A stretch of 64,000 nt of DNA from Diplonema japonicum (Eukaryota > Protista > Euglenozoa: Diplonemea). Positions 1 through 64,000 of the stretch are shown piece after piece. The notes under the pieces are model-generated. The model searched no databases, was not told the origin of the DNA, and saw nothing but the letters and a program-made list of their open reading frames with translations. The DNA is taken from positions 124,001-188,000 of the forward strand of contig OZ025758.1 of assembly GCA_964019335.1 (NCBI GenBank). The letters are read 5' to 3'. The translations under genes and the position numbers were made by a program. The number at the start of each line of letters is the position of its first letter. The first letter of the stretch is position 1.

Positions 1-3000
1 CAACACCCTCCCCACGAGGTCGTCGATCTCCAAATCCAAGAAGTGCTCGGCGTGCGTCACCGACACGAGCGTCTTCATCTGGTCGGCCGCCGCGTTGTCC
101 TGCGGCGTCCGCGTGCTCAAGCGGCGGAGGCTCACCCCGAACACCTGCACCGTCGGGTCCAGCTTCTCCATCGCCACCTTCAGCTTGTCCTCGTCCGAGA
201 CCTTTCCGCTCGTCACCAGCAGCACCGCCTGCGCCCTCGTCGTCGGGCTCTGGCTGGAGAAGATCGTGTGGATGTGCTCCATCGTCCTCTCCGTGAAGCG
301 GCCTCCGTTTCCTCCTCCGATCATGTTGACAGAGTGGAAGGCGAGGTCCCCGAGGAGCTGGTTCACGTCGCCGGACAGCAACCCGGCCGCCGACGGGGTC
401 GACGGCGTCGTCGGGCTCGTCACCAGCATCGGCTGCACGTCGGTCCCCATCTGCACGAAGGCCACCCTCGTCCCCTCCGCCTTCGCCGCCGCCTTCGGCA
501 CGATGTACGAGTCCCCGTTCAACGGGAGGTCCCGCACCCAGTCCTTCAGCATCTCCATCAGCGCCTCGAACCCGTTCGGGTGTCTCCCGAACCCCCACCC
601 CATCGGCATCGTCCCGTCGAACGCCACCACCATGTCCACCGGAGGGCAGGCTCCGAAGGCCGCCTCCACGCACGCCGACCTCGTCTCCACCCAGAAGCAC
701 GACGGCTCCGCCGCGCACTCGCAAGGCTTCCCGTCGTGTCGCATGCACGTCGACGGCACGCAGATGTTGCTCCCCTGCTCGTCGAAGGCGCACGCCGCGT
801 CCGAAACACAGTCTCCCTTCGTCGTCCACCTCGAGCAGTAGGTCTCCTTGCAGAAGGCGGGCGACGCCGTCACGTCCCACTCGCACCCCGCCTCCGCGAT
901 GCACGACCCTTCCTCCAGGTGCCCCACGCACCTCTTCTTCTCACACTTCGCGTTGGTGTTCCACACGCACTTCGCGTCCTCCTCGCACGGCTTCGCCGAG
1001 GCGTGCGTGCACGCCTTCACCCCGCACACCGACGCCGTCTGGTCCCACTCGCACCGGTCCCCATCCGCCGTGCAGTCCACCGCCTCCGCGTGCACGCACT
1101 CCTTCTTCTCGCACTTCACCCCGTTCACCCACTCGCACCCCGCGAGGTCCGACACGCACGCGGGCTCCGTGTGGTGCTGGCACGGCGACGGCTCGCACCT
1201 GTCGTTCATCCAGTCGCACTCGTAGTCTTGCAGGCACTTTTGCTGGTCCGCGTGCGCGCACACCTTCTCCTTCGAGCACGTCGCGTCCCCGCTCACGTTG
1301 AAGCGGCACCTGTACGCCGGGTCCGACAGGTCCTCGCACAGCTCCTTCGAGCAGTACTGCAGGCACGGTGACACGGTGCACGCCACCAGCCCCTCGTCCC
1401 ACGCGCAGCCCGAGTCGCGGTTGCACTCCGCCGACCCCTTGTGGAAGGAGCACGGGAGGTGCGAGTCCGTCGTCTTCAGCTCCACCAGCCAGCTTCCCCA
1501 GGCGGTGCTCGGGTTGCACCACTTGTCGAACACCTTCTCCTTCAGGTCGTCGATCGCGATGTTTGCGAAGTGTGCCGCCGTCGGCTCCGTCACGATCGGC
1601 TTCAGCGACGCCTCCGCCTCGTTGTCCACCACCGCGTGCGAGTCGCTGCGTCGCACGACGATCCCGACCAGGTGCGCCCCCGCCGACTGGATCTTCGCCA
1701 GCGGGTCCGCGAGCCTGTTCTCGTCCATCACCGGGCTCCCCGACAGCACGAGCACGATCTTCTTCCTCCCGTCCGCGGGGTACAGGGGCCCCGACAACAG
1801 ACCAGCCGCCATGTCGAGGGCGCTCGCCAGGAAGGTGTCCTTCGCCATGTGGAAGTGCTCCTGGAACGACAGGTCCTGCCTCAGCTCGGGGACGTAGCCG
1901 GAGAGCCTCCCCTTCGCCCCGTCGGGGGACACCAGCGCCGACCCCGGGACCTTCCCGCTCGCGTCCACGAGCCTCTCGTCCCCGCCAAACTGCACCACCG
2001 CGACACGCGCCGACCCGCGCGCGTACTGCGTCGGGTCCTTCCCGGCCGCCCCGACGTCGCCGGGGAGCGGCAGCAGGTACACCCAGTCCTTCAGCATCTC
2101 GATCAGGGCGAAGTAGCCGTTCGGGTGCCTCCCGAAGGGCTGCGTCATCACGCCGCTCCCGTCCAGCAAGACCACGATGTCCATCGTCGGGCACGCCCCG
2201 TAGTGCACGTCCACGCACGTCCCGTCGTGCCAGAAGCAACCGGGGTCCGTCGTGCACGCGCAGTGCTCGTGCACGTCCTCGCACCGCTTCGTCCCGCAGG
2301 TCCCGAAGTCCCAGGTGCACGCCGGCTCCAAGTCGCACGTCGTCTCGTTGTACTTCGCGCAGTACTTCTCCTTGCACATTCCGGGCGAGGTCGTCGGGTC
2401 CCACTCGCACTGGCTCTCCGTCGCCGACGAGCAAGACAGCTCGTCCACGTAGCCCACGCACGGCTTCTCCACGCACGCCCCCGTGTCCTTCTCGAAGTCG
2501 CACCACACCTTGTTCTCCGCCGCCTCGCAACAGGTCTGGTTTCCGGCCGGGCACGACACGCACCTCCTCGGCTTGCACACCGCGCCGATCCGGTTCGCGT
2601 CCGACGTGTCCCAGGTGCAGGTCTCCGCGAGGTCCTTGCACCCCACCTCCGTCCTCTGCGTCTTGCACGGCTCGAGGGTGCACACCCCGACCACCGAGTC
2701 CCACACGCAGCTCGTGGGGTCCAACAGGCACGGCTCCTCGTCGCCGTGCTTGCACGGCTTCTCCACACACGTGTTGTTCCCGTTGTCCCACATGCACTCC
2801 GCGTCCCTCGCGCACGCGGGCGCCGTGTCGTGGCTGCACGGCGTCTCCTTCTCGCACCCCTGCGTCCCCGCGTTGTAGACGCAGTGGTTGTCCACGTCCG
2901 CCGTGCACTCCGCCTCCTCGCAGTGGTCGTAGCAAGGGGTCGCCCCGCAGCTCAGCGTCGTGTCCGACCACACGCAGCCCCCGTTTCGGTTGCAAACGAG

Positions 3001-6000
3001 CTTCTCGTCCAGCTGCACGCACGGCACGGGTCCGTCCCCGGTCCCCGCGGACCCGCCGTTCGTCGCCGACACGAACCTGCCCCACCTGCTGCTCGGGTCG
3101 CAGAGCCCCGTCAACACCTCCGTCGGGATCTCGTCCATCGTGAGGCTCATGAAGTGATCGTCCGCCAGCTCCGAGACCACGGGCTTCAAGGCCGCCTCCG
3201 CCGCGTCGTCCTCGGCGCTGTGGGCCTTGAACCTCCTCACAGCGATACCGAAGGTGAGGACCTGCAGCTGCTGCAGCTTCGCCCTCACCGTGGTGAGGCG
3301 GTCCCCGTCCATCAGCACCCCGTCCGTGATGATGATCACGATCCTGCGGCGCCCGTCCAAAGGCGAGTCGTTCGTCAGCATGTCCGCCGCCATGTTCAGC
3401 CCCTCCTCGATGAAGGTCAGCTGCGCCATGTAGTTCCCCTCGTGCCAGCTGATGTCTCCCTCCAGCTGCTTCAGGTCTCCGCTGAGGCGGCCCTCCGTCC
3501 CGACCCCGAGCGGCGTCCTCTGCGCCGAGTTCACCACCCCGCCCGTCGCGGGGTTCACCGAGTTCGGCTCCCCGCTGAACTGCACCAGCCCGAGCCTCAC
3601 CCCGCCGGTCGACGCCGCCGACCCGGCCCCAACCGAGGACAGCTCTCCGCTCAGAGGCAGAGTCCTCACCCAGTCCCGCACCATCTCCATCATCGCGTAG
3701 AACCCGTGAGGATGCCTCCCGAAGGCCTGGCTCATCGACCCGGATCCGTCCAGCACGAGCACCGCGTCCAGGGTCGGGCACTTCCCGAACACCTGCTCCT
3801 CGCAGCGGGCCTTCCCTCCCTGCGTCGACCAGAAGCAACTGGTGTCCTTCTGGCACTCGCACCGGGTCGGGATCGTGTGGCACGTCTTCTTCACGCACGC
3901 GCTCTCCTTTCCGACCCACTTGCACGTCGTGTCCAGGTCGCAAGTCGTCTCGTTCTCGTACCTCGCGCACGGCTCCAGTTGACAGCTCCCCGGTGCCGCC
4001 GTTGTGTCCCAGTGGCACTTCTTGTCCGCGTCGCAAGTCATGTCGTTCTCGTACAGCACGCACGGCCTCACCACGCAGTTCTGCGCCACCTCCTCCCACT
4101 GGCACAGCACGTCCTTCTTACAGGTGTCCTTGTCCTTGTGCGGCACGCACTTCAAGGGGGTGCACTGCTCCTTGTTGTTGTTGTTGTTGGCCGCCGCTGC
4201 TGCGTCCCACTCGCACACCCGCGGCTCCGCCTCGCACTCCTGCTGGGTGCTCTTCCCCACACACGGTCGCACGATGCAGTCCGAGCGGTCCGCTTTCCAC
4301 TCGCACGCGAACTCCTTCTCCGACAGACACCCGTCCTCCGTCGTGTGGTAGCACGGCCTCTCCCCGCAGGCCGCCGACGTCGCGTTCCACCCGCACCCGG
4401 CCTCCGCCTCGCACGCCTGCGAGTCCCCGCCGGCGCACTCCTCCTTCCTGTAGCAGGTCTCGTCCGTCGAGTCCCAGCCGTTCAAGCAATCGTTCGCGAC
4501 GTCCTTGTGGCAGGTGTTCTCGTCGCAGTGCATCACGCACGGCGAGGTCGTGCACGTCAGCTGGCTCCACACGCACCCTGCGTCCCGCATGCAGTCCCGC
4601 TTCGCCGTGTAGGTTCCGCAAGGCTGGTGCTTCCCGCCCGCCCGCACCCCCATCGCGATCGAGGATCCGAAGGCGGTCGCGGGGTCGCACAGCTGCGTCA
4701 GCGGGCCCTTCTCGGACGCCAGCTCGTCCATGTCGACGTTCACGAAGTGCGCGCTGTGCGGCGCCGAGGTCACCGGCTTCAGCGCCTCCTCCGCGTCGGT
4801 GTCCACCTTCGTGTGCGAGGTGAACCTCCTCACCACGATCCCGAACACCTCCGCGCCCACCGTGTCGAGCTTCGCCTTCGCATCCTCTAAATAGGACTGG
4901 TCCTGCAGCTGCCCGTCCGTGATGATGTACACCGCCCTCCTCCTCCCGTCCGTGGGGGAGCTCTGCAGGATGCTCGCCGCCATCTGCAACCCGAGGTTCA
5001 CGTAGGTCCCCTTCTCCATGAAGTTCGCCTCGTGCCAGTCCAGGTCCGCGGAGAGCTCCCCGAAGTCTCCGGAGAGCCTCCCGGCCGTTCCGACCCCCGC
5101 GGGGGTCTTCACCGCCGACCCCGCGATCGGCGTCTTCGTCAGCGGCGCCGTCGCCACCCCGCTGAACTGAACGAAGGCGACGCGCACCTTTCTCGAGGCC
5201 GACGTCGTCGTGCTCGCCGCCCCGGCCTTCTCCCCGCTCAGCGGCAACCCCTTCGCCCACGCCCTCAGCATCTCCACCATCCCGTAGAACCCGTGCGGGT
5301 GGCGCCCGAACACCTGGCTCATCGACGCAGACCCGTCGAACACCACCACCACGTCGAGCGTCGGGCAGGTCCCGTACCTCTGGTCCACGCAGCTCTTCTC
5401 CCCGGCGAGCCAGAAGCACTCGGGTTCCTTGTGGCACGCGCACTGGTCCTGCAGCAGCCCGCACTCCTTCTTCCTGCAGATGCTGGAAGAGGGGTCCGTC
5501 AAACACGCGGGGTCCTGGTTGCACTCGTCCTCGTCGCAGATGCTCGTCTTGACGTCGCAGTACTTCCTGCAGTACTTCACATCGCAGGTCCCGGGCGCCA
5601 CCGCGGTGCTCCACTCGCAGCTGTCGTCCGACACGCAGAGCTTCTCGCTCGTGTACTGCTTGCACAGGGCGGGCGTGCACTTCTCCCCCACGCTCTTCTG
5701 GTCGTCCCACTCGCACATCCCGGGCTCCCTGGTTTCGCACTCCTCCTCCGTCGTGTACGGGGTACACTTCTTCACCTCGCACTGCACCGCCTCCACGTTC
5801 CACACGCACTCCTTCTTCGCGTCCAGGTTGCAGCTGTCCGCGTTGTCGTACACGCAACGCTTCTTCTCGCACTCCTGCTTCAGGTTGTCCCACGCGCACA
5901 CCACGGGGTCCGCGAGGCACCCTTGCTCGTTGTCGTGCTTGCACTCCTTCCCGATGCAGGTGTTCCCGCCGGACAACCACTCGCACCCCGCGGTGTCCGC

Positions 6001-9000
6001 CTCGCACGCCGCCTGCTGCCCGTGGTTGCACACCTCCTCCTTCCCGCAGGCCCCCGACTTCCACTCGCACAGGTTCAGGGCGTGGTCCGCCCTGCACTCC
6101 GCCTCCGAGCAGTGCTTCAAACACGGGGAGTCCGCGCAAGACAGGGTGCTGTCGAACCACACGCACCCCGCGTCCTTGTTGCACGAGTCCTTCATTCCGT
6201 GAAGCTGGCACGGCTGCCTCCCCCCGGTCGGGTAGCCGACGAACCTCCCCCACTCGGCGTTCGGGTCGCACAGCCCGCTCAGGGACCCCGCGAGCTCGTC
6301 CACCTGCAGGTTCACGATGTGGCCCTTCTTCGGGGACGCCACGAGGGGCTCCAAGGTCTGCTGCGCCTTCTCGTCCAAGGCCGTGTGGGTGTCGAAGGGG
6401 CGCACCACCGCGCCGAACACCTGCACCTGCGCCTGGTCCAGCTCCGCCCGCACCTTCTTGTACTGGTCCTTGTCGTCCAGCTCCCCGTCCGTCACGATGA
6501 TCAGCACCCTCCTCCTCCCGTCAACGGGGCTCGTCCTGAAGAGGCTCACCGCCTTCTCCATCCCCGCCAACAGGTAGGTCATCTGCGGGGTCGGCTGCGT
6601 CAAGAGGCTGCCCCCCATGAAGTTGTCCTCCAGGAAGGTGAGGTCCTTCTCCACCTCCTCGAGGGAGCCGGTGAGGCGGCCCTCGCTCGTCCCGGGACCC
6701 GTCGGGGTCAAGGCCTGCCTGCTGTCGCCCGCCGCCCACAGCTCGCTCCCCGCGAACTGCACGAAGGCGAGGCGCACCGTCTGCGAGTCGGCCGCGGGGG
6801 TCGCCACCGACCCCGCGTCCCCGCTCAGCGGCAGGGACTGCGCCCAGTCGCGCACAACCTCGATCAAGGCGTAGAAGCCCTGCGGGTGCCTTCCGAACTT
6901 CCTCCCCATCGACACCCCGCCGTCCAGGAGCACCACCACGTCCAGCGTGGGGCACGTCCCGTAGCGCTGGAAGGTGCAGTGCGATTTCCCCGAGGCCGTG
7001 CTGTAGTAGCAGTCCGGGTCCGCCTCGCACGCGCACTTGTCCGTCAGCTTGTTGCAGTCCTTCTCCACGCACCTGTTCTTCCCCTGCTCCCACATGCACG
7101 ACCTCTCGTTGTCGCAGTTCGTCTGGTCGAACTTCCTGCACGGTCCCACGCTGCAGATCGCGGGCGACTGCTTCACGTTCCAGTGGCACCCCGCCAGCTC
7201 CTCGTTGTGGTTGCAGCACCTCTCGTCCGCGAACGACACGCAGGGCCTCACCTCGCACCGCTGCGTCGTGTTCCCCCACTCACACCTCGCGTCCGCGGAG
7301 CAGGCTCCCGCCTCCGAATACTGGCACGGCTTCGGCACGCACACCGCGGGGATCCCCGTCGCCACGCACGCCGTGTCCCACTCGCACCCTCCGTCCGCGT
7401 TGCAGGCTCCCTCCTCCGTGTGTTGGCACGGCTTCTCCTGGCAGCTCCCGTCCTTCGACAACCACTCGCAATCGTAGGTCGAGTCGGCGGTGCAGCTGTT
7501 CTCGTCCGGGTAGTTGCACGGCTTGTCCACGCACTTGGCGTCCCTCCAGGCGCACGTCCCGTCCGCGTTGCAGCTCGGCTCCGCCGCGTGCGTCTGGCAC
7601 CCCTCCTCCTTGTAGCACACGCTCTCGTCCCCCTTCCAGAAGCACTTGTTCGACGTGTCCGCCTTGCAGAGGTCCTCCGCGCAGTGCTTGATGCACGGGG
7701 TGTCCACGCACGCCGCCAGCACGTCCCTGAACACGCAGCCGGAGTCGCCGTTGCACGGGTCCTTCTCCTTGTAGTTCCCGCACGGCCTGTGCACCCCGGC
7801 CTGTTGGCTTGTCGCCTCCACAATGTACTTCCCCCACATGCTCGAGGGGTCGCACAGCCCGTCCAGCGTGTCCGAGATCTCGTCCAGGAGGAGGTTGTAG
7901 TAGTGCTCCGCGTGCGGCTTCGAGGTGATCGGCTTCAGCGTCGCCTCCGCGTCCTTGTCCGTTTGGGTGTGCGTGTTGAAACGCCTCACCACGATCCCGA
8001 AGGTCATCACCTGCTCCTGCTCCAGCCTCTTCCGCGCGTCCACGAGCTTGTCCGCGTCCTGCACCATCCCGTCGGTGAAGATCAAGAGCACCCTCTTCCT
8101 CCCGTCCTTCGGCGACGCCTGGAACATGTCCGCCGACACGTCCAGCGCCGCAGCGAGGTACGTCCCTCCCTCCATGAAGTTCGTCTCCTGCCACACCAGG
8201 TCCGCCTTCAGCTCCGCCCCGTCGCCGGTCAGCCTGCCCCCGCTCCCTGTCCCGGTGGGGGTCTTCTGCGCCCCGTCCACGAGGTCCGTTCCGGGGATCT
8301 TGATCGCAGGCTTCCCGCTGAACTGCACCACCCCGACCCTGGTCTTCCCGCTGCTGCCGGCCTTCGTCGTCGGTTCCCCGGCCTTCTCCCCGCTCAGGGT
8401 GAGCTTCCCGGTCCACCCCTTCAACACCTCCATGAGCCCGTAGAAGCCGTGCGGGTGGCGCCCGAAGGTCTGCGTCATCGACGCCGACCCGTCCACCGCG
8501 AGCACCACGTCCAGGGTCGGGCACTCCCCGAACTTCCCGGTCTTGCACACCCCCTTGTCCCAGAAGCAGTCCGAGTCCTTGTGGCACCTGCAGGTGTCGT
8601 TCTGGAACGCCTCGCAGTCCTTGTCCACACACTTCTTCTCCATCTTGTCCCACATGCACAGCCCGTCTCCGTCGCACGCGTTCTCCTCCCCAGCGTACCT
8701 CTCGCAGTACTTCGGCTCGCACTCTGTCGTCCAGTCGCACCCGCTGTCCAGCTTGCACTCGATCTCGCTCAGGTACTCCTTGCACGGAAGCGGGGTGCAC
8801 TCGTTCGTGTTGTTCGACGACGACTTCTTCCACTCGCACATCCCGGGCTCCACCGTCTCGCACGCCGTCTGGTTCTTGTACGCGCACAGCTTCGGCACGC
8901 ACTCGGGCACGAGCGGCTTCCACTCGCAGTCCGTGTCCAGCTCGCACTGGTCCAGGTTGTCGTAGTTGCACGGCTTCTTCTCGCAGGTCGCCTTGATGTT

Positions 9001-12000
9001 GTTCCACACACAGGTGTCGGGGTCCGCCACGCACCCTTGCTCCGTGTCGTGCTTGCACTTCTTCCCGATGCACGACCCTGTGTTGTCGATCTCGCACTCG
9101 AAGTCCGCCTCGCACGCCGCCACGTCCACGTGCTTGCAGATCTCCTCCTTCTCGCACGCCGACCCGCTCCACACGCACCTGTTCATGAAGTCCGCCTTGC
9201 ACACAGGCTCCGAGCAGTGCGTCAGGCACGGGGAGTCTCCGCAGGACAGGGTGCTGTCGAACCACACACAACCCGCGTCCTTGTTGCACACCAGCTTCTC
9301 TGCGTGCAGGTTGCAAGGCTTGTGTTGTTGTTGTTGTGCTGTCTCAGCCACGTACTTCCCCCATTCACTGTTGGGGTCGCACAACCCGTTCAGAGAGGTC
9401 GCAAGCTGGTCCACCTCCACGCTCACGAAGTGGTTCTTCTTCGGGTCCGACACCACCTGCTTCAGGTCCGCCTCCGCCTGCAGGTCGTCCGCGGTTTGCG
9501 AGGTCAACGGGCGCACCGAGGCTCCGAACACCACCACCTGCGATGCAGAGAGCTCTGCCAGCACAGTCTGGTACTTGTCCTTGTCCGCAAGAGGGCTGTC
9601 CGCCACGATGATCAGCACCCTCCTCCTCCCGTCAACGGGGCTTGTCTTGAAGAGGCTCGCAGCCTTCAGCATCCCCGCCAGCAGGTAGGTCGTCTGCGGA
9701 GCAGGCTGCCTCGCTGCGTTGCTCCCCATGAAGTTGTCCTCCAGGAAGGTGAGGTCCTTCCCTATCTCCTCGAGGGAGCCGGTGAGGCGGCCCTCGCTCG
9801 TCCCGTAACCGGTCGCCGACAAGGCCTGCTTCGCGTCGTTCGCAGGCCACAGCTCGCTCCCCGCGAACTGCACGAAGGCGAGGCGCACCGTTTGTGTGTT
9901 CGCCGCCGGCGGCGTCGCTGCCGCGTCCTTGCTCAGAGGAAGCGTTTTCGCCCAGTCGCGCACAACCTCGATCAAGGCGTAGAAGCCCTGCGGGTGCCTT
10001 CCGAACTTCCTCCCCATCGACACCCCGCCGTCCAGGAGCACCACCACGTCCAGCGTGGGGCACGTCCCGTAGCGCTGGAAGGTGCAGTGCGGGTCCCCGC
10101 CCTTTGCCACGAAGTAGCAGTCCGGGTCCGCCTCGCACGCGCACTTGTCGGGGTGCTCGCTGCACCTCTTCTCCAAGCAGGTGGCGGAGCTCGGTTCCCA
10201 CATGCAGCCCCTGTCCGCTCCGCACGTCCCCTCCGACTTCAGCTTCCTGCAGGGGAGCTCGGAGCACACCGACGGCGCCTGCTTCACGTCCCAGTGGCAT
10301 CCGTGGTCGCTGTTGCAGCACTTCTCGTCCGGGTAGTGCGCGCACGTCGCGACAGAGCAGCCTCCGTCCCACGTGCACACCACGTCCTGCTTGCAGGCGG
10401 TCTCGTTCGTGTGCGTGCACGGTTTCACGATGCACATCTGGTCCTCAGGCTTCGCGCACGCTGCCTCCCACATGCAGCCCGCGTCGGCGTTGCAGTCCGC
10501 GCTGGTGTTGTACACGCAAGGCTTCTCCTTGCACTCCTTCTTCACCGTCGACCACACGCAGTCGTACGTTGCGTCCGCGATACAGCTCTTCTCGTCCGGG
10601 TAGGTGCACGGGGTCTCCACGCACTCCGTCTTCTTCGCGTCCCACACGCACTCCGCGTCTCCGTTGCAGGCCGTCGCCTCCGTGTACTTGCACACCTCCT
10701 TCTTGAAGCACTCCTCGACCGTCGCGTCCCACTGGCACGCCGCCGCCTTCTCCGCCTCGCACTTCGGCTGGTCGCAGTGCGCCACGCACACCGACTCCAG
10801 ACACGCCGTCAGCGCCTCCGACCACGTGCACCCGCGGTCCGCCACGCACCCCGTCTTCGTCACGGAGTTCGCGCAGGGCTGGTGCACCCCGCTCGCCGCG
10901 GCGTGCTGGTGCTGCGTCGGGTCCACCACGAGGTGGCCCCACAACCCGTTCGGGTCGCACAGCCCGTTCAGCGCCTTCTCCGGGATCTCCTCGATCTCCA
11001 GGTTCATGAAGTGCTCGTCCTTCGGGAGCGACACCAGGGGCTTCAGCGTCGCCTCCGCGTCCATGTCCGTCTGCGTGTGCTGCGTGAACCTCCTCACCAC
11101 GATCCCGAAGGTCTGCACCGACAGCCCGTCCAGCTCCTGCCTGGCCTGTGCCATGATGTCCTTGTCCGCCCCCGCGTCCTGGATCATCCCGTCCGTGATC
11201 ACGATCAGGACGCGCTGCCTCCCGTCCACGGGGGACGACGTCGTGAAGACGGTGGCCGCCCTCTTCAGCCCCTTCGCAACGTACGTCCCGGCCTCGAGGT
11301 AGTTGCTCTCGTGCCAGTCCACGTCCGACTTCAGCTCCGACGCAACCCCGGAGAGGCGGCCCGCCGTCCCGACCCCGACGGGGCTCACCGCCACCGAGTC
11401 TACCACTGGGCCGCTCCACGTGTTCGGGGGGCTGAAGAACTGCTGCCTCCCCGAGAACTGCACCACCGCAACCCTCACCTTCCCGGTCCCTGCCTGCGAC
11501 GCTGCCCCGACGGACGCAGCCTCCCCGTTCAAAGGAAGCTTCTTCATCCAGTCACCGAGCATCTCCATCAGGGCGAAGAAGCCGTGGGGGTGGTGCCCGA
11601 AGGACTGGCTCATCGATGCAGATCCGTCCACAAGAAGCACCACGTCCATCGTGGGGCACTCTCCGTAGCTGTTCTTCACGCACGATCCTGATCCTGATCC
11701 TGATCCTGATCCCGCCGAAGACGCCTTCCAGAAACACTTCGGGTCCTCCACGCAAGGGCATTTCGCGAGGTCGTTGCAGTTCTTCTCCACACACTTCTTC
11801 TTCCCGTCGTCCCACATGCAGTCGCTGTCGGCGTTGCAGGTAGGCGTGTCCTTCAACTTCGCGCACGGCTCCTCCACACACATCGCGGGCGAGATGGACG
11901 GGCTCCAGTGGCACCCCTCCCTCTTGTTGCACGGAAGCTCCTCCATCACCTCGGTGCACGGCTTCTGCACGCAGGTCGTGGTGTCCACGAGCCAGTCGCA

Positions 12001-15000
12001 GTACGGGTCCGCCACGCACCCCGCGCGGCTGGTCTCCGTGCACTTCTTCTCGATGCAGCCTCCCGCGTTCACCACCACGGTTCCGACCGACCCGATGCAG
12101 GCCGGGCTGTTGGAAGCGCCTCCCCACTCGCATGCGTAGCCGAGCACAGCCTTCGTGTCGTCCACGGGGTCCACGCTGCTCCACTCGCCGTTCGGGAAGA
12201 AGTACGCGTCAGCTGCGGCCGCCGAGGGCTGTCCAACCATCCAGTTGTCGTAGCTGCTGATGGGCTGCCCGGCCTCCGGACCGGTGCTCCACGTCCACGC
12301 CCCACCCGCCGCAGACGCACCCATCCAGCCCTCTCCCGCGACCCTGTCCCTCGCCACCTCCGTCTCCTCCGGAGAGGTCACCGTCAACAGGTACCCCGCC
12401 GTCCCGAGGAACGATTTCTCCGCGCACGCCTGCTTCGCCTTTTCCCAGGTGCACGCCGCGAGCTTCACCCCCCCGGGGCTCTGGCACGGGGTCTCCGACG
12501 CGTAGTAGCGGTAGTAGTGGCCCGTCCTCGCGTCGAACACTCCCTCACCGTAGTTCCAGGTCATGCTCCTCTCCTTCCCAGCCGCCGAGCTGGTCTTGAA
12601 GCTCACCTTCGCCATTGCCTCCGCGAAGGCGGTCAAAGACTTCTCCTGCCCGTCCATCGAGGTCAGCACCAGCGACCCCGTCGACGCCGACCACTCCGTT
12701 TTCATCCCGAGGGCCGGACACTCCGCGCACTCCAGCGTGTCCTTCCCCTTGATGTAGTCGGCGCTGTCGATGCTCACCGCCGCGCCGTTCACGAGCCCGC
12801 CGCACTTCCCGGGGCAGGTCGTCGTCGCCTCGTCACAGGTAAGCGAGGCGAAGGGGAACATCGCCACCCCCTTGCTGTAGGACAGGCTGTTGTTCCCGCT
12901 GTTCCAGTCGCAGACCGCGTCTCCGGTGCACGCCGCCTCCTCAACGTAGTTGCAAGGCCTCTCCGTGCACTCCTGCTTCAGGTTGTTCCACACGCACTTG
13001 TCGGGGTCTGCGAGGCAGCCCGGCTCCGTGTCGTGCACGCACTTCTTGTCCAAGCAGGTCGTCTTGTTGTCCGACAGCTCGCACCCGGGGTTCTGGGGGC
13101 ACTCCGTCACCGACAGCGAGTCGCACCCGACCTTCGGCTCCTTCTGGCACACTCCCTTCGCCGCCTCCCACATGCAGGTGTTCGCTGTGTCCGCCTTGCA
13201 CTCTCCCTCGTCGCAGTGCTGCACGCACGGGGTGTCCGCGCACGACAGGGTCGCGTCGTACCACACGCACCCTGCGTCTGCGTTGCACTCCCCTGTGAGC
13301 ACGTGCTGTTTGCACGGCTTGTGGAGCCCGCTGCTGCTGCTGCTGCTGCTGTTTCCGCTCTGCTTCCCCACCACGAGGCTCCCAAACTTCCCGTTCGGGT
13401 CGCAGATGTCTCCGAGCACCATCGTCGGAACCTCGTCGATCATGAGGTTCTGGAAGTGGGCGTCGTGCGGAGAGGACACGATGGGCTTCAAGGTCTGCTC
13501 CGCGAGGTCGTCGATGGGGGTGTGCGCGTCCGCCCTGCGCACCACCACCCCGAACACCTGCACCTTCTCCTTGTCGAGCTCTCCGCGGGCCTTCGACAGC
13601 GCGTTCGGGTCGAAGATCTGCCCGTCCGTGATGATGATCAGGACGCGCTGCCTCCCGTCGTTCGGGGAGGCCCTGAACATCTCGGCCACATCGTCCAGCC
13701 CCTTCGAGACCATCGTCCCCCCACCGTAGTAGTTGTCCTCTTGCCAGTCGAGGTCCGCGTTCAGCTCGACGAGGTCTCCGCTCAGGCTTCCGGAGGTTCC
13801 GACCCCTGCGGGGGCGCTCTGGGCCTCCGCCTTCCCGGGGTCCGCTCCCCGCGCGTTCTTCCCAGAGAACTGCACGATCCCGACGCGCACCTTCCCGCTG
13901 TCCGCGGCGGAGTTCACCCCCACGCTCCCCTTCTCTCCGCTCAGGGGCAGCGTCGTCAGCCAGTCCCGCACCATCTCCATCATCGCCTCGAACCCGTGCG
14001 GGTGCCTCCCGAAGGACTGGCTCATCGACCCGCTTCCGTCCACCAGGAGCACCAGGTCCAGCGTGGGGCACTGCCCGAACTTGTCGGCGGCGCAGAACTG
14101 CTTCGCCCCGTTCCAGAAGCATCCCGTGTCCTTCTTGCACTCGCACTCGCTCAGCTTCCCGCACTCCTTCTCCACGCACTTGTTCTGCTCGTACACGCAC
14201 GCGCTGTCGCTGTTGCACTTCGGCTCGTCCTTGTTCATCGTCGCGCAGTAGGTCAAGCTGCACTGCGCCGGCGACACCGAGATGTCCCAGTGGCAGTCCC
14301 CGTCAGCGTTGCAGCACCTCTCCCCCGAGTGGATCGCGCACGGTTCCTGCGCGCACGCCCCGCCCACCCAGCTGCAGCGGGTGTCCTTCGTGCACGCCAC
14401 CTCGTCCGTGAAGACCGTCGCGTCGCAGCTCTTCTTCTGGCACGCACCGCCGCCGACCACCCCGGCGCACGCGTCCCACTCGCACGCCGCGTCCGAGTTG
14501 CAGTCGTCGGGAGCCGTGTGCTTGCAGGGCTTCTCCACGCACGTCTTCTTCCCCGCGAGCCACTCGCACACCGCCGGGTCCGCCTCGCACTCCACCTCGT
14601 TCGGCTGGTTGCACGGGCGCTCCACGCACTTCTTCTTCCTGTCCCAAGCGCACTGCTCGTCCGCGTCGCACGCCGCCTCGTCGTCTCCGTGCGCGCACAG
14701 CGACGCCACCCAGCACGACGGCTCGGTCGTCCCGTTCACCACCTTCCACTCGCAGTGGTTCAGCGTGTCCTTGCTGCACTTCGGTTCCTCGCAGTGCGCC
14801 ACACACGGCGAGTCCACGCACGACAGCCCGACGCTGCTCCACACGCAACCGGGGTCGGCCGCGCACCCTGCTTGGTCCAGGTGCTGCGGGCACGGCATGT
14901 GCATCCCCGCTTGCTTTTCCTGCTGCGCCCCCGCGGGCATGAGGAGCTGGCCCCACTTGCTGTTCGGGTCGCAGATCCCGTTCAGGACCTGCCCGGGCAT

Positions 15001-15615
15001 CTCGTCGATCAGCACGTTCATGAAGTGGTCGTCGTGGTCGTCCGAGGTGATCGGCTTCAGCGCCGCCTCCGCGTCGACGTCGAGCTTCGTGTGCACCGCC
15101 GCCTTTCGCAGGACCACCCCGAAGACCCGCACCCCTTGCGAGGTGAGGAGGGCCGTCGCGGGCGCCAGAGCCGCCGTGTCCTTGATCGCCCCGTCGGTCA
15201 CGATCAGCAGCACCTTCTGCCGGGTCGAGGGGGAGAAGGCGAACATCGCCCCCGCCCAGTTCAGCCCGGTCGCGATGAAGGTGCTTCCCTGGATGTAGTT
15301 CGCCTCGTGCCAGTCGATGTCCTCCTGCAGCTCCTTCAGGTCGCCGGTGAGCGAGCCCTCCGACCCCACCCCGAGCGGCGTCTTCACCGCCTCCGGCACG
15401 GGGCCCGAGAACTGGATCAGTCCCATCCTCAGCCCGCCGTTCGGCGCCGTCGAAGCCTTCCCGACCGTGCGGTCCTCCCCGGTCAGGGGGAGGGTCATCG
15501 CCCAGTCCCGGATCATCTCCATCATCGCGTAGAAGCCGTTCGGGTGCCTCCCGAAGGCCTCGCTCATCGACCCGGACCCGTCCAGCAGCAGCACCACGTC
15601 CAACACGGGGCACTC
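1..15615 (-). repeat. Giant ORF: vWA domains 6-15 (starts near 15610, 14070, 11655, 10060, 8520, 6955, 5365, 3780, 2195, 645)
   Basis: MIDAS-position motifs in order: DGSGS, DGSGS, DGSAS, DGGVS, DGSAS, DGGVS, DGSAS, DGSGS, DGSGV, DGTMP. Spacing is ~1.55-1.6 kb with C..C..CxW repeats between, except where the lectin module intervenes. Confidence 0.88.
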
Positions 15616-18600
15616 CCCGAACTTGCTCTCCACGCACTTCGGGCTCGACGCCCGCACGTCCCAGTAGCATCGGTCCTCCGCCTGGCACTTGCACCTGTCG
15701 CCGTCGAACTTCGAGCACTCCTTCTCCACGCACTTCGTCTTCCCAGGCTCCCACATGCACTCGTCCTCGGCGTCGCACTCCACAGACCCCTTGAAGGCCC
15801 TGCACGGCTTCTCCTTGCACATCGCCGGCGAGCTGCTCACGTCGTACCTGCAGTCCTCGTCCTTCGAGCACTCCTTCTCGTCCGGGTACAGCACGCACGG
15901 CGCGATCACGCAAGGGTCGGTCGTTCCCCCGATCCAGTCGCAGAACGGGTCCGACTCGCACGTCCCCTCCGTGGTGTAGTTGCACTTCTCCGTCACGCAC
16001 GCCCCGCCGATCAGGGTCACCTCGTCGCCGCCGCACGCGGGCTTCGACGCCGCCACCACCGTCCCGAAGTTCCACGACAGCTTCCTCCTCGCCCCGTCCT
16101 TCGACGAGGTTGTGAATTCCACGCTCGCCACGATCTCCGCGAGCTTCGCCCCGTCAGCCCCCACTCCTCCCGTCAGCAAGAGGGTCCCGCTCCCCTCGGT
16201 CCAGTTCACCGACACGGGAGGAGAGGAGGAGGAACCGCACGCCCCGCAGGTGAGGGAGTCCTTCCCGCTCACGTAGCCGGACCCGATCTTCACAACCGCA
16301 GAGGTCTCCGACGCGCACCCGCAGCTCCCCTCACAGGTCGCGTTCGGGAAGGGGTTCAGCGGCATCAGCACCTCGTAGGAGACGGCGCCGGTCTTCTTGT
16401 TCGACGCCGCTCCCGAGTACACCAGCCACTCGCAGCCCTCCTCCCCCTCGCACTTGCTCTCCGTCGTGTGCTGGCAGGGAAGCTTCTTGCAGGTCGGGGA
16501 CGGGAGGAGCGCCCACTCGCACCCGTCGGGGTCCTGTTCGCACGCGGCCTCGTTGTCGTGCACGCACGGCGTCACCGTGCACACCGCCGCCTTCGCCACA
16601 GCCTTGTCCGTCGACGGCGGCCCGCACACGCACGTCCAGTCCCCGAGGCTCGTCGCGCTCGTGTCCGGGTCGAAGCAGGTCTGCGCGCAGTTCAGGGCTC
16701 CCCGGCAGTCCGCCACGCACTTCCACCCCTGCTTCTCGCACTCGTCCACCCCGCACTCCGCCGCCTTCCCGGTCGCCGTGTTCGTCGACGGCGGCGGGCA
16801 CTTGCACACCCAGTCGCTCTTGCTGGAGGGCGACGTGTCCGGGTCCTCGCAGGTCTGCTGCTTCGCGCTGCAGGTGTCGTTCGCGCAGGTTCCGCACGCC
16901 GAGACGCACTCGTCGAGCACGCACCCCTTCGCCTTCTGCGCCACCGCCCTCCCGCTGCTCGGCGGCGGGCACACGCACTCCCAGTCCCCGAGCCTGCTGG
17001 TGTTCCGGTCCTCGCAGGTCTGCCCCTCCGCGACGCACGTCGCCCCGTGCTCCTCGCACTCGTCGACCGCGCACATCGCCGCCTGCGCCACCGCCTTCCC
17101 GGTCGTCGGCGGCGGGCAGTTGCACACCCAGTCCCCGAGGCTCGTCGACGCCACGTTCGGGTCGAAGCAGGTCTGCTGGCAGTTCGGGGCCTTCGGGTCC
17201 GATCCCTCGCAGTTTGCCGTGCAGTTGTTCTGCGGGAGGTCGCACTCGTCGACGTCGCACTGCGCCACCTTCGCCGTCGCCACGTGCGTCGACGGAGGCG
17301 GGCACTTGCACATCCAGTCCCCCTTGCTCGCCGTGTCGGGGTCCTCGCACTCCTGCCCCGCCTTGCTGCAGGTGTCGTTCGCGCAGGTCGCGCAGTTCTG
17401 CTCCACGCACTCGTCGAGCAGGCACCGCGCCCCGCGCATCGTCGCGTTCCCGGTCGCCGGTGGCGGGCACTGGCACGTCCAATCGTTCAGCTTCTTCAAA
17501 TCCACGTCGAAGCAGGTCTGCTCCTCCGTGAGGCACACCGCCGCCTTCTCCTCGCACTCGTCGTACTCGCAGTGCACCACGGGCCCCGCCGTTTGCTTCC
17601 CGGTCGCCGGCGAGGGGCACAGACACATCCAGTCCCCCACGCTCCCCGCCGTCGGGTTCGGGTCGTAGCAGGTCTGCCCGCAGTCCAGCGTCCCGGGGTC
17701 GCAGTTCTCCGTGCACTGCCCCGCCTTCTTCGGGTCCTTGCACTCGTCGAGGTCGCACTCCGCCACCTTCGCCGTCGCGCTGTGGTTCGACGGAGGCGGG
17801 CACTTGCACACCCAGTCGCTCGTGCTCGACGGCGCCGTGTTCAGGTCCTCGCACTCCTGCCCCGCGTCGCTGCAGGTGCTGTTCGCACAGGTCGGGCAGT
17901 CTTGGATCACGCACTCGTCGTACACGCACTCCGCGGGCATCGCCGTCGCGTTCCCGGTGCTCGGCGGCTTGCAGCGGCACTCCCAGTCCCCGACCCTCGT
18001 CAGGTCGGGGTCGAAGCAGGTCTGCCCCTGCGCCAAGCAGGTCGCCGCCTTCAGCTCGCACTCGTCCACCTCGCAGGGGGCCGCCGCCTTCCCCGTCGCC
18101 TTCCCGATCATCGGCGGGGGGCACTCGCACTCGAAGTCCGACGGCGTCCCGCACGCCGTGTTCGGGTCGAAGCAGGTCTGGTTCGCCGCCGCGCACACCG
18201 TGTCGCTCAGGCACTCGTCGCAGACGCACGCCGCCGCCGCCTTCGCCGTCGCGGAGTTCGCCCCCGGAGGCTTGCACGTGCAGGTCCAGTCGCTCAGGCT
18301 CGTCGTCGTCGGGTTCGGGTCGTTGCAGGTCTGGTCCGCGTCAGCACAGGTGCTGTTCGCGCACGTCGGGCACGCCTCCACGCACTCGTCGAGCGCGCAC
18401 CCCGCCGCCGCCTGCGCCACAGCCATCCCGGTGCTGGGCGGGGGGCACAGGCACTGCCAGTCCCCGAGCTTCGTCTTGTCCGGGTCGTTGCACTTCTGCC
18501 CCGCCGCCGTGCACGTCGCCCCCTTCTCCAAACACTCGTCCACCTCGCACGAGGCGGGCTTCGCCGTCGCCACCCCGCTCAGCGGCGCCTTGCACTCGCA

Positions 18601-21600
18601 CACGTAGTCTCCCTTCTTGTCGCAGCTCGTGTCCGGGTCGTAGCAGATCTGGTTCGCCGGCGCGCACACCTGCGTCGCCTCCTTGCACTCGTCGCACACG
18701 CACGTCGCCGGCTTCGCCGTCGCGCTCCCCACCGCCGGCGGCGCGCACGTGCAGATCCAGTCGTTCAGGGAGTGCACGTCGATGCTCGGGTCGTGACAGG
18801 TCTGCCCCTCGTTCGCGCAGGTCCCCTTCGAGCAGGTCGGGCAGTCCGTCACCACGCACTCGTCGAGCGTGCAGTTCGCGAGCGCCGTCGTCGCCGGTCC
18901 CCCGGTCCACGGGGTCGGGCACTTGCACACCCAGTCCCCGAAGGTGCTCTTGTCGGGGTCCTCGCACAGCTGCCCCTCCGAGGCGCACAGGTTCCCGGGG
19001 CTCGTCTTCGTCTGCGCGCACGTGGGGCACACCTCCACGCACTCGTCGGTCTCGCACACCACGTTCGCGCTCGCCGTGGCGTTCGCCCCCTTCGTCGGCG
19101 GCGCGCACATGCACACCCAGTCCTTCGTGGAGGACGGGCTCGGGTTCGGGTCGTCGCAGAGGTGCCCCGCGTCCGTGCACTTCAAGGCCTCCGGGTCCGT
19201 CTTGCACTCCCCGGGGTACTCGCAGTCCGCAGGCTTCATCACCGCCGACGCCTTCTTCACCGCCGGCGGCACCACGCACCGGCACTCCCAGTCGTTCCGG
19301 CTCCCCAGGGTCGGGTTCGGGTCCACGCACAGCTGCCCCGCGTCCGCGCACTTCGCCTCGTTGTCCGGGATCTTGCACTCGTCCACCACGCACGGGCTCG
19401 CCGCCTTCGCGGTGGCGAACCCGGTCGACGGGGGCGGGCACGTGCAGATCCAGTCGCTCAGGCTCGTCGACGCGATGTTCGGGTCGTGGCAGGTCTGCCC
19501 CTCATTCACACAGGTCTTGTTCGAGCAGGTCGGGCAGTCCGCGACGCACTCGTCGATCACGCAGTCCGCGGCGTTCGCGATCGCCACCCCGGTCGACGGA
19601 GGCGGGCACGTGCAGGTCCAGTCGCTGGTCGAGGTCCCCGCGGTGTTCGGGTCGTGGCAGGTCTGCCCCTTGTCGCTGCAGGTCGTCTTCGCGCAGGTCG
19701 GGCAGGTCTGCACCACGCACTCGTCGAGCTTGCACTCCGCCGGCATCGCCGTCGCCGTCCCGTTCATCGGCGGGCGGCACTTGCACTGCCAGTCTCCCGC
19801 CTTCGACGGGTTCGGGTCCACGCAGTCCTGGTCGTGGTTCGTGCAGGTGTGCTTGTGCAGGTCGCACTCGTCGACCTCGCACCCGGGCGTCACGGGCCCG
19901 AGCAGCTGCGCCGGCTTCTGCGCCGGCGGCGGGCACGAGCACGTCCAGTCGCTCAGCTTGCTGTGGTCCGGGTCGTTGCAGATCTGCGACGCGTTCGAGC
20001 AGGTGTTGTCCGAGCAGGTCGGGCACTTCTCGACGCACTCGTCGATGAGGCACGTCGCCTGGTTCGCGATCGCCACCCCCTTGAACGGAGGCGGGCACGT
20101 GCAGGTCCAGTCGCTGGTCGAGGTGCTCGCGATGTTCGGGTCGTTGCAGCTCTGCCCGACCGAGCTGCAGGTGTCGTTCGCGCAGGTCGGGCAGTCCTGC
20201 ACCACGCACTCGTCCAGCTGGCAGTGCGCGGGCTGCGCCGTCGCGCTCCCGTTCATCGGAGGCTTGCACTGGCACTGCCAGTTTCCGGACACCAGCTTGT
20301 TCGGGTCCACGCACACCTGCCCCACGTTCAGGCAGATGTCCTTCATCTTGTCGCACTCGTCGACGTCGCAGCTCGCCACCGCCGCCGTCACGGCGCTCTG
20401 CGTCGCCGGAGGCGGGCACGTGCACGTCCAGTCGCTCAGCTTGCTCGTGTCCGGGTCGTGGCAGGTCTGGTTCTTGTCGCTGCAGGTCGTCCCCGCGCAG
20501 GTCGGCCCGGTGCAGGTCGTCGCGCACTCGTCGAGCACGCAGGTCGCCTGGTTCGCGATCGCCACCCCCGTGTACGGCGGCGGGCACGTGCAGGTCCAGT
20601 CCAGGGTCGACAGCACCGACGGGTTCGGGTCGTTGCAGGTCTGCCCCACCGAGCTGCAGGTGTCGTTCGCGCACGTCGCGCAGTCCTTCACCACGCACTC
20701 GTCCAGCTGACAGCTCGCCGCCTGCGCGATCGCCGTCCCGTTCATCGGCGGGGGGCACACGCACTTCCAGTCGTCCGCAACGAGCTTGTTCGGGTCCTGA
20801 CAGGTCTGCTTCTGGTTCGTGCAGGTCGTTCCGTGCAGCTTGCACTCGTCGACGTCGCACCCCGGGGTCACGGGCCCCAGCTTCACCGGCGGCAGCTTCG
20901 ACGGAGGCGGGCAGCTGCAGGTCCAGTCGCTCAGCTTCGTGAAGTCCGGGTCGTGGCAGATCTGCTTCACCGCGCTGCAGGTGGTCTTGGCACAGGTCGG
21001 CCCCACGCAGGTCGGCGCGCACTCGTCCATCTTGCACGAGGCGGCCGACGCGATCGCCGACCCCTTGTACGGGTCCTTGCACAGGCACTTCCAGTCCCCG
21101 GTGCTGTGCGCCGCCTTGTTCGGGTCCGTGCAAAGCTGGTTCTCGTCGCTGCAGGTCGTCTTCGCGCAGGTCGGGCAGGTCTGCACCACGCACTCGTCCA
21201 GCTGGCACCACGCCACCTGCGCCGTCGCGCTCCCGTTCGTCGGAGGCTTGCACTTGCACATCCAGTCCCCGAGCTTCGCCGGGTTCGGGTCCAAGCAGGT
21301 CTGGTCCGCGTTCTCGCAGGTCGACTTGTGCAGCTTGCACTCGTCGACGTCGCAGCTCGGCACCGCCGCCGTCAGCATGCTCTGCGTCGACGGAGGCGGG
21401 CACGTGCAGGTCCAGTCGCTCAGCGTCGTCGTGTCCGGGTCGTGGCAGGTCTGTCCCTTGTCGCTGCAGGTCGTCTTCGCGCAGGTCGGGCAGGTCTGCA
21501 CCACGCACTCGTCGAGCTGGCAGACCGCCGCGTTGGCCACCGCCATCCCCTTGTACGGGTCCCTGCAGGTGCAGGTCCAGTCGTTCAGGCTCGTCGTCGT

Positions 21601-24600
21601 CGGGTTCGGGTCGTTGCAGTCCTGGTTCGCGTCGCTGCAGGTCGTCCTCGCGCACGTCGGGCAGGTCTGCACCACGCACTCGTCGAGCTCGCACTGCGCG
21701 GCGAACTTTCCGGGGCTTCCGCCCCCGACCCGCACCGCCGGCGGCACGCAGTCGCAGTGCCAGTCGTCCTTGCACGGTGCGGGGTTCGGGTCCACGCACT
21801 TCTGGTTCTTCGCCCCGCAGGTCAGGGCCCCCACGTTCCCGGGGGCGCACTGGTCGTGCTGGCACGCCCCGCTGGCCGCGTCCCACTGGCACTTCGGGTC
21901 CGATCGGCACATCTGCTCGTCGTACACGGGGTCCCCCGTGTTGAACTCGCAGTCGCACTTCGGGTCCGGCGCGTTCGTGCAGATGCTCCCGTTCACCCAG
22001 GTGCACTTGTTGTTGGGGTCCGCTCGGCAAGCCGAGTCGCTGCAGTGCATCAGGCACGGGCTGTTCAGGCACACCGCCCCGACGTCCGACCACGAGCAGC
22101 CGGGGTCCTTCTTGCAGGTCCCCTGCGTCTTGTAGTCCGGGCACGGGAGGTGGTATCCGCTCGAGGGCTGCGGAGGGTTCTTCACGATGAGGTGTCCCCA
22201 CGGGCCGTTCGGGTCGCAGATCCCCCTCATCAGGTCGGGGACCTCGTCGATCATCACGTTCTTGAAGTGGTCGTCGTGCGGGTCCGAGGTGATCGGCTTC
22301 AGCGTCGCCTCCGCGTCCCAGTCCGCCTTCGTGTGCTGCACCGCCTTCCGCACCACGATACCGAAGGTCTGCACCCCCTCGCGGTCCAGCTCCGCCCTCG
22401 CCCCCGACAGGGAGTTCGGGTCGTAGATCTTTCCGTCCGTGAAGATGAACAGGACCCTCTGTCTCCCGTCCACGGGGGACTCGTGGAAGATGTCGGCCGC
22501 CATGCTCAGACCCATCTCAATCATCGTTCCCTCTCCCATGTAGTTGTCCTCGTGCCAGTCGATGTCGTCCTCCAGCTCCGGGAGCACCCCGGACAGCCTC
22601 CCCGCCGTCCCCTTCCCCCACGGGGTCTTCCTCGCCTCGCTCCTCCTCCTGTTTCGTCCGGAGAACTGCACCATCCCGACCCTCACCCCGCCGTTCCCTT
22701 GCTTGCTGTTGATCCCCACCGTCGCCGGTTCCCCGTTCAACGGCAGCGTTCGGATCCAGTCCCGCATCATCTCCATCAGCGCATCGAACCCGTGCGGGTG
22801 GTTCCCGAACCTCGCGGCCATCGACCCGCTCCCGTCCAGCACCAGCACGATGTCCAGGGTCGGGCACTCCCCGAACTGGATCGTCACGCACCCGCCCGCT
22901 CCCGTCGTCCCCGCTCCGGGCTTCCAGTAGCACTTCGAGTGCTGGTTGCAGGGGCACATGTTCGGGAACTTGCTGCAGTCGAGGTCCGTGCAGTGCGCGG
23001 GGTTCGCCGTCGCGTCCCACATGCAGTCGCTCTGGGTGTCGCACTTCTTCTGCGTCTTGATCGCCGGACACTTCTTCACCGCGCAGAGCGCGGGGCTCGC
23101 CGCCGGGTCCCACTTGCACAGCGGGTCCTTGTCGCAGCAGCGCTCCGTTCGGAACTGCGCGCACTGCCTGTCCTTGCACGAGGACAGCGCGGGGTCCCAC
23201 ACGCAGTGCACGTCCGCCGTGCAGGTCGAGCGCGACCCGATCGTGTCGCACCCCTTCTGCATGCACTGCAGGTTCGTCGTGCTCCCGCACAGCGGGTAGT
23301 CCCACTTGCAGTTCGGGTCCGCCAAGCAGGTCGACTGGAACGCCGACGAGCAAGGACTCACGACGCAGATGCTGTTCCCGCCGCCGTTCGGGTTCGGGAC
23401 CCACGAGCACCCGTTCTGGTCGGCGTTGCAGTCCGCTTGGTTCTTGTTCGGCGTGCACGGCGGCGACACACACTTCCCCGTCTTGTCCCAGGTGCACAGG
23501 TCCGGCGAGCTCAGGCACGACGTCCTGTCCGTGTACGCGCACTTCGTGTCCTTCCAGCACTCCTGCCCGTTCCAGGTGCACAGGTTCGTGAGGTCCTTCA
23601 CGCACGAGGTCTTGTCGCAGTGCGCCATGCACGGCGAGTCCTTGCACTCGAACCCTGCGGGGTGCCACTCGCACCCGGGGTCCACCGAGCAGGTGTGCGG
23701 GTCGTTGTAGTTCCTGCAGGGCTGGTGCTTCCCGCCCTGGGTCTGCGTCCCGCCGCCGCCGCCGGTCTTCTTCGCCAGTGCCGCCACCAGGTGTCCCCAC
23801 TTCCCGTTCGGGTCGCAGATGTCGCCCAGCACGGACCCCGGGACCTCGTCCAGCATGAGGTTCTGGAAGTGGTCGTCGTGCGGGTCCGAGGTGATCGGCT
23901 TCAGCGTCGCCTCCGCGTCCCAGTCCGCCTTCGTGTGCTGCTGCTGCTTCCTCAGCACGATACCGAAGGTCTGCACGTCCTCCTGGTCCAGCACCCGCCT
24001 CGCCGGGGCCAGCTTGTTCGGGTCGTAGATCTTCCCGTCCGTGAAGATGATGAGGACCCTGGGACGGACGGCGTGCTGGTGCGAGGCGTCGAACATGTCC
24101 CCGACCATCACCAGACCCTTCTCAATCATGGTCCCCTCTCCCATGTAGTTTCTCTCGTGCCAGTCCAGGTCCCTGTTGATCTCCCTCAGGTCTCCCGAGA
24201 GGTGGCCCCCGGTTCCGACCCCGCCGGGGGTCTGGATCGCCTCGCTTCTTCCCCTGCGCCTCCTCCAGGGGTTCTGTCCGGAGAACTGCACGAAGCCGAG
24301 TCGGAGCCCCCCCGATGCGGGACCGGGTCCCGTGTTCGTCCCCGCCGGCTCCCCGGTCAGGGGAAGCGTTCGCACCCAGTCCCTCAGGATCTCGATCAAC
24401 CCGTAGAAGCCGTGCGGGTGGTTCCCGAACCAGGCGTCCATCGACCCGGACCCGTCCAGCAGCATCACCACGTCCATCGTGGGGCACCCCCCGAACTTCT
24501 GGTCCGTGCACTTGTTGTGCTGCGCGTCCCAGTAGCAGTCCGGGTGCGCCCTGCACGGGCACTTTGCCAGCTTGCTGCAGTCCTCCTCCACGCACAGCAG

Positions 24601-27600
24601 CTTTCCTGAGTCCCACATGCACTTGCTGTCCGCGTCGCACTGCGTCTTCGTCCCCTGCGACGGGTAGGTCCTCGGGCAGTACTTCTCCGTGCACACGGGC
24701 GGGAAGGTCGTCACAGACCAGTGGCACGCGTCGTTGTGGTCGCAGCACTTTTCCGTCGGGTACTTCGCGCACAGCCCCAGCTCGCATGTCAAAGAGCTCG
24801 TCCACACGCACCACGAGTCCGCCACGCACCCGGCCTGCGTCTGGTGTCCCGGCTGCGAGCAGCGCTTCGGCACGCACTTCTGGTCCGACGGGTCCGCGCA
24901 CACCTCGTCCCACTCGCAGTTCGCGTCCGCCGCGCACGGCGCCTTCGACGGGTAGAAGCACGGCGTCTTCACGCACATCGCCGTCGGTCGGATCGACGCG
25001 TCCCACGTGCACTGCGGGCCCAGGTTGTTGCAGGTCATCCTGTCCGTCGCCTGGCACGGCCCGTCGTAGCACGGCGGGTTCTTCGACGGGTCCCACGTGC
25101 AGCCGCTGTTCCTGCAGTCCGGCGCGTTCGTGTTGTCCGTGCACGCGCTCTTCTCGCACTGCAGGGTCCCGCTGTTGAACTTGCACTTGTTTGTCGTGTC
25201 CGCCACGCAGTCCGTCTCGCTGCAGTGTCGGAAGCACGGGTGGTCCGTGCACGCCGCTGCCAGCCCGCTCCACTCGCAGGTTTTCCTTGCCTCGCAGTCT
25301 GCCGTTCTTTGGATCGTGTTGCAAGCAGGGGAGTGTACCGCCGAGCCGCTACCGCCACCGCCACCTCCGTTGGTTGAGGACCCGCTCGTGATGAGAGCCC
25401 CGAACACACTGTTCGGGTTGCAGAAGTCGTCCAGCACCTGGTGCGCCTCGTCGATCTGCATCATCAGGGCGTGGCTGTCCTCGGGGGGGGTCACGATCTC
25501 CTTCAGAATCTCCAAATTCTGCTGGTCCTTGTTGGTGGGGTTCCCCCTCGACAGCACGATCCCGAAGGTCTGCACCCCCTCGGCCCGGAGGACCGCTCCT
25601 GCAGGGCCCAGAGACCCCTTGTCCTGGATGCGGCCGTCCGTGAAGATCAACAGGATCTTCTTCCTGTAGGAGGGAGACTCCTTGAAGACCTCCCCCGCAA
25701 ACTCTTCGGCCTCCTTCACCAGGGTCTGCGACCTGCGGCCCACGCTCTCGTGCCAGTCGATGTCCGCGTGGAGCTGTCCCCTGTCTCCCGTGAGCTTCCC
25801 GCAGTTGTCGGCGGGGCGGTTCATCCCCTGGCGGTTCATCACGCTGTTCGTGGGGATCCCGTCCCCGGTCGTCCCGGGGGCCGGGACGCACGCGCACGAC
25901 GGGCACTCCGCGAGACGCACCCCCTTGTCCCACTGGTTGAAGGCGACACGCACCTTTCCGTTCCTGTCCGTGGAGGGGACCCCGGCTCTCTCGCCCGTCA
26001 GGGGCAGCGCCGTCACCCAGTCCCTCAGGGCCTCCATCAACCCGTCGAACCCGTTCGGGTGCGTTCCGAATCGCTTCTTCATCGACGACGATCCGTCGAA
26101 GGCCACCACCACGTCCAGGTCCGGGCACTGCGTGAAGGTCTGGTCCCTGCACACGGGGTTGCTCGGGTTCGACCTGTCAACCACGCACCTCGGGTCCGCC
26201 TGGCAGTCACACATCCTGTTCGGCCCCATCGCAGGGTTGTTGTAGGTGTCGCAGAGCTTGTTGACGCACTTGTTGTTCGCCGTGTCCCAGGTGCACTGGC
26301 CCTTCGGGTCCGCGTTGCAGCTTCCGGAATCCTTGAAGGTCTTGAAGCAGTACTTCTCCTTGCACCCGGCGCACCCTGTCGGGTCCCAGTGGCAGTCCGT
26401 GTCCCGGTCGCACGTCGGCTCCGTCGCGTGCTTGTAGCACTTCGACTCCGCACAGCTCGACCCGCTCCACACGCACGCCTCGTCCGAGATGCACGCGTTC
26501 TCCGTGAAGGCTGTTGTGCAGCGCGTCTTCTGGCAGGCTCCGCTCCCCGCGTCCCACGAGCAGCCTGCGGGGCTCCCCTGGCACGCTCCCTGCGAGGTCT
26601 CGCCGCACACCTTCTTCACGCACTTGTCGGCGTCGCAGTCCCAGTCGCACGACCCGCTCACGTGGTTCAGGCAGTCCAGCTTGTCGTAGATCGTCCCGCA
26701 GTCCGGGGTCTTGTCCTTGCAGGTCTGCGACGCAGGGTCCCACTGGCAGCTCTTGTCCGCGTTGCACGTCCCCTGGCTGAAGTGCAAGCACGTCTTCGGC
26801 ACGCACGTCGCCGGCACCTTAGACGTGTCCCACATGCACATCGAGTCCGGGTCGCTCTCGCACCTGTTCTTGTCCGGGTACTGGCACACCTTCCTCTGGC
26901 ACCGGTCCACGTCCCAGAAACAGTCGTTCGCGGTGTCCTGCTCGCAGGGTCCCTGGGAGCAGTGCTCCTCGCACTTCGTCGCCCCGCAGTAGCCGCTCCC
27001 CACCGGGTTGTTCGTCCCGAAGGAGCAGCTCACCGCACCCCCGGACAACAGGCAGTTCGAGCAGCTCATCCCGGCCGCCCTCTGCGCCGACGGGAGCTCC
27101 AAACAGTTCAGGTTCCTGCAACCGTTGTTCCCGGGGCAGGACGAAGGGGCGGGGGTCTTCCAGTCGCAAGCCTGGTCCGACCTGCACTCCAGCTTCACCC
27201 CCCACTTGGAGCACGGAACTGCTCCCGACTGCGCGGGAGGGTTCGTCGTTGTGCTCCCACCACCACCACCGTTGTTCTGGATCTGAACCTGTTGAGCGAT
27301 GGCAGCCCCGAACCTCCCAGCAGGGTTGCAGAAGTCGTTGAAAACCTCGTCAAGCATGTCGTCCAGCGGCACGTTCACGAAGTGGTCGTCGTGGTCGTCC
27401 GAGGTGATCGGCTTCAGGGTCTCCTCCGCCTCGATGTCGGCCTGGGTGTGCTGCCTTCCCTTTCGCACCACCACACCGAAGGTCACAACCCCTTCCGCGT
27501 CCAGCTTCCTTCGGATGGGCGGAATCTCGGTGCTCTTCTGCGGCTCCAAGGGGTTCATCTGCCCGTCCGTGATGATGACGAGGACGTGCGCGCGGTGCGA

Positions 27601-30600
27601 GGGAGACCCGTGGAAGATGTCGACCGCGTCCTCCAAAGCTGCCGCCATGTAGGTGAGGGAGCTCATGTGGTTCGTCTCGTGCCAGTCCAGGTCGTTCTCC
27701 AACTCGGACAGGTCGCCCGTGAGCTGGCCGTTGGAGCAGGTGCGGCCCCCCGAGAGGCGCGGCATCGGGCACTGCTTCCGGTACTTTCGCCCGTCGCATC
27801 CGTCGGCCCCGTTCCTGCACACCCAGTACTCGTTCTCGATGGAGAACTGCACGAAGGCCAGACGGAAGGTTCCCCCCGTCACCTTCGAGTTCACCCCGAC
27901 CGTGTTGTCCTCCCCGGTCAGGGGAAGCGTTCGCATCCAGTCCCGCAGCATCTCCAGCATCCCGTAGTAGCCGTTCGGGTGCGACCCGAAGCGCGCGTTC
28001 ATCGACCCGCTCCCGTCCAGCACGAACGCGACGTCGAGGTCTGGGCAGCTCGAGGTCTGCACGTCCTTGCACTTCGGTGCGGGCGGCGTCACAGACGGGT
28101 CCCAGTAGCACTTCTTGTCGGCCGCGCAGTCGCAGTTGTTCGTGTGGTCGGAGCAGCGCGCCGGGTAGCAGTACGGTCCCTTGTTGTCGCTCCCCGGTCG
28201 GCACTCCGGGTCGCTCGTGCAGGCCCCCTGGTCGATCGTCCCCATCGTCGTCGGGTTCGGTCCCAGCCCGGGGTACTTCGTGTTGTGCTTCGTGGTGCAC
28301 ACGGTCGGTTGGCACGAGGCCGGCGTCGTCCCGGAGCTCCAGTGGCACCTCGGGTCGTGGTCGCACTTCACCTCGTCGTCCCCGTACTGCGGGCAGTAGT
28401 CGGGGACGCACTCGTTCTTCGTCGCGTCCCAGTGGCACAGCCCCGTCTGCCTCCCGCAGTCCGGCTGGTTCAGAGGCTGGCAGCGGTCCTGCGAGCAGAC
28501 GCTGCTCGCGGCGTTCCACGAGCAGCTGTCGCAAGCCTTGCAGTCTGCCTGCGTCCTCGCCACCGTGCACTTCTTCTCCACGCACATCACCCCCGTCCAC
28601 TCACAGTCGCTGCTCACCGCGCAGCTCCCTGGGGTCGGGTACGGGCACCGCGTGTCCCTGCACACCGAGTTCTCGCAGTCCCAGGCGCAGTTCGGGTCGC
28701 TCTTGCACGCCGCCGCGTCCGTCGTCGCCGTGCACGTCGCGACCGGCTTGCACACCGGCGGGTCCACCGCCGTGTCCCACTGGCAGTCTGCGTTCGGCGC
28801 CTTCAAACACTTCTCCCGCACGAAGATCGCTCCGCAGGGCTTCGGGTCGCACTTGGTCCCGTCCCACTTGCACAGGAGGTCCGGGTCGTTCACGCAGGCC
28901 TGCTGGTCCGTGTACTCGCACACCTTCCTCACGCACACGTTGTCCGGGGTCTTCCAGTTGCACGTGGGGTCTGCATCGCAGCAGCTCTTGTCGCAGCACT
29001 TCGCGCAGTGGGTCTCCGAGCAGGTCCCTCGGATCGCCGACTTCACCGACGACCCGCAGATGATGGTCGCGCGCTGGAGCTTGCACTTCTCACAGTCGTA
29101 CATCCCCTTGTACTGCTGCGGGATCCCCTGGCAGTTCAGCTTCGGGCAGCCGGTCCCCGACGAGCAGCTCGACAGACGCGGGGTCTGCCACTCGCACACA
29201 GGGTCGGCGTTGCACTCGTCCTTGAAACCCCAGGTCGCGCACTGGAAGTGCGTCGCGGTCACCGGAGACACCAGCACCTTTCCGAACTTCGAGGTCGGGT
29301 CGCAGAAGGGTTCCAACACCTCCCCCGGGATCTCGTCCAGCATCAGGTTCATGAAGTGGTCGTCACGCGGCGTGCTCACCAGCGGCTTCAGCTTCGCCTC
29401 CGCGTTGTCGTCCTGGAAGGTGTGGTAGCTGAACCTCCTCATGATGATCCCGAAGACCACAACGTCCTCGTCCCGAAGCTTCTGCTGCGCGTCGTCCAGA
29501 ATCCTCGGGTAGCTGGGCTTCCAGCGCGAGTCGCACCCCCTCGGGCACTGCCCGCAGGACGTCCCGGCGCTGCAGGCGTCGCCGTCGTAGTCCGTCAAAC
29601 CCCCGTCCGCGATGATGATCACCACGTGCTTCCTGTGCGGCGGGCTCTGCGAGGGGAGGAAGGTGTGGTCCGCCACGTCCATGAGGGCGTCGTGGATGTA
29701 GGTCCACTGCGACTGGTAGTTCGCCTCGTGCCAGTCGATGTCTCCCATCAGCTCGTTGATGTCTCCGGAAAGGAGACCGTCCGTGCACTGCCCGACCGCG
29801 CAGTTCGTGGGGTGGTCCTCGCTCGGCTTCGCCTCCGCCTTCGAGAACTGGATGAAGGTGAGACGGAAGCCGCCTCCCTTCGCGCTCGAGCTCGCCCCGA
29901 CCGTGTGGTCCTCCCCGGTCAGGGGAAGCGTCCTCACCCAGTCCCTCAGGGTCTCCATCAGCCCGTAGAAGCCGTGCGGGTGGTTCCCGAAGGACCTCGA
30001 CATCGACCCGGACCCGTCCAGCACGAAGGCCACGTCCAGATCCGGGCAGGTCGAGAAGGTCGTCTTCGAGCAGTGGCCGTTCGCCCCCGTCTTGTCCACC
30101 ACCCACGTGCAGGCAGGGTCCTGCACGCAGTCGCACTTCTTCCCGCTGTGCTTGTCGCACCCGGTCAGCACGCACACGTCCGGCTGCTGCCACGCGCACT
30201 TCGTGTTCCCCGCGCACGAACCCTGCGAGGTCAGCGCCCCGCACTCCGTCGGCAGGCAGATCGACGGGCTCGACGTCACGTCCCAGTGGCACGCCCTGTC
30301 TTGGTCGCACCGCAGCTCTCCCAAATGCTTCTGGCACCGGCCCTCCTCGCACTTCGACAGCGGGTCGTTCCACACGCAGAACGGGTCGTTCTCGCACTGC
30401 TGCATCGTCACGTGCTGGCACTTCTCCTGCGTGCAGTAGTCGACGAGTGTTGAAGGAGGCCCCGCCGGAGCCGGCGTCGTCAGCGGCACCCACTTGCACC
30501 CGGACTCCTGCAAGCACGTCCCCTCCTTCGTGTGCAGGCAAGCCTTCGGGTTGCACGCGGGCGCCCGCATCACGTCGAACTCGCACACGTTCAGGAAGCA

Positions 30601-32415
30601 GTAGTCCGGGTTCCCGGCGGGAGGGCTGCACGGCGCGGGCATCTCCACCGCCACCGCCACGCACGCCTGCTCGTTCGTGTGCGTCCTGCAAGGGTTCTCC
30701 ACGCAGGTCGACGGGGTCGCCCACATCACGTTCCACAAACACTTCGAGTCGCTCCTGCAGGACGACGCGTCCGTGTGGCCCGCGCACCCGGCAGGCTCCC
30801 TCCTGCAGTCCGACCCGTCCCACGCGCAACCGGCGCGGGCCAAACACGTCGTCTGCGTGCACAGCACGTAGCACTCCGACACCTGACACAGCGGCGTCTT
30901 CGAGGTGTCCCAGAAGCAGGCGCTGTCCGCCATGCACGACCCCTCGTCGCCGTTCCCGGAGCACAGGGGCTTGCTCGACGGGTCGAGGCACCGTCCGGAC
31001 TCCCACGCGCACTTCGGCGAGGCGGCGAGGCACCTGCACTTCTCCGTCACGTCGCTGCACACAAGCGTCTGGCACTTCTTGTCCCCGGCGATCTGGGAGT
31101 TCCAGTGGCACGGTCCGCCCGTCGTCCTGTCGGCGTTGCAGTCCTGCTCCTCCACGTGCGTCACCGCGCAGTAGTTGTCCACGCACTCCGCGGGGCGCTT
31201 CCTCGTGTCCCAGTCGCATCCCAGGTCCGCCTCGCAGGTCGGCTCCGTCGGGTACGAGTGGCACCCCCAGTCCACGCACACCCCGTCCTTCTGAGAGATG
31301 TCCCACTTGCACGAGCCGATCGGGAGCTGCGCCTCGCACGCCCCCTGGTTCGTCGCCCCGCCGCACCCGGAGGTCAAGACCTGCGACCCGTACACGTCGT
31401 CCTTGTTCACGCACAGGTCGCCGACACCCCCCCACTCGCACACGTACCCTTCGATGTTCGTGTGGGCGTTCGGGTAGTCGTTCCACTCGCCGTTCCCGTA
31501 GTAGTGTCCGTAGTCCTCACCGGTCGTGTCGCACGTCCCGGGGCAGGTCTTCGAGTACTCGTTCGGCTCTCCGGACTCCCAGTTCGTGAAGGCTCCCGCT
31601 GCAGGTTGGAAGCCCGCGCCCTTCCCGGTCCCGATCAGGGTCCCCTGCCCGCAGTCTGGTCCGGAGCACGGCGTCTTCGTCGCGGGGAGCGGGTACCCCA
31701 GGTCGCAGGCCGAACGCTGGGCCCCCGTCGCCGCCACGTTGTAAGGCGGGCACCCCTCGGGACCCGTCAGCCAGCGCCACTCCCCCTCCTGCGCCAGATC
31801 CCCGCTTCCGATCCACCCCTCGCCGTGCAGCTTCGCCGAGGCCACATCCTGCTCGTCCTGCGAAGTGATGGTGATGAGGTACCCCACGAGCCCCAGCACA
31901 TCCTTCGAGGTGTCCGCGCACTCCGCCTGCGCCTCGTCCCAGTGGCAGTTCCCTGCTGTGTTGCAGTTCACGCTGTTCTTCGGGTAGTACTCGTAGAAGT
32001 TTCCGGTGTGTGTGGAGTACATGGCGTGCCCGAAGTTGTAGGTCAAGCGGCGGGAGGTTCCAGCTCCCGACGTCGACTTGAAGGTCACAGACGAGATCGC
32101 CTGCGCGTACTCGTCGATCGTCGCATCCCCTGACATCTGCAGGATCCCCGTTGTCCTGTCGAAGGTGGGGGTGATCCCGAGCCCCGCACACGCTCCACAG
32201 GTCAGCGTGTCCGCCGCAGGGTCGAACCCATCCTCCACGTCCACCACGGACCCGCTGATCTTCGTCCCACAGCTGCACGCACCAGACGTGAAGGTGATGT
32301 CCGCACACTTCACGTCAGGGAACGGCGTCATGGGCACTCCCTGGTTGTACGCTGCCCCGAAGCACGAGGCTGCTAGCGACAGCAGCACCGCAGGGCGGTG
32401 CAATGCATGCGCCAT
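1..32415 (-). CDS. Giant (>10,805 aa, C-terminus outside window) secreted multi-vWA / C-type lectin / EGF-like Cys-rich adhesin-like protein
   Basis: ATG at 32415 reads MAHALHRPAVLLSLAASCFGAAYNQG (signal peptide). The same frame at positions 60..1 still reads vWA sequence (VTHAEHFLDLEIDDLVGRVL). The ORF track lists no minus-strand ORF in this frame between 1 and 32415, as expected if no stop occurs. The long plus-strand ORFs in codon register are its antisense shadows. GC3 bias is very strong. Confidence 0.93.
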   Translation of the reverse strand, partial: MAHALHRPAVLLSLAASCFGAAYNQGVPMTPFPDVKCADITFTSGACSCGTKISGSVVDVEDGFDPAADTLTCGACAGLGITPTFDRTTGILQMSGDATIDEYAQAISSVTFKSTSGAGTSRRLTYNFGHAMYSTHTGNFYEYYPKNSVNCNTAGNCHWDEAQAECADTSKDVLGLVGYLITITSQDEQDVASAKLHGEGWIGSGDLAQEGEWRWLTGPEGCPPYNVAATGAQRSACDLGYPLPATKTPCSGPDCGQGTLIGTGKGAGFQPAAGAFTNWESGEPNEYSKTCPGTCDTTGEDYGHYYGNGEWNDYPNAHTNIEGYVCEWGGVGDLCVNKDDVYGSQVLTSGCGGATNQGACEAQLPIGSCKWDISQKDGVCVDWGCHSYPTEPTCEADLGCDWDTRKRPAECVDNYCAVTHVEEQDCNADRTTGGPCHWNSQIAGDKKCQTLVCSDVTEKCRCLAASPKCAWESGRCLDPSSKPLCSGNGDEGSCMADSACFWDTSKTPLCQVSECYVLCTQTTCLARAGCAWDGSDCRREPAGCAGHTDASSCRSDSKCLWNVMWATPSTCVENPCRTHTNEQACVAVAVEMPAPCSPPAGNPDYCFLNVCEFDVMRAPACNPKACLHTKEGTCLQESGCKWVPLTTPAPAGPPSTLVDYCTQEKCQHVTMQQCENDPFCVWNDPLSKCEEGRCQKHLGELRCDQDRACHWDVTSSPSICLPTECGALTSQGSCAGNTKCAWQQPDVCVLTGCDKHSGKKCDCVQDPACTWVVDKTGANGHCSKTTFSTCPDLDVAFVLDGSGSMSRSFGNHPHGFYGLMETLRDWVRTLPLTGEDHTVGASSSAKGGGFRLTFIQFSKAEAKPSEDHPTNCAVGQCTDGLLSGDINELMGDIDWHEANYQSQWTYIHDALMDVADHTFLPSQSPPHRKHVVIIIADGGLTDYDGDACSAGTSCGQCPRGCDSRWKPSYPRILDDAQQKLRDEDVVVFGIIMRRFSYHTFQDDNAEAKLKPLVSTPRDDHFMNLMLDEIPGEVLEPFCDPTSKFGKVLVSPVTATHFQCATWGFKDECNADPVCEWQTPRLSSCSSGTGCPKLNCQGIPQQYKGMYDCEKCKLQRATIICGSSVKSAIRGTCSETHCAKCCDKSCCDADPTCNWKTPDNVCVRKVCEYTDQQACVNDPDLLCKWDGTKCDPKPCGAIFVREKCLKAPNADCQWDTAVDPPVCKPVATCTATTDAAACKSDPNCAWDCENSVCRDTRCPYPTPGSCAVSSDCEWTGVMCVEKKCTVARTQADCKACDSCSWNAASSVCSQDRCQPLNQPDCGRQTGLCHWDATKNECVPDYCPQYGDDEVKCDHDPRCHWSSGTTPASCQPTVCTTKHNTKYPGLGPNPTTMGTIDQGACTSDPECRPGSDNKGPYCYPARCSDHTNNCDCAADKKCYWDPSVTPPAPKCKDVQTSSCPDLDVAFVLDGSGSMNARFGSHPNGYYGMLEMLRDWMRTLPLTGEDNTVGVNSKVTGGTFRLAFVQFSIENEYWVCRNGADGCDGRKYRKQCPMPRLSGGRTCSNGQLTGDLSELENDLDWHETNHMSSLTYMAAALEDAVDIFHGSPSHRAHVLVIITDGQMNPLEPQKSTEIPPIRRKLDAEGVVTFGVVVRKGRQHTQADIEAEETLKPITSDDHDDHFVNVPLDDMLDEVFNDFCNPAGRFGAAIAQQVQIQNNGGGGGSTTTNPPAQSGAVPCSKWGVKLECRSDQACDWKTPAPSSCPGNNGCRNLNCLELPSAQRAAGMSCSNCLLSGGAVSCSFGTNNPVGSGYCGATKCEEHCSQGPCEQDTANDCFWDVDRCQRKVCQYPDKNRCESDPDSMCMWDTSKVPATCVPKTCLHFSQGTCNADKSCQWDPASQTCKDKTPDCGTIYDKLDCLNHVSGSCDWDCDADKCVKKVCGETSQGACQGSPAGCSWDAGSGACQKTRCTTAFTENACISDEACVWSGSSCAESKCYKHATEPTCDRDTDCHWDPTGCAGCKEKYCFKTFKDSGSCNADPKGQCTWDTANNKCVNKLCDTYNNPAMGPNRMCDCQADPRCVVDRSNPSNPVCRDQTFTQCPDLDVVVAFDGSSSMKKRFGTHPNGFDGLMEALRDWVTALPLTGERAGVPSTDRNGKVRVAFNQWDKGVRLAECPSCACVPAPGTTGDGIPTNSVMNRQGMNRPADNCGKLTGDRGQLHADIDWHESVGRRSQTLVKEAEEFAGEVFKESPSYRKKILLIFTDGRIQDKGSLGPAGAVLRAEGVQTFGIVLSRGNPTNKDQQNLEILKEIVTPPEDSHALMMQIDEAHQVLDDFCNPNSVFGALITSGSSTNGGGGGGSGSAVHSPACNTIQRTADCEARKTCEWSGLAAACTDHPCFRHCSETDCVADTTNKCKFNSGTLQCEKSACTDNTNAPDCRNSGCTWDPSKNPPCYDGPCQATDRMTCNNLGPQCTWDASIRPTAMCVKTPCFYPSKAPCAADANCEWDEVCADPSDQKCVPKRCSQPGHQTQAGCVADSWCVWTSSLTCELGLCAKYPTEKCCDHNDACHWSVTTFPPVCTEKYCPRTYPSQGTKTQCDADSKCMWDSGKLLCVEEDCSKLAKCPCRAHPDCYWDAQHNKCTDQKFGGCPTMDVVMLLDGSGSMDAWFGNHPHGFYGLIEILRDWVRTLPLTGEPAGTNTGPGPASGGLRLGFVQFSGQNPWRRRRGRSEAIQTPGGVGTGGHLSGDLREINRDLDWHERNYMGEGTMIEKGLVMVGDMFDASHQHAVRPRVLIIFTDGKIYDPNKLAPARRVLDQEDVQTFGIVLRKQQQHTKADWDAEATLKPITSDPHDDHFQNLMLDEVPGSVLGDICDPNGKWGHLVAALAKKTGGGGGTQTQGGKHQPCRNYNDPHTCSVDPGCEWHPAGFECKDSPCMAHCDKTSCVKDLTNLCTWNGQECWKDTKCAYTDRTSCLSSPDLCTWDKTGKCVSPPCTPNKNQADCNADQNGCSWVPNPNGGGNSICVVSPCSSAFQSTCLADPNCKWDYPLCGSTTNLQCMQKGCDTIGSRSTCTADVHCVWDPALSSCKDRQCAQFRTERCCDKDPLCKWDPAASPALCAVKKCPAIKTQKKCDTQSDCMWDATANPAHCTDLDCSKFPNMCPCNQHSKCYWKPGAGTTGAGGCVTIQFGECPTLDIVLVLDGSGSMAARFGNHPHGFDALMEMMRDWIRTLPLNGEPATVGINSKQGNGGVRVGMVQFSGRNRRRSEARKTPWGKGTAGRLSGVLPELEDDIDWHEDNYMGEGTMIEMGLSMAADIFHESPVDGRQRVLFIFTDGKIYDPNSLSGARAELDREGVQTFGIVVRKAVQHTKADWDAEATLKPITSDPHDDHFKNVMIDEVPDLMRGICDPNGPWGHLIVKNPPQPSSGYHLPCPDYKTQGTCKKDPGCSWSDVGAVCLNSPCLMHCSDSACRADPNNKCTWVNGSICTNAPDPKCDCEFNTGDPVYDEQMCRSDPKCQWDAASGACQHDQCAPGNVGALTCGAKNQKCVDPNPAPCKDDWHCDCVPPAVRVGGGSPGKFAAQCELDECVVQTCPTCARTTCSDANQDCNDPNPTTTSLNDWTCTCRDPYKGMAVANAAVCQLDECVVQTCPTCAKTTCSDKGQTCHDPDTTTLSDWTCTCPPPSTQSMLTAAVPSCDVDECKLHKSTCENADQTCLDPNPAKLGDWMCKCKPPTNGSATAQVAWCQLDECVVQTCPTCAKTTCSDENQLCTDPNKAAHSTGDWKCLCKDPYKGSAIASAASCKMDECAPTCVGPTCAKTTCSAVKQICHDPDFTKLSDWTCSCPPPSKLPPVKLGPVTPGCDVDECKLHGTTCTNQKQTCQDPNKLVADDWKCVCPPPMNGTAIAQAASCQLDECVVKDCATCANDTCSSVGQTCNDPNPSVLSTLDWTCTCPPPYTGVAIANQATCVLDECATTCTGPTCAGTTCSDKNQTCHDPDTSKLSDWTCTCPPPATQSAVTAAVASCDVDECDKMKDICLNVGQVCVDPNKLVSGNWQCQCKPPMNGSATAQPAHCQLDECVVQDCPTCANDTCSSVGQSCNDPNIASTSTSDWTCTCPPPFKGVAIANQATCLIDECVEKCPTCSDNTCSNASQICNDPDHSKLSDWTCSCPPPAQKPAQLLGPVTPGCEVDECDLHKHTCTNHDQDCVDPNPSKAGDWQCKCRPPMNGTATAMPAECKLDECVVQTCPTCAKTTCSDKGQTCHDPNTAGTSTSDWTCTCPPPSTGVAIANAADCVIDECVADCPTCSNKTCVNEGQTCHDPNIASTSLSDWICTCPPPSTGFATAKAASPCVVDECKIPDNEAKCADAGQLCVDPNPTLGSRNDWECRCVVPPAVKKASAVMKPADCEYPGECKTDPEALKCTDAGHLCDDPNPSPSSTKDWVCMCAPPTKGANATASANVVCETDECVEVCPTCAQTKTSPGNLCASEGQLCEDPDKSTFGDWVCKCPTPWTGGPATTALANCTLDECVVTDCPTCSKGTCANEGQTCHDPSIDVHSLNDWICTCAPPAVGSATAKPATCVCDECKEATQVCAPANQICYDPDTSCDKKGDYVCECKAPLSGVATAKPASCEVDECLEKGATCTAAGQKCNDPDKTKLGDWQCLCPPPSTGMAVAQAAAGCALDECVEACPTCANSTCADADQTCNDPNPTTTSLSDWTCTCKPPGANSATAKAAAACVCDECLSDTVCAAANQTCFDPNTACGTPSDFECECPPPMIGKATGKAAAPCEVDECELKAATCLAQGQTCFDPDLTRVGDWECRCKPPSTGNATAMPAECVYDECVIQDCPTCANSTCSDAGQECEDLNTAPSSTSDWVCKCPPPSNHSATAKVAECDLDECKDPKKAGQCTENCDPGTLDCGQTCYDPNPTAGSVGDWMCLCPSPATGKQTAGPVVHCEYDECEEKAAVCLTEEQTCFDVDLKKLNDWTCQCPPPATGNATMRGARCLLDECVEQNCATCANDTCSKAGQECEDPDTASKGDWMCKCPPPSTHVATAKVAQCDVDECDLPQNNCTANCEGSDPKAPNCQQTCFDPNVASTSLGDWVCNCPPPTTGKAVAQAAMCAVDECEEHGATCVAEGQTCEDRNTSRLGDWECVCPPPSSGRAVAQKAKGCVLDECVSACGTCANDTCSAKQQTCEDPDTSPSSKSDWVCKCPPPSTNTATGKAAECGVDECEKQGWKCVADCRGALNCAQTCFDPDTSATSLGDWTCVCGPPSTDKAVAKAAVCTVTPCVHDNEAACEQDPDGCEWALLPSPTCKKLPCQHTTESKCEGEEGCEWLVYSGAASNKKTGAVSYEVLMPLNPFPNATCEGSCGCASETSAVVKIGSGYVSGKDSLTCGACGSSSSPPVSVNWTEGSGTLLLTGGVGADGAKLAEIVASVEFTTSSKDGARRKLSWNFGTVVAASKPACGGDEVTLIGGACVTEKCNYTTEGTCESDPFCDWIGGTTDPCVIAPCVLYPDEKECSKDEDCRYDVSSSPAMCKEKPCRAFKGSVECDAEDECMWEPGKTKCVEKECSKFDGDRCKCQAEDRCYWDVRASSPKCVESKFGECPVLDVVLLLDGSGSMSEAFGRHPNGFYAMMEMIRDWAMTLPLTGEDRTVGKASTAPNGGLRMGLIQFSGPVPEAVKTPLGVGSEGSLTGDLKELQEDIDWHEANYIQGSTFIATGLNWAGAMFAFSPSTRQKVLLIVTDGAIKDTAALAPATALLTSQGVRVFGVVLRKAAVHTKLDVDAEAALKPITSDDHDDHFMNVLIDEMPGQVLNGICDPNSKWGQLLMPAGAQQEKQAGMHMPCPQHLDQAGCAADPGCVWSSVGLSCVDSPCVAHCEEPKCSKDTLNHCEWKVVNGTTEPSCWVASLCAHGDDEAACDADEQCAWDRKKKCVERPCNQPNEVECEADPAVCEWLAGKKTCVEKPCKHTAPDDCNSDAACEWDACAGVVGGGACQKKSCDATVFTDEVACTKDTRCSWVGGACAQEPCAIHSGERCCNADGDCHWDISVSPAQCSLTYCATMNKDEPKCNSDSACVYEQNKCVEKECGKLSECECKKDTGCFWNGAKQFCAADKFGQCPTLDLVLLVDGSGSMSQSFGRHPHGFEAMMEMVRDWLTTLPLSGEKGSVGVNSAADSGKVRVGIVQFSGKNARGADPGKAEAQSAPAGVGTSGSLSGDLVELNADLDWQEDNYYGGGTMVSKGLDDVAEMFRASPNDGRQRVLIIITDGQIFDPNALSKARGELDKEKVQVFGVVVRRADAHTPIDDLAEQTLKPIVSSPHDAHFQNLMIDEVPTMVLGDICDPNGKFGSLVVGKQSGNSSSSSSSGLHKPCKQHVLTGECNADAGCVWYDATLSCADTPCVQHCDEGECKADTANTCMWEAAKGVCQKEPKVGCDSLSVTECPQNPGCELSDNKTTCLDKKCVHDTEPGCLADPDKCVWNNLKQECTERPCNYVEEAACTGDAVCDWNSGNNSLSYSKGVAMFPFASLTCDEATTTCPGKCGGLVNGAAVSIDSADYIKGKDTLECAECPALGMKTEWSASTGSLVLTSMDGQEKSLTAFAEAMAKVSFKTSSAAGKERSMTWNYGEGVFDARTGHYYRYYASETPCQSPGGVKLAACTWEKAKQACAEKSFLGTAGYLLTVTSPEETEVARDRVAGEGWMGASAAGGAWTWSTGPEAGQPISSYDNWMVGQPSAAAADAYFFPNGEWSSVDPVDDTKAVLGYACEWGGASNSPACIGSVGTVVVNAGGCIEKKCTETSRAGCVADPYCDWLVDTTTCVQKPCTEVMEELPCNKREGCHWSPSISPAMCVEEPCAKLKDTPTCNADSDCMWDDGKKKCVEKNCNDLAKCPCVEDPKCFWKASSAGSGSGSGSGSCVKNSYGECPTMDVVLLVDGSASMSQSFGHHPHGFFALMEMLGDWMKKLPLNGEAASVGAASQAGTGKVRVAVVQFSGRQQFFSPPNTWSGPVVDSVAVSPVGVGTAGRLSGVASELKSDVDWHESNYLEAGTYVAKGLKRAATVFTTSSPVDGRQRVLIVITDGMIQDAGADKDIMAQARQELDGLSVQTFGIVVRRFTQHTQTDMDAEATLKPLVSLPKDEHFMNLEIEEIPEKALNGLCDPNGLWGHLVVDPTQHQHAAASGVHQPCANSVTKTGCVADRGCTWSEALTACLESVCVAHCDQPKCEAEKAAACQWDATVEECFKKEVCKYTEATACNGDAECVWDAKKTECVETPCTYPDEKSCIADATYDCVWSTVKKECKEKPCVYNTSADCNADAGCMWEAACAKPEDQMCIVKPCTHTNETACKQDVVCTWDGGCSVATCAHYPDEKCCNSDHGCHWDVKQAPSVCSELPCRKLKSEGTCGADRGCMWEPSSATCLEKRCSEHPDKCACEADPDCYFVAKGGDPHCTFQRYGTCPTLDVVVLLDGGVSMGRKFGRHPQGFYALIEVVRDWAKTLPLSKDAAATPPAANTQTVRLAFVQFAGSELWPANDAKQALSATGYGTSEGRLTGSLEEIGKDLTFLEDNFMGSNAARQPAPQTTYLLAGMLKAASLFKTSPVDGRRRVLIIVADSPLADKDKYQTVLAELSASQVVVFGASVRPLTSQTADDLQAEADLKQVVSDPKKNHFVSVEVDQLATSLNGLCDPNSEWGKYVAETAQQQQHKPCNLHAEKLVCNKDAGCVWFDSTLSCGDSPCLTHCSEPVCKADFMNRCVWSGSACEKEEICKHVDVAACEADFECEIDNTGSCIGKKCKHDTEQGCVADPDTCVWNNIKATCEKKPCNYDNLDQCELDTDCEWKPLVPECVPKLCAYKNQTACETVEPGMCEWKKSSSNNTNECTPLPCKEYLSEIECKLDSGCDWTTECEPKYCERYAGEENACDGDGLCMWDKMEKKCVDKDCEAFQNDTCRCHKDSDCFWDKGVCKTGKFGECPTLDVVLAVDGSASMTQTFGRHPHGFYGLMEVLKGWTGKLTLSGEKAGEPTTKAGSSGKTRVGVVQFSGKPAIKIPGTDLVDGAQKTPTGTGSGGRLTGDGAELKADLVWQETNFMEGGTYLAAALDVSADMFQASPKDGRKRVLLIFTDGMVQDADKLVDARKRLEQEQVMTFGIVVRRFNTHTQTDKDAEATLKPITSKPHAEHYYNLLLDEISDTLDGLCDPSSMWGKYIVEATSQQAGVHRPCGNYKEKDPCNGDSGCVFRDVLAACVDTPCIKHCAEDLCKADTSNKCFWKGDESVCYKEEGCQTHAAEPSCNADGTCAWRDAKCVDKPCNYPDENSCTADSTYDCEWLSKDGSCQEKPCQHTEEGACNADGGCEWDTACVATGIPAVCVPKPCQYSEAGACSADARCEWGNTTQRCEVRPCVSFADERCCNHNEELAGCHWNVKQSPAICSVGPCRKFDQTNCDNERSCMWEQGKNRCVEKDCNKLTDKCACEADPDCYYSTASGKSHCTFQRYGTCPTLDVVVLLDGGVSMGRKFGRHPQGFYALIEVVRDWAQSLPLSGDAGSVATPAADSQTVRLAFVQFAGSELWAAGDSRQALTPTGPGTSEGRLTGSLEEVEKDLTFLEDNFMGGSLLTQPTPQMTYLLAGMEKAVSLFRTSPVDGRRRVLIIVTDGELDDKDQYKKVRAELDQAQVQVFGAVVRPFDTHTALDEKAQQTLEPLVASPKKGHIVNLQVDELAGSLSGLCDPNAEWGRFVGYPTGGRQPCQLHGMKDSCNKDAGCVWFDSTLSCADSPCLKHCSEAECRADHALNLCEWKSGACGKEEVCNHGQQAACEADTAGCEWLSGGNTCIGKECKHDNEQGCLADPVVCAWDNLKQECEKKRCVYDNADSCNLDAKKECVWNVEAVQCEVKKCTPYTTEEECETREPGMCEWDDQKSVGEKCTPALCKQYTSEKLCVSDDSCEWSTAVAPGTCDVKYCRKYCDVKTSICDEDECNQDPACLTDPSSSICRKKECGLLQDQCACHKEPECFWLAGEKSCVDQRYGTCPTLDVVVVFDGSASMSQVFGRHPHGFYGMVEMLRAWAKGLPLSGEKAGAASTTTSASRKVRVAFVQFSGVATAPLTKTPIAGSAVKTPAGVGTAGRLSGDFGELSADLDWHEANFMEKGTYVNLGLQMAASILQSSPTDGRRRAVYIITDGQLQDQSYLEDAKAKLDTVGAEVFGIVVRRFTSHTKVDTDAEEALKPVTSAPHSAHFVNVDMDELASEKGPLTQLCDPATAFGSSIAMGVRAGGKHQPCGTYTAKRDCMRDAGCVWSQLTCTTSPCVMHCDENTCHKDVANDCLNGWDSTDETCYRKEECAGGDSQACEAEAGCGWNATSAACGERPCYHTTEDGCLSEKEFACEWKADRSDCIVRPCVGKSTQQECEAEPRVCEWDAAAAANNNNNKEQCTPLKCVPHKDKDTCKKDVLCQWEEVAQNCVVRPCVLYENDMTCDADKKCHWDTTAAPGSCQLEPCARYENETTCDLDTTCKWVGKESACVKKTCHTIPTRCECQKDTSCFWSTQGGKARCEEQVFGKCPTLDAVLVLDGSGSMSQAFGRHPHGFYAMMEMVRDWVRTLPLSGELSSVGAGSAASTGGVRLGLVQFSGEPNSVNPATGGVVNSAQRTPLGVGTEGRLSGDLKQLEGDISWHEGNYMAQLTFIEEGLNMAADMLTNDSPLDGRRRIVIIITDGVLMDGDRLTTVRAKLQQLQVLTFGIAVRRFKAHSAEDDAAEAALKPVVSELADDHFMSLTMDEIPTEVLTGLCDPSSRWGRFVSATNGGSAGTGDGPVPCVQLDEKLVCNRNGGCVWSDTTLSCGATPCYDHCEEAECTADVDNHCVYNAGTQGCEKETPCSHDTAPACARDAECMWDNGNNTCVEKPCKHGDEEPCLLDPTSCVWDSVVGVCTLEPCKTQRTEVGCKDLAETCTWDTSDANRIGAVCKPRRCVSCPAGNQTCCEAAENKVWCDFEKDTGACVEKPCVGYVDELSCSSATESQCEWDPTTSPGMCKEKYCAKYNETTCDLEPACTWDFGTCGTKRCEDVHEHCACTTDPGCFWHDGTCVDVHYGACPTMDIVVLLDGSGVMTQPFGRHPNGYFALIEMLKDWVYLLPLPGDVGAAGKDPTQYARGSARVAVVQFGGDERLVDASGKVPGSALVSPDGAKGRLSGYVPELRQDLSFQEHFHMAKDTFLASALDMAAGLLSGPLYPADGRKKIVLVLSGSPVMDENRLADPLAKIQSAGAHLVGIVVRRSDSHAVVDNEAEASLKPIVTEPTAAHFANIAIDDLKEKVFDKWCNPSTAWGSWLVELKTTDSHLPCSFHKGSAECNRDSGCAWDEGLVACTVSPCLQYCSKELCEDLSDPAYRCRFNVSGDATCSKEKVCAHADQQKCLQDYECDWMNDRCEPSPCQHHTEPACVSDLAGCEWVNGVKCEKKECVHAEAVDCTADGDRCEWDQTASVCGVKACTHASAKPCEEDAKCVWNTNAKCEKKRCVGHLEEGSCIAEAGCEWDVTASPAFCKETYCSRWTTKGDCVSDAACAFDEQGSNICVPSTCMRHDGKPCECAAEPSCFWVETRSACVEAAFGACPPVDMVVAFDGTMPMGWGFGRHPNGFEALMEMLKDWVRDLPLNGDSYIVPKAAAKAEGTRVAFVQMGTDVQPMLVTSPTTPSTPSAAGLLSGDVNQLLGDLAFHSVNMIGGGNGGRFTERTMEHIHTIFSSQSPTTRAQAVLLVTSGKVSDEDKLKVAMEKLDPTVQVFGVSLRRLSTRTPQDNAAADQMKTLVSVTHAEHFLDLEIDDLVGRVL
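12115..12880 (-). other. Giant ORF: internal Ig/cadherin-like domain plus C-type lectin domain 2 (degenerate sugar site)
   Basis: TGSLVLTS...MAKVSFKTSS...TGHYYRYY...WEKAKQAC...GYLLTVTSPEE...GWMGAS...WTWSTGPEAG...YDNWMVGQPSA...NGEWSS...GYACEWGG. A third copy of the Ig-like domain without a lectin lies at ~16060-16380. Confidence 0.8.
16590..21830 (-). repeat. Giant ORF: tandem array of about 31 EGF-like Cys-rich repeats (~50-60 aa each)
   Basis: Recurring DEC...C...QxCxDP...DWxCxCPPP..G.A...A.C unit; about 31 DEC-type starts counted by eye, many nearly identical at nucleotide level. Confidence 0.8.
22200..30050 (-). repeat. Giant ORF: vWA domains 1-5 (starts near 30045, 28045, 26125, 24485, 22865), each preceded by Cys-rich repeats
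   Basis: Each begins CP(D/T)(L/M)D(V/I)xxxxDGS(G/S)SM, followed by FGxHPxGFY or, in #3, FGTHPNGFD; MIDAS DxSxS is intact in all five. Confidence 0.88.
31420..32350 (-). other. Domain of giant ORF: Ig/cadherin-like domain followed by C-type lectin domain 1 (EPN and WND motifs intact)
   Basis: Translation GILQMSGDATIDEYAQAISSVTFKS...TGNFYEYY...WDEAQAEC...GLVGYLITITSQDEQ...GWIGSGDLAQEGEWRWLTGPEG...FTNWESGEPNE...EDYGHYYGNGEWNDY...GYVCEWGG. Confidence 0.85.
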
Positions 32416-32550
32416 CTTCTCACACGAGTTTTTGCTTTTTGTTTGAACTCCCTTATATCCGGGTGTTCAGTAGTAGTAGCTTTTGTTGTCTCTCGATGGA
32501 TATATAGTTTTTTGTGTGTATGGGGGGGGGGGGGGGGGGAGAACCTTTGG

Positions 32551-32818
32551 TGTGTTTGAGTTGTATTGGATAAGCACGTGGGGAATAAAAAAAAAGCAGA
32601 AAAAAGAAAGAAGTGTAGGGATGAAATGAAATGGTTTCAAAAGAGCTTTGGTGTAAAATGAAACAAAATGTTTGAATCTCATTTGACATTGGGAGTCAGA
32701 GAGAGTGCATGTTGTTTCAATTTTATCAATCGGGGGAAGGGGGTGAGGAGGGCGACCGCAAAGGACAGCACTTGTTCAAAAAAAAAAAAAAGATAAAAAT
32801 GAACGAGTGTCATAAAAT
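32551..32818. repeat. Duplicated intergenic module, copy 1 (upstream of giant ORF)
   Basis: tgtgtttgagttgtattggataagcacgtg...gaacgagtgtcataaaat is nearly identical to 35450-35729. Confidence 0.92.
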
Positions 32819-33014
32819 TTACGTGACGAGCAATACTGATGTGGTGATTCTATGCGATGCAAGTAGGGAAAGGTGGCACACACAAGGAAATGAAATGAAA
32901 ACTATTCTTTTAAGGTATGCGTTTTTGCGCTCACTGGCCGCGCTGTGAAAAGAAACAGGTGGCTGAAATGTTGTAAGTGGGAACAAACAGAAGAGACGAC
33001 AACACACTCGCTCT

Positions 33015-35393
33015 TCACTGCCTTTCATCGTGGTCTTCGTACTTCCTTTTCACACCCCTCCTTTCGGGAGAAGCCACCTTGCGCCTTGCCAGAAGAAGCG
33101 CCCGAATGGACTCAATGTTACTCCCCTCAGCCGCGTAGAACAGTGGGGTGAACCCCTCCCCGTCCCTCACACAAGGGTCCTGCTCGTAGGAATCCAGTAG
33201 CAGCTGCATCGCCTCAGTACAGTTTCCAGCAGCCATGTGCAAAGGAGTAAGCCCCCCATTGTCCCGCACACAAGGGTCCTGCTTGTATTCATCGATGAGG
33301 AACTTCACCACCTTCACGCTCTTACTTGCTGCATAGTGCAACGGTGTCTCGCCATAGTTGTTCATCATGCCAGCATCCAGTTTGCACTCATCGAGCAGGT
33401 ACATCATCACCTCCATGCACCCCTCACTTGCTGCTACGTGCATGGTGGCTCTTCCGATGTCTGATTCGATGTAAGGGTCAAGCTTGCACTCTTTGACAAA
33501 GAACTTCACCACATCAACTTTGTTCTCCATTGCCGCCCTGTGCAAGGGTGTCATGCCTGTCCCATCCTTCATCCCAGGGTCAAGTTTGCAGACTTCAGTG
33601 AGATACCTGACCACCTCCAGCTGTCCACCCTCTGCTGCGATGTCCATGGGTGCTATGCCGCCAGTGTTCCTTGAGCCAGGGTTTTGCTTGTGAACTTCGA
33701 CAAGGTGCCTCACTGCCTCCAGCTGACCATCTCGTGCTGCATACATAATCGGTGTGAATACCTTGTCCTCGACAGTCAGCTCCTGTTTGTAAACATTGAC
33801 GAGACAGTCCATTGCTGCTAGCTCGCCTGTTTGCGCAGCAAAGTGGAGAGGTGTGGTGCCCTTCTGGTCCCTTGCCCCAGGGTCCAACTTGTACTCGTCG
33901 ATGAGAAACCTCATTGCCTCCACGTGACCATTAATTGCTGCCACATGAAGGTAGGAGGTTCTTTCATCATCCACAAGGCTTGGGTCAAGCTTGCACTCTT
34001 CGATGAAATACCTCATCACATCAACATGGTTCTTCATTACCGCCAAGTACAAGCCTCTCCTGTTCTTCATCCCACCAGGGTCAACCTTGCAGACTTCAGT
34101 GAGATACCTGACCACATGCAAGTGGTTGTGACACGCAGCAAGGTCTATGGGTGCCATGCCTCTATTGTTTCTTAAATTGGGATCTGCCTTTAAGTCACTC
34201 ACGAGCCACTCCAGTGATTGAAGACTCCCCTCTACCGCTGCGTAGTGGACGAGAGTTGCACCGCAGGGATCCACAATTGTAGGGTCTTGCTTGCACTCTT
34301 CGATGAAATACCTCATCACATCAACGTTGTTCCTCATTGCCGCCCTGTGCAAGGGTGTCGTGCCTGTCCCATCCTTCATCCCAGGGTCAACCTTGCAGAC
34401 TTCAGTGAGATACCTGACCACATGCAAGTGGTTGTGACACGCAGCAAGGTCTATGGGTGCCATGCCTCTATTGTTTGGCAAATAAGGATCCAACTTAAAG
34501 TCACTCACGAGCCACTCCAATGATTGAAGCCTTCCCGCTTCCGCTGCGTAGTGGACGAGAGTTGCACCGCAGGGTTCCACAAATGTAGGGTCTTGCTTGC
34601 ACTCCTCAATGAGGTACTTCATCGCCTCGAACTGACCTTTTGTGAGAAGGACTGCAACAAGGCCATCGGCAGTCGGGGTCGCAGGGTCTATCTTGCACAC
34701 CTCAATGAGGTACCTCAAGGCCTCCACGTGACCACCCAGTGCCGCCCTGTGAATGTGAGCATAGCCCTCATCGTCCTCACCGCTCGGGTCAAGCTTGCAC
34801 TCTTCGATGAAATACCTCACCACATCAACTTTGTTCTCCATTGCCGCCCTGTGCAAGGGTGTCATGCCTGTCCCATCCTTCATCCCAGGGTCAAGTTTGC
34901 AGACTTCGCTGAGATACCTGACCACCTCCAGCTGTCCCCCCTCTGCTGCGATGTCCATGGGTGCGAAGCCTCTTGTGGTCCTTGAGCCAGGGTTTTGCTT
35001 GTGAACTTCGACAAGGTGCCTCACTGCCTCCAGCTGACCATCTCGTGCTGCATACATAATCGGTGTGAATACCTTGTCCTCGACAGTCAGCTCCTGCTTG
35101 TAAACATTGACGAGACAGTCTATTGCCGCAAGCTTGCCTGTTTGCGCAGCAAAGTGGAGAGGTGTGGTGCCATTCGTGTCCCTTGCCCCAGGGTCCAGCT
35201 TGTACTCGTCGATGAGGAGCCTCATGGCGGCGACCTGACCGTGCCTTGCTGCAGTGTGCAAAGCTGTCACGCCACGCGGACCAGTCACACTTCTGTGCAC
35301 CCCGTACTTCTGGATGATTGCCTTCATGTGTTGCAGGTCGCCTCTCGCAGCAGCTGACTTCACCTCGCCAAACACTTCATTGTCCTCAACCAT
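33015..35393 (-). CDS. Ankyrin repeat protein (792 aa, ~21 ankyrin repeats)
   Basis: Repeated G(T/M)TPLHxAA...G.LE.V..L motifs; large internal near-identical duplications. Confidence 0.95.
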   Translation of the reverse strand: MVEDNEVFGEVKSAAARGDLQHMKAIIQKYGVHRSVTGPRGVTALHTAARHGQVAAMRLLIDEYKLDPGARDTNGTTPLHFAAQTGKLAAIDCLVNVYKQELTVEDKVFTPIMYAARDGQLEAVRHLVEVHKQNPGSRTTRGFAPMDIAAEGGQLEVVRYLSEVCKLDPGMKDGTGMTPLHRAAMENKVDVVRYFIEECKLDPSGEDDEGYAHIHRAALGGHVEALRYLIEVCKIDPATPTADGLVAVLLTKGQFEAMKYLIEECKQDPTFVEPCGATLVHYAAEAGRLQSLEWLVSDFKLDPYLPNNRGMAPIDLAACHNHLHVVRYLTEVCKVDPGMKDGTGTTPLHRAAMRNNVDVMRYFIEECKQDPTIVDPCGATLVHYAAVEGSLQSLEWLVSDLKADPNLRNNRGMAPIDLAACHNHLHVVRYLTEVCKVDPGGMKNRRGLYLAVMKNHVDVMRYFIEECKLDPSLVDDERTSYLHVAAINGHVEAMRFLIDEYKLDPGARDQKGTTPLHFAAQTGELAAMDCLVNVYKQELTVEDKVFTPIMYAARDGQLEAVRHLVEVHKQNPGSRNTGGIAPMDIAAEGGQLEVVRYLTEVCKLDPGMKDGTGMTPLHRAAMENKVDVVKFFVKECKLDPYIESDIGRATMHVAASEGCMEVMMYLLDECKLDAGMMNNYGETPLHYAASKSVKVVKFLIDEYKQDPCVRDNGGLTPLHMAAGNCTEAMQLLLDSYEQDPCVRDGEGFTPLFYAAEGSNIESIRALLLARRKVASPERRGVKRKYEDHDERQ

Positions 35394-35449
35394 GTTATTT
35401 CTTTTGTCAATAAAGCACAGAATTCTGTTAAAAAGGGAGTCTTTTAGGT

Positions 35450-35729
35450 TGTGTTTGAGTTGTATTGGATAAGCACGTGAGTAGGAAAAAAGAAAGAAGT
35501 GTAGAGATGAAATGAAATGGTTTCAAAAGAGCTTTGGTGTAAAATGAAACAAAATGTTTGAATCTCATTGACATTGGGAGTCAGAGAGAGTGCATGTTGT
35601 TTCAATTTTATCAATCAGGGGAAGGGGGGGGGGGGGGGTGAGGAAGGAAGTGTCCTGACAACAATTCTGCGACCGCAAAGGACAGCACTTGTTCAAAAAA
35701 AAGATAAAAATGAACGAGTGTCATAAAAT
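35450..35729. repeat. Duplicated intergenic module, copy 2 (upstream of ankyrin gene)
   Basis: Direct repeat of 32551-32818 with small indels. Confidence 0.92.
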
Positions 35730-35981
35730 ATATTCAAGAAAAAAAGAGAAAAAGAGAGGGAGAAAAGAGAAGAATGAAAGAAAAGATATCAAAACAAACG
35801 TCGCGGCAGCTGTAGGTGGGAAGAAAAGAATGTGTTATAAAAAAAACCCCCCCCACAAAACCCTCTGGTGTGTCACAGCATTCAGGGATGGAATCCTGAG
35901 CAAAGACTGACGGCTTGCTTTGGTTTTTTTTTTCTTTCTTTCTTTCTTTCTTTCTTTTTTTTTTTTTTTTAAACCCCCTTT

Positions 35982-37043
35982 TCAGCCAATCTTCTCACCG
36001 CCCCAGTAGTTAGCCTCGGGCTTCAAGCACTGTGCGTACCACCTGCTCTGCTTGTAGCACCCAGCTCCGGGGGTGCAACAGCTCGGTGTCTTCAAACAGT
36101 TTCCCCACAGGGGGACAACGAAGGAACAACTGCCAGGGGACGGGGGAGGGGTGGCAGGAGGAGGAGGCGGTGTGGAAGGGACCGGTGTGGGGACAGGGGT
36201 AGGGGGCGAGGGTGTCGGGACGGGCGAGGGTGTGGGAACAGGTGTGGGGAGGGGCGTCGGAGGGGCTGTCGGAGGGGTGGGTGTCAAGTTCGCTGGGGTG
36301 CAGTGCGCAAACCACCTGTTCACCTGGTGGCACTTGGCTCCAGGTGCACAGCAGTGTGTTTCGGTGGTGCATGTTGCCCAGAGAGGGATCACACGAGAGC
36401 ATGAGGCAGGAGGGGGGACAGGGACAGGGACAGGTGGAACAGGGACAGGTGGGCTGTTACCACCACCACCACCACTACCACTACCAAAGTCCAAGTCGAT
36501 GGCGTTGTAGAAGGTGTTGGCAGTGTCACCCACATCCCAGACAGCGAGGACGACGTGGTAGCCCGCCTTGGAGGGGAGGGTGCAGGAGTGCGTCGTCAGG
36601 ATCTGCGGGTTCATCATGTTCCCCATCACGGAGCAGAAGGGGGTCCCTTCGAAGCTGCTCCTCGCAAGCGGTGCCTCCTGGTCCCATCCGTCCCTCGTGA
36701 TGTAGTACCGCCAGTCCAGAGTCGCGTGGTTCGCCTGGAACCACCAAGTGAAGTCTGTCCTCCCAGCTGACGCTGCTGTCTTCGCCCACCTCGTCGAAGA
36801 CTGCTCGTTCAGAGGGGTCCACCGGGAGCTCCCCGCTGCAGCCAGCGTCCCGTCAGGAGGCCCGCTCACAGGGTACCTGTCCGGACCCTCCACGCTCTGG
36901 GGCTCGTACTGCACCGCACCGCAGTTCTGGTTCTCCCCCCCGGTCCTGCACATGTAGTTCCTCGATGGAGGGACCTTCACGTACCCGTGGCCCTCCACAC
37001 CTGACGCTGCAAGCAGCACGGGGAGCGCAAGGCGTTGTAACAT
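35982..37043 (-). CDS. Lytic polysaccharide monooxygenase AA10 (GbpA/CBP21-like) with Pro/Thr linkers and two CBM1-like domains
   Basis: Signal peptide cleaved before His1 (VEG|HGYV); NCGAVQYEPQSVEGPD, second His in ANHATLDWRYYIT, GYHVVLAVWDVGDT..FYNAID. Two C-terminal modules W..C...CC.PG..C....W(F/Y)A.C. Confidence 0.93.
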   Translation of the reverse strand: MLQRLALPVLLAASGVEGHGYVKVPPSRNYMCRTGGENQNCGAVQYEPQSVEGPDRYPVSGPPDGTLAAAGSSRWTPLNEQSSTRWAKTAASAGRTDFTWWFQANHATLDWRYYITRDGWDQEAPLARSSFEGTPFCSVMGNMMNPQILTTHSCTLPSKAGYHVVLAVWDVGDTANTFYNAIDLDFGSGSGGGGGNSPPVPVPPVPVPVPPPASCSRVIPLWATCTTETHCCAPGAKCHQVNRWFAHCTPANLTPTPPTAPPTPLPTPVPTPSPVPTPSPPTPVPTPVPSTPPPPPATPPPSPGSCSFVVPLWGNCLKTPSCCTPGAGCYKQSRWYAQCLKPEANYWGGEKIG

Positions 37044-38102
37044 AGTAGTTTTGTTTTTTTTTCTTCTTCTTTTTGTGTGTCAGAAGGACTGAGTGTGAAG
37101 AGCTTGAGGGGGGAAGCAATGACCATTCAATAGCAACTGGAATAGGGGGACGGAAGTGGGAGTACTAGAAAAAGAAAAGAAAAGAAAAGAAAAAACAAAA
37201 ATAAAAAATAGGGAAAATGGGGTGCAGAAACTCCAAACACACCGGCAGGAGAGATGAAGAGAACCCATAAAAAAAACAACAAAGGGTCTGGAACACCCTT
37301 TTTATTTTTTTTCTTCTTCTTCCGTCCCCCCTTCATCTCCTCTTCCTTTGGGGTTCTGCTTTCCTTTTTTTTGTTTTTGTTTTATTTCCTTCTTTTTGTT
37401 GTTAAAACGTGTGTCAGAAGGACTGTGAGTGTGAAGAGTTTGAGGGGTGTGTGGTGGAGGTGGGGTTATTCTTCTTCTTGCGTGCGATATGTTTCAGACT
37501 CTCAAAAAAAATAAACTGTAAAAATTTATAAAAGAAAAAGAAAAAGAAAAAGAGAAAAAAGAAAATCAAGGGAGGTAGTTGAAAAAAGGGGAAATTAAAA
37601 TTCGAACGAGAATATAAGAAAACAAGAACAAACAAGTTATTCTTTGTTTGTGTGAACGTACCCAACATTTCTTACAAGTGTTTTTGTTCATTATTCAAAA
37701 AAAAAGAAAAAAGTGGGGAGAAAGTGATTGAAAGTACGAGGGGAAAGGGGGGGGCAGTCTTGCGCGGTACTCGACCGTTGGTCAGGCAACCACCTCATGT
37801 CATGTGCGCGCGACTCGACCGTGATCTCTCCGAACAAAAGGCAGCCACAGAGGCGGCCTGGGAAAGGCACGAGAGGGCAACGCAAGCCAGACAGAGGGGC
37901 TGTGCTGGGCCCGAGGCAACGGGAGCACCTGCTGCGGAGACGGCATCAAGGGGCAGTGTTGCTGGCAAAAGCCAGAACTGGAAAATTGTGAAAAATCAAA
38001 AAAAAGGCGATGTTTAAGGGCAAATCCCACTCGAGGACCACCCTTAAACCCAAAAAAAAAAAAATCACTATGATAGGAACGAAGTGGTTAGCAACGGCCC
38101 GC

Positions 38103-38146
<44 letters not shown>

Positions 38147-38277
38147 GGAAGAAGGGGAGAAAATATGACCCCCCCCTTTTTTTTCATTGTTCATATTTGA
38201 GTGCATTTCCTGCTTCATTTCTTAAATGCGAGAGAGAAATGCGTGTACTTTGTGTGATGCTTTTTCGGAGCTTCTTC

Positions 38278-40548
38278 TCAGGCGCTGATGCAGCTGTCGC
38301 GGAGCTTGTGGGCTGCGGCGACCATGTTCTTAAGGGAGGGGATGACCTCGTCCCATTTCCTGGTTTTCAGGCCGCAGTCGGGGTTCACCCAGGTCCTGGA
38401 GGGGGGAAGGAGGAGCAGGAGGCCTTGGAGGCGGGCCGCCATGTCGTCCACAGTGGGGACCACCGGGGAGTGGATGTCGTAGACCCCTGCGCCGAGGTCG
38501 CGGGCGTAGCCGTAGGAGGAGAGGGCCGCCACCATCTCCCCTGCGCTCCTGGAGTTCTCGATGGTGAGGACGTCGGCATCCATCCCGTCGATCCTCCCGA
38601 TGATGTCCTCGAAGGTGGAGTAGCACATGTGGGTCACTACCTGTGTCGAGGGGCACGCCCCGCAGGTCGACAGCCTGAAGCACGCCACTGCCCACTCCAG
38701 GTACTTCTCGCTCTCCTCCTTCTTCAGCGGCATTCTCTCCCGCAGGGCTGCCTCGTCCACCTGCACCACCCTGCACCCTGCCGCCTCCAGGTCCGCCACC
38801 TCCTCCCTTACAGCGAGGGCTACCTCCACTGCCTGCTCCGCACGCGGCACGTCCACCCTGCAGAACGACCAGTTCAAGATCGTCACGGGGCCCGTCAGCA
38901 TCCCCTTCACGGGTACCGCCCCGCTCGCCTTCTGGCACACCGCGAACTCACGCACCGTCATCGCCGCCCCTCCCTTCCTAACCACCGCCCCGTGGATTAC
39001 AGGGGGACGCACATACCGAGACCCGTACGACTGCACCCACCCGTGCCTCGTCAGCAGCATCCCCTCCAGCTTCTGCGCGAAGTACTCCACCATGTCGCTC
39101 CTCTCAGCCTCCCCGTGCACGAACACGTCCAGCCCGATCTCCTTCTGGATCCCCACCACCCTCTCGATCTCCTTGTCGATCTGCTCCTCGTACGCAGCCT
39201 TCCCCACCTTCCCCTCCTTCCACTCCCGTCGCAGCTTTCGGATCTCCGCTGTCTGCGGGAACGACCCGATCGTCGTGGTTGGGAAGTCCGGAAGCTCCGC
39301 CAGCTGCTTCCCCCTGCGCTCCTTGAAGGGCTCGCTTCGGGTGTACATCTCAGGTGTTACCCCCTTCGCTCCCTCCACTCCGCTGAGGTTGTCCTCCCCG
39401 ATCCATGATGATGCAGACTCCGAAGAAGAGGAGTCGGATGAGGCGAGCTTCGTCAGAACCTCGAGCTTCTGCTTCGCGAACGCAAGCTTGGCCCTCACCT
39501 CCGCAGGGATGCTCCCCTCCTCCTCATGGTCCAGGTCGTAGGGAACGAACTGAAGGGAGCAGGAAGGGGCAACCACCACCCTCGCGTCGTCCTGCACCGC
39601 CTTCCGGATCCTCTGCAGGATGCTCCCAGCCGCGGCCTCGTTCCTCCACACGTTGCGCCCGTCGACCACCCCGGCACCGAGCTCCTTTGTTGTGGGGAAG
39701 CCCTGCTTCTCCACAATCTCCACCATCGCCTTGCTCCTGCAGAAGTCGAGCGTCACGCGCTTCACGGGGAGCTCCACCACGTAGCCGTAGACGGCAGGGC
39801 TCAGGGAGTCGAAGTGCACACACAGGTTCACAGCAGGGCCACCGCACTCGCCGAGCTCCTTGTAGGCGGCCGTTGTAAGAGAGCGCACCTCCTCCGTCTC
39901 CGCGTCGCTCATCACCAGCCACGGCTCGTGCAGCTGCACCTCCTTCACCCCCGCCTTGCTCAGCTCCCCCAGAAGCTCTTTGTACAAGGGCACCAGATCC
40001 TTCACCAGAGCCGAAGCCGTCCTCCCCTCCGCGTATTTGCAGAGCTTCCCGAGGGTTACAGGCCCCAGCACGATCGGGACCACCGCATCCGGCTTCGCCG
40101 CCTTGCTGCGGAGGAGCTGCACGTGCGCCAAAAAGGGGGCGAAGTTCCCGCAGGGGACCGTGTCCGCCACCACCTCAGGCACCATGTAGTGGTAGTTCGA
40201 GTCGAAGTACTTCGTCATGTCCAGCGCGGGGACCCCGTCCCGTCCCCTCGCCTGCGTGAAGTAAGCGTCCAGCCCACCCAACCCCGCCTCCCTCACCCTC
40301 TTGCAGGTCAGCCCGAAGCGCTCGCTCCAGTCAAGCACGTGGTCGTACAGCGTGTGGTCCCCGACACCGATCAGGCCCACTCCGGCAGCCTCCTGGTCCT
40401 GCAGGCTCTGCAGCGCCACCTTGTCGCTCACCTCCAGCAGCTCCGACTCCGTGATCTTCTTCCCCCAGTACTTCTCAAGTGCCATCTTCATCTCGCGCTT
40501 TGGTCCCGTGCGGGGGAAGCCAACAGTGGTCGTCCTAAGGTGCACCAT
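38278..40548 (-). CDS. metE: Cobalamin-independent methionine synthase
   Basis: GFPRTG, MTKYFDSNYHY, HGEAERSDMVEYF, GWVQSYGSRYVRPP, KGMLTGPVTILNWSF; Zn ligands in THMCY and WVNPDCGLKTR. Confidence 0.97.
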   Translation of the reverse strand: MVHLRTTTVGFPRTGPKREMKMALEKYWGKKITESELLEVSDKVALQSLQDQEAAGVGLIGVGDHTLYDHVLDWSERFGLTCKRVREAGLGGLDAYFTQARGRDGVPALDMTKYFDSNYHYMVPEVVADTVPCGNFAPFLAHVQLLRSKAAKPDAVVPIVLGPVTLGKLCKYAEGRTASALVKDLVPLYKELLGELSKAGVKEVQLHEPWLVMSDAETEEVRSLTTAAYKELGECGGPAVNLCVHFDSLSPAVYGYVVELPVKRVTLDFCRSKAMVEIVEKQGFPTTKELGAGVVDGRNVWRNEAAAGSILQRIRKAVQDDARVVVAPSCSLQFVPYDLDHEEEGSIPAEVRAKLAFAKQKLEVLTKLASSDSSSSESASSWIGEDNLSGVEGAKGVTPEMYTRSEPFKERRGKQLAELPDFPTTTIGSFPQTAEIRKLRREWKEGKVGKAAYEEQIDKEIERVVGIQKEIGLDVFVHGEAERSDMVEYFAQKLEGMLLTRHGWVQSYGSRYVRPPVIHGAVVRKGGAAMTVREFAVCQKASGAVPVKGMLTGPVTILNWSFCRVDVPRAEQAVEVALAVREEVADLEAAGCRVVQVDEAALRERMPLKKEESEKYLEWAVACFRLSTCGACPSTQVVTHMCYSTFEDIIGRIDGMDADVLTIENSRSAGEMVAALSSYGYARDLGAGVYDIHSPVVPTVDDMAARLQGLLLLLPPSRTWVNPDCGLKTRKWDEVIPSLKNMVAAAHKLRDSCISA

Positions 40549-41152
40549 CTTCGCAGAGATCTTTTGTATTCGTGTTGTTGTTTTTTGAGCTGTGGTGGGG
40601 AATTGAAGCAGTCATAGCAGAATCGAATTACAAAGAAAGGAGTGCTTCCGAAGAAAGGTGGACGGGAATCAAGGAAAGGAGTAAGGAAGGAACTTCATGA
40701 GTGGTGCTTATCTGTTTCAAACCCACCACTCACGATTCTTTGGTTTGAAAAAAAGAAGGGGGGGAGGGGGAGGGAGAGACACCAAAGGGCCATATGCACC
40801 ATATACGGAGAGAAGAAGAGGTGTGATGTTACGATACACTGGTGGCCGCTCTGCTTCTCTCAATTATTCCTTCGCTAGTAAAAAAACAGCTGGAGTTTAA
40901 AAAAAAAGAAATAAAAATGAGAGGGAAGAGAGAAACGAGAAAAGACCTGTTTTTTTTTTTGGATATTAGGGCCCGGGAAAATATAAAAACAGCAGCAGTG
41001 GGTGAATCGATCCAAGATCAGTCAAAAAAAAAAAATTTTTTTTGTCCGATGACTCTCTTCATCCAAGCTCCCAATAAAAAAAATTCACCTGGTTCCATGG
41101 TGAAATGGAGGTGTTCATGTTTGTGTCTGATTTTTTTTTCTTGTGTACCTCC

Positions 41153-42295
41153 TTAAACGGAGAGTTCCCTGTTGCCCTTCTGAGAGAGAACAACGCCGGG
41201 GATGGTGTCGATGAACTTCTTTGCGTTGACGACAGTGTTGTACGCCAGGGTGACAGGGGTCGTGGTGTGGCGGTGGTAGATGTGCATCCCTGTGAGGCCC
41301 ACGTTGTAGAAGGTGTTTCCCTCGTAGTGCTGCCCGACGCCACCTTCGCCAGCGGCCGTCGGCACAGGCCTGGAGTCACAGAAGAAACCGTTGCCCCCTG
41401 CCCCGATCACTGTGTTCGACAAGACCTTGTGCCCCGACCCGAAGATAATGAGACCGTTCCCCGACCCTTGCACAACCCTGTTGTGGGCCACGACGACCTC
41501 CTCCCCGTTCACCTGGATCCCGTTGTTCTGCCACTGTGCGAAGGGGCGTTGTCCGTAGTTCTCGATGAGGTTGTTCTCCACACGGCACCCTGGAAGGCAC
41601 TTGCTCACCTGGATTCCGTCCGCCCCGAGGTTTTTCAGCACATTGTTCTCCACCACGAGTCCCCGCATGTCGTGCGGGTACACCACTGTCGGAACCCCGT
41701 TGCACTCCAGCGTCCTCTCGTATGCCGTGTAGCCGATGTACATACCCTCCCCGTCCCCCGTCTCGTGGATGTAGTTGTCGTGAACCTTTACGTTCGCCAT
41801 CTCGAAGTTCTCCTTCCATGTTGCGGGGTCGCACGTGGGGTCCGTCTTCAGCATGAGCCCTGCAAAGGATGCCCCCTTCACTTCCACATGGTCGATCTCG
41901 ATGTCCGACGTCATCGTGTTCGCCCCGAGCGTGCCCCCTAGTTGGAACCCATACTCCACAGAGGTGTCCCCCGTCCCCGTGATGCGCAGGTACCGCGACC
42001 TCTCCACGCTGATGCTGTAGTGGTATTGCGTCGTCACCACTGCCCCCTTGCAGTTCCGTACCACGATGGGCGCCCCTTCCTCCCCCACCACGTTCCGGAT
42101 GTTGATGGGGCCCCTCGACCCGCCCTCGAAGCACACCACGTCACCCCCCTTTGCCTTCGCCACCGCCCCGTCAAAGCGGTAGTGCTGCGAAGGCACCACG
42201 TGTGTGCACCCGCACGCCGCAGCGTCCTCGCTGCTCAGCGCAGCCACACCGCATCCTCCAAACAGCAGCACAGCACAGAGAAGGACAGGCTTCAT
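41153..42295 (-). CDS. Secreted right-handed parallel beta-helix repeat protein (pectin-lyase-like fold, possible polysaccharide-active enzyme)
   Basis: Signal peptide; repeated (V/I)xNNx(I/V) rungs, VHDNYIHETGDGEGMYIG, GADGIQV. Confidence 0.8.
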   Translation of the reverse strand: MKPVLLCAVLLFGGCGVAALSSEDAAACGCTHVVPSQHYRFDGAVAKAKGGDVVCFEGGSRGPINIRNVVGEEGAPIVVRNCKGAVVTTQYHYSISVERSRYLRITGTGDTSVEYGFQLGGTLGANTMTSDIEIDHVEVKGASFAGLMLKTDPTCDPATWKENFEMANVKVHDNYIHETGDGEGMYIGYTAYERTLECNGVPTVVYPHDMRGLVVENNVLKNLGADGIQVSKCLPGCRVENNLIENYGQRPFAQWQNNGIQVNGEEVVVAHNRVVQGSGNGLIIFGSGHKVLSNTVIGAGGNGFFCDSRPVPTAAGEGGVGQHYEGNTFYNVGLTGMHIYHRHTTTPVTLAYNTVVNAKKFIDTIPGVVLSQKGNRELSV

Positions 42296-44440
42296 TTTTA
42301 GTTTTCTTTGAAACCTGAATTCGAGGTATCTAAATGAAGAAGAGGAAAGCGGTTCTGCTGCTGAGGTGGTACGTGAAGACGTTCAACCCGTATAAATTCT
42401 TGAGACGTATAATGTGAAGGGGAGGCGAATTTGTCGGGGAATTTGTGTCACCCCTCCTCAAGTTAAGAACATATATCTTGTCTTTCGAGACAAACATAAC
42501 ACATTTCAGGAGGGCAAGAGCGATCTCGCTGTGAGTTGTGAACAGTCAGAGAGCACATTCCCTCTGTTGAAAGGCAAGGTAAAACGCCAGGTAAAAGAAC
42601 ATTGAATCTCAGCCTCAGGGTTTTAAAAAAAAGTAGAAGGCAAAAAACCTCCAATGTGTATTTAACTTACACAAGCTGTAAGTGACCAGGTTGCACATTC
42701 TCCACCAAGAATTGGCAAAGGCAAACAAAGGTTGCAATCATCGCGATGCTCATGCGGTGCAAGTCTGGCCTCTGTCATCATCCAGCTTTGGTCTTGTGCC
42801 GAAGTAAGTAATCTCCAACACGAATATACTCAAAAACAGATCCTGTGTAGAGTACAGTCTTGCCCCCTGCGACTACCAAAACACGCTTACAGACAGAGAA
42901 CAGGGCACGAAAACACCACCAGCTATGCTGCCAGTAGGAATTCAAAACGAAAAAGTAGCGCAGCTGTAAATCGAACCGGATACCTCTGCAACCGAAGTAC
43001 AACCCATTTAGCTGGGGAAAAAAAAAGAAGGAAAAAGCAGTGTTTCTTGCCAGTGAATAAGAAAAGGGAGGGGCATTTCTCACTGCATGAAAGGCAGTTT
43101 TGCTACAGGTGCTTTCTTTAAAAAAAGATTGAAAAACTGTAAATCTAGGATTGCATTTTACAAAACCCATTTATTAAAGTTAAAACCCATACATTGCATT
43201 TTACAGAAAACCCATTTATTAAAATTAAAACGTTCTTTGTTGCCCCGGGGGGGCAAGAGAGAGAGGGAGAAGAGAAAGGAATCTGCGTTGCGATCAGAGA
43301 AAAATATGGCAAGGAATTCAAAGTACAGGACAACACCCCCTCATCATGGAGGGCCGCCCTTGGCAAGGAAGAAAAACAAAAAAAGAGTGTTCTGGGTATG
43401 GGTTATGTTTGCTGGCTTATTGTGCCCTGTCCGCCTTCCAAAGGCCACTTATGCTGTTCACTCCAGAGTCCCGAGAGGCCAACCCAACCCCTGCAACAAC
43501 TGCTGTTGCTGCAGCAGCACTGCACCATTTGCCTGTTTTTGGCAATGTACCCCATTTTTCGGTGCATTTTTGACAAGTTTGCGTGATTGCTTTCTTCATT
43601 TTTTTTCTTTTTTTTTTGTTTTTCTTTATTTTAAAAGCTAAAAGCCTGTGTGTGTGTGCAAATTTGAGATCAGCATCATGTCAATTTCAATGAATAACAC
43701 CGTGAGAGATTGATTGGGCGACAAAAAAAAAGGGAGGGGGAATATTTTAAAGAAGGGAAGTGAAAAAAAAAAAAAAAGAGGAGGAGGGGGGAAATGAAAA
43801 ATTTTCTTCTTCTTTCCCTCTATTCAATTTTCTTGTTTTTTTTTTTTCCCAACGTTTTTTTTTTTTTTCTTCTTTTTTTCTCTTCTTTCTTCTCAAGTTC
43901 AAAAGCTCAGTGATGGATATACAAAGCACAAAAAAAAGGACACGTCAACATACAGCCAGCCCTTTACCTCCCCCCCCCCACCTTAATTCGAAATATTGTT
44001 CAATAAATAGGAAAAAGAAATGTTAGTTTCACACAAACCGCCCTACTTTTTTCCCCCTCCCCCCCCCCCCCCCCCCCTCAAGATAACAAGGCACCCTTTT
44101 TTTTTTCATTTGGCCTTTTCCTCTCAAAAGGGGGAGGGAGGGAGGGGATGGTTCTGTGGGACCAGTACACTACAACTAGCTCCTCTCCCTCTCTTTCCTA
44201 TTATGACTTGATTTTATTCTCTTTTTTTTTTAATGTATTTCCTCGTTCTTATTTCAGTTCAAATTCTGCATTCGTATTGAATGCGATAAAAAGGGGAGGG
44301 GAAGGGGGGGGTCAACGGGAAAACCTCATCGCAGGAGAGACCGAATAAAGTGGCCTGCTATCAAAAAATACTGCATGAGGGGGGAAATGGGAGAATAGAT
44401 GGGTAGGGAGTAGGGGAACAGGGTGGGGTTCTCCTCCACT

Positions 44441-45676
44441 CTACAGCGCCTTGAGGCCCTCGGGGATGTTGAGGGTCTTGGGCTTCTCCCAGGTGAACCC
44501 CTTCTCGGAGGTCCTACCGAAGTGGCCCATGGAGGAGGTCTCGGAGTAGATGGGCCTCCTGAGGTCGAGGTCCTTGATGATGTCGTAGGGCCTGAGGCGG
44601 TAGTTGTTGTTGATGATCTTGAGGAGGTCCTCGTCGGAGTACTTCCCGGTGCCGTAGCTGTCCACGTAGACGGAGAGGGGCTCCGCAACACCGATAGCAT
44701 AGGCAAGCTGCACAATGCACCTCTTGGCAAGACCGCCGGCAACGATCGACTTGGCGATCCACCTGGCAGCGTAGCACGCAGACCTGTCCACCTTGGTGGG
44801 GTCCTTCCCGGAGAAGGCACCACCACCGTGCGCACCCCACCCACCGTAGGTGTCCACGATGATCTTCCTCCCGGTCAGACCAGCGTCACCCTGCGGCCCA
44901 CCGATCACGAACCTGCCAGAGGGGTTCAAGTGGTAGATGGTCTGTTAATTTTTTTGTTTTAGGGGGGGGGAAAGAAATTTATTGTGTACCTTTTCGTCGA
45001 GGTATTTTGCGGGGATGACCTCCTTGCAGAGGGCCTTGAGGTCCTCCCTGATCTTCTCGTTGGTGACCTCCTCGCAGTGCTGGGAGGAGATGAGGATGCA
45101 GTGCACGCGGAGGGGGGTCAGGAGCTTTGCGGCGCCCTTCTCCTCGACCCTGTACTCGACGGTGACCTGGGTCTTGGCGTCCGGGCGGGCCCATGCAAGG
45201 GTGCCGTTGTTACGCTTCTCGGAGTGCTTCTGGGCAAGCTGGCGAGCAAGCTCGTAGGAGAGGGGCATCAGTGTCTCGGTCTCGTCGGTGGCGTACCCGA
45301 ACATGAGGCCCTGGTCACCGGCACCGAGGTCGCCCTCGTGCTCGTACTGGGTGCACTGGCCGATGTCGGGGGACTGCTGCTCGATGGCGACGAGCACGTT
45401 GCAGGTCTTGTAGTCGAAGCCCTTCGCGGAGTCGTCGTAGCCGATCTTCTTGACCGTGTCGCGGAGCACTGTCTGGTAGTCCACCACTGCCTTCGTCGTG
45501 ATCTCACCGAACACCATCACCATCCCTGTCTTGCAGCAGGACTCGCACGCCACCTTCGACATGGGGTCCACAGCAAGGCACGCGTCCAGCACAGCGTCGG
45601 AGAACTGATCGCACATCTTGTCAGGGTGACCCTCTGTCACGTGCTCAGACGAAAACATGAAAGTACGGGTGGACAT
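44441..45676 (-). CDS. metK: S-adenosylmethionine synthetase (canonical MAT), 2 exons: 45676-44990 and 44941-44441, 395 aa
   Basis: [39 protein letters not shown] phase-0 GT..AG intron at 44942-44989 (48 nt) joins YLDEK|[11 protein letters not shown]. Confidence 0.97.
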
Positions 45677-45922
45677 TTTTTTTGGTTTTTATTGGTTTTT
45701 TTTTTTTTTTGTTTAGATACACTGGGGGGTTTCTTAAAAGAGAGAAAAGCAATGCAACAAAAAAGTGAGAAAAAAAGATCTTTTTTTTCATAGCAATCTA
45801 GTCTCCCCCCCCCCCTTTTTTTTTGAAACATTTCACCGGTATACATAATAATAATAAAAACACAAAAAAAAGATAACAACAACAATATAGAAAAAAAAAA
45901 AGAAGAAAAAACGTTCTTTCAC

Positions 45923-47602
45923 TCACACATCCCTCCTGTCGGCCATTTGGTACGACACATGCCTGTCTTCTATGTATCTCCCTGCAAGCCCTGCATGCCC
46001 CCCGCACTCCCGTAGTGCGTCTAGCGCTTGCGCTGGAGAGATGTTGTACTTTGTGGTGAGGTTCGCCACGCGCGGGGCCCAGTCGGAAACCCACGGGGAG
46101 TCGGACGGCAGCCCCGGTGCGGCACGCTGGAACAAATCCAGGTTGGCGTGCTTTTCCAAGGGAAGGTTGTCAAGAGAAGCAGGCACTTCACGCTGCAAAG
46201 GAGAAGCCGACTCCACATCAGAAGGATCCGAGTCCAAACCCAAGTCTTCCGTAAACCCCGTGAGAGGGAAAGGCGTTGTCAGTTCCACCGCCCGAACATC
46301 CGTCCACGGCACAGCATCTGCCTTCTGCTTGTGCCTGTAGAACAGCAACGCCAGTATGAGAATCACACAGCACAGCATCAAACCCAAAATGACCCAAAAT
46401 ATAGGATTATCGTCACCATCAATGGGAACCTCCGTTGGTGTCGGCGGGGGTGTGATTGTCACGCTCAATGTAAGCGATTTCGACTCGCTCTGAGTGATGC
46501 TCTCAGTCAACGTCGGGCTCAGCGAAACCGAATGTGATTCGGTCTCCGTTTTTGTCAACGTCGCTGTGGGAGTTGGTGGGAACATCGGTGGGAGATACTC
46601 TTCAGGCGCCCATGGTCTGTTCCCAGCCTTGACCTGACACAGTGATTGAAACTCGTTCTCGCAGTTCTCCGAACACAGATCCCCTGTGTTCGCACCACAC
46701 GTCACCAAAGGCGTGTAACTAGGACCCGAACCGGCTATGTAAGCACACGCTCCCAATTGATTTGTTGTGTCTCTGCTGTCGTACCACGATGGTACGTATG
46801 TTACAAGCGGGTCCACCCACGTCCATGCCTGGGTGGCGACAGGTGCGGTTCTTGATGCCGAGAGCCATGCTCGGTCTACGCCTGTTAAGAGATTTTGAAT
46901 CATCTCTCCTTCGACGTTGTCCAGGAGCGATGAGAGGATGGCTCTGCCGTTCCCGCCTTGTGCTGGGTCTTTGCATACGGCCTCCGCAGCCGCACCGCCT
47001 GATGTCAAGACGTTGAGGAGCTTGTAGCAGGCTTGGTCGAAAAGCTTCCATGTGGCGATGTCGGGTGGGTCGCAAGCGTTCCCTGCAGCCGATTTGTAAA
47101 AACACAAAACCGGCATCATTACGGAGCAGTCCTCCTCGCATATGACAGGGGCTCCGGTTGGGTAGGCTACGGTTGGGTATTTGCACATTGTGCCTGCGCC
47201 ACCGCCGACGTAGGCGCAGTTTTTTGTGAGGTCGATGTCAGGCCGCGAGGCGGCCCATCGGTCTTTTTTTACATCTTCTGGTCCCGTTGGGAGCTTCCAT
47301 TGCCATCCAGACCTTGGTGCTTCGTCACGCATGCCGACCCAGAATTCACTGCCGTCTTCAACCAAACCTCCTATCCTGATCTGAGTGGCGGCAGACTCTA
47401 CTGAGTACAGCTCTGCTCCAAGTTGCATCCTCTCACATGCTGCGGACCCCCACGATGTCTTCTCTATGGTAGCTTTTACGCATCTTGCGCCACCGTCGAA
47501 CGCCCACCCAGGCTCGCACGGTTCTCCACCTGTTACGTTCCTCGTGTGTATCAGAAGCGTCAGAAGCACAGCAGTCAATGTTTTCGATAAGCGGTTCATC
47601 AC
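45923..47602 (-). CDS. Type I membrane protein: two C-type lectin-like domains, S/T-rich stalk, TM helix, cytoplasmic UBA-like tail
   Basis: Signal peptide; CEPGW...C...SW..A.C...FWVG; second WKLFDQACY...AWLSA; TM FWVILGLMLCCVILILALLFY; tail AQALDALRECGGHAGLA. Confidence 0.8.
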   Translation of the reverse strand: MMNRLSKTLTAVLLTLLIHTRNVTGGEPCEPGWAFDGGARCVKATIEKTSWGSAACERMQLGAELYSVESAATQIRIGGLVEDGSEFWVGMRDEAPRSGWQWKLPTGPEDVKKDRWAASRPDIDLTKNCAYVGGGAGTMCKYPTVAYPTGAPVICEEDCSVMMPVLCFYKSAAGNACDPPDIATWKLFDQACYKLLNVLTSGGAAAEAVCKDPAQGGNGRAILSSLLDNVEGEMIQNLLTGVDRAWLSASRTAPVATQAWTWVDPLVTYVPSWYDSRDTTNQLGACAYIAGSGPSYTPLVTCGANTGDLCSENCENEFQSLCQVKAGNRPWAPEEYLPPMFPPTPTATLTKTETESHSVSLSPTLTESITQSESKSLTLSVTITPPPTPTEVPIDGDDNPIFWVILGLMLCCVILILALLFYRHKQKADAVPWTDVRAVELTTPFPLTGFTEDLGLDSDPSDVESASPLQREVPASLDNLPLEKHANLDLFQRAAPGLPSDSPWVSDWAPRVANLTTKYNISPAQALDALRECGGHAGLAGRYIEDRHVSYQMADRRDV

Positions 47603-47880
47603 ATTTTCTTCTCTCTATTATGTTTCTTTTTTCCTGACGGGTGTTTTTTTATAGACTTTTAAGAGAGAAGGAATCGCGAGAGAAGAAAAAAAAAAAAAGA
47701 AAGAAGAAAAAAAAAGATACGATAGATGAAAAAAAAGGACCAGAGGAAGGAACAGAATTAGAAAGAAAGAATTTTTTTTCTTTAAAAAAAAGGGGTACAA
47801 AAGATCAGATATCTTGTATTCCCCTTCCATCCTTTCTTCTTTTTATTTTTATTCTTTTCTTTTTTTTAACATGGGTGTTC

Positions 47881-49065
47881 TTAGTCCACACCAAGTGCAG
47901 GAGGCTGTGGTGGCGGTGTGGGTTGATGGTATTTTGCCTGTTGTCTCTGCTTTGCGGCAACTCTCTGCTGTTTCATCTTGGTAGATGATCGAAGAGCTGC
48001 AAGCTGGGCTTCCCGGTCCCTCACCTTGCTCTCCGCCAAGGAGAGCTCCTTCCGAAGCGACATAACCTCCTTCACAAGGTGATCCTTAGTAAGAACCCTC
48101 GAAGAGGGCCTTCTACTAGGCAAGGATTTCGGTGGAAAAGGTTGAGGAAGTGAATTTCGAACCGGTGCCCCGTAGACGGATATTTTCCTACGGTGCTGGC
48201 TGTTTTTTACAGGGCTTGGTGCTGCACTCTGAACAGGAGGCAGACAGGCCCGCAAGGCATACCCGCAAAGGTCCATCATTCTCTCTTCAGGAACATCATC
48301 TTCGCTTGCTGCAGACGTTTGGAGGAGAAGGTACTTTGCAGGGACTTCTTCTGGTGGGCTTTCCGAAGGGGTGGTCTCAAAGATGACAAGAACGACACCA
48401 GGACGCGTGGCGGAGCACCCAACAACCTTCCCAAGAATGCTTGGGGCGAGCTGCGAAATGACAAGATCCCCGGATTTGAACAGACATGGGGACACGTTTG
48501 CAACAGGGGGCTTCGTTTTCATCGCTGCTAATGAAGATTTTATCGGGTAGAAGGTCGAATAGCTGTCGAGTTCGAGAATGGAGGTTGCTTTCTTGTCGAA
48601 CAGAGTTTGGGAAGGGTTCGGGTTCGGGGGCCGTTTTTTTATTTTGTTCAGCATTGTGAGCAGGAAGAAAGGGTACTTTATCTTGCCCCGTCGCGGGGAC
48701 ACCAGGGTGCTGCTGTTCCCAGTTGCAAAATAACCCATGGCGTCGTTCAGGACGCTGGTGCTGATGGACCCGTTGCCTTCGCTCCCCCCTCCCAGTCGAA
48801 TCCAGACTTTTCTCAGATCGGTGTCCCAGTGCCATGCCCACACCGCACGTAAAACCTTTAAGAACTCCAACCCTGTAAGTTGCCTCTCCTCAACTTTCCC
48901 CAACGTGTTTAAAATTTCAGCACAACAGGCATCTAATGCTTTTGCGTGTAACTCACTGTCCCACCAAGGGACCTTGGCAGAAGCCACCTTTACCGCATCC
49001 CTTCCCTCTTCCCAGTCCTGTCTGAGCTGCTGGGCTCCGTCCCGGGTTAATTGCCATTTTTTCAT
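47881..49065 (-). CDS. Hypothetical protein (possible degenerate EF-hand-like segment and C-terminal coiled coil)
   Basis: 394-aa ORF with balanced composition between homopolymer-rich spacers; LGGGSEGNGSISTSVL loop; heptad-like LVKEVMSLRKELSLAESKV. The 5' end may be incomplete. Confidence 0.6.
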   Translation of the reverse strand: MKKWQLTRDGAQQLRQDWEEGRDAVKVASAKVPWWDSELHAKALDACCAEILNTLGKVEERQLTGLEFLKVLRAVWAWHWDTDLRKVWIRLGGGSEGNGSISTSVLNDAMGYFATGNSSTLVSPRRGKIKYPFFLLTMLNKIKKRPPNPNPSQTLFDKKATSILELDSYSTFYPIKSSLAAMKTKPPVANVSPCLFKSGDLVISQLAPSILGKVVGCSATRPGVVLVIFETTPSESPPEEVPAKYLLLQTSAASEDDVPEERMMDLCGYALRACLPPVQSAAPSPVKNSQHRRKISVYGAPVRNSLPQPFPPKSLPSRRPSSRVLTKDHLVKEVMSLRKELSLAESKVRDREAQLAALRSSTKMKQQRVAAKQRQQAKYHQPTPPPQPPALGVD

Positions 49066-50089
49066 TTTTGGCCCTTCTTTTTTTTGGTGGGGTGTATTTT
49101 GTTTTTTTTTTTTTGAAACGGTTTAAAAAAAGAAAAAAAGAAAAAAGAAAAAGAAGAAAAGGAGGGAGAAAAAAAAGGAGAACAGAACAGAGCACAGGAA
49201 AGAAAAAGGAAAGGAATCTCTCTTCTTTTCCCCCATTTCTGTGTTCCATCCTGTCCGTCACTTCCCCCCCCCCTTTTTTCTTTTCTTTTTTTTGCGGGCT
49301 GGGTCAGACGTCGAGATGCCTACATAAGGTGCAATGGGAAAAAAAAAGAAGCTGTAAAAGGCCCCTTTTCTTCTTCAATAAAAGGTGGAAAAAAAAAAGG
49401 AATAGGAAAAAAAAAAGAGAACAAACTCTCCCTCCCTTCAGTTGGGTTTATATTTCCTTCGCCTGGTTTCGTGCTCCCACACCACCTTATTTTGTTTAGT
49501 TTTTTTTATAAGGAGCTTGAAACGGGGGAAAAAAAAGGGGAAAGAAAGAGAAAGAAAAAAAAAAGGGGGGAAAGGAAAGGGAAGAAGCAAAAGAAAGAAA
49601 AAAAAGAGTTTTTGTACAAAGACTGCAAAGCAAGGTTTTAAATCATCTCCTCCCCTTCTTTTTTATTTTTTTTTTGTTTTTTTTAAAGGTAGTGTTGATG
49701 CCTTGATCCATGCCGTTTCGCCCTCTTACGTGGCTTTAGGTGGCAAGATTGGCTATTCTGTATTTAAAAAAAAAAGGGAGAAAACCCATTGCTCTGCATT
49801 TGCCTCATGTTCCTCTTTTTTGTTCGCTTCCCCCTCCCCCCCCTTTTTTATCTTTTTCATTTTATTTTCCCCCCTTTCTATTCTTCCCGACAGCTTACTG
49901 GGTCACAAGGAAAAAAATAAACACCGATCTGCTAGGGAATGGATGTACTGGGACGAGATTTTTTTTTTTGTTTTCTTGTTCTCTTTTTTTTCAATATGCA
50001 ACAAGATTTTTTTTTTTTTTTTTTTTTTTTTTAAAGGAGAACAGAAAGTTATTTGTGTCCACACGCCGTAAAAAATTTTTTTACGGCGC

Positions 50090-50414
50090 TTAGGCACCTC
50101 AACCTGCAGAGGCCCCAGATTGCACTGTTATTGTTGTTTTTTTTTTTTTTTTTATTATTATTATTATTTTCCACACCTTGGCCTTTACCAATACCGTGGA
50201 TGTTTCCACCGGGCCCAGACCCACCACCACTGCCACCGCCATTTCTTCTAGATTTTTGTAAAACGTCTTTGTGCTCATCCAGCGACTGGTTAGGCAACAT
50301 AGACATAAAGAAAAAAGCAACCAAGTTCAAGAAAGCGAAAAAGAACTCTTGGGCTTTAACAAACAGAGGCTTTTCCACCACCCGGCCACCGCTCAAATAC
50401 ATGCCTTCCTTCAT
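50090..50414 (-). CDS. SELENOK: Selenoprotein K (SelK/SelG family), 2 exons (50414-50177, 50124-50090), predicted Sec at UGA 50099-50101
   Basis: MYLSGGRVV N-terminus, one TM helix, Gly-rich segment, GNIHGI. Removing the GT..AG intron 50125-50176 gives ...GKGQVQSGASAG-UGA-GA-UAA, the SelK pattern of Sec third from the end. The start may be Met at 50402. Confidence 0.8.
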
Positions 50415-52218
50415 TTTTTTTTCTTTTATATTTTAGTATTATTTTTTTTCTCTCTCTCCCCCCACCCCACCCACTCACTACCACCTGGGTTTTTTTTTTT
50501 TTTTTTTTTTTTTTTCGTGGTAAAATAAAGAAGGAAAAAAAAAAGCTGCCAAGGAAAAAAGAAAAAAAAAAAAAAAAAAAAAGGTAAAAACAAAGAAACC
50601 GCGAATCCCTCTTTTTTTTTTTCTTCCCGCTCCCCTCCTCCTATAGTTTCTTTCTTTTTTTGCTAGCTTTCTTCTTTCTCTCTGAAAAAGAAAGAAAAAA
50701 AAAAACTCCCCCCCTTCCCTAGTAGTGTCTTTCTTTTTTTTTCTCCCCCCTTTTTTTGCCTTTGAAAGAGAAAGCAGAACAAGAAGGAAACAAAAAAAAG
50801 GGAAAAAAAAAGACCGATATAATTAAATGTAAAGAAAATGGAGGGAGAGGGGGGGGTGTGAGAAAAAAATTTGAGGTTCTTTGAAAGGGTGTGAGGGATG
50901 GGGGATAGGGGAAAAGAATCGTACATTTCTCTTTCTTCTTTTTTTTTTCCCCAATGTTTGAAAAAAAAACTTCATTTTTTGGTCACTGAATGTTTACCCC
51001 CCTGGGCTGAAGTGAAGTTATAACGAAAAAGAAAAGAAAAGAAAAGAAAAAGAAAAGAAAATTTACGCAGAGAGGAACGAGAAAAAAAAAACAAATACAA
51101 AAAAGTCATACCATGCACCTTGAACCAAGAGAAACAAAAAAAAAGAAAGGGATGGGAAAAAAAAAAAAAGGCATTCCACTAATTAAGCTTCTTTCTTCTT
51201 CAGGTTTCTTTTTTATTTTTCTCTTTGTTCCTTGCGCCTCATTGTTTTGTTTTTTTCTGTATTTTTTTTTCTCCTCTCTCTTTATTATCACAAATTGTAT
51301 CCACCAAAAAAAGTTGTAAGATTCAAAAAAAAAAAGAAAGTGAAATAACTTGGTACTTTTACTGAAATCTGTAGTACCGTGAGTGCATAACGAAATGCTA
51401 TTAAACCTCTTTTTTATTTCCTCTTTTTGTTCTTCTTTTTTTACATGCACCTCCTCTTATATTGGGCCATAGGGAGCCCTTTATCTGGCCACCTGTTCAC
51501 GAATAAAAAGAAAGAAAGAAAGAAAATCTTCAGCAAGATTTTCTTCTCACCGTTGTATCAATTTTTATATAAGAAATTTTGTGTGAACCGAATACCATAG
51601 GATGGGCACCTTGGGGCCTTGTTTTTTTTTTTTTTTTTTTTTTTTTTGTTTTTGAAACAAAAACTTTTAAAAAAAAAGAGAAAAGGGTTCGAGGGCTCAA
51701 CAAACGTCTTCTTCTTCTTCTTCTTTTTTTTTTAAAAAAAGAAATAGGCTTGAAAGGTTTCCTCTAACAAACAGGAAACAATACTTTAGGGTAAGAATGG
51801 GAGTGACAATGGACCTGTCAAGGTCGAGGGAAGAAGAAGGTGAAAAAACAAAAAAAAAGGGGGGGGAAGGTATTTGACAGCTTTTCGAGGGGAAGATAAA
51901 AAAGTATGGAAAAAAAAAATAAAGCAAGCTGGATGCGAACTGCACCTTCAAAACAAAGGGAGAATTTTTTTTTCCGTCTCAAGAGAAAACATACGAAAGT
52001 GGGAACGGGGGGGCAGACGGCACGGGGGGTAAAAAAAAAAGTACGTACAGAGGTGGGGGGGGGGCTTATTGTCAGTACAAAAATATCGTACCTTTTTTTA
52101 GTGCCTCAGCATAATCCCCCCCCCAAAAAAAAGAAAGAATACAACACGCTCAGTTCACTTTCAAGTCACATGATTTGGTTGTAGTCCCCCCTCCCTCTTT
52201 CCGCACTCCCTCGCTGTC

Positions 52219-54142
52219 TTACTTTTCTGTGGCCTCATCGTCATCCTGCTCTGAATTCTCGATACGCGTCTTATTCAAAGCAAGCAGGTGAGGGCAGCGA
52301 ACTGGCGCGCCAACATCTCTCCCTGCTTCAGTGGCCTTTGCGATGGACAGCTTCGTGTGGAACTTAGGGTCAGACACGGTGCGGGGAAGGTTGACCTCAT
52401 CGAACACTGATGTCAGGCTCGATGTCAGCTCATCAAGCATTTCCTTGGTGTGAACAGGCGACGCTGTGACCCTGAGCCTCTCCCTCCCTCTTGGGACGGT
52501 GGGGTAGTTAATCGGTTGAACGTAAGCACCGTGTTTGTTAAGGAGCACATCCGACGCTTGCTTCGCCAGGACGGAATCGCACACCAGGACTGGAACGATG
52601 TGCGATTCACCGCTCAAAACGGGAAGCCCCGCCTCTTTCAACCCGTCCTTAAGGTACTTCACGTTGTCCCAGAACACCTTGCGCTTTGCGTCGCCTTCCG
52701 GGGATGCAAGAATCTGAATGCTCTTTGCAGCAGCGGCCGCCACAGCAGGAGGGATAGACGTGGTGAATATGAACCCTGATGCAAGAGAGCGGATGGCATC
52801 CACGATTTGATGGCTTCCGGCAATGTATCCACCATGGCAGCCGATGGCCTTGCCCAAGGTGGATTGAATGATGTCGACTTGGTCCGCCACACCGTCGCGC
52901 GCACAGACTCCAGCACCGCGGGGACCGTACATTCCCACAGCATGGACCTCGTCGCAATAGGTGAGCGCTCCGTACTTCTTAGCGAGCTTGATGATGTCCG
53001 GGATGGGTGCGATGGTGCCAGACATGGAGTATACAGACTCGAATGCGACAACAATCGGCGCCTTCGGGGAATTGAGCCTGATGTCTCTGAGAAGATCCTC
53101 AAGATGTTCAAGATCGTTGTGGCGCCAGATACGCTTTACAGCCTTTGAAGCGACGATCCCACGGATCATTGACGCGTGGTTCTCCTCGTCTGAGATGAAC
53201 ACGCAGTCCGGGAGGATCGATGTTAGGGTTGACAGCGTTGCCTCGTTGGCAACGTAGCCCGACGTGAAGACCAAAGAGGACTCTTTCTCGTGGTACGCTG
53301 CCAATCGTTGTTCCAGCTCGACGTGCGCTCGTGTGTTGCCCGAGATATTCCGTGTGCCTCCTGCACCCGTGCCGTACATTTCCACCGCTGTCTTCATCGC
53401 CTCCATCACTTCCTTGTGTTGTCCCATGGCCAAGTAGTCGTTGCTGCACCACACCGACACACTCTTTTTGAGTCCTTCTGGCGAGTACCACGTTGCCAAA
53501 GGGAATTCATTAGCGTGTCTCTGGATCTGTGTGAAGACCCTGTATCTCCCTTCCACCTTGAGCTGCTTCAACGCCTTCGTGAATCGGGTTTCATACTGTG
53601 GGTAATAAAAAAGATTGAGAAAATGGGTAAAAAACACCCATGGTGGGGATCGAACCCACAATCTTTTGCTTAGGAAGCAAACGCCTTATCCATTGGGCTA
53701 CACGGGCCACGTTTTGAATGAACGTGGCAAAACAAATCCGATGTGATCCCAAGAATCCAAGTCAGGTTGACCTTTCAACACCCTCTTCCCACTTTTATAG
53801 TTTTCAACTTTCTGCCAAAAGACACAGTGGGACTGGATTGGGCCAAACTAAATAAACATACCAAATCATCCCAATTCTTCTTTGCATGCTTGCAAACTTT
53901 GGGTGGCGAGAGCTGGCGTTCCGTGAGAGAGAGCTTGGTGCGGAGAGCTGCAATTTCTTGTTCTTGGTGGGCAATGGTCTGCTCACTTTCAAGAATCTGT
54001 GTTTTTTTTTTTTCTCTTTTTTTTTTTCTTCCCACCCTAGTCTACTCACCTTGGCTTGGAGAAACAGGGGATTGTTGATGAGCTGCTGTGTTTGGTTGAA
54101 TTGTTGCTTCTGGTAGACTGCCCTTACCAATGATCGCCTCAT
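52219..54142 (-). CDS. ALAS: 5-aminolevulinate synthase, mitochondrial-type, 3 exons (54142-54050, 53996-53862, 53595-52219), 534 aa
   Basis: [46 protein letters not shown] lysine in [21 protein letters not shown]. Donors GTGAGT and GTATGT, acceptors CACAG, all phase 0. Arg-rich N-terminal presequence MRRSLVRAV. Confidence 0.93.
53635..53707 (-). tRNA. trnR: tRNA-Arg (anticodon CCT), nested in ALAS intron 2
   Basis: GCCCGTGTAGCCCAATGGATAAGGCGTTTGCTTCCTAAGCAAAAGATTGTGGGTTCGATCCCCACCATGGGTG folds as a 73-nt cloverleaf (anticodon stem TTTGC/GCAAA, T arm GTGGG-TTCGATC-CCCAC), followed by a TTTTT Pol III terminator. Confidence 0.95.
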
Positions 54143-54302
54143 GATGTTTATTATTATTTTTTCTTTTTTTTTCTCCCGTGTGTTGTGTGTTGAACTATCA
54201 ACCCCAACCACCTGTAATAGTTTAGAGAAAAAGATGGAGGCAGGAAATCGAAAAGAAATCCAAAAAAAAAAAAAAAGACTCACAGTCAAGTCTGTAAGCA
54301 GA

Positions 54303-55010
54303 ATTTTTACCACTGTTTACGGTAACCCACAACCTTTTTTCCACTCAAATGGCTTTTTGTAAAAATTTTCCACTCTCCACGGCAACCTATTTTTATTTCC
54401 ACTAAACCATGTAAGTAAGAACTTTTTTTCCAACGTCCACGGTGGAGGTGTGTGTGCTTGGGAAAAACGTGTAGGCACAACCAGGGCTCGAAAAAGACAC
54501 CAAGAATTTCTCCTGGAAGTTGGCAAGGGCGATTTCCAAAGACGATTTAAAGCCAAAGCCGAGGTATCTGGCGTCGATGTACTTCTCCACCCCTCGCCCC
54601 CCTGCCTGTGAAGGATATGCCAAGGATGACCTCAAGCCCCCTGTTGTCACGAAGTCACAGATAGGCAGGCCAGCAAAGAGGAAGCGAAGTGAGAGAGAAG
54701 GGGAAAATAAATGCAGCAACTTGTAAAAACCTTTATTACTCAACCGCTGCGCCACAGCCACAATCATCCCAGCCTTCAGGGTAGTCACCTATTTCTCTTA
54801 AAAGGTCTCTTTTCCTTTTCTTTTGCTATGACATCATGCCCCCCCTCCCTACATTTTGTACCAAACCCCAATGAGGCATAAAAATGTCGGAGGTTACCGT
54901 GGACGGTGGAAAAAAAGTTAGTGGTTGCATAAGGGAAATTGTTGGTGGTTACAGTAAAAAGTGGAAAAAAGGTTGCAGGTTACCGTGGATGGTGGAAAAA
55001 AAGTTATTTG
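54303..55010. mobile_element. Inverted-repeat (MITE/foldback-like) element, possibly Mutator-derived
   Basis: Left end has ~3 copies of ttttccacNNtccacggtaacct; right end has 2 reverse-complement copies (aggttaccgtggacggtggaaaaaaagtt). Interior reads PPVVTKSQIGRPAKRKR...CS on the + strand. Confidence 0.5.
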
Positions 55011-55099
55011 GTTACCATGTACGTTGGTTTCCCCCCCCCCTTTTTTTTTTCTTTTTTAAATTCCACTTCCTTTTCGGCTTGCTAAGGCCGCTCACTCTT

Positions 55100-55784
55100 C
55101 TACTCGTCGTTGAATTTACCAGCTGGCAATTTGGCCTTAAAGCACTTGTAAGCACCCGGGTTTCCTCCCAAGTCGATGGGTTCTAGGTTTTCACAATGCG
55201 TCAAGAAATCAGAACCGATGGAAGAAACCTCGGTCATTCCTCGCAAGCCGAAGTTTTTAGAAACCCGTCGCCGATGGAAGAAACCTCGTTCGGGTCGCTG
55301 AACTCGACAGACTCCAGCTTCTTCTCTAAGAAACCCATCGTCAATGCTTGTGATAACGCCGGTGGGGTCGGTGGATACGACTGTTCGAATTTCAGAAGGA
55401 AGCTCCTGTGAGTGCACAGACAGTGAATTCTGTTGGCTGAGTCCCCCACCTCCACTTCTAGGATCATATCTGGCCGATCTTCTAATTCTATTTTTAACTC
55501 TTTTTGTACATTTTTGTCGGACAGGGTTTTTCAGGCCCACTGTTTTAACACGTGACACCACTTTCACCTCACAGCCATCCACGAGCCCGATCTCCACGAC
55601 GGTCTCCTCTCCCTGCATGTCCAGAACCTTTCCCTCCCAAAAAATCTCGCGTCTTCGAGTTCTGCAGTGTCCGCGGCATCATGATACAGCTGCATAACGG
55701 AGTCCTCCACCCCCGGTTCCAATTCGTGCAGAACTCCGTCTGGCGTGTAGTCATGAAGACTGCTATCTCGTCCGGGTCAGACAT
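55100..55784 (-). pseudogene. Frameshifted ubiquitin-like + BspA-type leucine-rich-repeat gene remnant
   Basis: Coding-like pieces split over frames: ETVVEIGLVDGCEVKV (Ubl end-like), VITSIDDGFL, EVSSIGDGFL, EVSSIGSDFLTHCENLEPIDL. Confidence 0.55.
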
Positions 55785-56646
55785 CTTTCTTTCATTCTCT
55801 TGAACTTTCTGTGATGCTACTAAAAGTTGGTCGTGATAATAACGATAATAATAGGCTGATTCAAGAAGAATCAGAAAAAAAAAAAGTTAGGTGTTTTGTT
55901 GGTTCAAGATCTCGTTTTTTTTTTTTTTTTTTTTTAAACAACAAGAGAATCGTGGGGGGGTTTTTTTTTCTTTTTTTTTTTCTCCCCGTGTTAGGGGAAC
56001 GTTCACTCTTCTGTTTCTTTTTTTTTTTGTTGACGTTCTTGTTCAATTCCATGTTCACTCTCATTTCCTTTCTTTTCTTACCACCCCCTATAATTCTTCA
56101 TGCTTTTACTTGCTGTTTTGCACCCCCTTTTTTTTTCCTCTTCCCCTCTCCCCTTTTTATTTTTTTTCAACACACATCAAAATCCATGTTGAATACAAGA
56201 AAATCAGGGGAATAAAAAAAAAAAAAAAAGCAACAACAAAACAAAAAGCAAGGCGAAAAGAGGGAGTAAACAAGAAAAAAAGTTCTTTTTTTTTTCCTGT
56301 TAAAAGTTGTATTCATCAAGCTGTAGATAGCTAGATTAAAAATATTTTTTTTTTTCTTATCCATTCTGGCTTTTCGCATTGCGCACCTTTTGGGCAGTTG
56401 ACAGCAAAAGTTTTTTTTTTTTTTTCTTTTGCATGAACAAGAAAAACAATATATTGATAATGAATTGTTAGTGCTAAAAAGAGTAGTGGTAGGTACAACA
56501 ATCAACCGACTCTTTTTTTCTTTTCCAGTATTTTCTTTCAACCTAAAATCTGCGCCCTTTTTTTTTTCTGCCAAGGAATATGAAAAAAAAAAATTTAAAA
56601 TAAAGTCGGTTTATTGACGTGAAAACCAGATAATAATATATATATA

Positions 56647-56706
<60 letters not shown>

Positions 56707-56863
56707 GAATCAGGCTTCACATCAAGTATCGCGCAGCAACAAAACTGCTGCAAGATCAAAAAAGGTGTCTTTGAAGGGAACCTGCAGAGAATGCCAGGAT
56801 CGCCTAACGACAGTAAGGGGGGAAAAAAAAGGAGGGAAAGGGAGGGGGGGGAATCTATGACAT

Positions 56864-59800
56864 TCAGATGTTTCCGCACTCCACATCAGGGGTGGAATCT
56901 TTCGTGGGTGCAAGTGGTTGCTCCACGTCCTCCAGAAGCTGCTGCATCCCACTAGTGGGCTGTCTCCTTTTGGTGTAGACTGTGAGTGCAATTGCCGAAC
57001 CCATACACAAAGCACCTACGCCACCGAGCAATCCGTAGAGCCACGTCTGCGATGAAGAGGAAGAAGCATCAGAAGGAGGTGACGAGTTTGTAAGTGCCGT
57101 GTTCCCCTCAGCCACTGGCTTCACCACGAGGGACTGCCCGTCTGCGTTGTCCGTGAGAGGGCCCTTGCCTTGTGCTGCCTCTTCCACAGCCCCATTCACC
57201 TCGGCTTCGATCTCCTCGGCTTTGCTCCCTTCGATCTTGTACTCCACGAAAACACCATCTTGAGCCGCTGCCTGCTGCAGACCTGACTTCCTTGTGTACC
57301 TCCCCATCCTGTCCTTCTCCTCCACAAGGTGCTCCATGTTCCACTTCCTGTCGACCTTCACCGTCCACTGCTTCTTCTCCTCCTCGGTGGGCATTCTCTC
57401 CCCGTCCACCAGTACTCCCATCTCAGTCACCACAAGGCTTGCAGGTTCATCCCCCAACTTCTTCGACGCCTTCAACATTGACATCCGGAACTTGCTGAGG
57501 AACTCCTTCGGCTTCTGCATCACCTCCGCTGCGTCACCTTTAAGCTTCAGGCGGTAGTTCGAGGACACCACAGGTGATGTGCTTTCTTTCCTTTCGGTGC
57601 TCACATCACGGTCCTTCTTGTCGGCATCGAAGTCACGGTCCTTCTTGTCGGTATCGAAGTCACGGTTCTTCTTGTCGGCATCGAAGTCACGGTCCTTCTT
57701 GTCATCAGTCTTGACATCACGGTCCTTCTTGTCGGCATCGAAGTCACGGTTCTTCTTGTCGGTATCGAAGTCACGGTCCTTCTTGTCATCAGTCTTGACA
57801 TCACGGTCCTTCTTGTCGGCATCGAAGTCACGGTCCTTCTTGTCGGTATCGAAGTCACGGTCCTTCTTGTCATCAGTCTTGACATCACGGTCCTTCTTGT
57901 CGGCATCGAAGTCACGGTTCTTCTTGTCGGTATCGAAGTCACGGTCCTTCTTGTCATCAGTCTTGACATCACGGTCCTTCTTGTCGGTATCGAAGTCACG
58001 GTCCTTCTTGTCATCAGTCTTGACATCACGGTCCTTCTTGTCGGCATCGAAGTCACGGTTCTTCTTGTCGGTATCGAAGTCACGGTCCTTCTTGTCATCA
58101 GTCTTGACATCACGGTCCTTCTTGTCGGCATCGAAGTCACGGTCCTTCTTGTCGGTATCGAAGTCACGGTCCTTCTTGTCATCAGCCTTGACATCACGGT
58201 CCTTCTTGTCATCAGCCTTGACATCACGGTCCTTCTTGTCGGTATCGAAGTCACGGTCCTTCTTGTCATCAGTCTTGACATCACGGTCCTTCTTGTCGGC
58301 ATCGAAGTCACGGTCCTTCTTGTCATCAGTCTTGACATTACGGTCCTTCTTGTCGGCATCGAAGTCACGGTCCTTCTTGTCGGCATCGAAGTCACGGTCC
58401 TTCTCGTCAGTATCTAAGTCACGGTCCTTCTTGTCGGTATCGAAGTCACGGTCCTTCTTGTCATCAGTCTTGACATCACGGTCCTTCTTGTCGGCATCGA
58501 AGTCACGGTCCTTCTTGTCGGTATCGAAGTCACGGTCCTTCTTGTCATCAGTCTTGACATCACGGTCCTTCTTGTCGTCAGTCTTGACATCACGGTCCTT
58601 CTTGTCGGCATCGAAGTCACGGTTCTTCTTGTCGGTATCGAAGTCACGGTCCTTCTTGTCATCAGTCTTGACATCACGGTCCTTCTTGTCGGTATCGAAG
58701 TCACGGTCCTTCTTAGCCTTGACATCACGGTCCTTCTTGTCGGCATCGAAGTCACGGTCCTTCTTGTCATCAGTCTTGACATCACGGTCCTTCTCGTCGG
58801 TATCGAAGTCACGGTCCTTCTTGTCATCAGTCTTGACATCACGGTCCTTCTTGTCGGCATCGAAGTCACGGTCCTTCTTGTCATCAGCCTTGACATCACG
58901 GTCCTTCTTGTCGGCATCGAAGTCACGGTCCTTCTTGTCGGTATCGAAGTCACGGTCCTTCTTGTCATCAGTCTTGACATCACGGTCCTTCTTGTCGTCA
59001 GTCTTGACATCACGGTCCTTCTTGTCATCAGTCTTGACATCACGGTCCTTCTTGTCATCAGTCTTGACATCACGGTCCTTCTTGTCGGCATCGAAGTCAC
59101 GGTCCTTCTTGTCATCAGTCTTGACATTACGGTCCTTCTTGTCGGCATCGAAGTCACGGTCCTTCTTGTCGGCATCGAAGTCACGGTCCTTCTCGTCAGT
59201 ATCTAAGTCACGGTCCTTCTTGTCGGTATCGAAGTCACGGTCCTTCTTGTCATCAGTCTTGACATCACGGTCCTTCTTGTCGTCAGTCTTGACATCACGG
59301 TCCTTCTTGTCGTCAGTCTTGACATCACGGTCCTTCTTGTCATCAGTCTTGACATCACGGTCCTTCTTGTCGGCATCGAAGTCACGGTCCTTCTTGTCAT
59401 CAGTCTTGACATCACGGTCCTTCTCGTCGGTATCGAAGTCACGGTCCTTCTTGTCGGTATCGAAGTCACGGTCCTTCTTGTCGGTATCGAAGTCACGGTC
59501 CTTCTTGTCATCAGTCTTGACATCACGGTCCTTCTTGTCGTCAGTCTTGACATCACGGTCCTTCTTGTCGGCATCGAAGTCACGGTTCTTCTTGTCGGTA
59601 TCGAAGTCACGGTCCTTCTTGTCATCAGTCTTGACATCACGGTCCTTCTTGTCGGTATCGAAGTCACGGTCCTTCTTAGCCTTGACATCACGGTCCTTCT
59701 TGTCGGCATCGAAGTCACGGTCCTTCTTGTCGGTATCGAAGTCACGGTCCTTCTTGTCGGTATCGAAGTCACGGTCCTTCTTGTCGGTATCGAAGTCACG

Positions 59801-59974
59801 GTCCTTCTTGTCATCAGTCTTGACATCACGGTCCTTCTTGTCGTCAGTCTTGACATCACGGTCCTTCTTGTCATCAGTCTTGACATCACGGTCCTTAGTT
59901 GTAGCTGATGCGTCCTGTGCACCTGCCAGGAGCACAACAGCCCCCAAAGCAAGAAGCATCCTGAAGCTTAACAT
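56864..59974 (-). CDS. Type I membrane protein with a ~770-aa charged KKDRD-repeat ectodomain
   Basis: Signal peptide MLSFRMLLALGAVVLLAGAQDA; roughly 80 units of DKKDRDFD(T/A) or DDKKDRDVKT; non-repetitive domain; TM WLYGLLGGVGALCMGSAIALTVY followed by KRR. Confidence 0.9.
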   Translation of the reverse strand: MLSFRMLLALGAVVLLAGAQDASATTKDRDVKTDDKKDRDVKTDDKKDRDVKTDDKKDRDFDTDKKDRDFDTDKKDRDFDTDKKDRDFDADKKDRDVKAKKDRDFDTDKKDRDVKTDDKKDRDFDTDKKNRDFDADKKDRDVKTDDKKDRDVKTDDKKDRDFDTDKKDRDFDTDKKDRDFDTDEKDRDVKTDDKKDRDFDADKKDRDVKTDDKKDRDVKTDDKKDRDVKTDDKKDRDVKTDDKKDRDFDTDKKDRDLDTDEKDRDFDADKKDRDFDADKKDRNVKTDDKKDRDFDADKKDRDVKTDDKKDRDVKTDDKKDRDVKTDDKKDRDVKTDDKKDRDFDTDKKDRDFDADKKDRDVKADDKKDRDFDADKKDRDVKTDDKKDRDFDTDEKDRDVKTDDKKDRDFDADKKDRDVKAKKDRDFDTDKKDRDVKTDDKKDRDFDTDKKNRDFDADKKDRDVKTDDKKDRDVKTDDKKDRDFDTDKKDRDFDADKKDRDVKTDDKKDRDFDTDKKDRDLDTDEKDRDFDADKKDRDFDADKKDRNVKTDDKKDRDFDADKKDRDVKTDDKKDRDFDTDKKDRDVKADDKKDRDVKADDKKDRDFDTDKKDRDFDADKKDRDVKTDDKKDRDFDTDKKNRDFDADKKDRDVKTDDKKDRDFDTDKKDRDVKTDDKKDRDFDTDKKNRDFDADKKDRDVKTDDKKDRDFDTDKKDRDFDADKKDRDVKTDDKKDRDFDTDKKNRDFDADKKDRDVKTDDKKDRDFDADKKNRDFDTDKKDRDFDADKKDRDVSTERKESTSPVVSSNYRLKLKGDAAEVMQKPKEFLSKFRMSMLKASKKLGDEPASLVVTEMGVLVDGERMPTEEEKKQWTVKVDRKWNMEHLVEEKDRMGRYTRKSGLQQAAAQDGVFVEYKIEGSKAEEIEAEVNGAVEEAAQGKGPLTDNADGQSLVVKPVAEGNTALTNSSPPSDASSSSSQTWLYGLLGGVGALCMGSAIALTVYTKRRQPTSGMQQLLEDVEQPLAPTKDSTPDVECGNI
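57601..59896. repeat. Coding minisatellite of 27/30-bp units with higher-order duplication
   Basis: Unit core tcacggtccttcttgtc; rare variants (tatctaagtc, gacatta) recur 789 bp apart. Confidence 0.95.
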
Positions 59975-61615
59975 TTGAAGATGACGCGGTGGTTCTTCTT
60001 TTTTATTATCCCCTCCTTTTTTTTCTTTGTGTATTAGACCTGTTTATGTGTGTTTCAAGCAGGAGCAGTAACGAGAGGAAAGAAAAAGAGAAGAAGAATG
60101 ACTTTGGTTGCTTCATAAACCGCCTGGCGTACGAGCAACTTCTTAACCGTGCTAGCGGATGTTGCACCCTTCTGTGCTGAAGGATGCATGGCTGCGGGAA
60201 GAAAAAAGAAGCTGCGCCTTACTGACTGGGATCTTACACGTGTCTGTCACCATTCCGAGGTTGCATCTCTGGTGCTGAGCTGTGCTGAGAACATCAAATA
60301 AAGAGCTGTTCGAGTAGACGAGAATAACTAACTGTCGCAGAGTGAAAGTCATGCGATGAATTGATGATTTTTTTAAAGATCATCATGAGAAAGTTTGTCT
60401 TTCAAGAAAGGCTTCAAACCGAGAAATTCAGAATGGCCGAGGCCACGTGGTGAACTGCATCAATGTGACCCATGTGCGTTCAGACATTTATCTTCCGGTG
60501 ATCTTTGTTTTACAGTTTTTTTTTTTTTTTTTTTTTTTTTTTTGTTTTTAATTAAATTCCGAAGAGGAAAAGGGGACCTGTGGAGGAATCTTCAGGGTAC
60601 CTTGTGGAGATATCAGACGAGAGCCCGCAGTTGAGGGCCGCGTAAGGGACGCATTGGTCCATGCGGTATCCGAAGGCCACGTGGAAGCTGCCAGGGGCCG
60701 TCATGTGGGGCATGATGACCCAGCTGAAGGTACCTCATATGCGAAAGTGGATGTCGGAGAAGGCCAAGGCTCTGCAGGCGGGAACAGCGACCTGGAGCTC
60801 GAAGGCTGCGATAAGTCCACGATGACGAGTCGTAGAAACTATCTCGTTGTTCCTTTGGAAGTCCCGCTTTTCGGAGCGGGTGGATCTGTCTGGGTTTTGT
60901 TAGTCACGTCTCTGAAAAGCATGCTATTTTTACGCATTCAACTCTTAAATTAAAACATCTGAGGGGGTTCTCGGAATGTAGCGAGAAACGCCATTTCGAG
61001 GTCACGTGCACGATACTTGAGCAGTCCCGGTATGCGCATTCTAGCTAAGGAAAAAAAAAAAAAAGAAAATAATAGGGTTGTTAAGAAAATGTTGGTTTCT
61101 TCAACGGTTCGATTCAAAAAGAAAGGTGCTAGACCTTTATAAAAATTACGTTATCACTTAGTGATCCATGTCCACGGTCATCTTTAGTAAAAGGCGAAAG
61201 ATGAGTTCGTTATGAACAAGAATCGTGAGATGCCTTCTCAAGACAAAAACAAACCTCCTTTTACAAAGTATGGTACAACGAAAAGGGGTACGAAAGCTTC
61301 CAGGTTAATGGGAAAAACCAAAGCAATGGAACCCGAACCCACGTACATCGGGGTAACTGAGCAAAATAAAAAGCGAAAATTAAAAATGAGTGAAGAAAAG
61401 AAAAGAATACAAAAGAATAAAAGAGACTCCTCAAGAGGAGCCTCCCACGTACCAGGAATTAAGCAGAGGTTGCTTCCATGGCCCGTATCAGTCTATCGCC
61501 GGAAAGAATAATGAAAATAACAGAACGAAGCGAGAAAGGAAAAGAGAAAAGACGGTAGAGGTCCTAGAGGTCTGTGAAACCTTGCATAGCCTATCGCCCT
61601 CGTAGCACGCCTATA

Positions 61616-61786
61616 TGCGGAAAATCACCCCTTTCTTTGCGGAAAATCACCCCTTTCTTTGTGGAAAATCACCCCTTTCTTTGCGGAAAATCACCCCTTT
61701 CTTTGTGGAAAATCACCCCTTATTTGCGGAAAATCACCCCTATGTTTGCGGAAAATCACCCCTATGTTTGCGGAAAATCACCCCTT
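61616..61786. repeat. Tandem minisatellite, 8 copies of ~22 bp (tgcggaaaatcacccctttctt)
   Basis: Directly abutting 21-22-bp units with no unique spacers. Confidence 0.92.
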
Positions 61787-62685
61787 TAAATGCGAAGATG
61801 ACCACGCCCTGCCGACCCTGCAGAGGCTTCCCCAAGCCCTGTACCCCCACACACCCCCGAAGAATTCCAAAGCCCTGGGAAAAGCTTTAAAAAATGGATT
61901 CTTTGGGTTCTCGGCCTTGCAGGTGGCGCTGCGAGTCCGGATAAAAGACCCCCAACCCAAAATAACGTAGGATCAGGGGGGTTTGCTACAGGCTTCGATT
62001 GCGCGAGGTCCTCCAGATGTGGGGGGCCTTGGCCCCATGTCTGGCGTAATGTGCATGCCACCTTTCGTTCTATTGAACCATGTTAGCCAGCTCCCCCATA
62101 CCCCCTTCTTCCAGTTCGTATTTAGGATCTATAGCTGCATAGTCGATGTCCTCGATGCCATTCTGCCAGTGCTAGCAGAATCTGGCTTTTGGATTTTGGC
62201 ACATGTTAAAATGCAACACGACTTTAAAACCTATCGAAAGATGGATTACTGATACGGATGTCCCATCCTCTGACCAGCAGCTCACTGCTGTACAACTTGC
62301 TGAAATCACAAATACTGCACCCTCGCACTCTCTTAAAGTTCCCCCACCTCTTCTCCTGCAAAGCCGCACACTTCTTGTAACCTTGAACCTTCTTGGCATG
62401 ATTGCTTCCTTAAAACGGTCATTGCATGGTTGTACCCATTAAAGACTAGTTTTCATTTGTAAGTAGTGTAGTGTTCCCTCTCAATGTTGCTGTTTCTTTT
62501 TTTTTTTGTTTTAAACAATAGATGGAATCCCAATAACGTCAGGATCAGCTACCTTGGAACGTCCACATACTTCCGCTATTCTATTCCATTTTGGAGGAGA
62601 TGTACTCTTATTATTTCCTCCGGCGACGACGGACGCAGCGGCAAACCCAAGTAGAGGTGGCAGGCACCAGCAGAACACGAACGAC

Positions 62686-62724
62686 CAATAAAGTACAGAA
62701 ACTGTAGCTTTAGAATCATTGGTC
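62686..62724 (-). ncRNA. Spliced-leader (mini-exon) sequence, solitary copy; probably the 5' end of a retroposed trans-spliced RNA or an SL pseudogene
   Basis: GACCAATGATTCTAAAGCTACAGTTTCTGTACTTTATTG is 39 nt, ends in the conserved euglenozoan CAGTTTCTGTACTTTATTG, and has a diplonemid-like (A)ACCAA start. Confidence 0.85.
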
Positions 62725-63390
62725 TTTACTTTTTTCTTTTTCTTTTTTTTTTTTTTTTTAAAGCCCGACCACTCTCGTAACCTCTCGTAACAGTCTGAGA
62801 AGGACTCTCTTCGCGCCTCATCCACACCTGGGAACACCACATCCAACGATCTTTGGCTGGGTTGCAGGTATTTTAAAAAGGACTAGTTTTTGTGATATAA
62901 TGATGGAAAAAAAAAAAAAGAGTAAGAAGAAAGAAATGTGGGGGTGAGAAAATGTTTGTTGATGTTGAGCATTTATGAAACTAACTTGGGGTACTACGCA
63001 GAGATTTAGGAAACCTTGGGAACCGGATCAGAAACTCTTTCCTCCTTAAAGATAGACCTTGAACATTGCTCAACTTAACTAAGGGGGTGGATTTTGAGCA
63101 TTTCTTTGGTCCCCCCCCCCCCTTTTTTTCCCACAAGGAAGGGATCTACAACCACCCCTCGCAATTCCGTTCGCTTCCGCTCCTGCAGTATTTGGCATGT
63201 TAAAATTTCCCTCAGGAAGCCTCTCCAGGGCCTGCAGAGCGTGTAGCCCCCCGAAAGTCTCTGTCCAGTGACGTGTGGGTATCTCTCAGTTTCGGGTTCT
63301 TGCAACTCCTCCAGGTGTTGTCCTCATCAGGCAAGAGGCACCCTTCAAGGGCTCCTACTAGCGTCTTAGCAGGCCGGAGAGTACCGTTCC

Positions 63391-63432
<42 letters not shown>

Positions 63433-64000
63433 GTCTCGATTTTAGTGGTGCCATGCAGTATGTGACACAGCGGCCACCCTTGTGAAACTTCGCCCCGAAG
63501 CCTCCCAAGTCCCCTGTGGTCCCGTAGAAAGTAAAAGTGGAGAGGTAAAGAAAGCTTGGAAATTGAAATAGGGAGAGGGGCCACAGAAGCAATTAAACAC
63601 CAACTGGAGAGTTGTGGGAGGCTTGCTTCACTGGCACGATGCCGCGGGGAGGCTACTTGCCTGGTGAAGCCACCTCCTTGTTCGATGTAATGGGATAAGG
63701 GACTCTCCGTTGAGGGCGATGCTAACTGGCGCCACGCGTAGGGTGGGCTCTCCACCCCCGTCCAGGTTTCCCCACGTGTACGGCTTTAGAACGAGAGTTT
63801 CCCTTTCGCTTGTGCTTCTCCAAACCACAATTACCAGGAACCACCACAGGGAGGTTGGAAACATTGGTCCCCAAAAAAAAAATCTATGGACAATTTCGAC
63901 TGCTGCCTTCGACCATTCTCAAAAAGCAGGCCACACCCCCTCGACATGGAACGACCCACCCTGGTATAAACACGCACCCTCCTCTTGTACATATTATTTA

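What the first reader, a model, noticed from the sequence alone, without database searches (positions are those of the whole stretch)
1..32415. Hidden >32 kb single-exon ORF: giant vWA/lectin/EGF modular surface protein
Seen: one uninterrupted minus-strand frame of at least 10,805 codons, absent from the ORF track. Its architecture is SP - Ig-like - CTLD - [Cys repeats + vWA]x5 - ~31 EGF-like - Ig-like - [Cys + vWA]x2 - Ig-like - CTLD - [Cys + vWA]x8 or more. Known: vWA MIDAS, CTLD and EGF modules mediate adhesion and glycan binding. Inference: a >1.1 MDa adhesin or extracellular matrix/prey-capture fibre in a unicellular euglenozoan, convergent with animal ECM proteins and giant bacterial adhesins. 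I do not recognise this architecture from a characterised protein.
Basis: partly seen in the sequence, partly recalled or inferred. Interest (0 to 1): 0.88.

Follow-up and report, generated by a model that had tools for sequence, protein, structure and literature searches.

The report
Giant VWA-lectin-EGF membrane adhesin gene
The marine protist Diplonema japonicum carries a real, uninterrupted 39.4-kb gene, present as two identical tandem copies, for a 1.41-million-dalton membrane-anchored protein that is most likely a very long metal-dependent cell-surface adhesin from an undescribed diplonemid family.

Summary
The minus-strand frame runs 13,142 codons, from the ATG at window 32415 to a stop 7 kb below the window (C111:116987).

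The organism is Diplonema japonicum YPF1604 (Euglenozoa); the assembly size matches the published figure exactly.

Architecture: signal peptide, N-module, CTLD, [Cys repeats + VWA]x5, 32 EGF-like units, N-module, [Cys + VWA]x2, N-module, CTLD, [Cys + VWA]x11, two EGF, TM helix, and a 43-aa conserved tail.
- VWA is strong: 18 domains, 12 with a complete MIDAS.
- The "Ig-like" module is a beta-sandwich related to bacterial cadherin-like adhesin repeats.
- The central EGF call is probable only.
- The ~170 "CxW" repeats match no known fold.

GC3 is 94 % and paralogue dN/dS is 0.09-0.39, so the frame is coding. At least eight intact ~13,000-codon paralogues keep the same module order.

The window's copy has a twin 45,382 bp away with an identical CDS but a diverged 3' flank. 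The junction is present in four runs from three studies.

Transcription in D. japonicum was not shown, and function is inferred.

The scan found this family before, on the twin (s1-863739) and on paralogues (s1-863257, s1-862860, s1-867123). No paper describes it.

The parts
1..32415 (-). Window part of the giant CDS (codons 1-10,805 of 13,142). The rest runs to C111:116987 (L006:2987), outside the window.
   Evidence: Stop-free frame. GC3 94 %. dN/dS 0.09-0.39 against paralogues.
32353..32415 (-). Start codon and predicted signal peptide (aa 1-21, MAHALHRPAVLLSLAASCFGA).
   Evidence: First ATG of the open frame. Homologues, including the annotated D. papillatum protein, start with an equivalent hydrophobic leader. 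Signal-peptide status is read from the sequence; no predictor was run.
32032..32340 (-). N-module 1 (aa 26-128): beta-sandwich related to bacterial cadherin-like/RTX adhesin repeats.
   Evidence: AF2 pLDDT 93-98 with strands. HMM kinship with tandem repeats in bacterial proteins that carry Cadherin_4, Cadherin_3 and RTX. No Pfam or PDB sequence hit.
31411..32031 (-). CTLD 1 (aa 129-335), with an insert. It keeps EPN, a Glu and WND, the Ca2+ site-2 ligands.
30037..31398 (-). First block of 'CxW' Cys-rich repeats (aa 340-793).
   Evidence: Self-trained HMM. No Pfam hit.
22264..30036 (-). VWA 1-5 with their CxW linkers (aa 794-3384).
   Evidence: Pfam VWA 7.5e-34. HMM domain map. All five have a complete MIDAS.
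16579..21855 (-). 32 EGF-like units (aa 3521-5279), 6-8 Cys each. 30 of 32 have a D-E-C motif near the unit start. All 32 have C-x-D-[PVLR]-[NDST] and an aromatic-x-C-x-C motif.
   Evidence: HMM count. Motif counts. Atlas score 0.95 to EGF_3/EGF_CA clusters. Pfam misses them. The PDB profile's best hit is the heregulin EGF domain at E 0.12, not significant.
16066..16368 (-). N-module 2 (aa 5350-5450), with no CTLD after it.
   Evidence: HMM 1.1e-39.
13453..15600 (-). VWA 6-7 with linker (aa 5606-6321).
12550..12870 (-). N-module 3 (aa 6516-6622).
   Evidence: HMM 3.9e-47.
12091..12549 (-). CTLD 2 (aa 6623-6775). The sugar/Ca2+ site is lost: QPS replaces EPN and WSS replaces WND.
   Evidence: Sequence. 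Aligned with CTLD 1 in A1 at 36 % identity.
40..11646 (-). VWA 8-15 with ~320-aa CxW linkers (aa 6924-10792). VWA 16-18, two EGF, the juxtamembrane domain, the TM helix and the tail lie below the window (L006:2990-8476).
   Evidence: C-terminal Pfam EGF_Teneurin 24.7 bits against a 24.3 cut-off. TM and tail.
3769..4743 (-). Representative CxW linker (aa 9225-9549), used for structure prediction: nine ~30-aa units, each a short helix plus a beta-hairpin.
1..37397 (.). Window part of the upper copy of a 45,382-bp tandem duplication (giant CDS + ankyrin gene + AA10 LPMO). It is identical to C111:71600-116029 except for a ~300-bp variable stretch at window 35639-35938.
   Evidence: no mismatch anywhere in the identical block apart from that stretch, so the two CDS copies are identical. 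The junction and both 3'-flank types appear in runs from three studies.

Best explanation
This is a genuine protein-coding gene of Diplonema japonicum. It encodes a 13,142-aa (1.41 MDa, pI 4.8, 1,141 Cys) type I membrane protein that most likely acts as a very long, divalent-cation-dependent cell-surface adhesin. Shown: an N-terminal hydrophobic leader and one C-terminal TM helix place about 13,050 residues outside the cell and 43 inside. The ectodomain has 18 VWA domains about 520 residues apart. The spacers are disulfide-rich rods of ~30-aa 'C..C..CxW..C' units, and the middle holds a run of 32 EGF-like units. Twelve VWAs keep the full MIDAS (DxSxS + Thr + Asp). A profile of them is closest to collagen-binding integrin I domains, collagen VI and mussel thread matrix protein. 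The membrane-distal tip is a beta-sandwich packed on a true C-type lectin fold that keeps EPN, Glu and WND. Inferred: in sea water the MIDAS sites, loaded with Mg2+ or Mn2+, would bind acidic side chains of protein ligands. The distal CTLD, loaded with Ca2+, would bind mannose/GlcNAc/fucose-type sugars. This gives multivalent attachment to prey, detritus, substrate or other cells far from the membrane. The conserved cytoplasmic motif KF[DN]DFEM[ED]DG would couple the protein to a cytosolic partner for sorting, cytoskeleton linkage or uptake. The gene belongs to a family of at least eight intact ~13,000-codon paralogues, built from a module set shared across diplonemids.
Against: There is no direct evidence of transcription or translation in D. 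japonicum. The four runs laid were contigs of unknown kind, with no spliced-leader or poly(A) ends seen. No transcript-derived protein fragment was found for the C-terminus. No ligand is known. Six VWAs have degenerate MIDAS sites, and CTLD2 has lost its sugar site. About 40 % of the protein (the CxW repeats) has no recognisable fold or family. The EGF assignment of the central tract is not statistically secured. The signal peptide and TM helix are read from the sequence, not from a predictor.
Confidence: 0.65

Rival explanations
1. It is a structural surface coat (glycocalyx or 'mucin-like' barrier), not a ligand-specific adhesin. The many copies of a half-micron-scale acidic, disulfide-rich rod would form a protective or hydrating layer, with VWA-VWA or VWA-EGF self-association building a mesh, as collagen VI and matrilins do in animal matrix.
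For: The protein is acidic (pI 4.8) and extremely Cys-rich. There are at least eight near-full-length paralogues. Collagen VI VWA domains are among the best solved relatives. The D. papillatum homologue was auto-named 'Halomucin'.
Against: There are only 48 N-glycosylation sequons in 13,142 aa and no long Ser/Thr/Pro mucin tracts. The distal lectin head with an intact EPN/WND site and 12 intact MIDAS sites points to binding of external ligands. The conserved cytoplasmic motif suggests coupling to the cell interior.
Confidence: 0.15
2. It is a pattern-recognition or phagocytic receptor for bacteria (prey or the species' endosymbionts). The CTLD head recognises bacterial glycans, and the conserved tail triggers uptake at the feeding apparatus.
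For: CTLD1 is of the EPN type, like the mannose-type immune lectins it matches (CL-K1, SP-D, DC-SIGN, mannose receptor). The tail motif is conserved. D. japonicum harbours bacterial endosymbionts (PMC13598402).
Against: There is only one functional-looking CTLD against 18 VWAs. No known endocytic motif was recognised in the tail when reading it. Nothing places the protein at the cytostome, and the feeding-apparatus paper does not mention such proteins.
Confidence: 0.15
3. It is not a functional gene: either an assembly artefact (a falsely duplicated or chimeric repeat region) or an untranscribed relic.
For: The two copies are 100 % identical over 42.6 kb, longer than HiFi reads. Transcription is not shown. 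One paralogue (C11) is split by a frameshift.
Against: P(no stop) is about 1e-147, and the frame shows codon bias and purifying selection. At least eight independent loci keep ~13,000-codon frames and the same module order. The unique junction and both 3' flanks appear without differences in four runs from three studies. In the run whose depths look most like single-copy DNA (X2), the CDS depth is about twice the junction depth. Internal VWAs are only 29-72 % identical, so a mis-assembly collapse or expansion is unlikely.
Confidence: 0.04

Closest known systems
Diplonema papillatum KAJ9442392.1, auto-annotated 'Halomucin' (4,686 aa), plus unnamed 5.5-7.5 k aa ENA proteins of a related genome
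   Same: True homologues: 42-53 % identity in the head and first VWAs. They use the same module set (N-module, CTLD, VWA, CxW repeats, EGF-like units); most start with a hydrophobic leader, and P0017 and several of the ENA proteins end in a hydrophobic C-terminal segment.
   Different: They are a third to a half of the size, with other module orders (for example N-L-V4-N-L-V-N-L-N-L-L-TM, or V4 + ~60 EGF-like). None is characterised. The 'Halomucin' name is an automatic label, and I did not test any kinship with the archaeal protein.
Integrin alpha I domains, collagen VI and matrilin VWA domains (animal adhesion and matrix)
   Same: VWA fold family with a DxSxS-Thr-Asp MIDAS. These are the best solved relatives of the VWA profile. 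VWA is combined with EGF-type Cys-rich spacers, and the layout (PSI-like unit + VWA + EGF + TM + short tail) recalls the integrin beta subunit (my knowledge).
   Different: Sequence similarity is limited to the VWA (E 5e-8). There is no integrin propeller or hybrid domain and no collagen triple helix. The protein has 18 VWAs on one chain, and the spacers are an unrecognised repeat.
Animal C-type lectins of the EPN class (CL-K1, SP-D, DC-SIGN, mannose receptor, CEL-I)
   Different: Only 17-28 % identity. CTLD1 has a ~50-residue insert and is packed on a bacterial-type beta-sandwich. CTLD2 has lost the site. Sugar binding is untested.
Giant bacterial RTX/cadherin-like adhesins (tandem ~130-aa beta-sandwich repeats), and bacterial N-module + CTLD proteins (e.g. 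Opitutales/Congregicoccus WP_442888592.1)
   Same: The N-module matches the conserved core of their repeats (10-42 stretches per protein). The fused N-module + CTLD head occurs in bacteria at ~39 % identity. The design logic is the same: a long rod with a ligand-binding tip.
   Different: Here the module occurs three times, not in long tandem arrays. There are no RTX repeats or type I secretion signals. The anchor is a eukaryotic TM helix, and the rod is disulfide-rich.
Apicomplexan TRAP/CTRP adhesins and the Entamoeba Gal/GalNAc lectin (protist surface adhesins; comparison from my knowledge)
   Same: Type I proteins that combine MIDAS VWA domains or a lectin with Cys-rich spacers and a short acidic cytoplasmic tail. 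The Entamoeba lectin's Cys-rich chain was the top, but non-significant, Foldseek row for the CxW linker (E 0.2).
   Different: No TSR domains, no detectable sequence homology, and 10-20 times larger. The resemblance is functional and architectural only.

Membership tests
VWA domain (Pfam PF00092) | Profile match above the curated threshold | tested here: met
   VWA E 7.5e-34, 1.2e-24 and 1e-53 on the three 3,000-aa pieces (cut-off 23.8 bits). A self-trained HMM maps 18 domains.
VWA domain (Pfam PF00092) | MIDAS: DxSxS + Thr + Asp | tested here: met
   Complete in 12 of 18 (V01-V08, V10, V12, V13, V17). Degenerate in V09, V11, V14, V15 and V16, and partly in V18. The same positions are degenerate in paralogues.
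VWA domain (Pfam PF00092) | Metal-dependent ligand binding | not testable with these tools
   Needs recombinant domains with and without Mg2+/Mn2+/EDTA.
C-type lectin-like domain (Pfam PF00059) | Profile match above the curated threshold | tested here: met
   CTLD1 scores 23.0 bits against a 22.6 cut-off, which is marginal. PDB phmmer hits CLEC4F, CD23 and DC-SIGN at E 7e-4 to 4e-2.
C-type lectin-like domain (Pfam PF00059) | CTLD fold | tested here: met
C-type lectin-like domain (Pfam PF00059) | Ca2+ site-2 / sugar ligands (EPN or QPD, Glu, WND) | tested here: met
   CTLD1 has GEPN...GED...WND, conserved in the consensus of 30 homologues. CTLD2 has QPS and WSS, so the feature is not met there. 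Actual sugar binding was not tested.
EGF / calcium-binding EGF | Profile match (Pfam EGF, EGF_CA) | tested here: not met
   Central tract: only PF00008 at E 0.11 for one unit, and no EGF_CA. The C-terminal pair does match: EGF_Teneurin 24.7 bits against 24.3, and EGF_2 21.8 against 22.1.
EGF / calcium-binding EGF | Six-Cys pattern with aromatic-x-C-x-C, and an acidic (D/N)-x-(D/N)-E-C entry | tested here: inconclusive
   All 32 units have [WFY]-x-C-x-C and C-x-D-[PVLR]-[NDST]. 30 have D-E-C, but only 5 have the full D-x-D-E-C. The atlas scores 0.95 to EGF_3/EGF_CA clusters. The PDB profile's best hit is the heregulin EGF domain in Cys register, at E 0.12. No structure was predicted for this tract.
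PSI domain (plexin-semaphorin-integrin), as a candidate for the CxW unit | Profile or fold match | tested here: inconclusive
Ig-like / bacterial cadherin-like beta-sandwich (N-module) | Beta-sandwich fold and kinship to a named family | tested here: inconclusive
   AF2 shows seven to eight strands at pLDDT 93-98. The fold search was filled by the CTLD, so the module was not tested on its own. HMM kinship with bacterial repeats that overlap Pfam Cadherin_4 and CLSTN_C stretches. No Pfam or PDB hit for the module itself.
Halomucin (Haloquadratum walsbyi) | Homology to the archaeal protein | not tested
   This is only the automatic name of the D. papillatum homologue. No comparison was run, and no paper links the two.

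The most novel reading that the evidence does not exclude
The ~170 'CxW' units are a new disulfide-rich fold that builds a stalk hundreds of nanometres long. The family would then be a diplonemid invention that mounts a head of bacterial origin (cadherin-like sandwich + EPN C-type lectin, acquired by gene transfer) and integrin-type VWA beads on that stalk. Its conserved tail motif would link prey or substrate capture to the cell's uptake or motility machinery. That would make it a major, so far unknown, determinant of how one of the ocean's most abundant heterotroph groups attaches and feeds.
Probability: 0.25. Interest if true: 0.75.

Novelty: new variant of a known kind. Interest (0 to 1): 0.55.

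Why it matters
[quoted passage not shown] This genome is published but not yet annotated. Here, at least eight intact 39-kb genes encode 1.4-MDa membrane proteins that combine integrin-type metal-dependent adhesion domains, a sugar-binding lectin head shared with bacterial adhesins, and an unrecognised disulfide-rich repeat. This gives concrete candidates for diplonemid adhesion and prey recognition. It also gives a clear annotation target, because gene finders tend to break or miss such ORFs. The CxW repeat is a candidate new fold. Finally, the 42.6 kb of perfect identity beside a diverged 3' flank is a neat case of concerted evolution or very recent duplication.

Tried and rejected
- Pfam found nothing for the N-module, the CxW blocks or the central Cys tract.
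- Single-sequence PDB searches with a VWA, an EGF-like stretch and a CxW linker gave nothing or spurious zinc-finger hits. Profile searches gave only a non-significant heregulin EGF hit for the EGF-like units and spurious PHD fingers for the N-module.
- The atlas gave no usable hit for the CxW linker.
- Foldseek and VIA found no significant match for the CxW linker.
- The search for transcript-derived fragments of the C-terminus (385-1,225 aa band) was blank, and so was the search for small proteins carrying the CxW linker. Both searches are blind outside their length band.
The source organism of the ENA giants is therefore unnamed.
- In read laying, all four runs were contigs of unknown kind. 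The many 'joints' had sides of only 18-26 letters (one reached 123) in low-complexity sequence, so I do not read them as introns or splice events. No SL or poly(A) loose ends were recognisable.
- My first CTLD HMM drifted into the Cys repeats (52 'hits'). I discarded it and rebuilt it from the two real CTLDs.
- Literature and supplement searches for VWA, lectin, halomucin and adhesion in diplonemids found nothing relevant.
- I considered and rejected the 4,299-codon plus-strand ORF as a gene. It is the antisense of a frame that almost never uses TTA, CTA or TCA.
- I considered a retrocopy origin. There is no spliced-leader relic upstream of the ATG, and the duplicated unit includes neighbouring genes.
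Full report
OBSERVATION

The minus strand of the window is stop-free from 32466 to 1, which is 10,822 codons. The first ATG is at 32415 and is followed by a hydrophobic leader, MAHALHRPAVLLSLAASCFGA.

The window is G000:C111:124001-188000. After fetching the DNA below it, the frame continues to a TGA at C111:116987-116989. The total is 13,142 codons, or 39,429 nt with the stop.

From the strand's base composition, about 335 stops would be expected, so P(no stop) is about 1e-147. Twenty shuffles gave at most 417 stop-free codons. GC at codon positions 1, 2 and 3 is 55, 51 and 94 % in this frame only.

The window also holds a 4,299-codon ORF on the plus strand. This is a by-product: the codons TTA, CTA and TCA, whose complements are stops, occur only 12 times in 13,142 codons.

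Between paralogues, dN/dS in the minus frame is 0.09-0.39 over 1,483-1,971 codons.

ORGANISM

G000 has 62,535,345 bases. That is exactly the assembly size given for Diplonema japonicum YPF1604 (GCA_964019335), which was built from PacBio HiFi reads with Hi-C scaffolding. The paper states that annotation is still to come (PMC13598402). Earlier notes of this scan named the same species. I count the size match as my own check.

ANATOMY

I trained HMMs on the protein's own modules and read the sequence directly. The order of parts is:
- signal peptide, aa 1-21
- N-module, aa 26-128
- CTLD1, aa 129-335
- about 12 'CxW' units
- [VWA + CxW linker] x5, aa 794-3384
- 32 EGF-like units, aa 3521-5279
- N-module 2, aa 5350-5450
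- [CxW + VWA] x2
- N-module 3, aa 6516-6622
- CTLD2, aa 6623-6775
- [CxW + VWA] x11, up to aa 12347
- about 12 further CxW units
- two EGF domains, aa ~12830-12900
- a ~170-aa juxtamembrane domain
- a TM helix (AALVLVLWIVVVALIAFLIFALI)
- a 43-aa tail

The protein is 1,410,414 Da with pI 4.8. It has 1,141 Cys and 48 N-glycosylation sequons.

MODULE IDENTITIES

VWA. Pfam VWA hits reach E 1e-53. Aligning the 18 domains shows a full MIDAS (DxSxS, Thr, Asp) in 12 of them. Sites are degenerate in V09, V11, V14, V15 and V16, and partly in V18. A profile of 15 VWAs finds integrin alpha1 I domains (4.6e-8), collagen VI, mussel PTMP1, integrin alpha2/alphaX/alphaL, and a Gram-positive pilus adhesin.

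It is confidently predicted as a beta-sandwich. It has no Pfam or PDB sequence relative. The exhaustive HMMER search found 2,429 cluster representatives for the head. Many repeat the N-module 10-42 times. Those checked are bacterial-type proteins with RTX, Cadherin, Cadherin_4 and Cadherin_3 domains, and my hits overlap the Cadherin_4 and CLSTN_C stretches. The fold search was dominated by the CTLD, so the N-module's fold was not tested on its own.

Central tract. All 32 units have aromatic-x-C-x-C and C-x-D-[PVLR]-[NDST], and 30 have D-E-C. The atlas places the tract with EGF_3, EGF_CA and EGF clusters at 0.95. Pfam misses it. The PDB profile's best hit, the heregulin EGF domain in Cys register, is not significant at E 0.12. 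I call the tract 'EGF-like, probable'.

TANDEM TWIN

A second copy lies exactly 45,382 bp lower on the same contig. The identical blocks are C111:116982-159638 and 159939-161397, matching 71600-114256 and 114557-116015. Both ORFs are intact and identical.

The duplicated unit also carries the ankyrin gene and the AA10 LPMO gene.

Identity stops 5 nt past the stop codon. There is a 6-nt indel, then about 27 similar bases, then only patchy 82-87 % matches in collinear order. So the 3' flanks are old homologues, while the 42.6 kb of CDS and upstream DNA are identical. This fits gene conversion or a very recent re-duplication inside an older tandem pair.

I laid contigs of four runs from three studies on L006:1-6000, which covers the LPMO twin, the junction, the 3' UTR and the last ~1,000 codons. 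The unique junction is covered without differences in all four runs. Both 3'-flank states, with and without the 6-nt indel at L006:2976, are seen. In run X2 the depth is 72-91 over the junction and about 139 over the CDS, as expected for two copies. No contig bridged a junction end by 31 letters or more. Copy number could therefore exceed two, but the duplication is not merely an artefact of this assembly.

None of the runs is on record as RNA, and no SL or poly(A) ends were recognisable. Transcription is therefore not shown. In run X1 the depths are about 540 over the CDS, 300 over the lower-copy 3' UTR and 24-76 over the upper-copy UTR. These do not fit simple two-copy DNA and might reflect RNA, but I cannot tell.

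FAMILY

Searching the genome with the head and with the C-terminus finds intact open frames of 12,987-13,165 aa on C111 (two), C63 (two), C64, C61, C5 and C14. The C11 copy is split by one frameshift into 4,578 + 8,524 codons (break between 779117 and 779526). The C99 copy is 12,056 + 617 codons. Shorter relatives are on C30 (7,438), C9 (8,600), C29 (4,125), C35 (three of ~1,900) and C13 (three of ~600).

I fetched C63a and C14 in full. C63a has exactly the same module order. C14, at about 55 % identity, differs only by one extra VWA before the EGF tract. The positions with degenerate MIDAS motifs are conserved: DGGVS at V09 and V11, with equivalents at C14 V10 and V12.

Within one protein the VWAs are only 29-72 % identical. 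This is therefore an old array of individually conserved positions, not a young homogenised repeat.

The TM helix, an EECCEGL-x-LGE-x-CL juxtamembrane motif and a cytoplasmic KF[DN]DFEM[ED]DG motif are conserved in all nine loci, even at 43-51 % identity.

RELATIVES ELSEWHERE

Giant relatives of 5,570-7,575 aa, at 44-53 % identity, lie on megabase-scale ENA contigs of another eukaryote. The D. papillatum protein KAJ9442392.1 (4,686 aa) is auto-named 'Halomucin'. These relatives use the same modules in other orders: V4 + ~60 EGF-like, N-L-V6-N-V4, and N-L-V4-N-L-V-N-L-N-L-L-TM.

Head-bearing proteins occur in Trinity transcriptomes of Hemistasia, Sulcionema, Lacrimia, Diplonema ambulator and the kinetoplastid Apiculatamorpha. 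Relatives that carry the N-module + CTLD head are therefore transcribed in other species.

A fused N-module + CTLD head also exists in an Opitutales bacterium at about 39 % identity. This leaves open a bacterial origin for the head.

CONTEXT

The eight other large ORFs of the window (ankyrin, AA10 LPMO, MetE, a beta-helix protein, a 559-aa CTLD protein, an aminotransferase and two ORFs with no Pfam hit) lie on the minus strand. This matches the unidirectional, polycistronic clusters described for D. papillatum (PMC10161547). By inference, transcription of the giant gene is likely.

MECHANISM

Shown: the topology, the module identities and the conservation described above.

Inferred: the protein is a type I surface protein whose rod of disulfide-locked CxW and EGF-like units carries VWA 'beads' and ends in a lectin head. 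In sea water, which is rich in Mg2+ and Ca2+, intact MIDAS sites would bind acidic residues of protein ligands. CTLD1 would bind mannose-type glycans. Together these give multivalent attachment to prey, particles, substrate or other cells. The conserved tail would connect to a cytosolic partner.

Rival readings are a structural coat and a bacterial-recognition or uptake receptor. 'Not a functional gene' is very unlikely.

NOVELTY

No paper in the held library mentions VWA, C-type lectin or 'halomucin' proteins in diplonemids. Homologues are in sequence databases without characterisation.

The scan has already reported the twin copy (s1-863739) and paralogues (s1-863257, s1-862860, s1-867123) with the same overall reading. 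My tests agree with that reading. They add:
- fold confirmation of the lectin head
- the bacterial kinship of the N-module and of the fused head
- position-by-position conservation of MIDAS states
- the conserved tail motif
- the selection test
- independent-run support for the tandem junction

I rate the finding as a new variant of a known kind (a giant modular surface adhesin) that contains one unrecognised repeat.

Noticed in passing
window 1-37397 and C111:71600-116015: There are 42.6 kb of perfect identity between the tandem copies, yet the 3' flank diverges 5 nt after the stop codon (a 6-nt indel, then patchy 82-87 % matches). This suggests gene conversion or a very recent re-duplication inside an older tandem pair.
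   Followed up: partly
L006:~2745-2783 (C111:~116745-116783), 3' UTR of the window's copy: An A39 tract on the mRNA strand lies about 205 nt after the stop. It is present only in this copy's 3' flank. All four runs have their lowest depth there.
   Followed up: no
window 32416-32690 and 35460-35740 (minus strand): The ~270 nt upstream of the giant gene's ATG are nearly identical to the ~270 nt upstream of the ankyrin gene. The ankyrin gene is also preceded by a partial spliced-leader-like sequence (…TTCTGTGCTTTATTG). This fits a retrogene inserted into the giant gene's upstream region with a long target duplication, as earlier notes proposed.
   Followed up: partly
window 1-32415, plus strand: Antisense ORFs of 4,299, 2,266, 1,691 and 1,172 codons lie opposite the giant CDS. 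They are explained by the near-absence of TTA, CTA and TCA codons at 94 % GC3, and are not genes.
   Followed up: yes
window 35982-37043 (minus): A secreted-type AA10 lytic polysaccharide monooxygenase (Pfam LPMO_10, 1e-43) with a Cys-rich C-terminal extension is part of the duplicated unit, so it is present twice.
   Followed up: partly
window 45923-47602 (minus): A separate 559-aa ORF with a C-type lectin domain (Lectin_C, 30.6 bits) lies in the same gene cluster. The genome also has tandem ~600-aa N-module + CTLD genes on C13 (706219-714703).
   Followed up: no
G000:C11:765792-804700: A paralogue is split into 4,578 + 8,524 codons by a single frame change between 779117 and 779526. It is either a young pseudogene or a homopolymer error in the assembly.
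   Followed up: partly
window 62686-62724 (minus): A full 39-nt spliced-leader sequence (GACCAATGATTCTAAAGCTACAGTTTCTGTACTTTATTG) stands alone in the genome.
   Followed up: partly
L006:1518 and 1524 (LPMO twin): Run X1 alone shows G>A at two places 6 nt apart in the LPMO gene, in one contig at about 18 % of the depth. This could be a paralogue or a strain variant.
   Followed up: no
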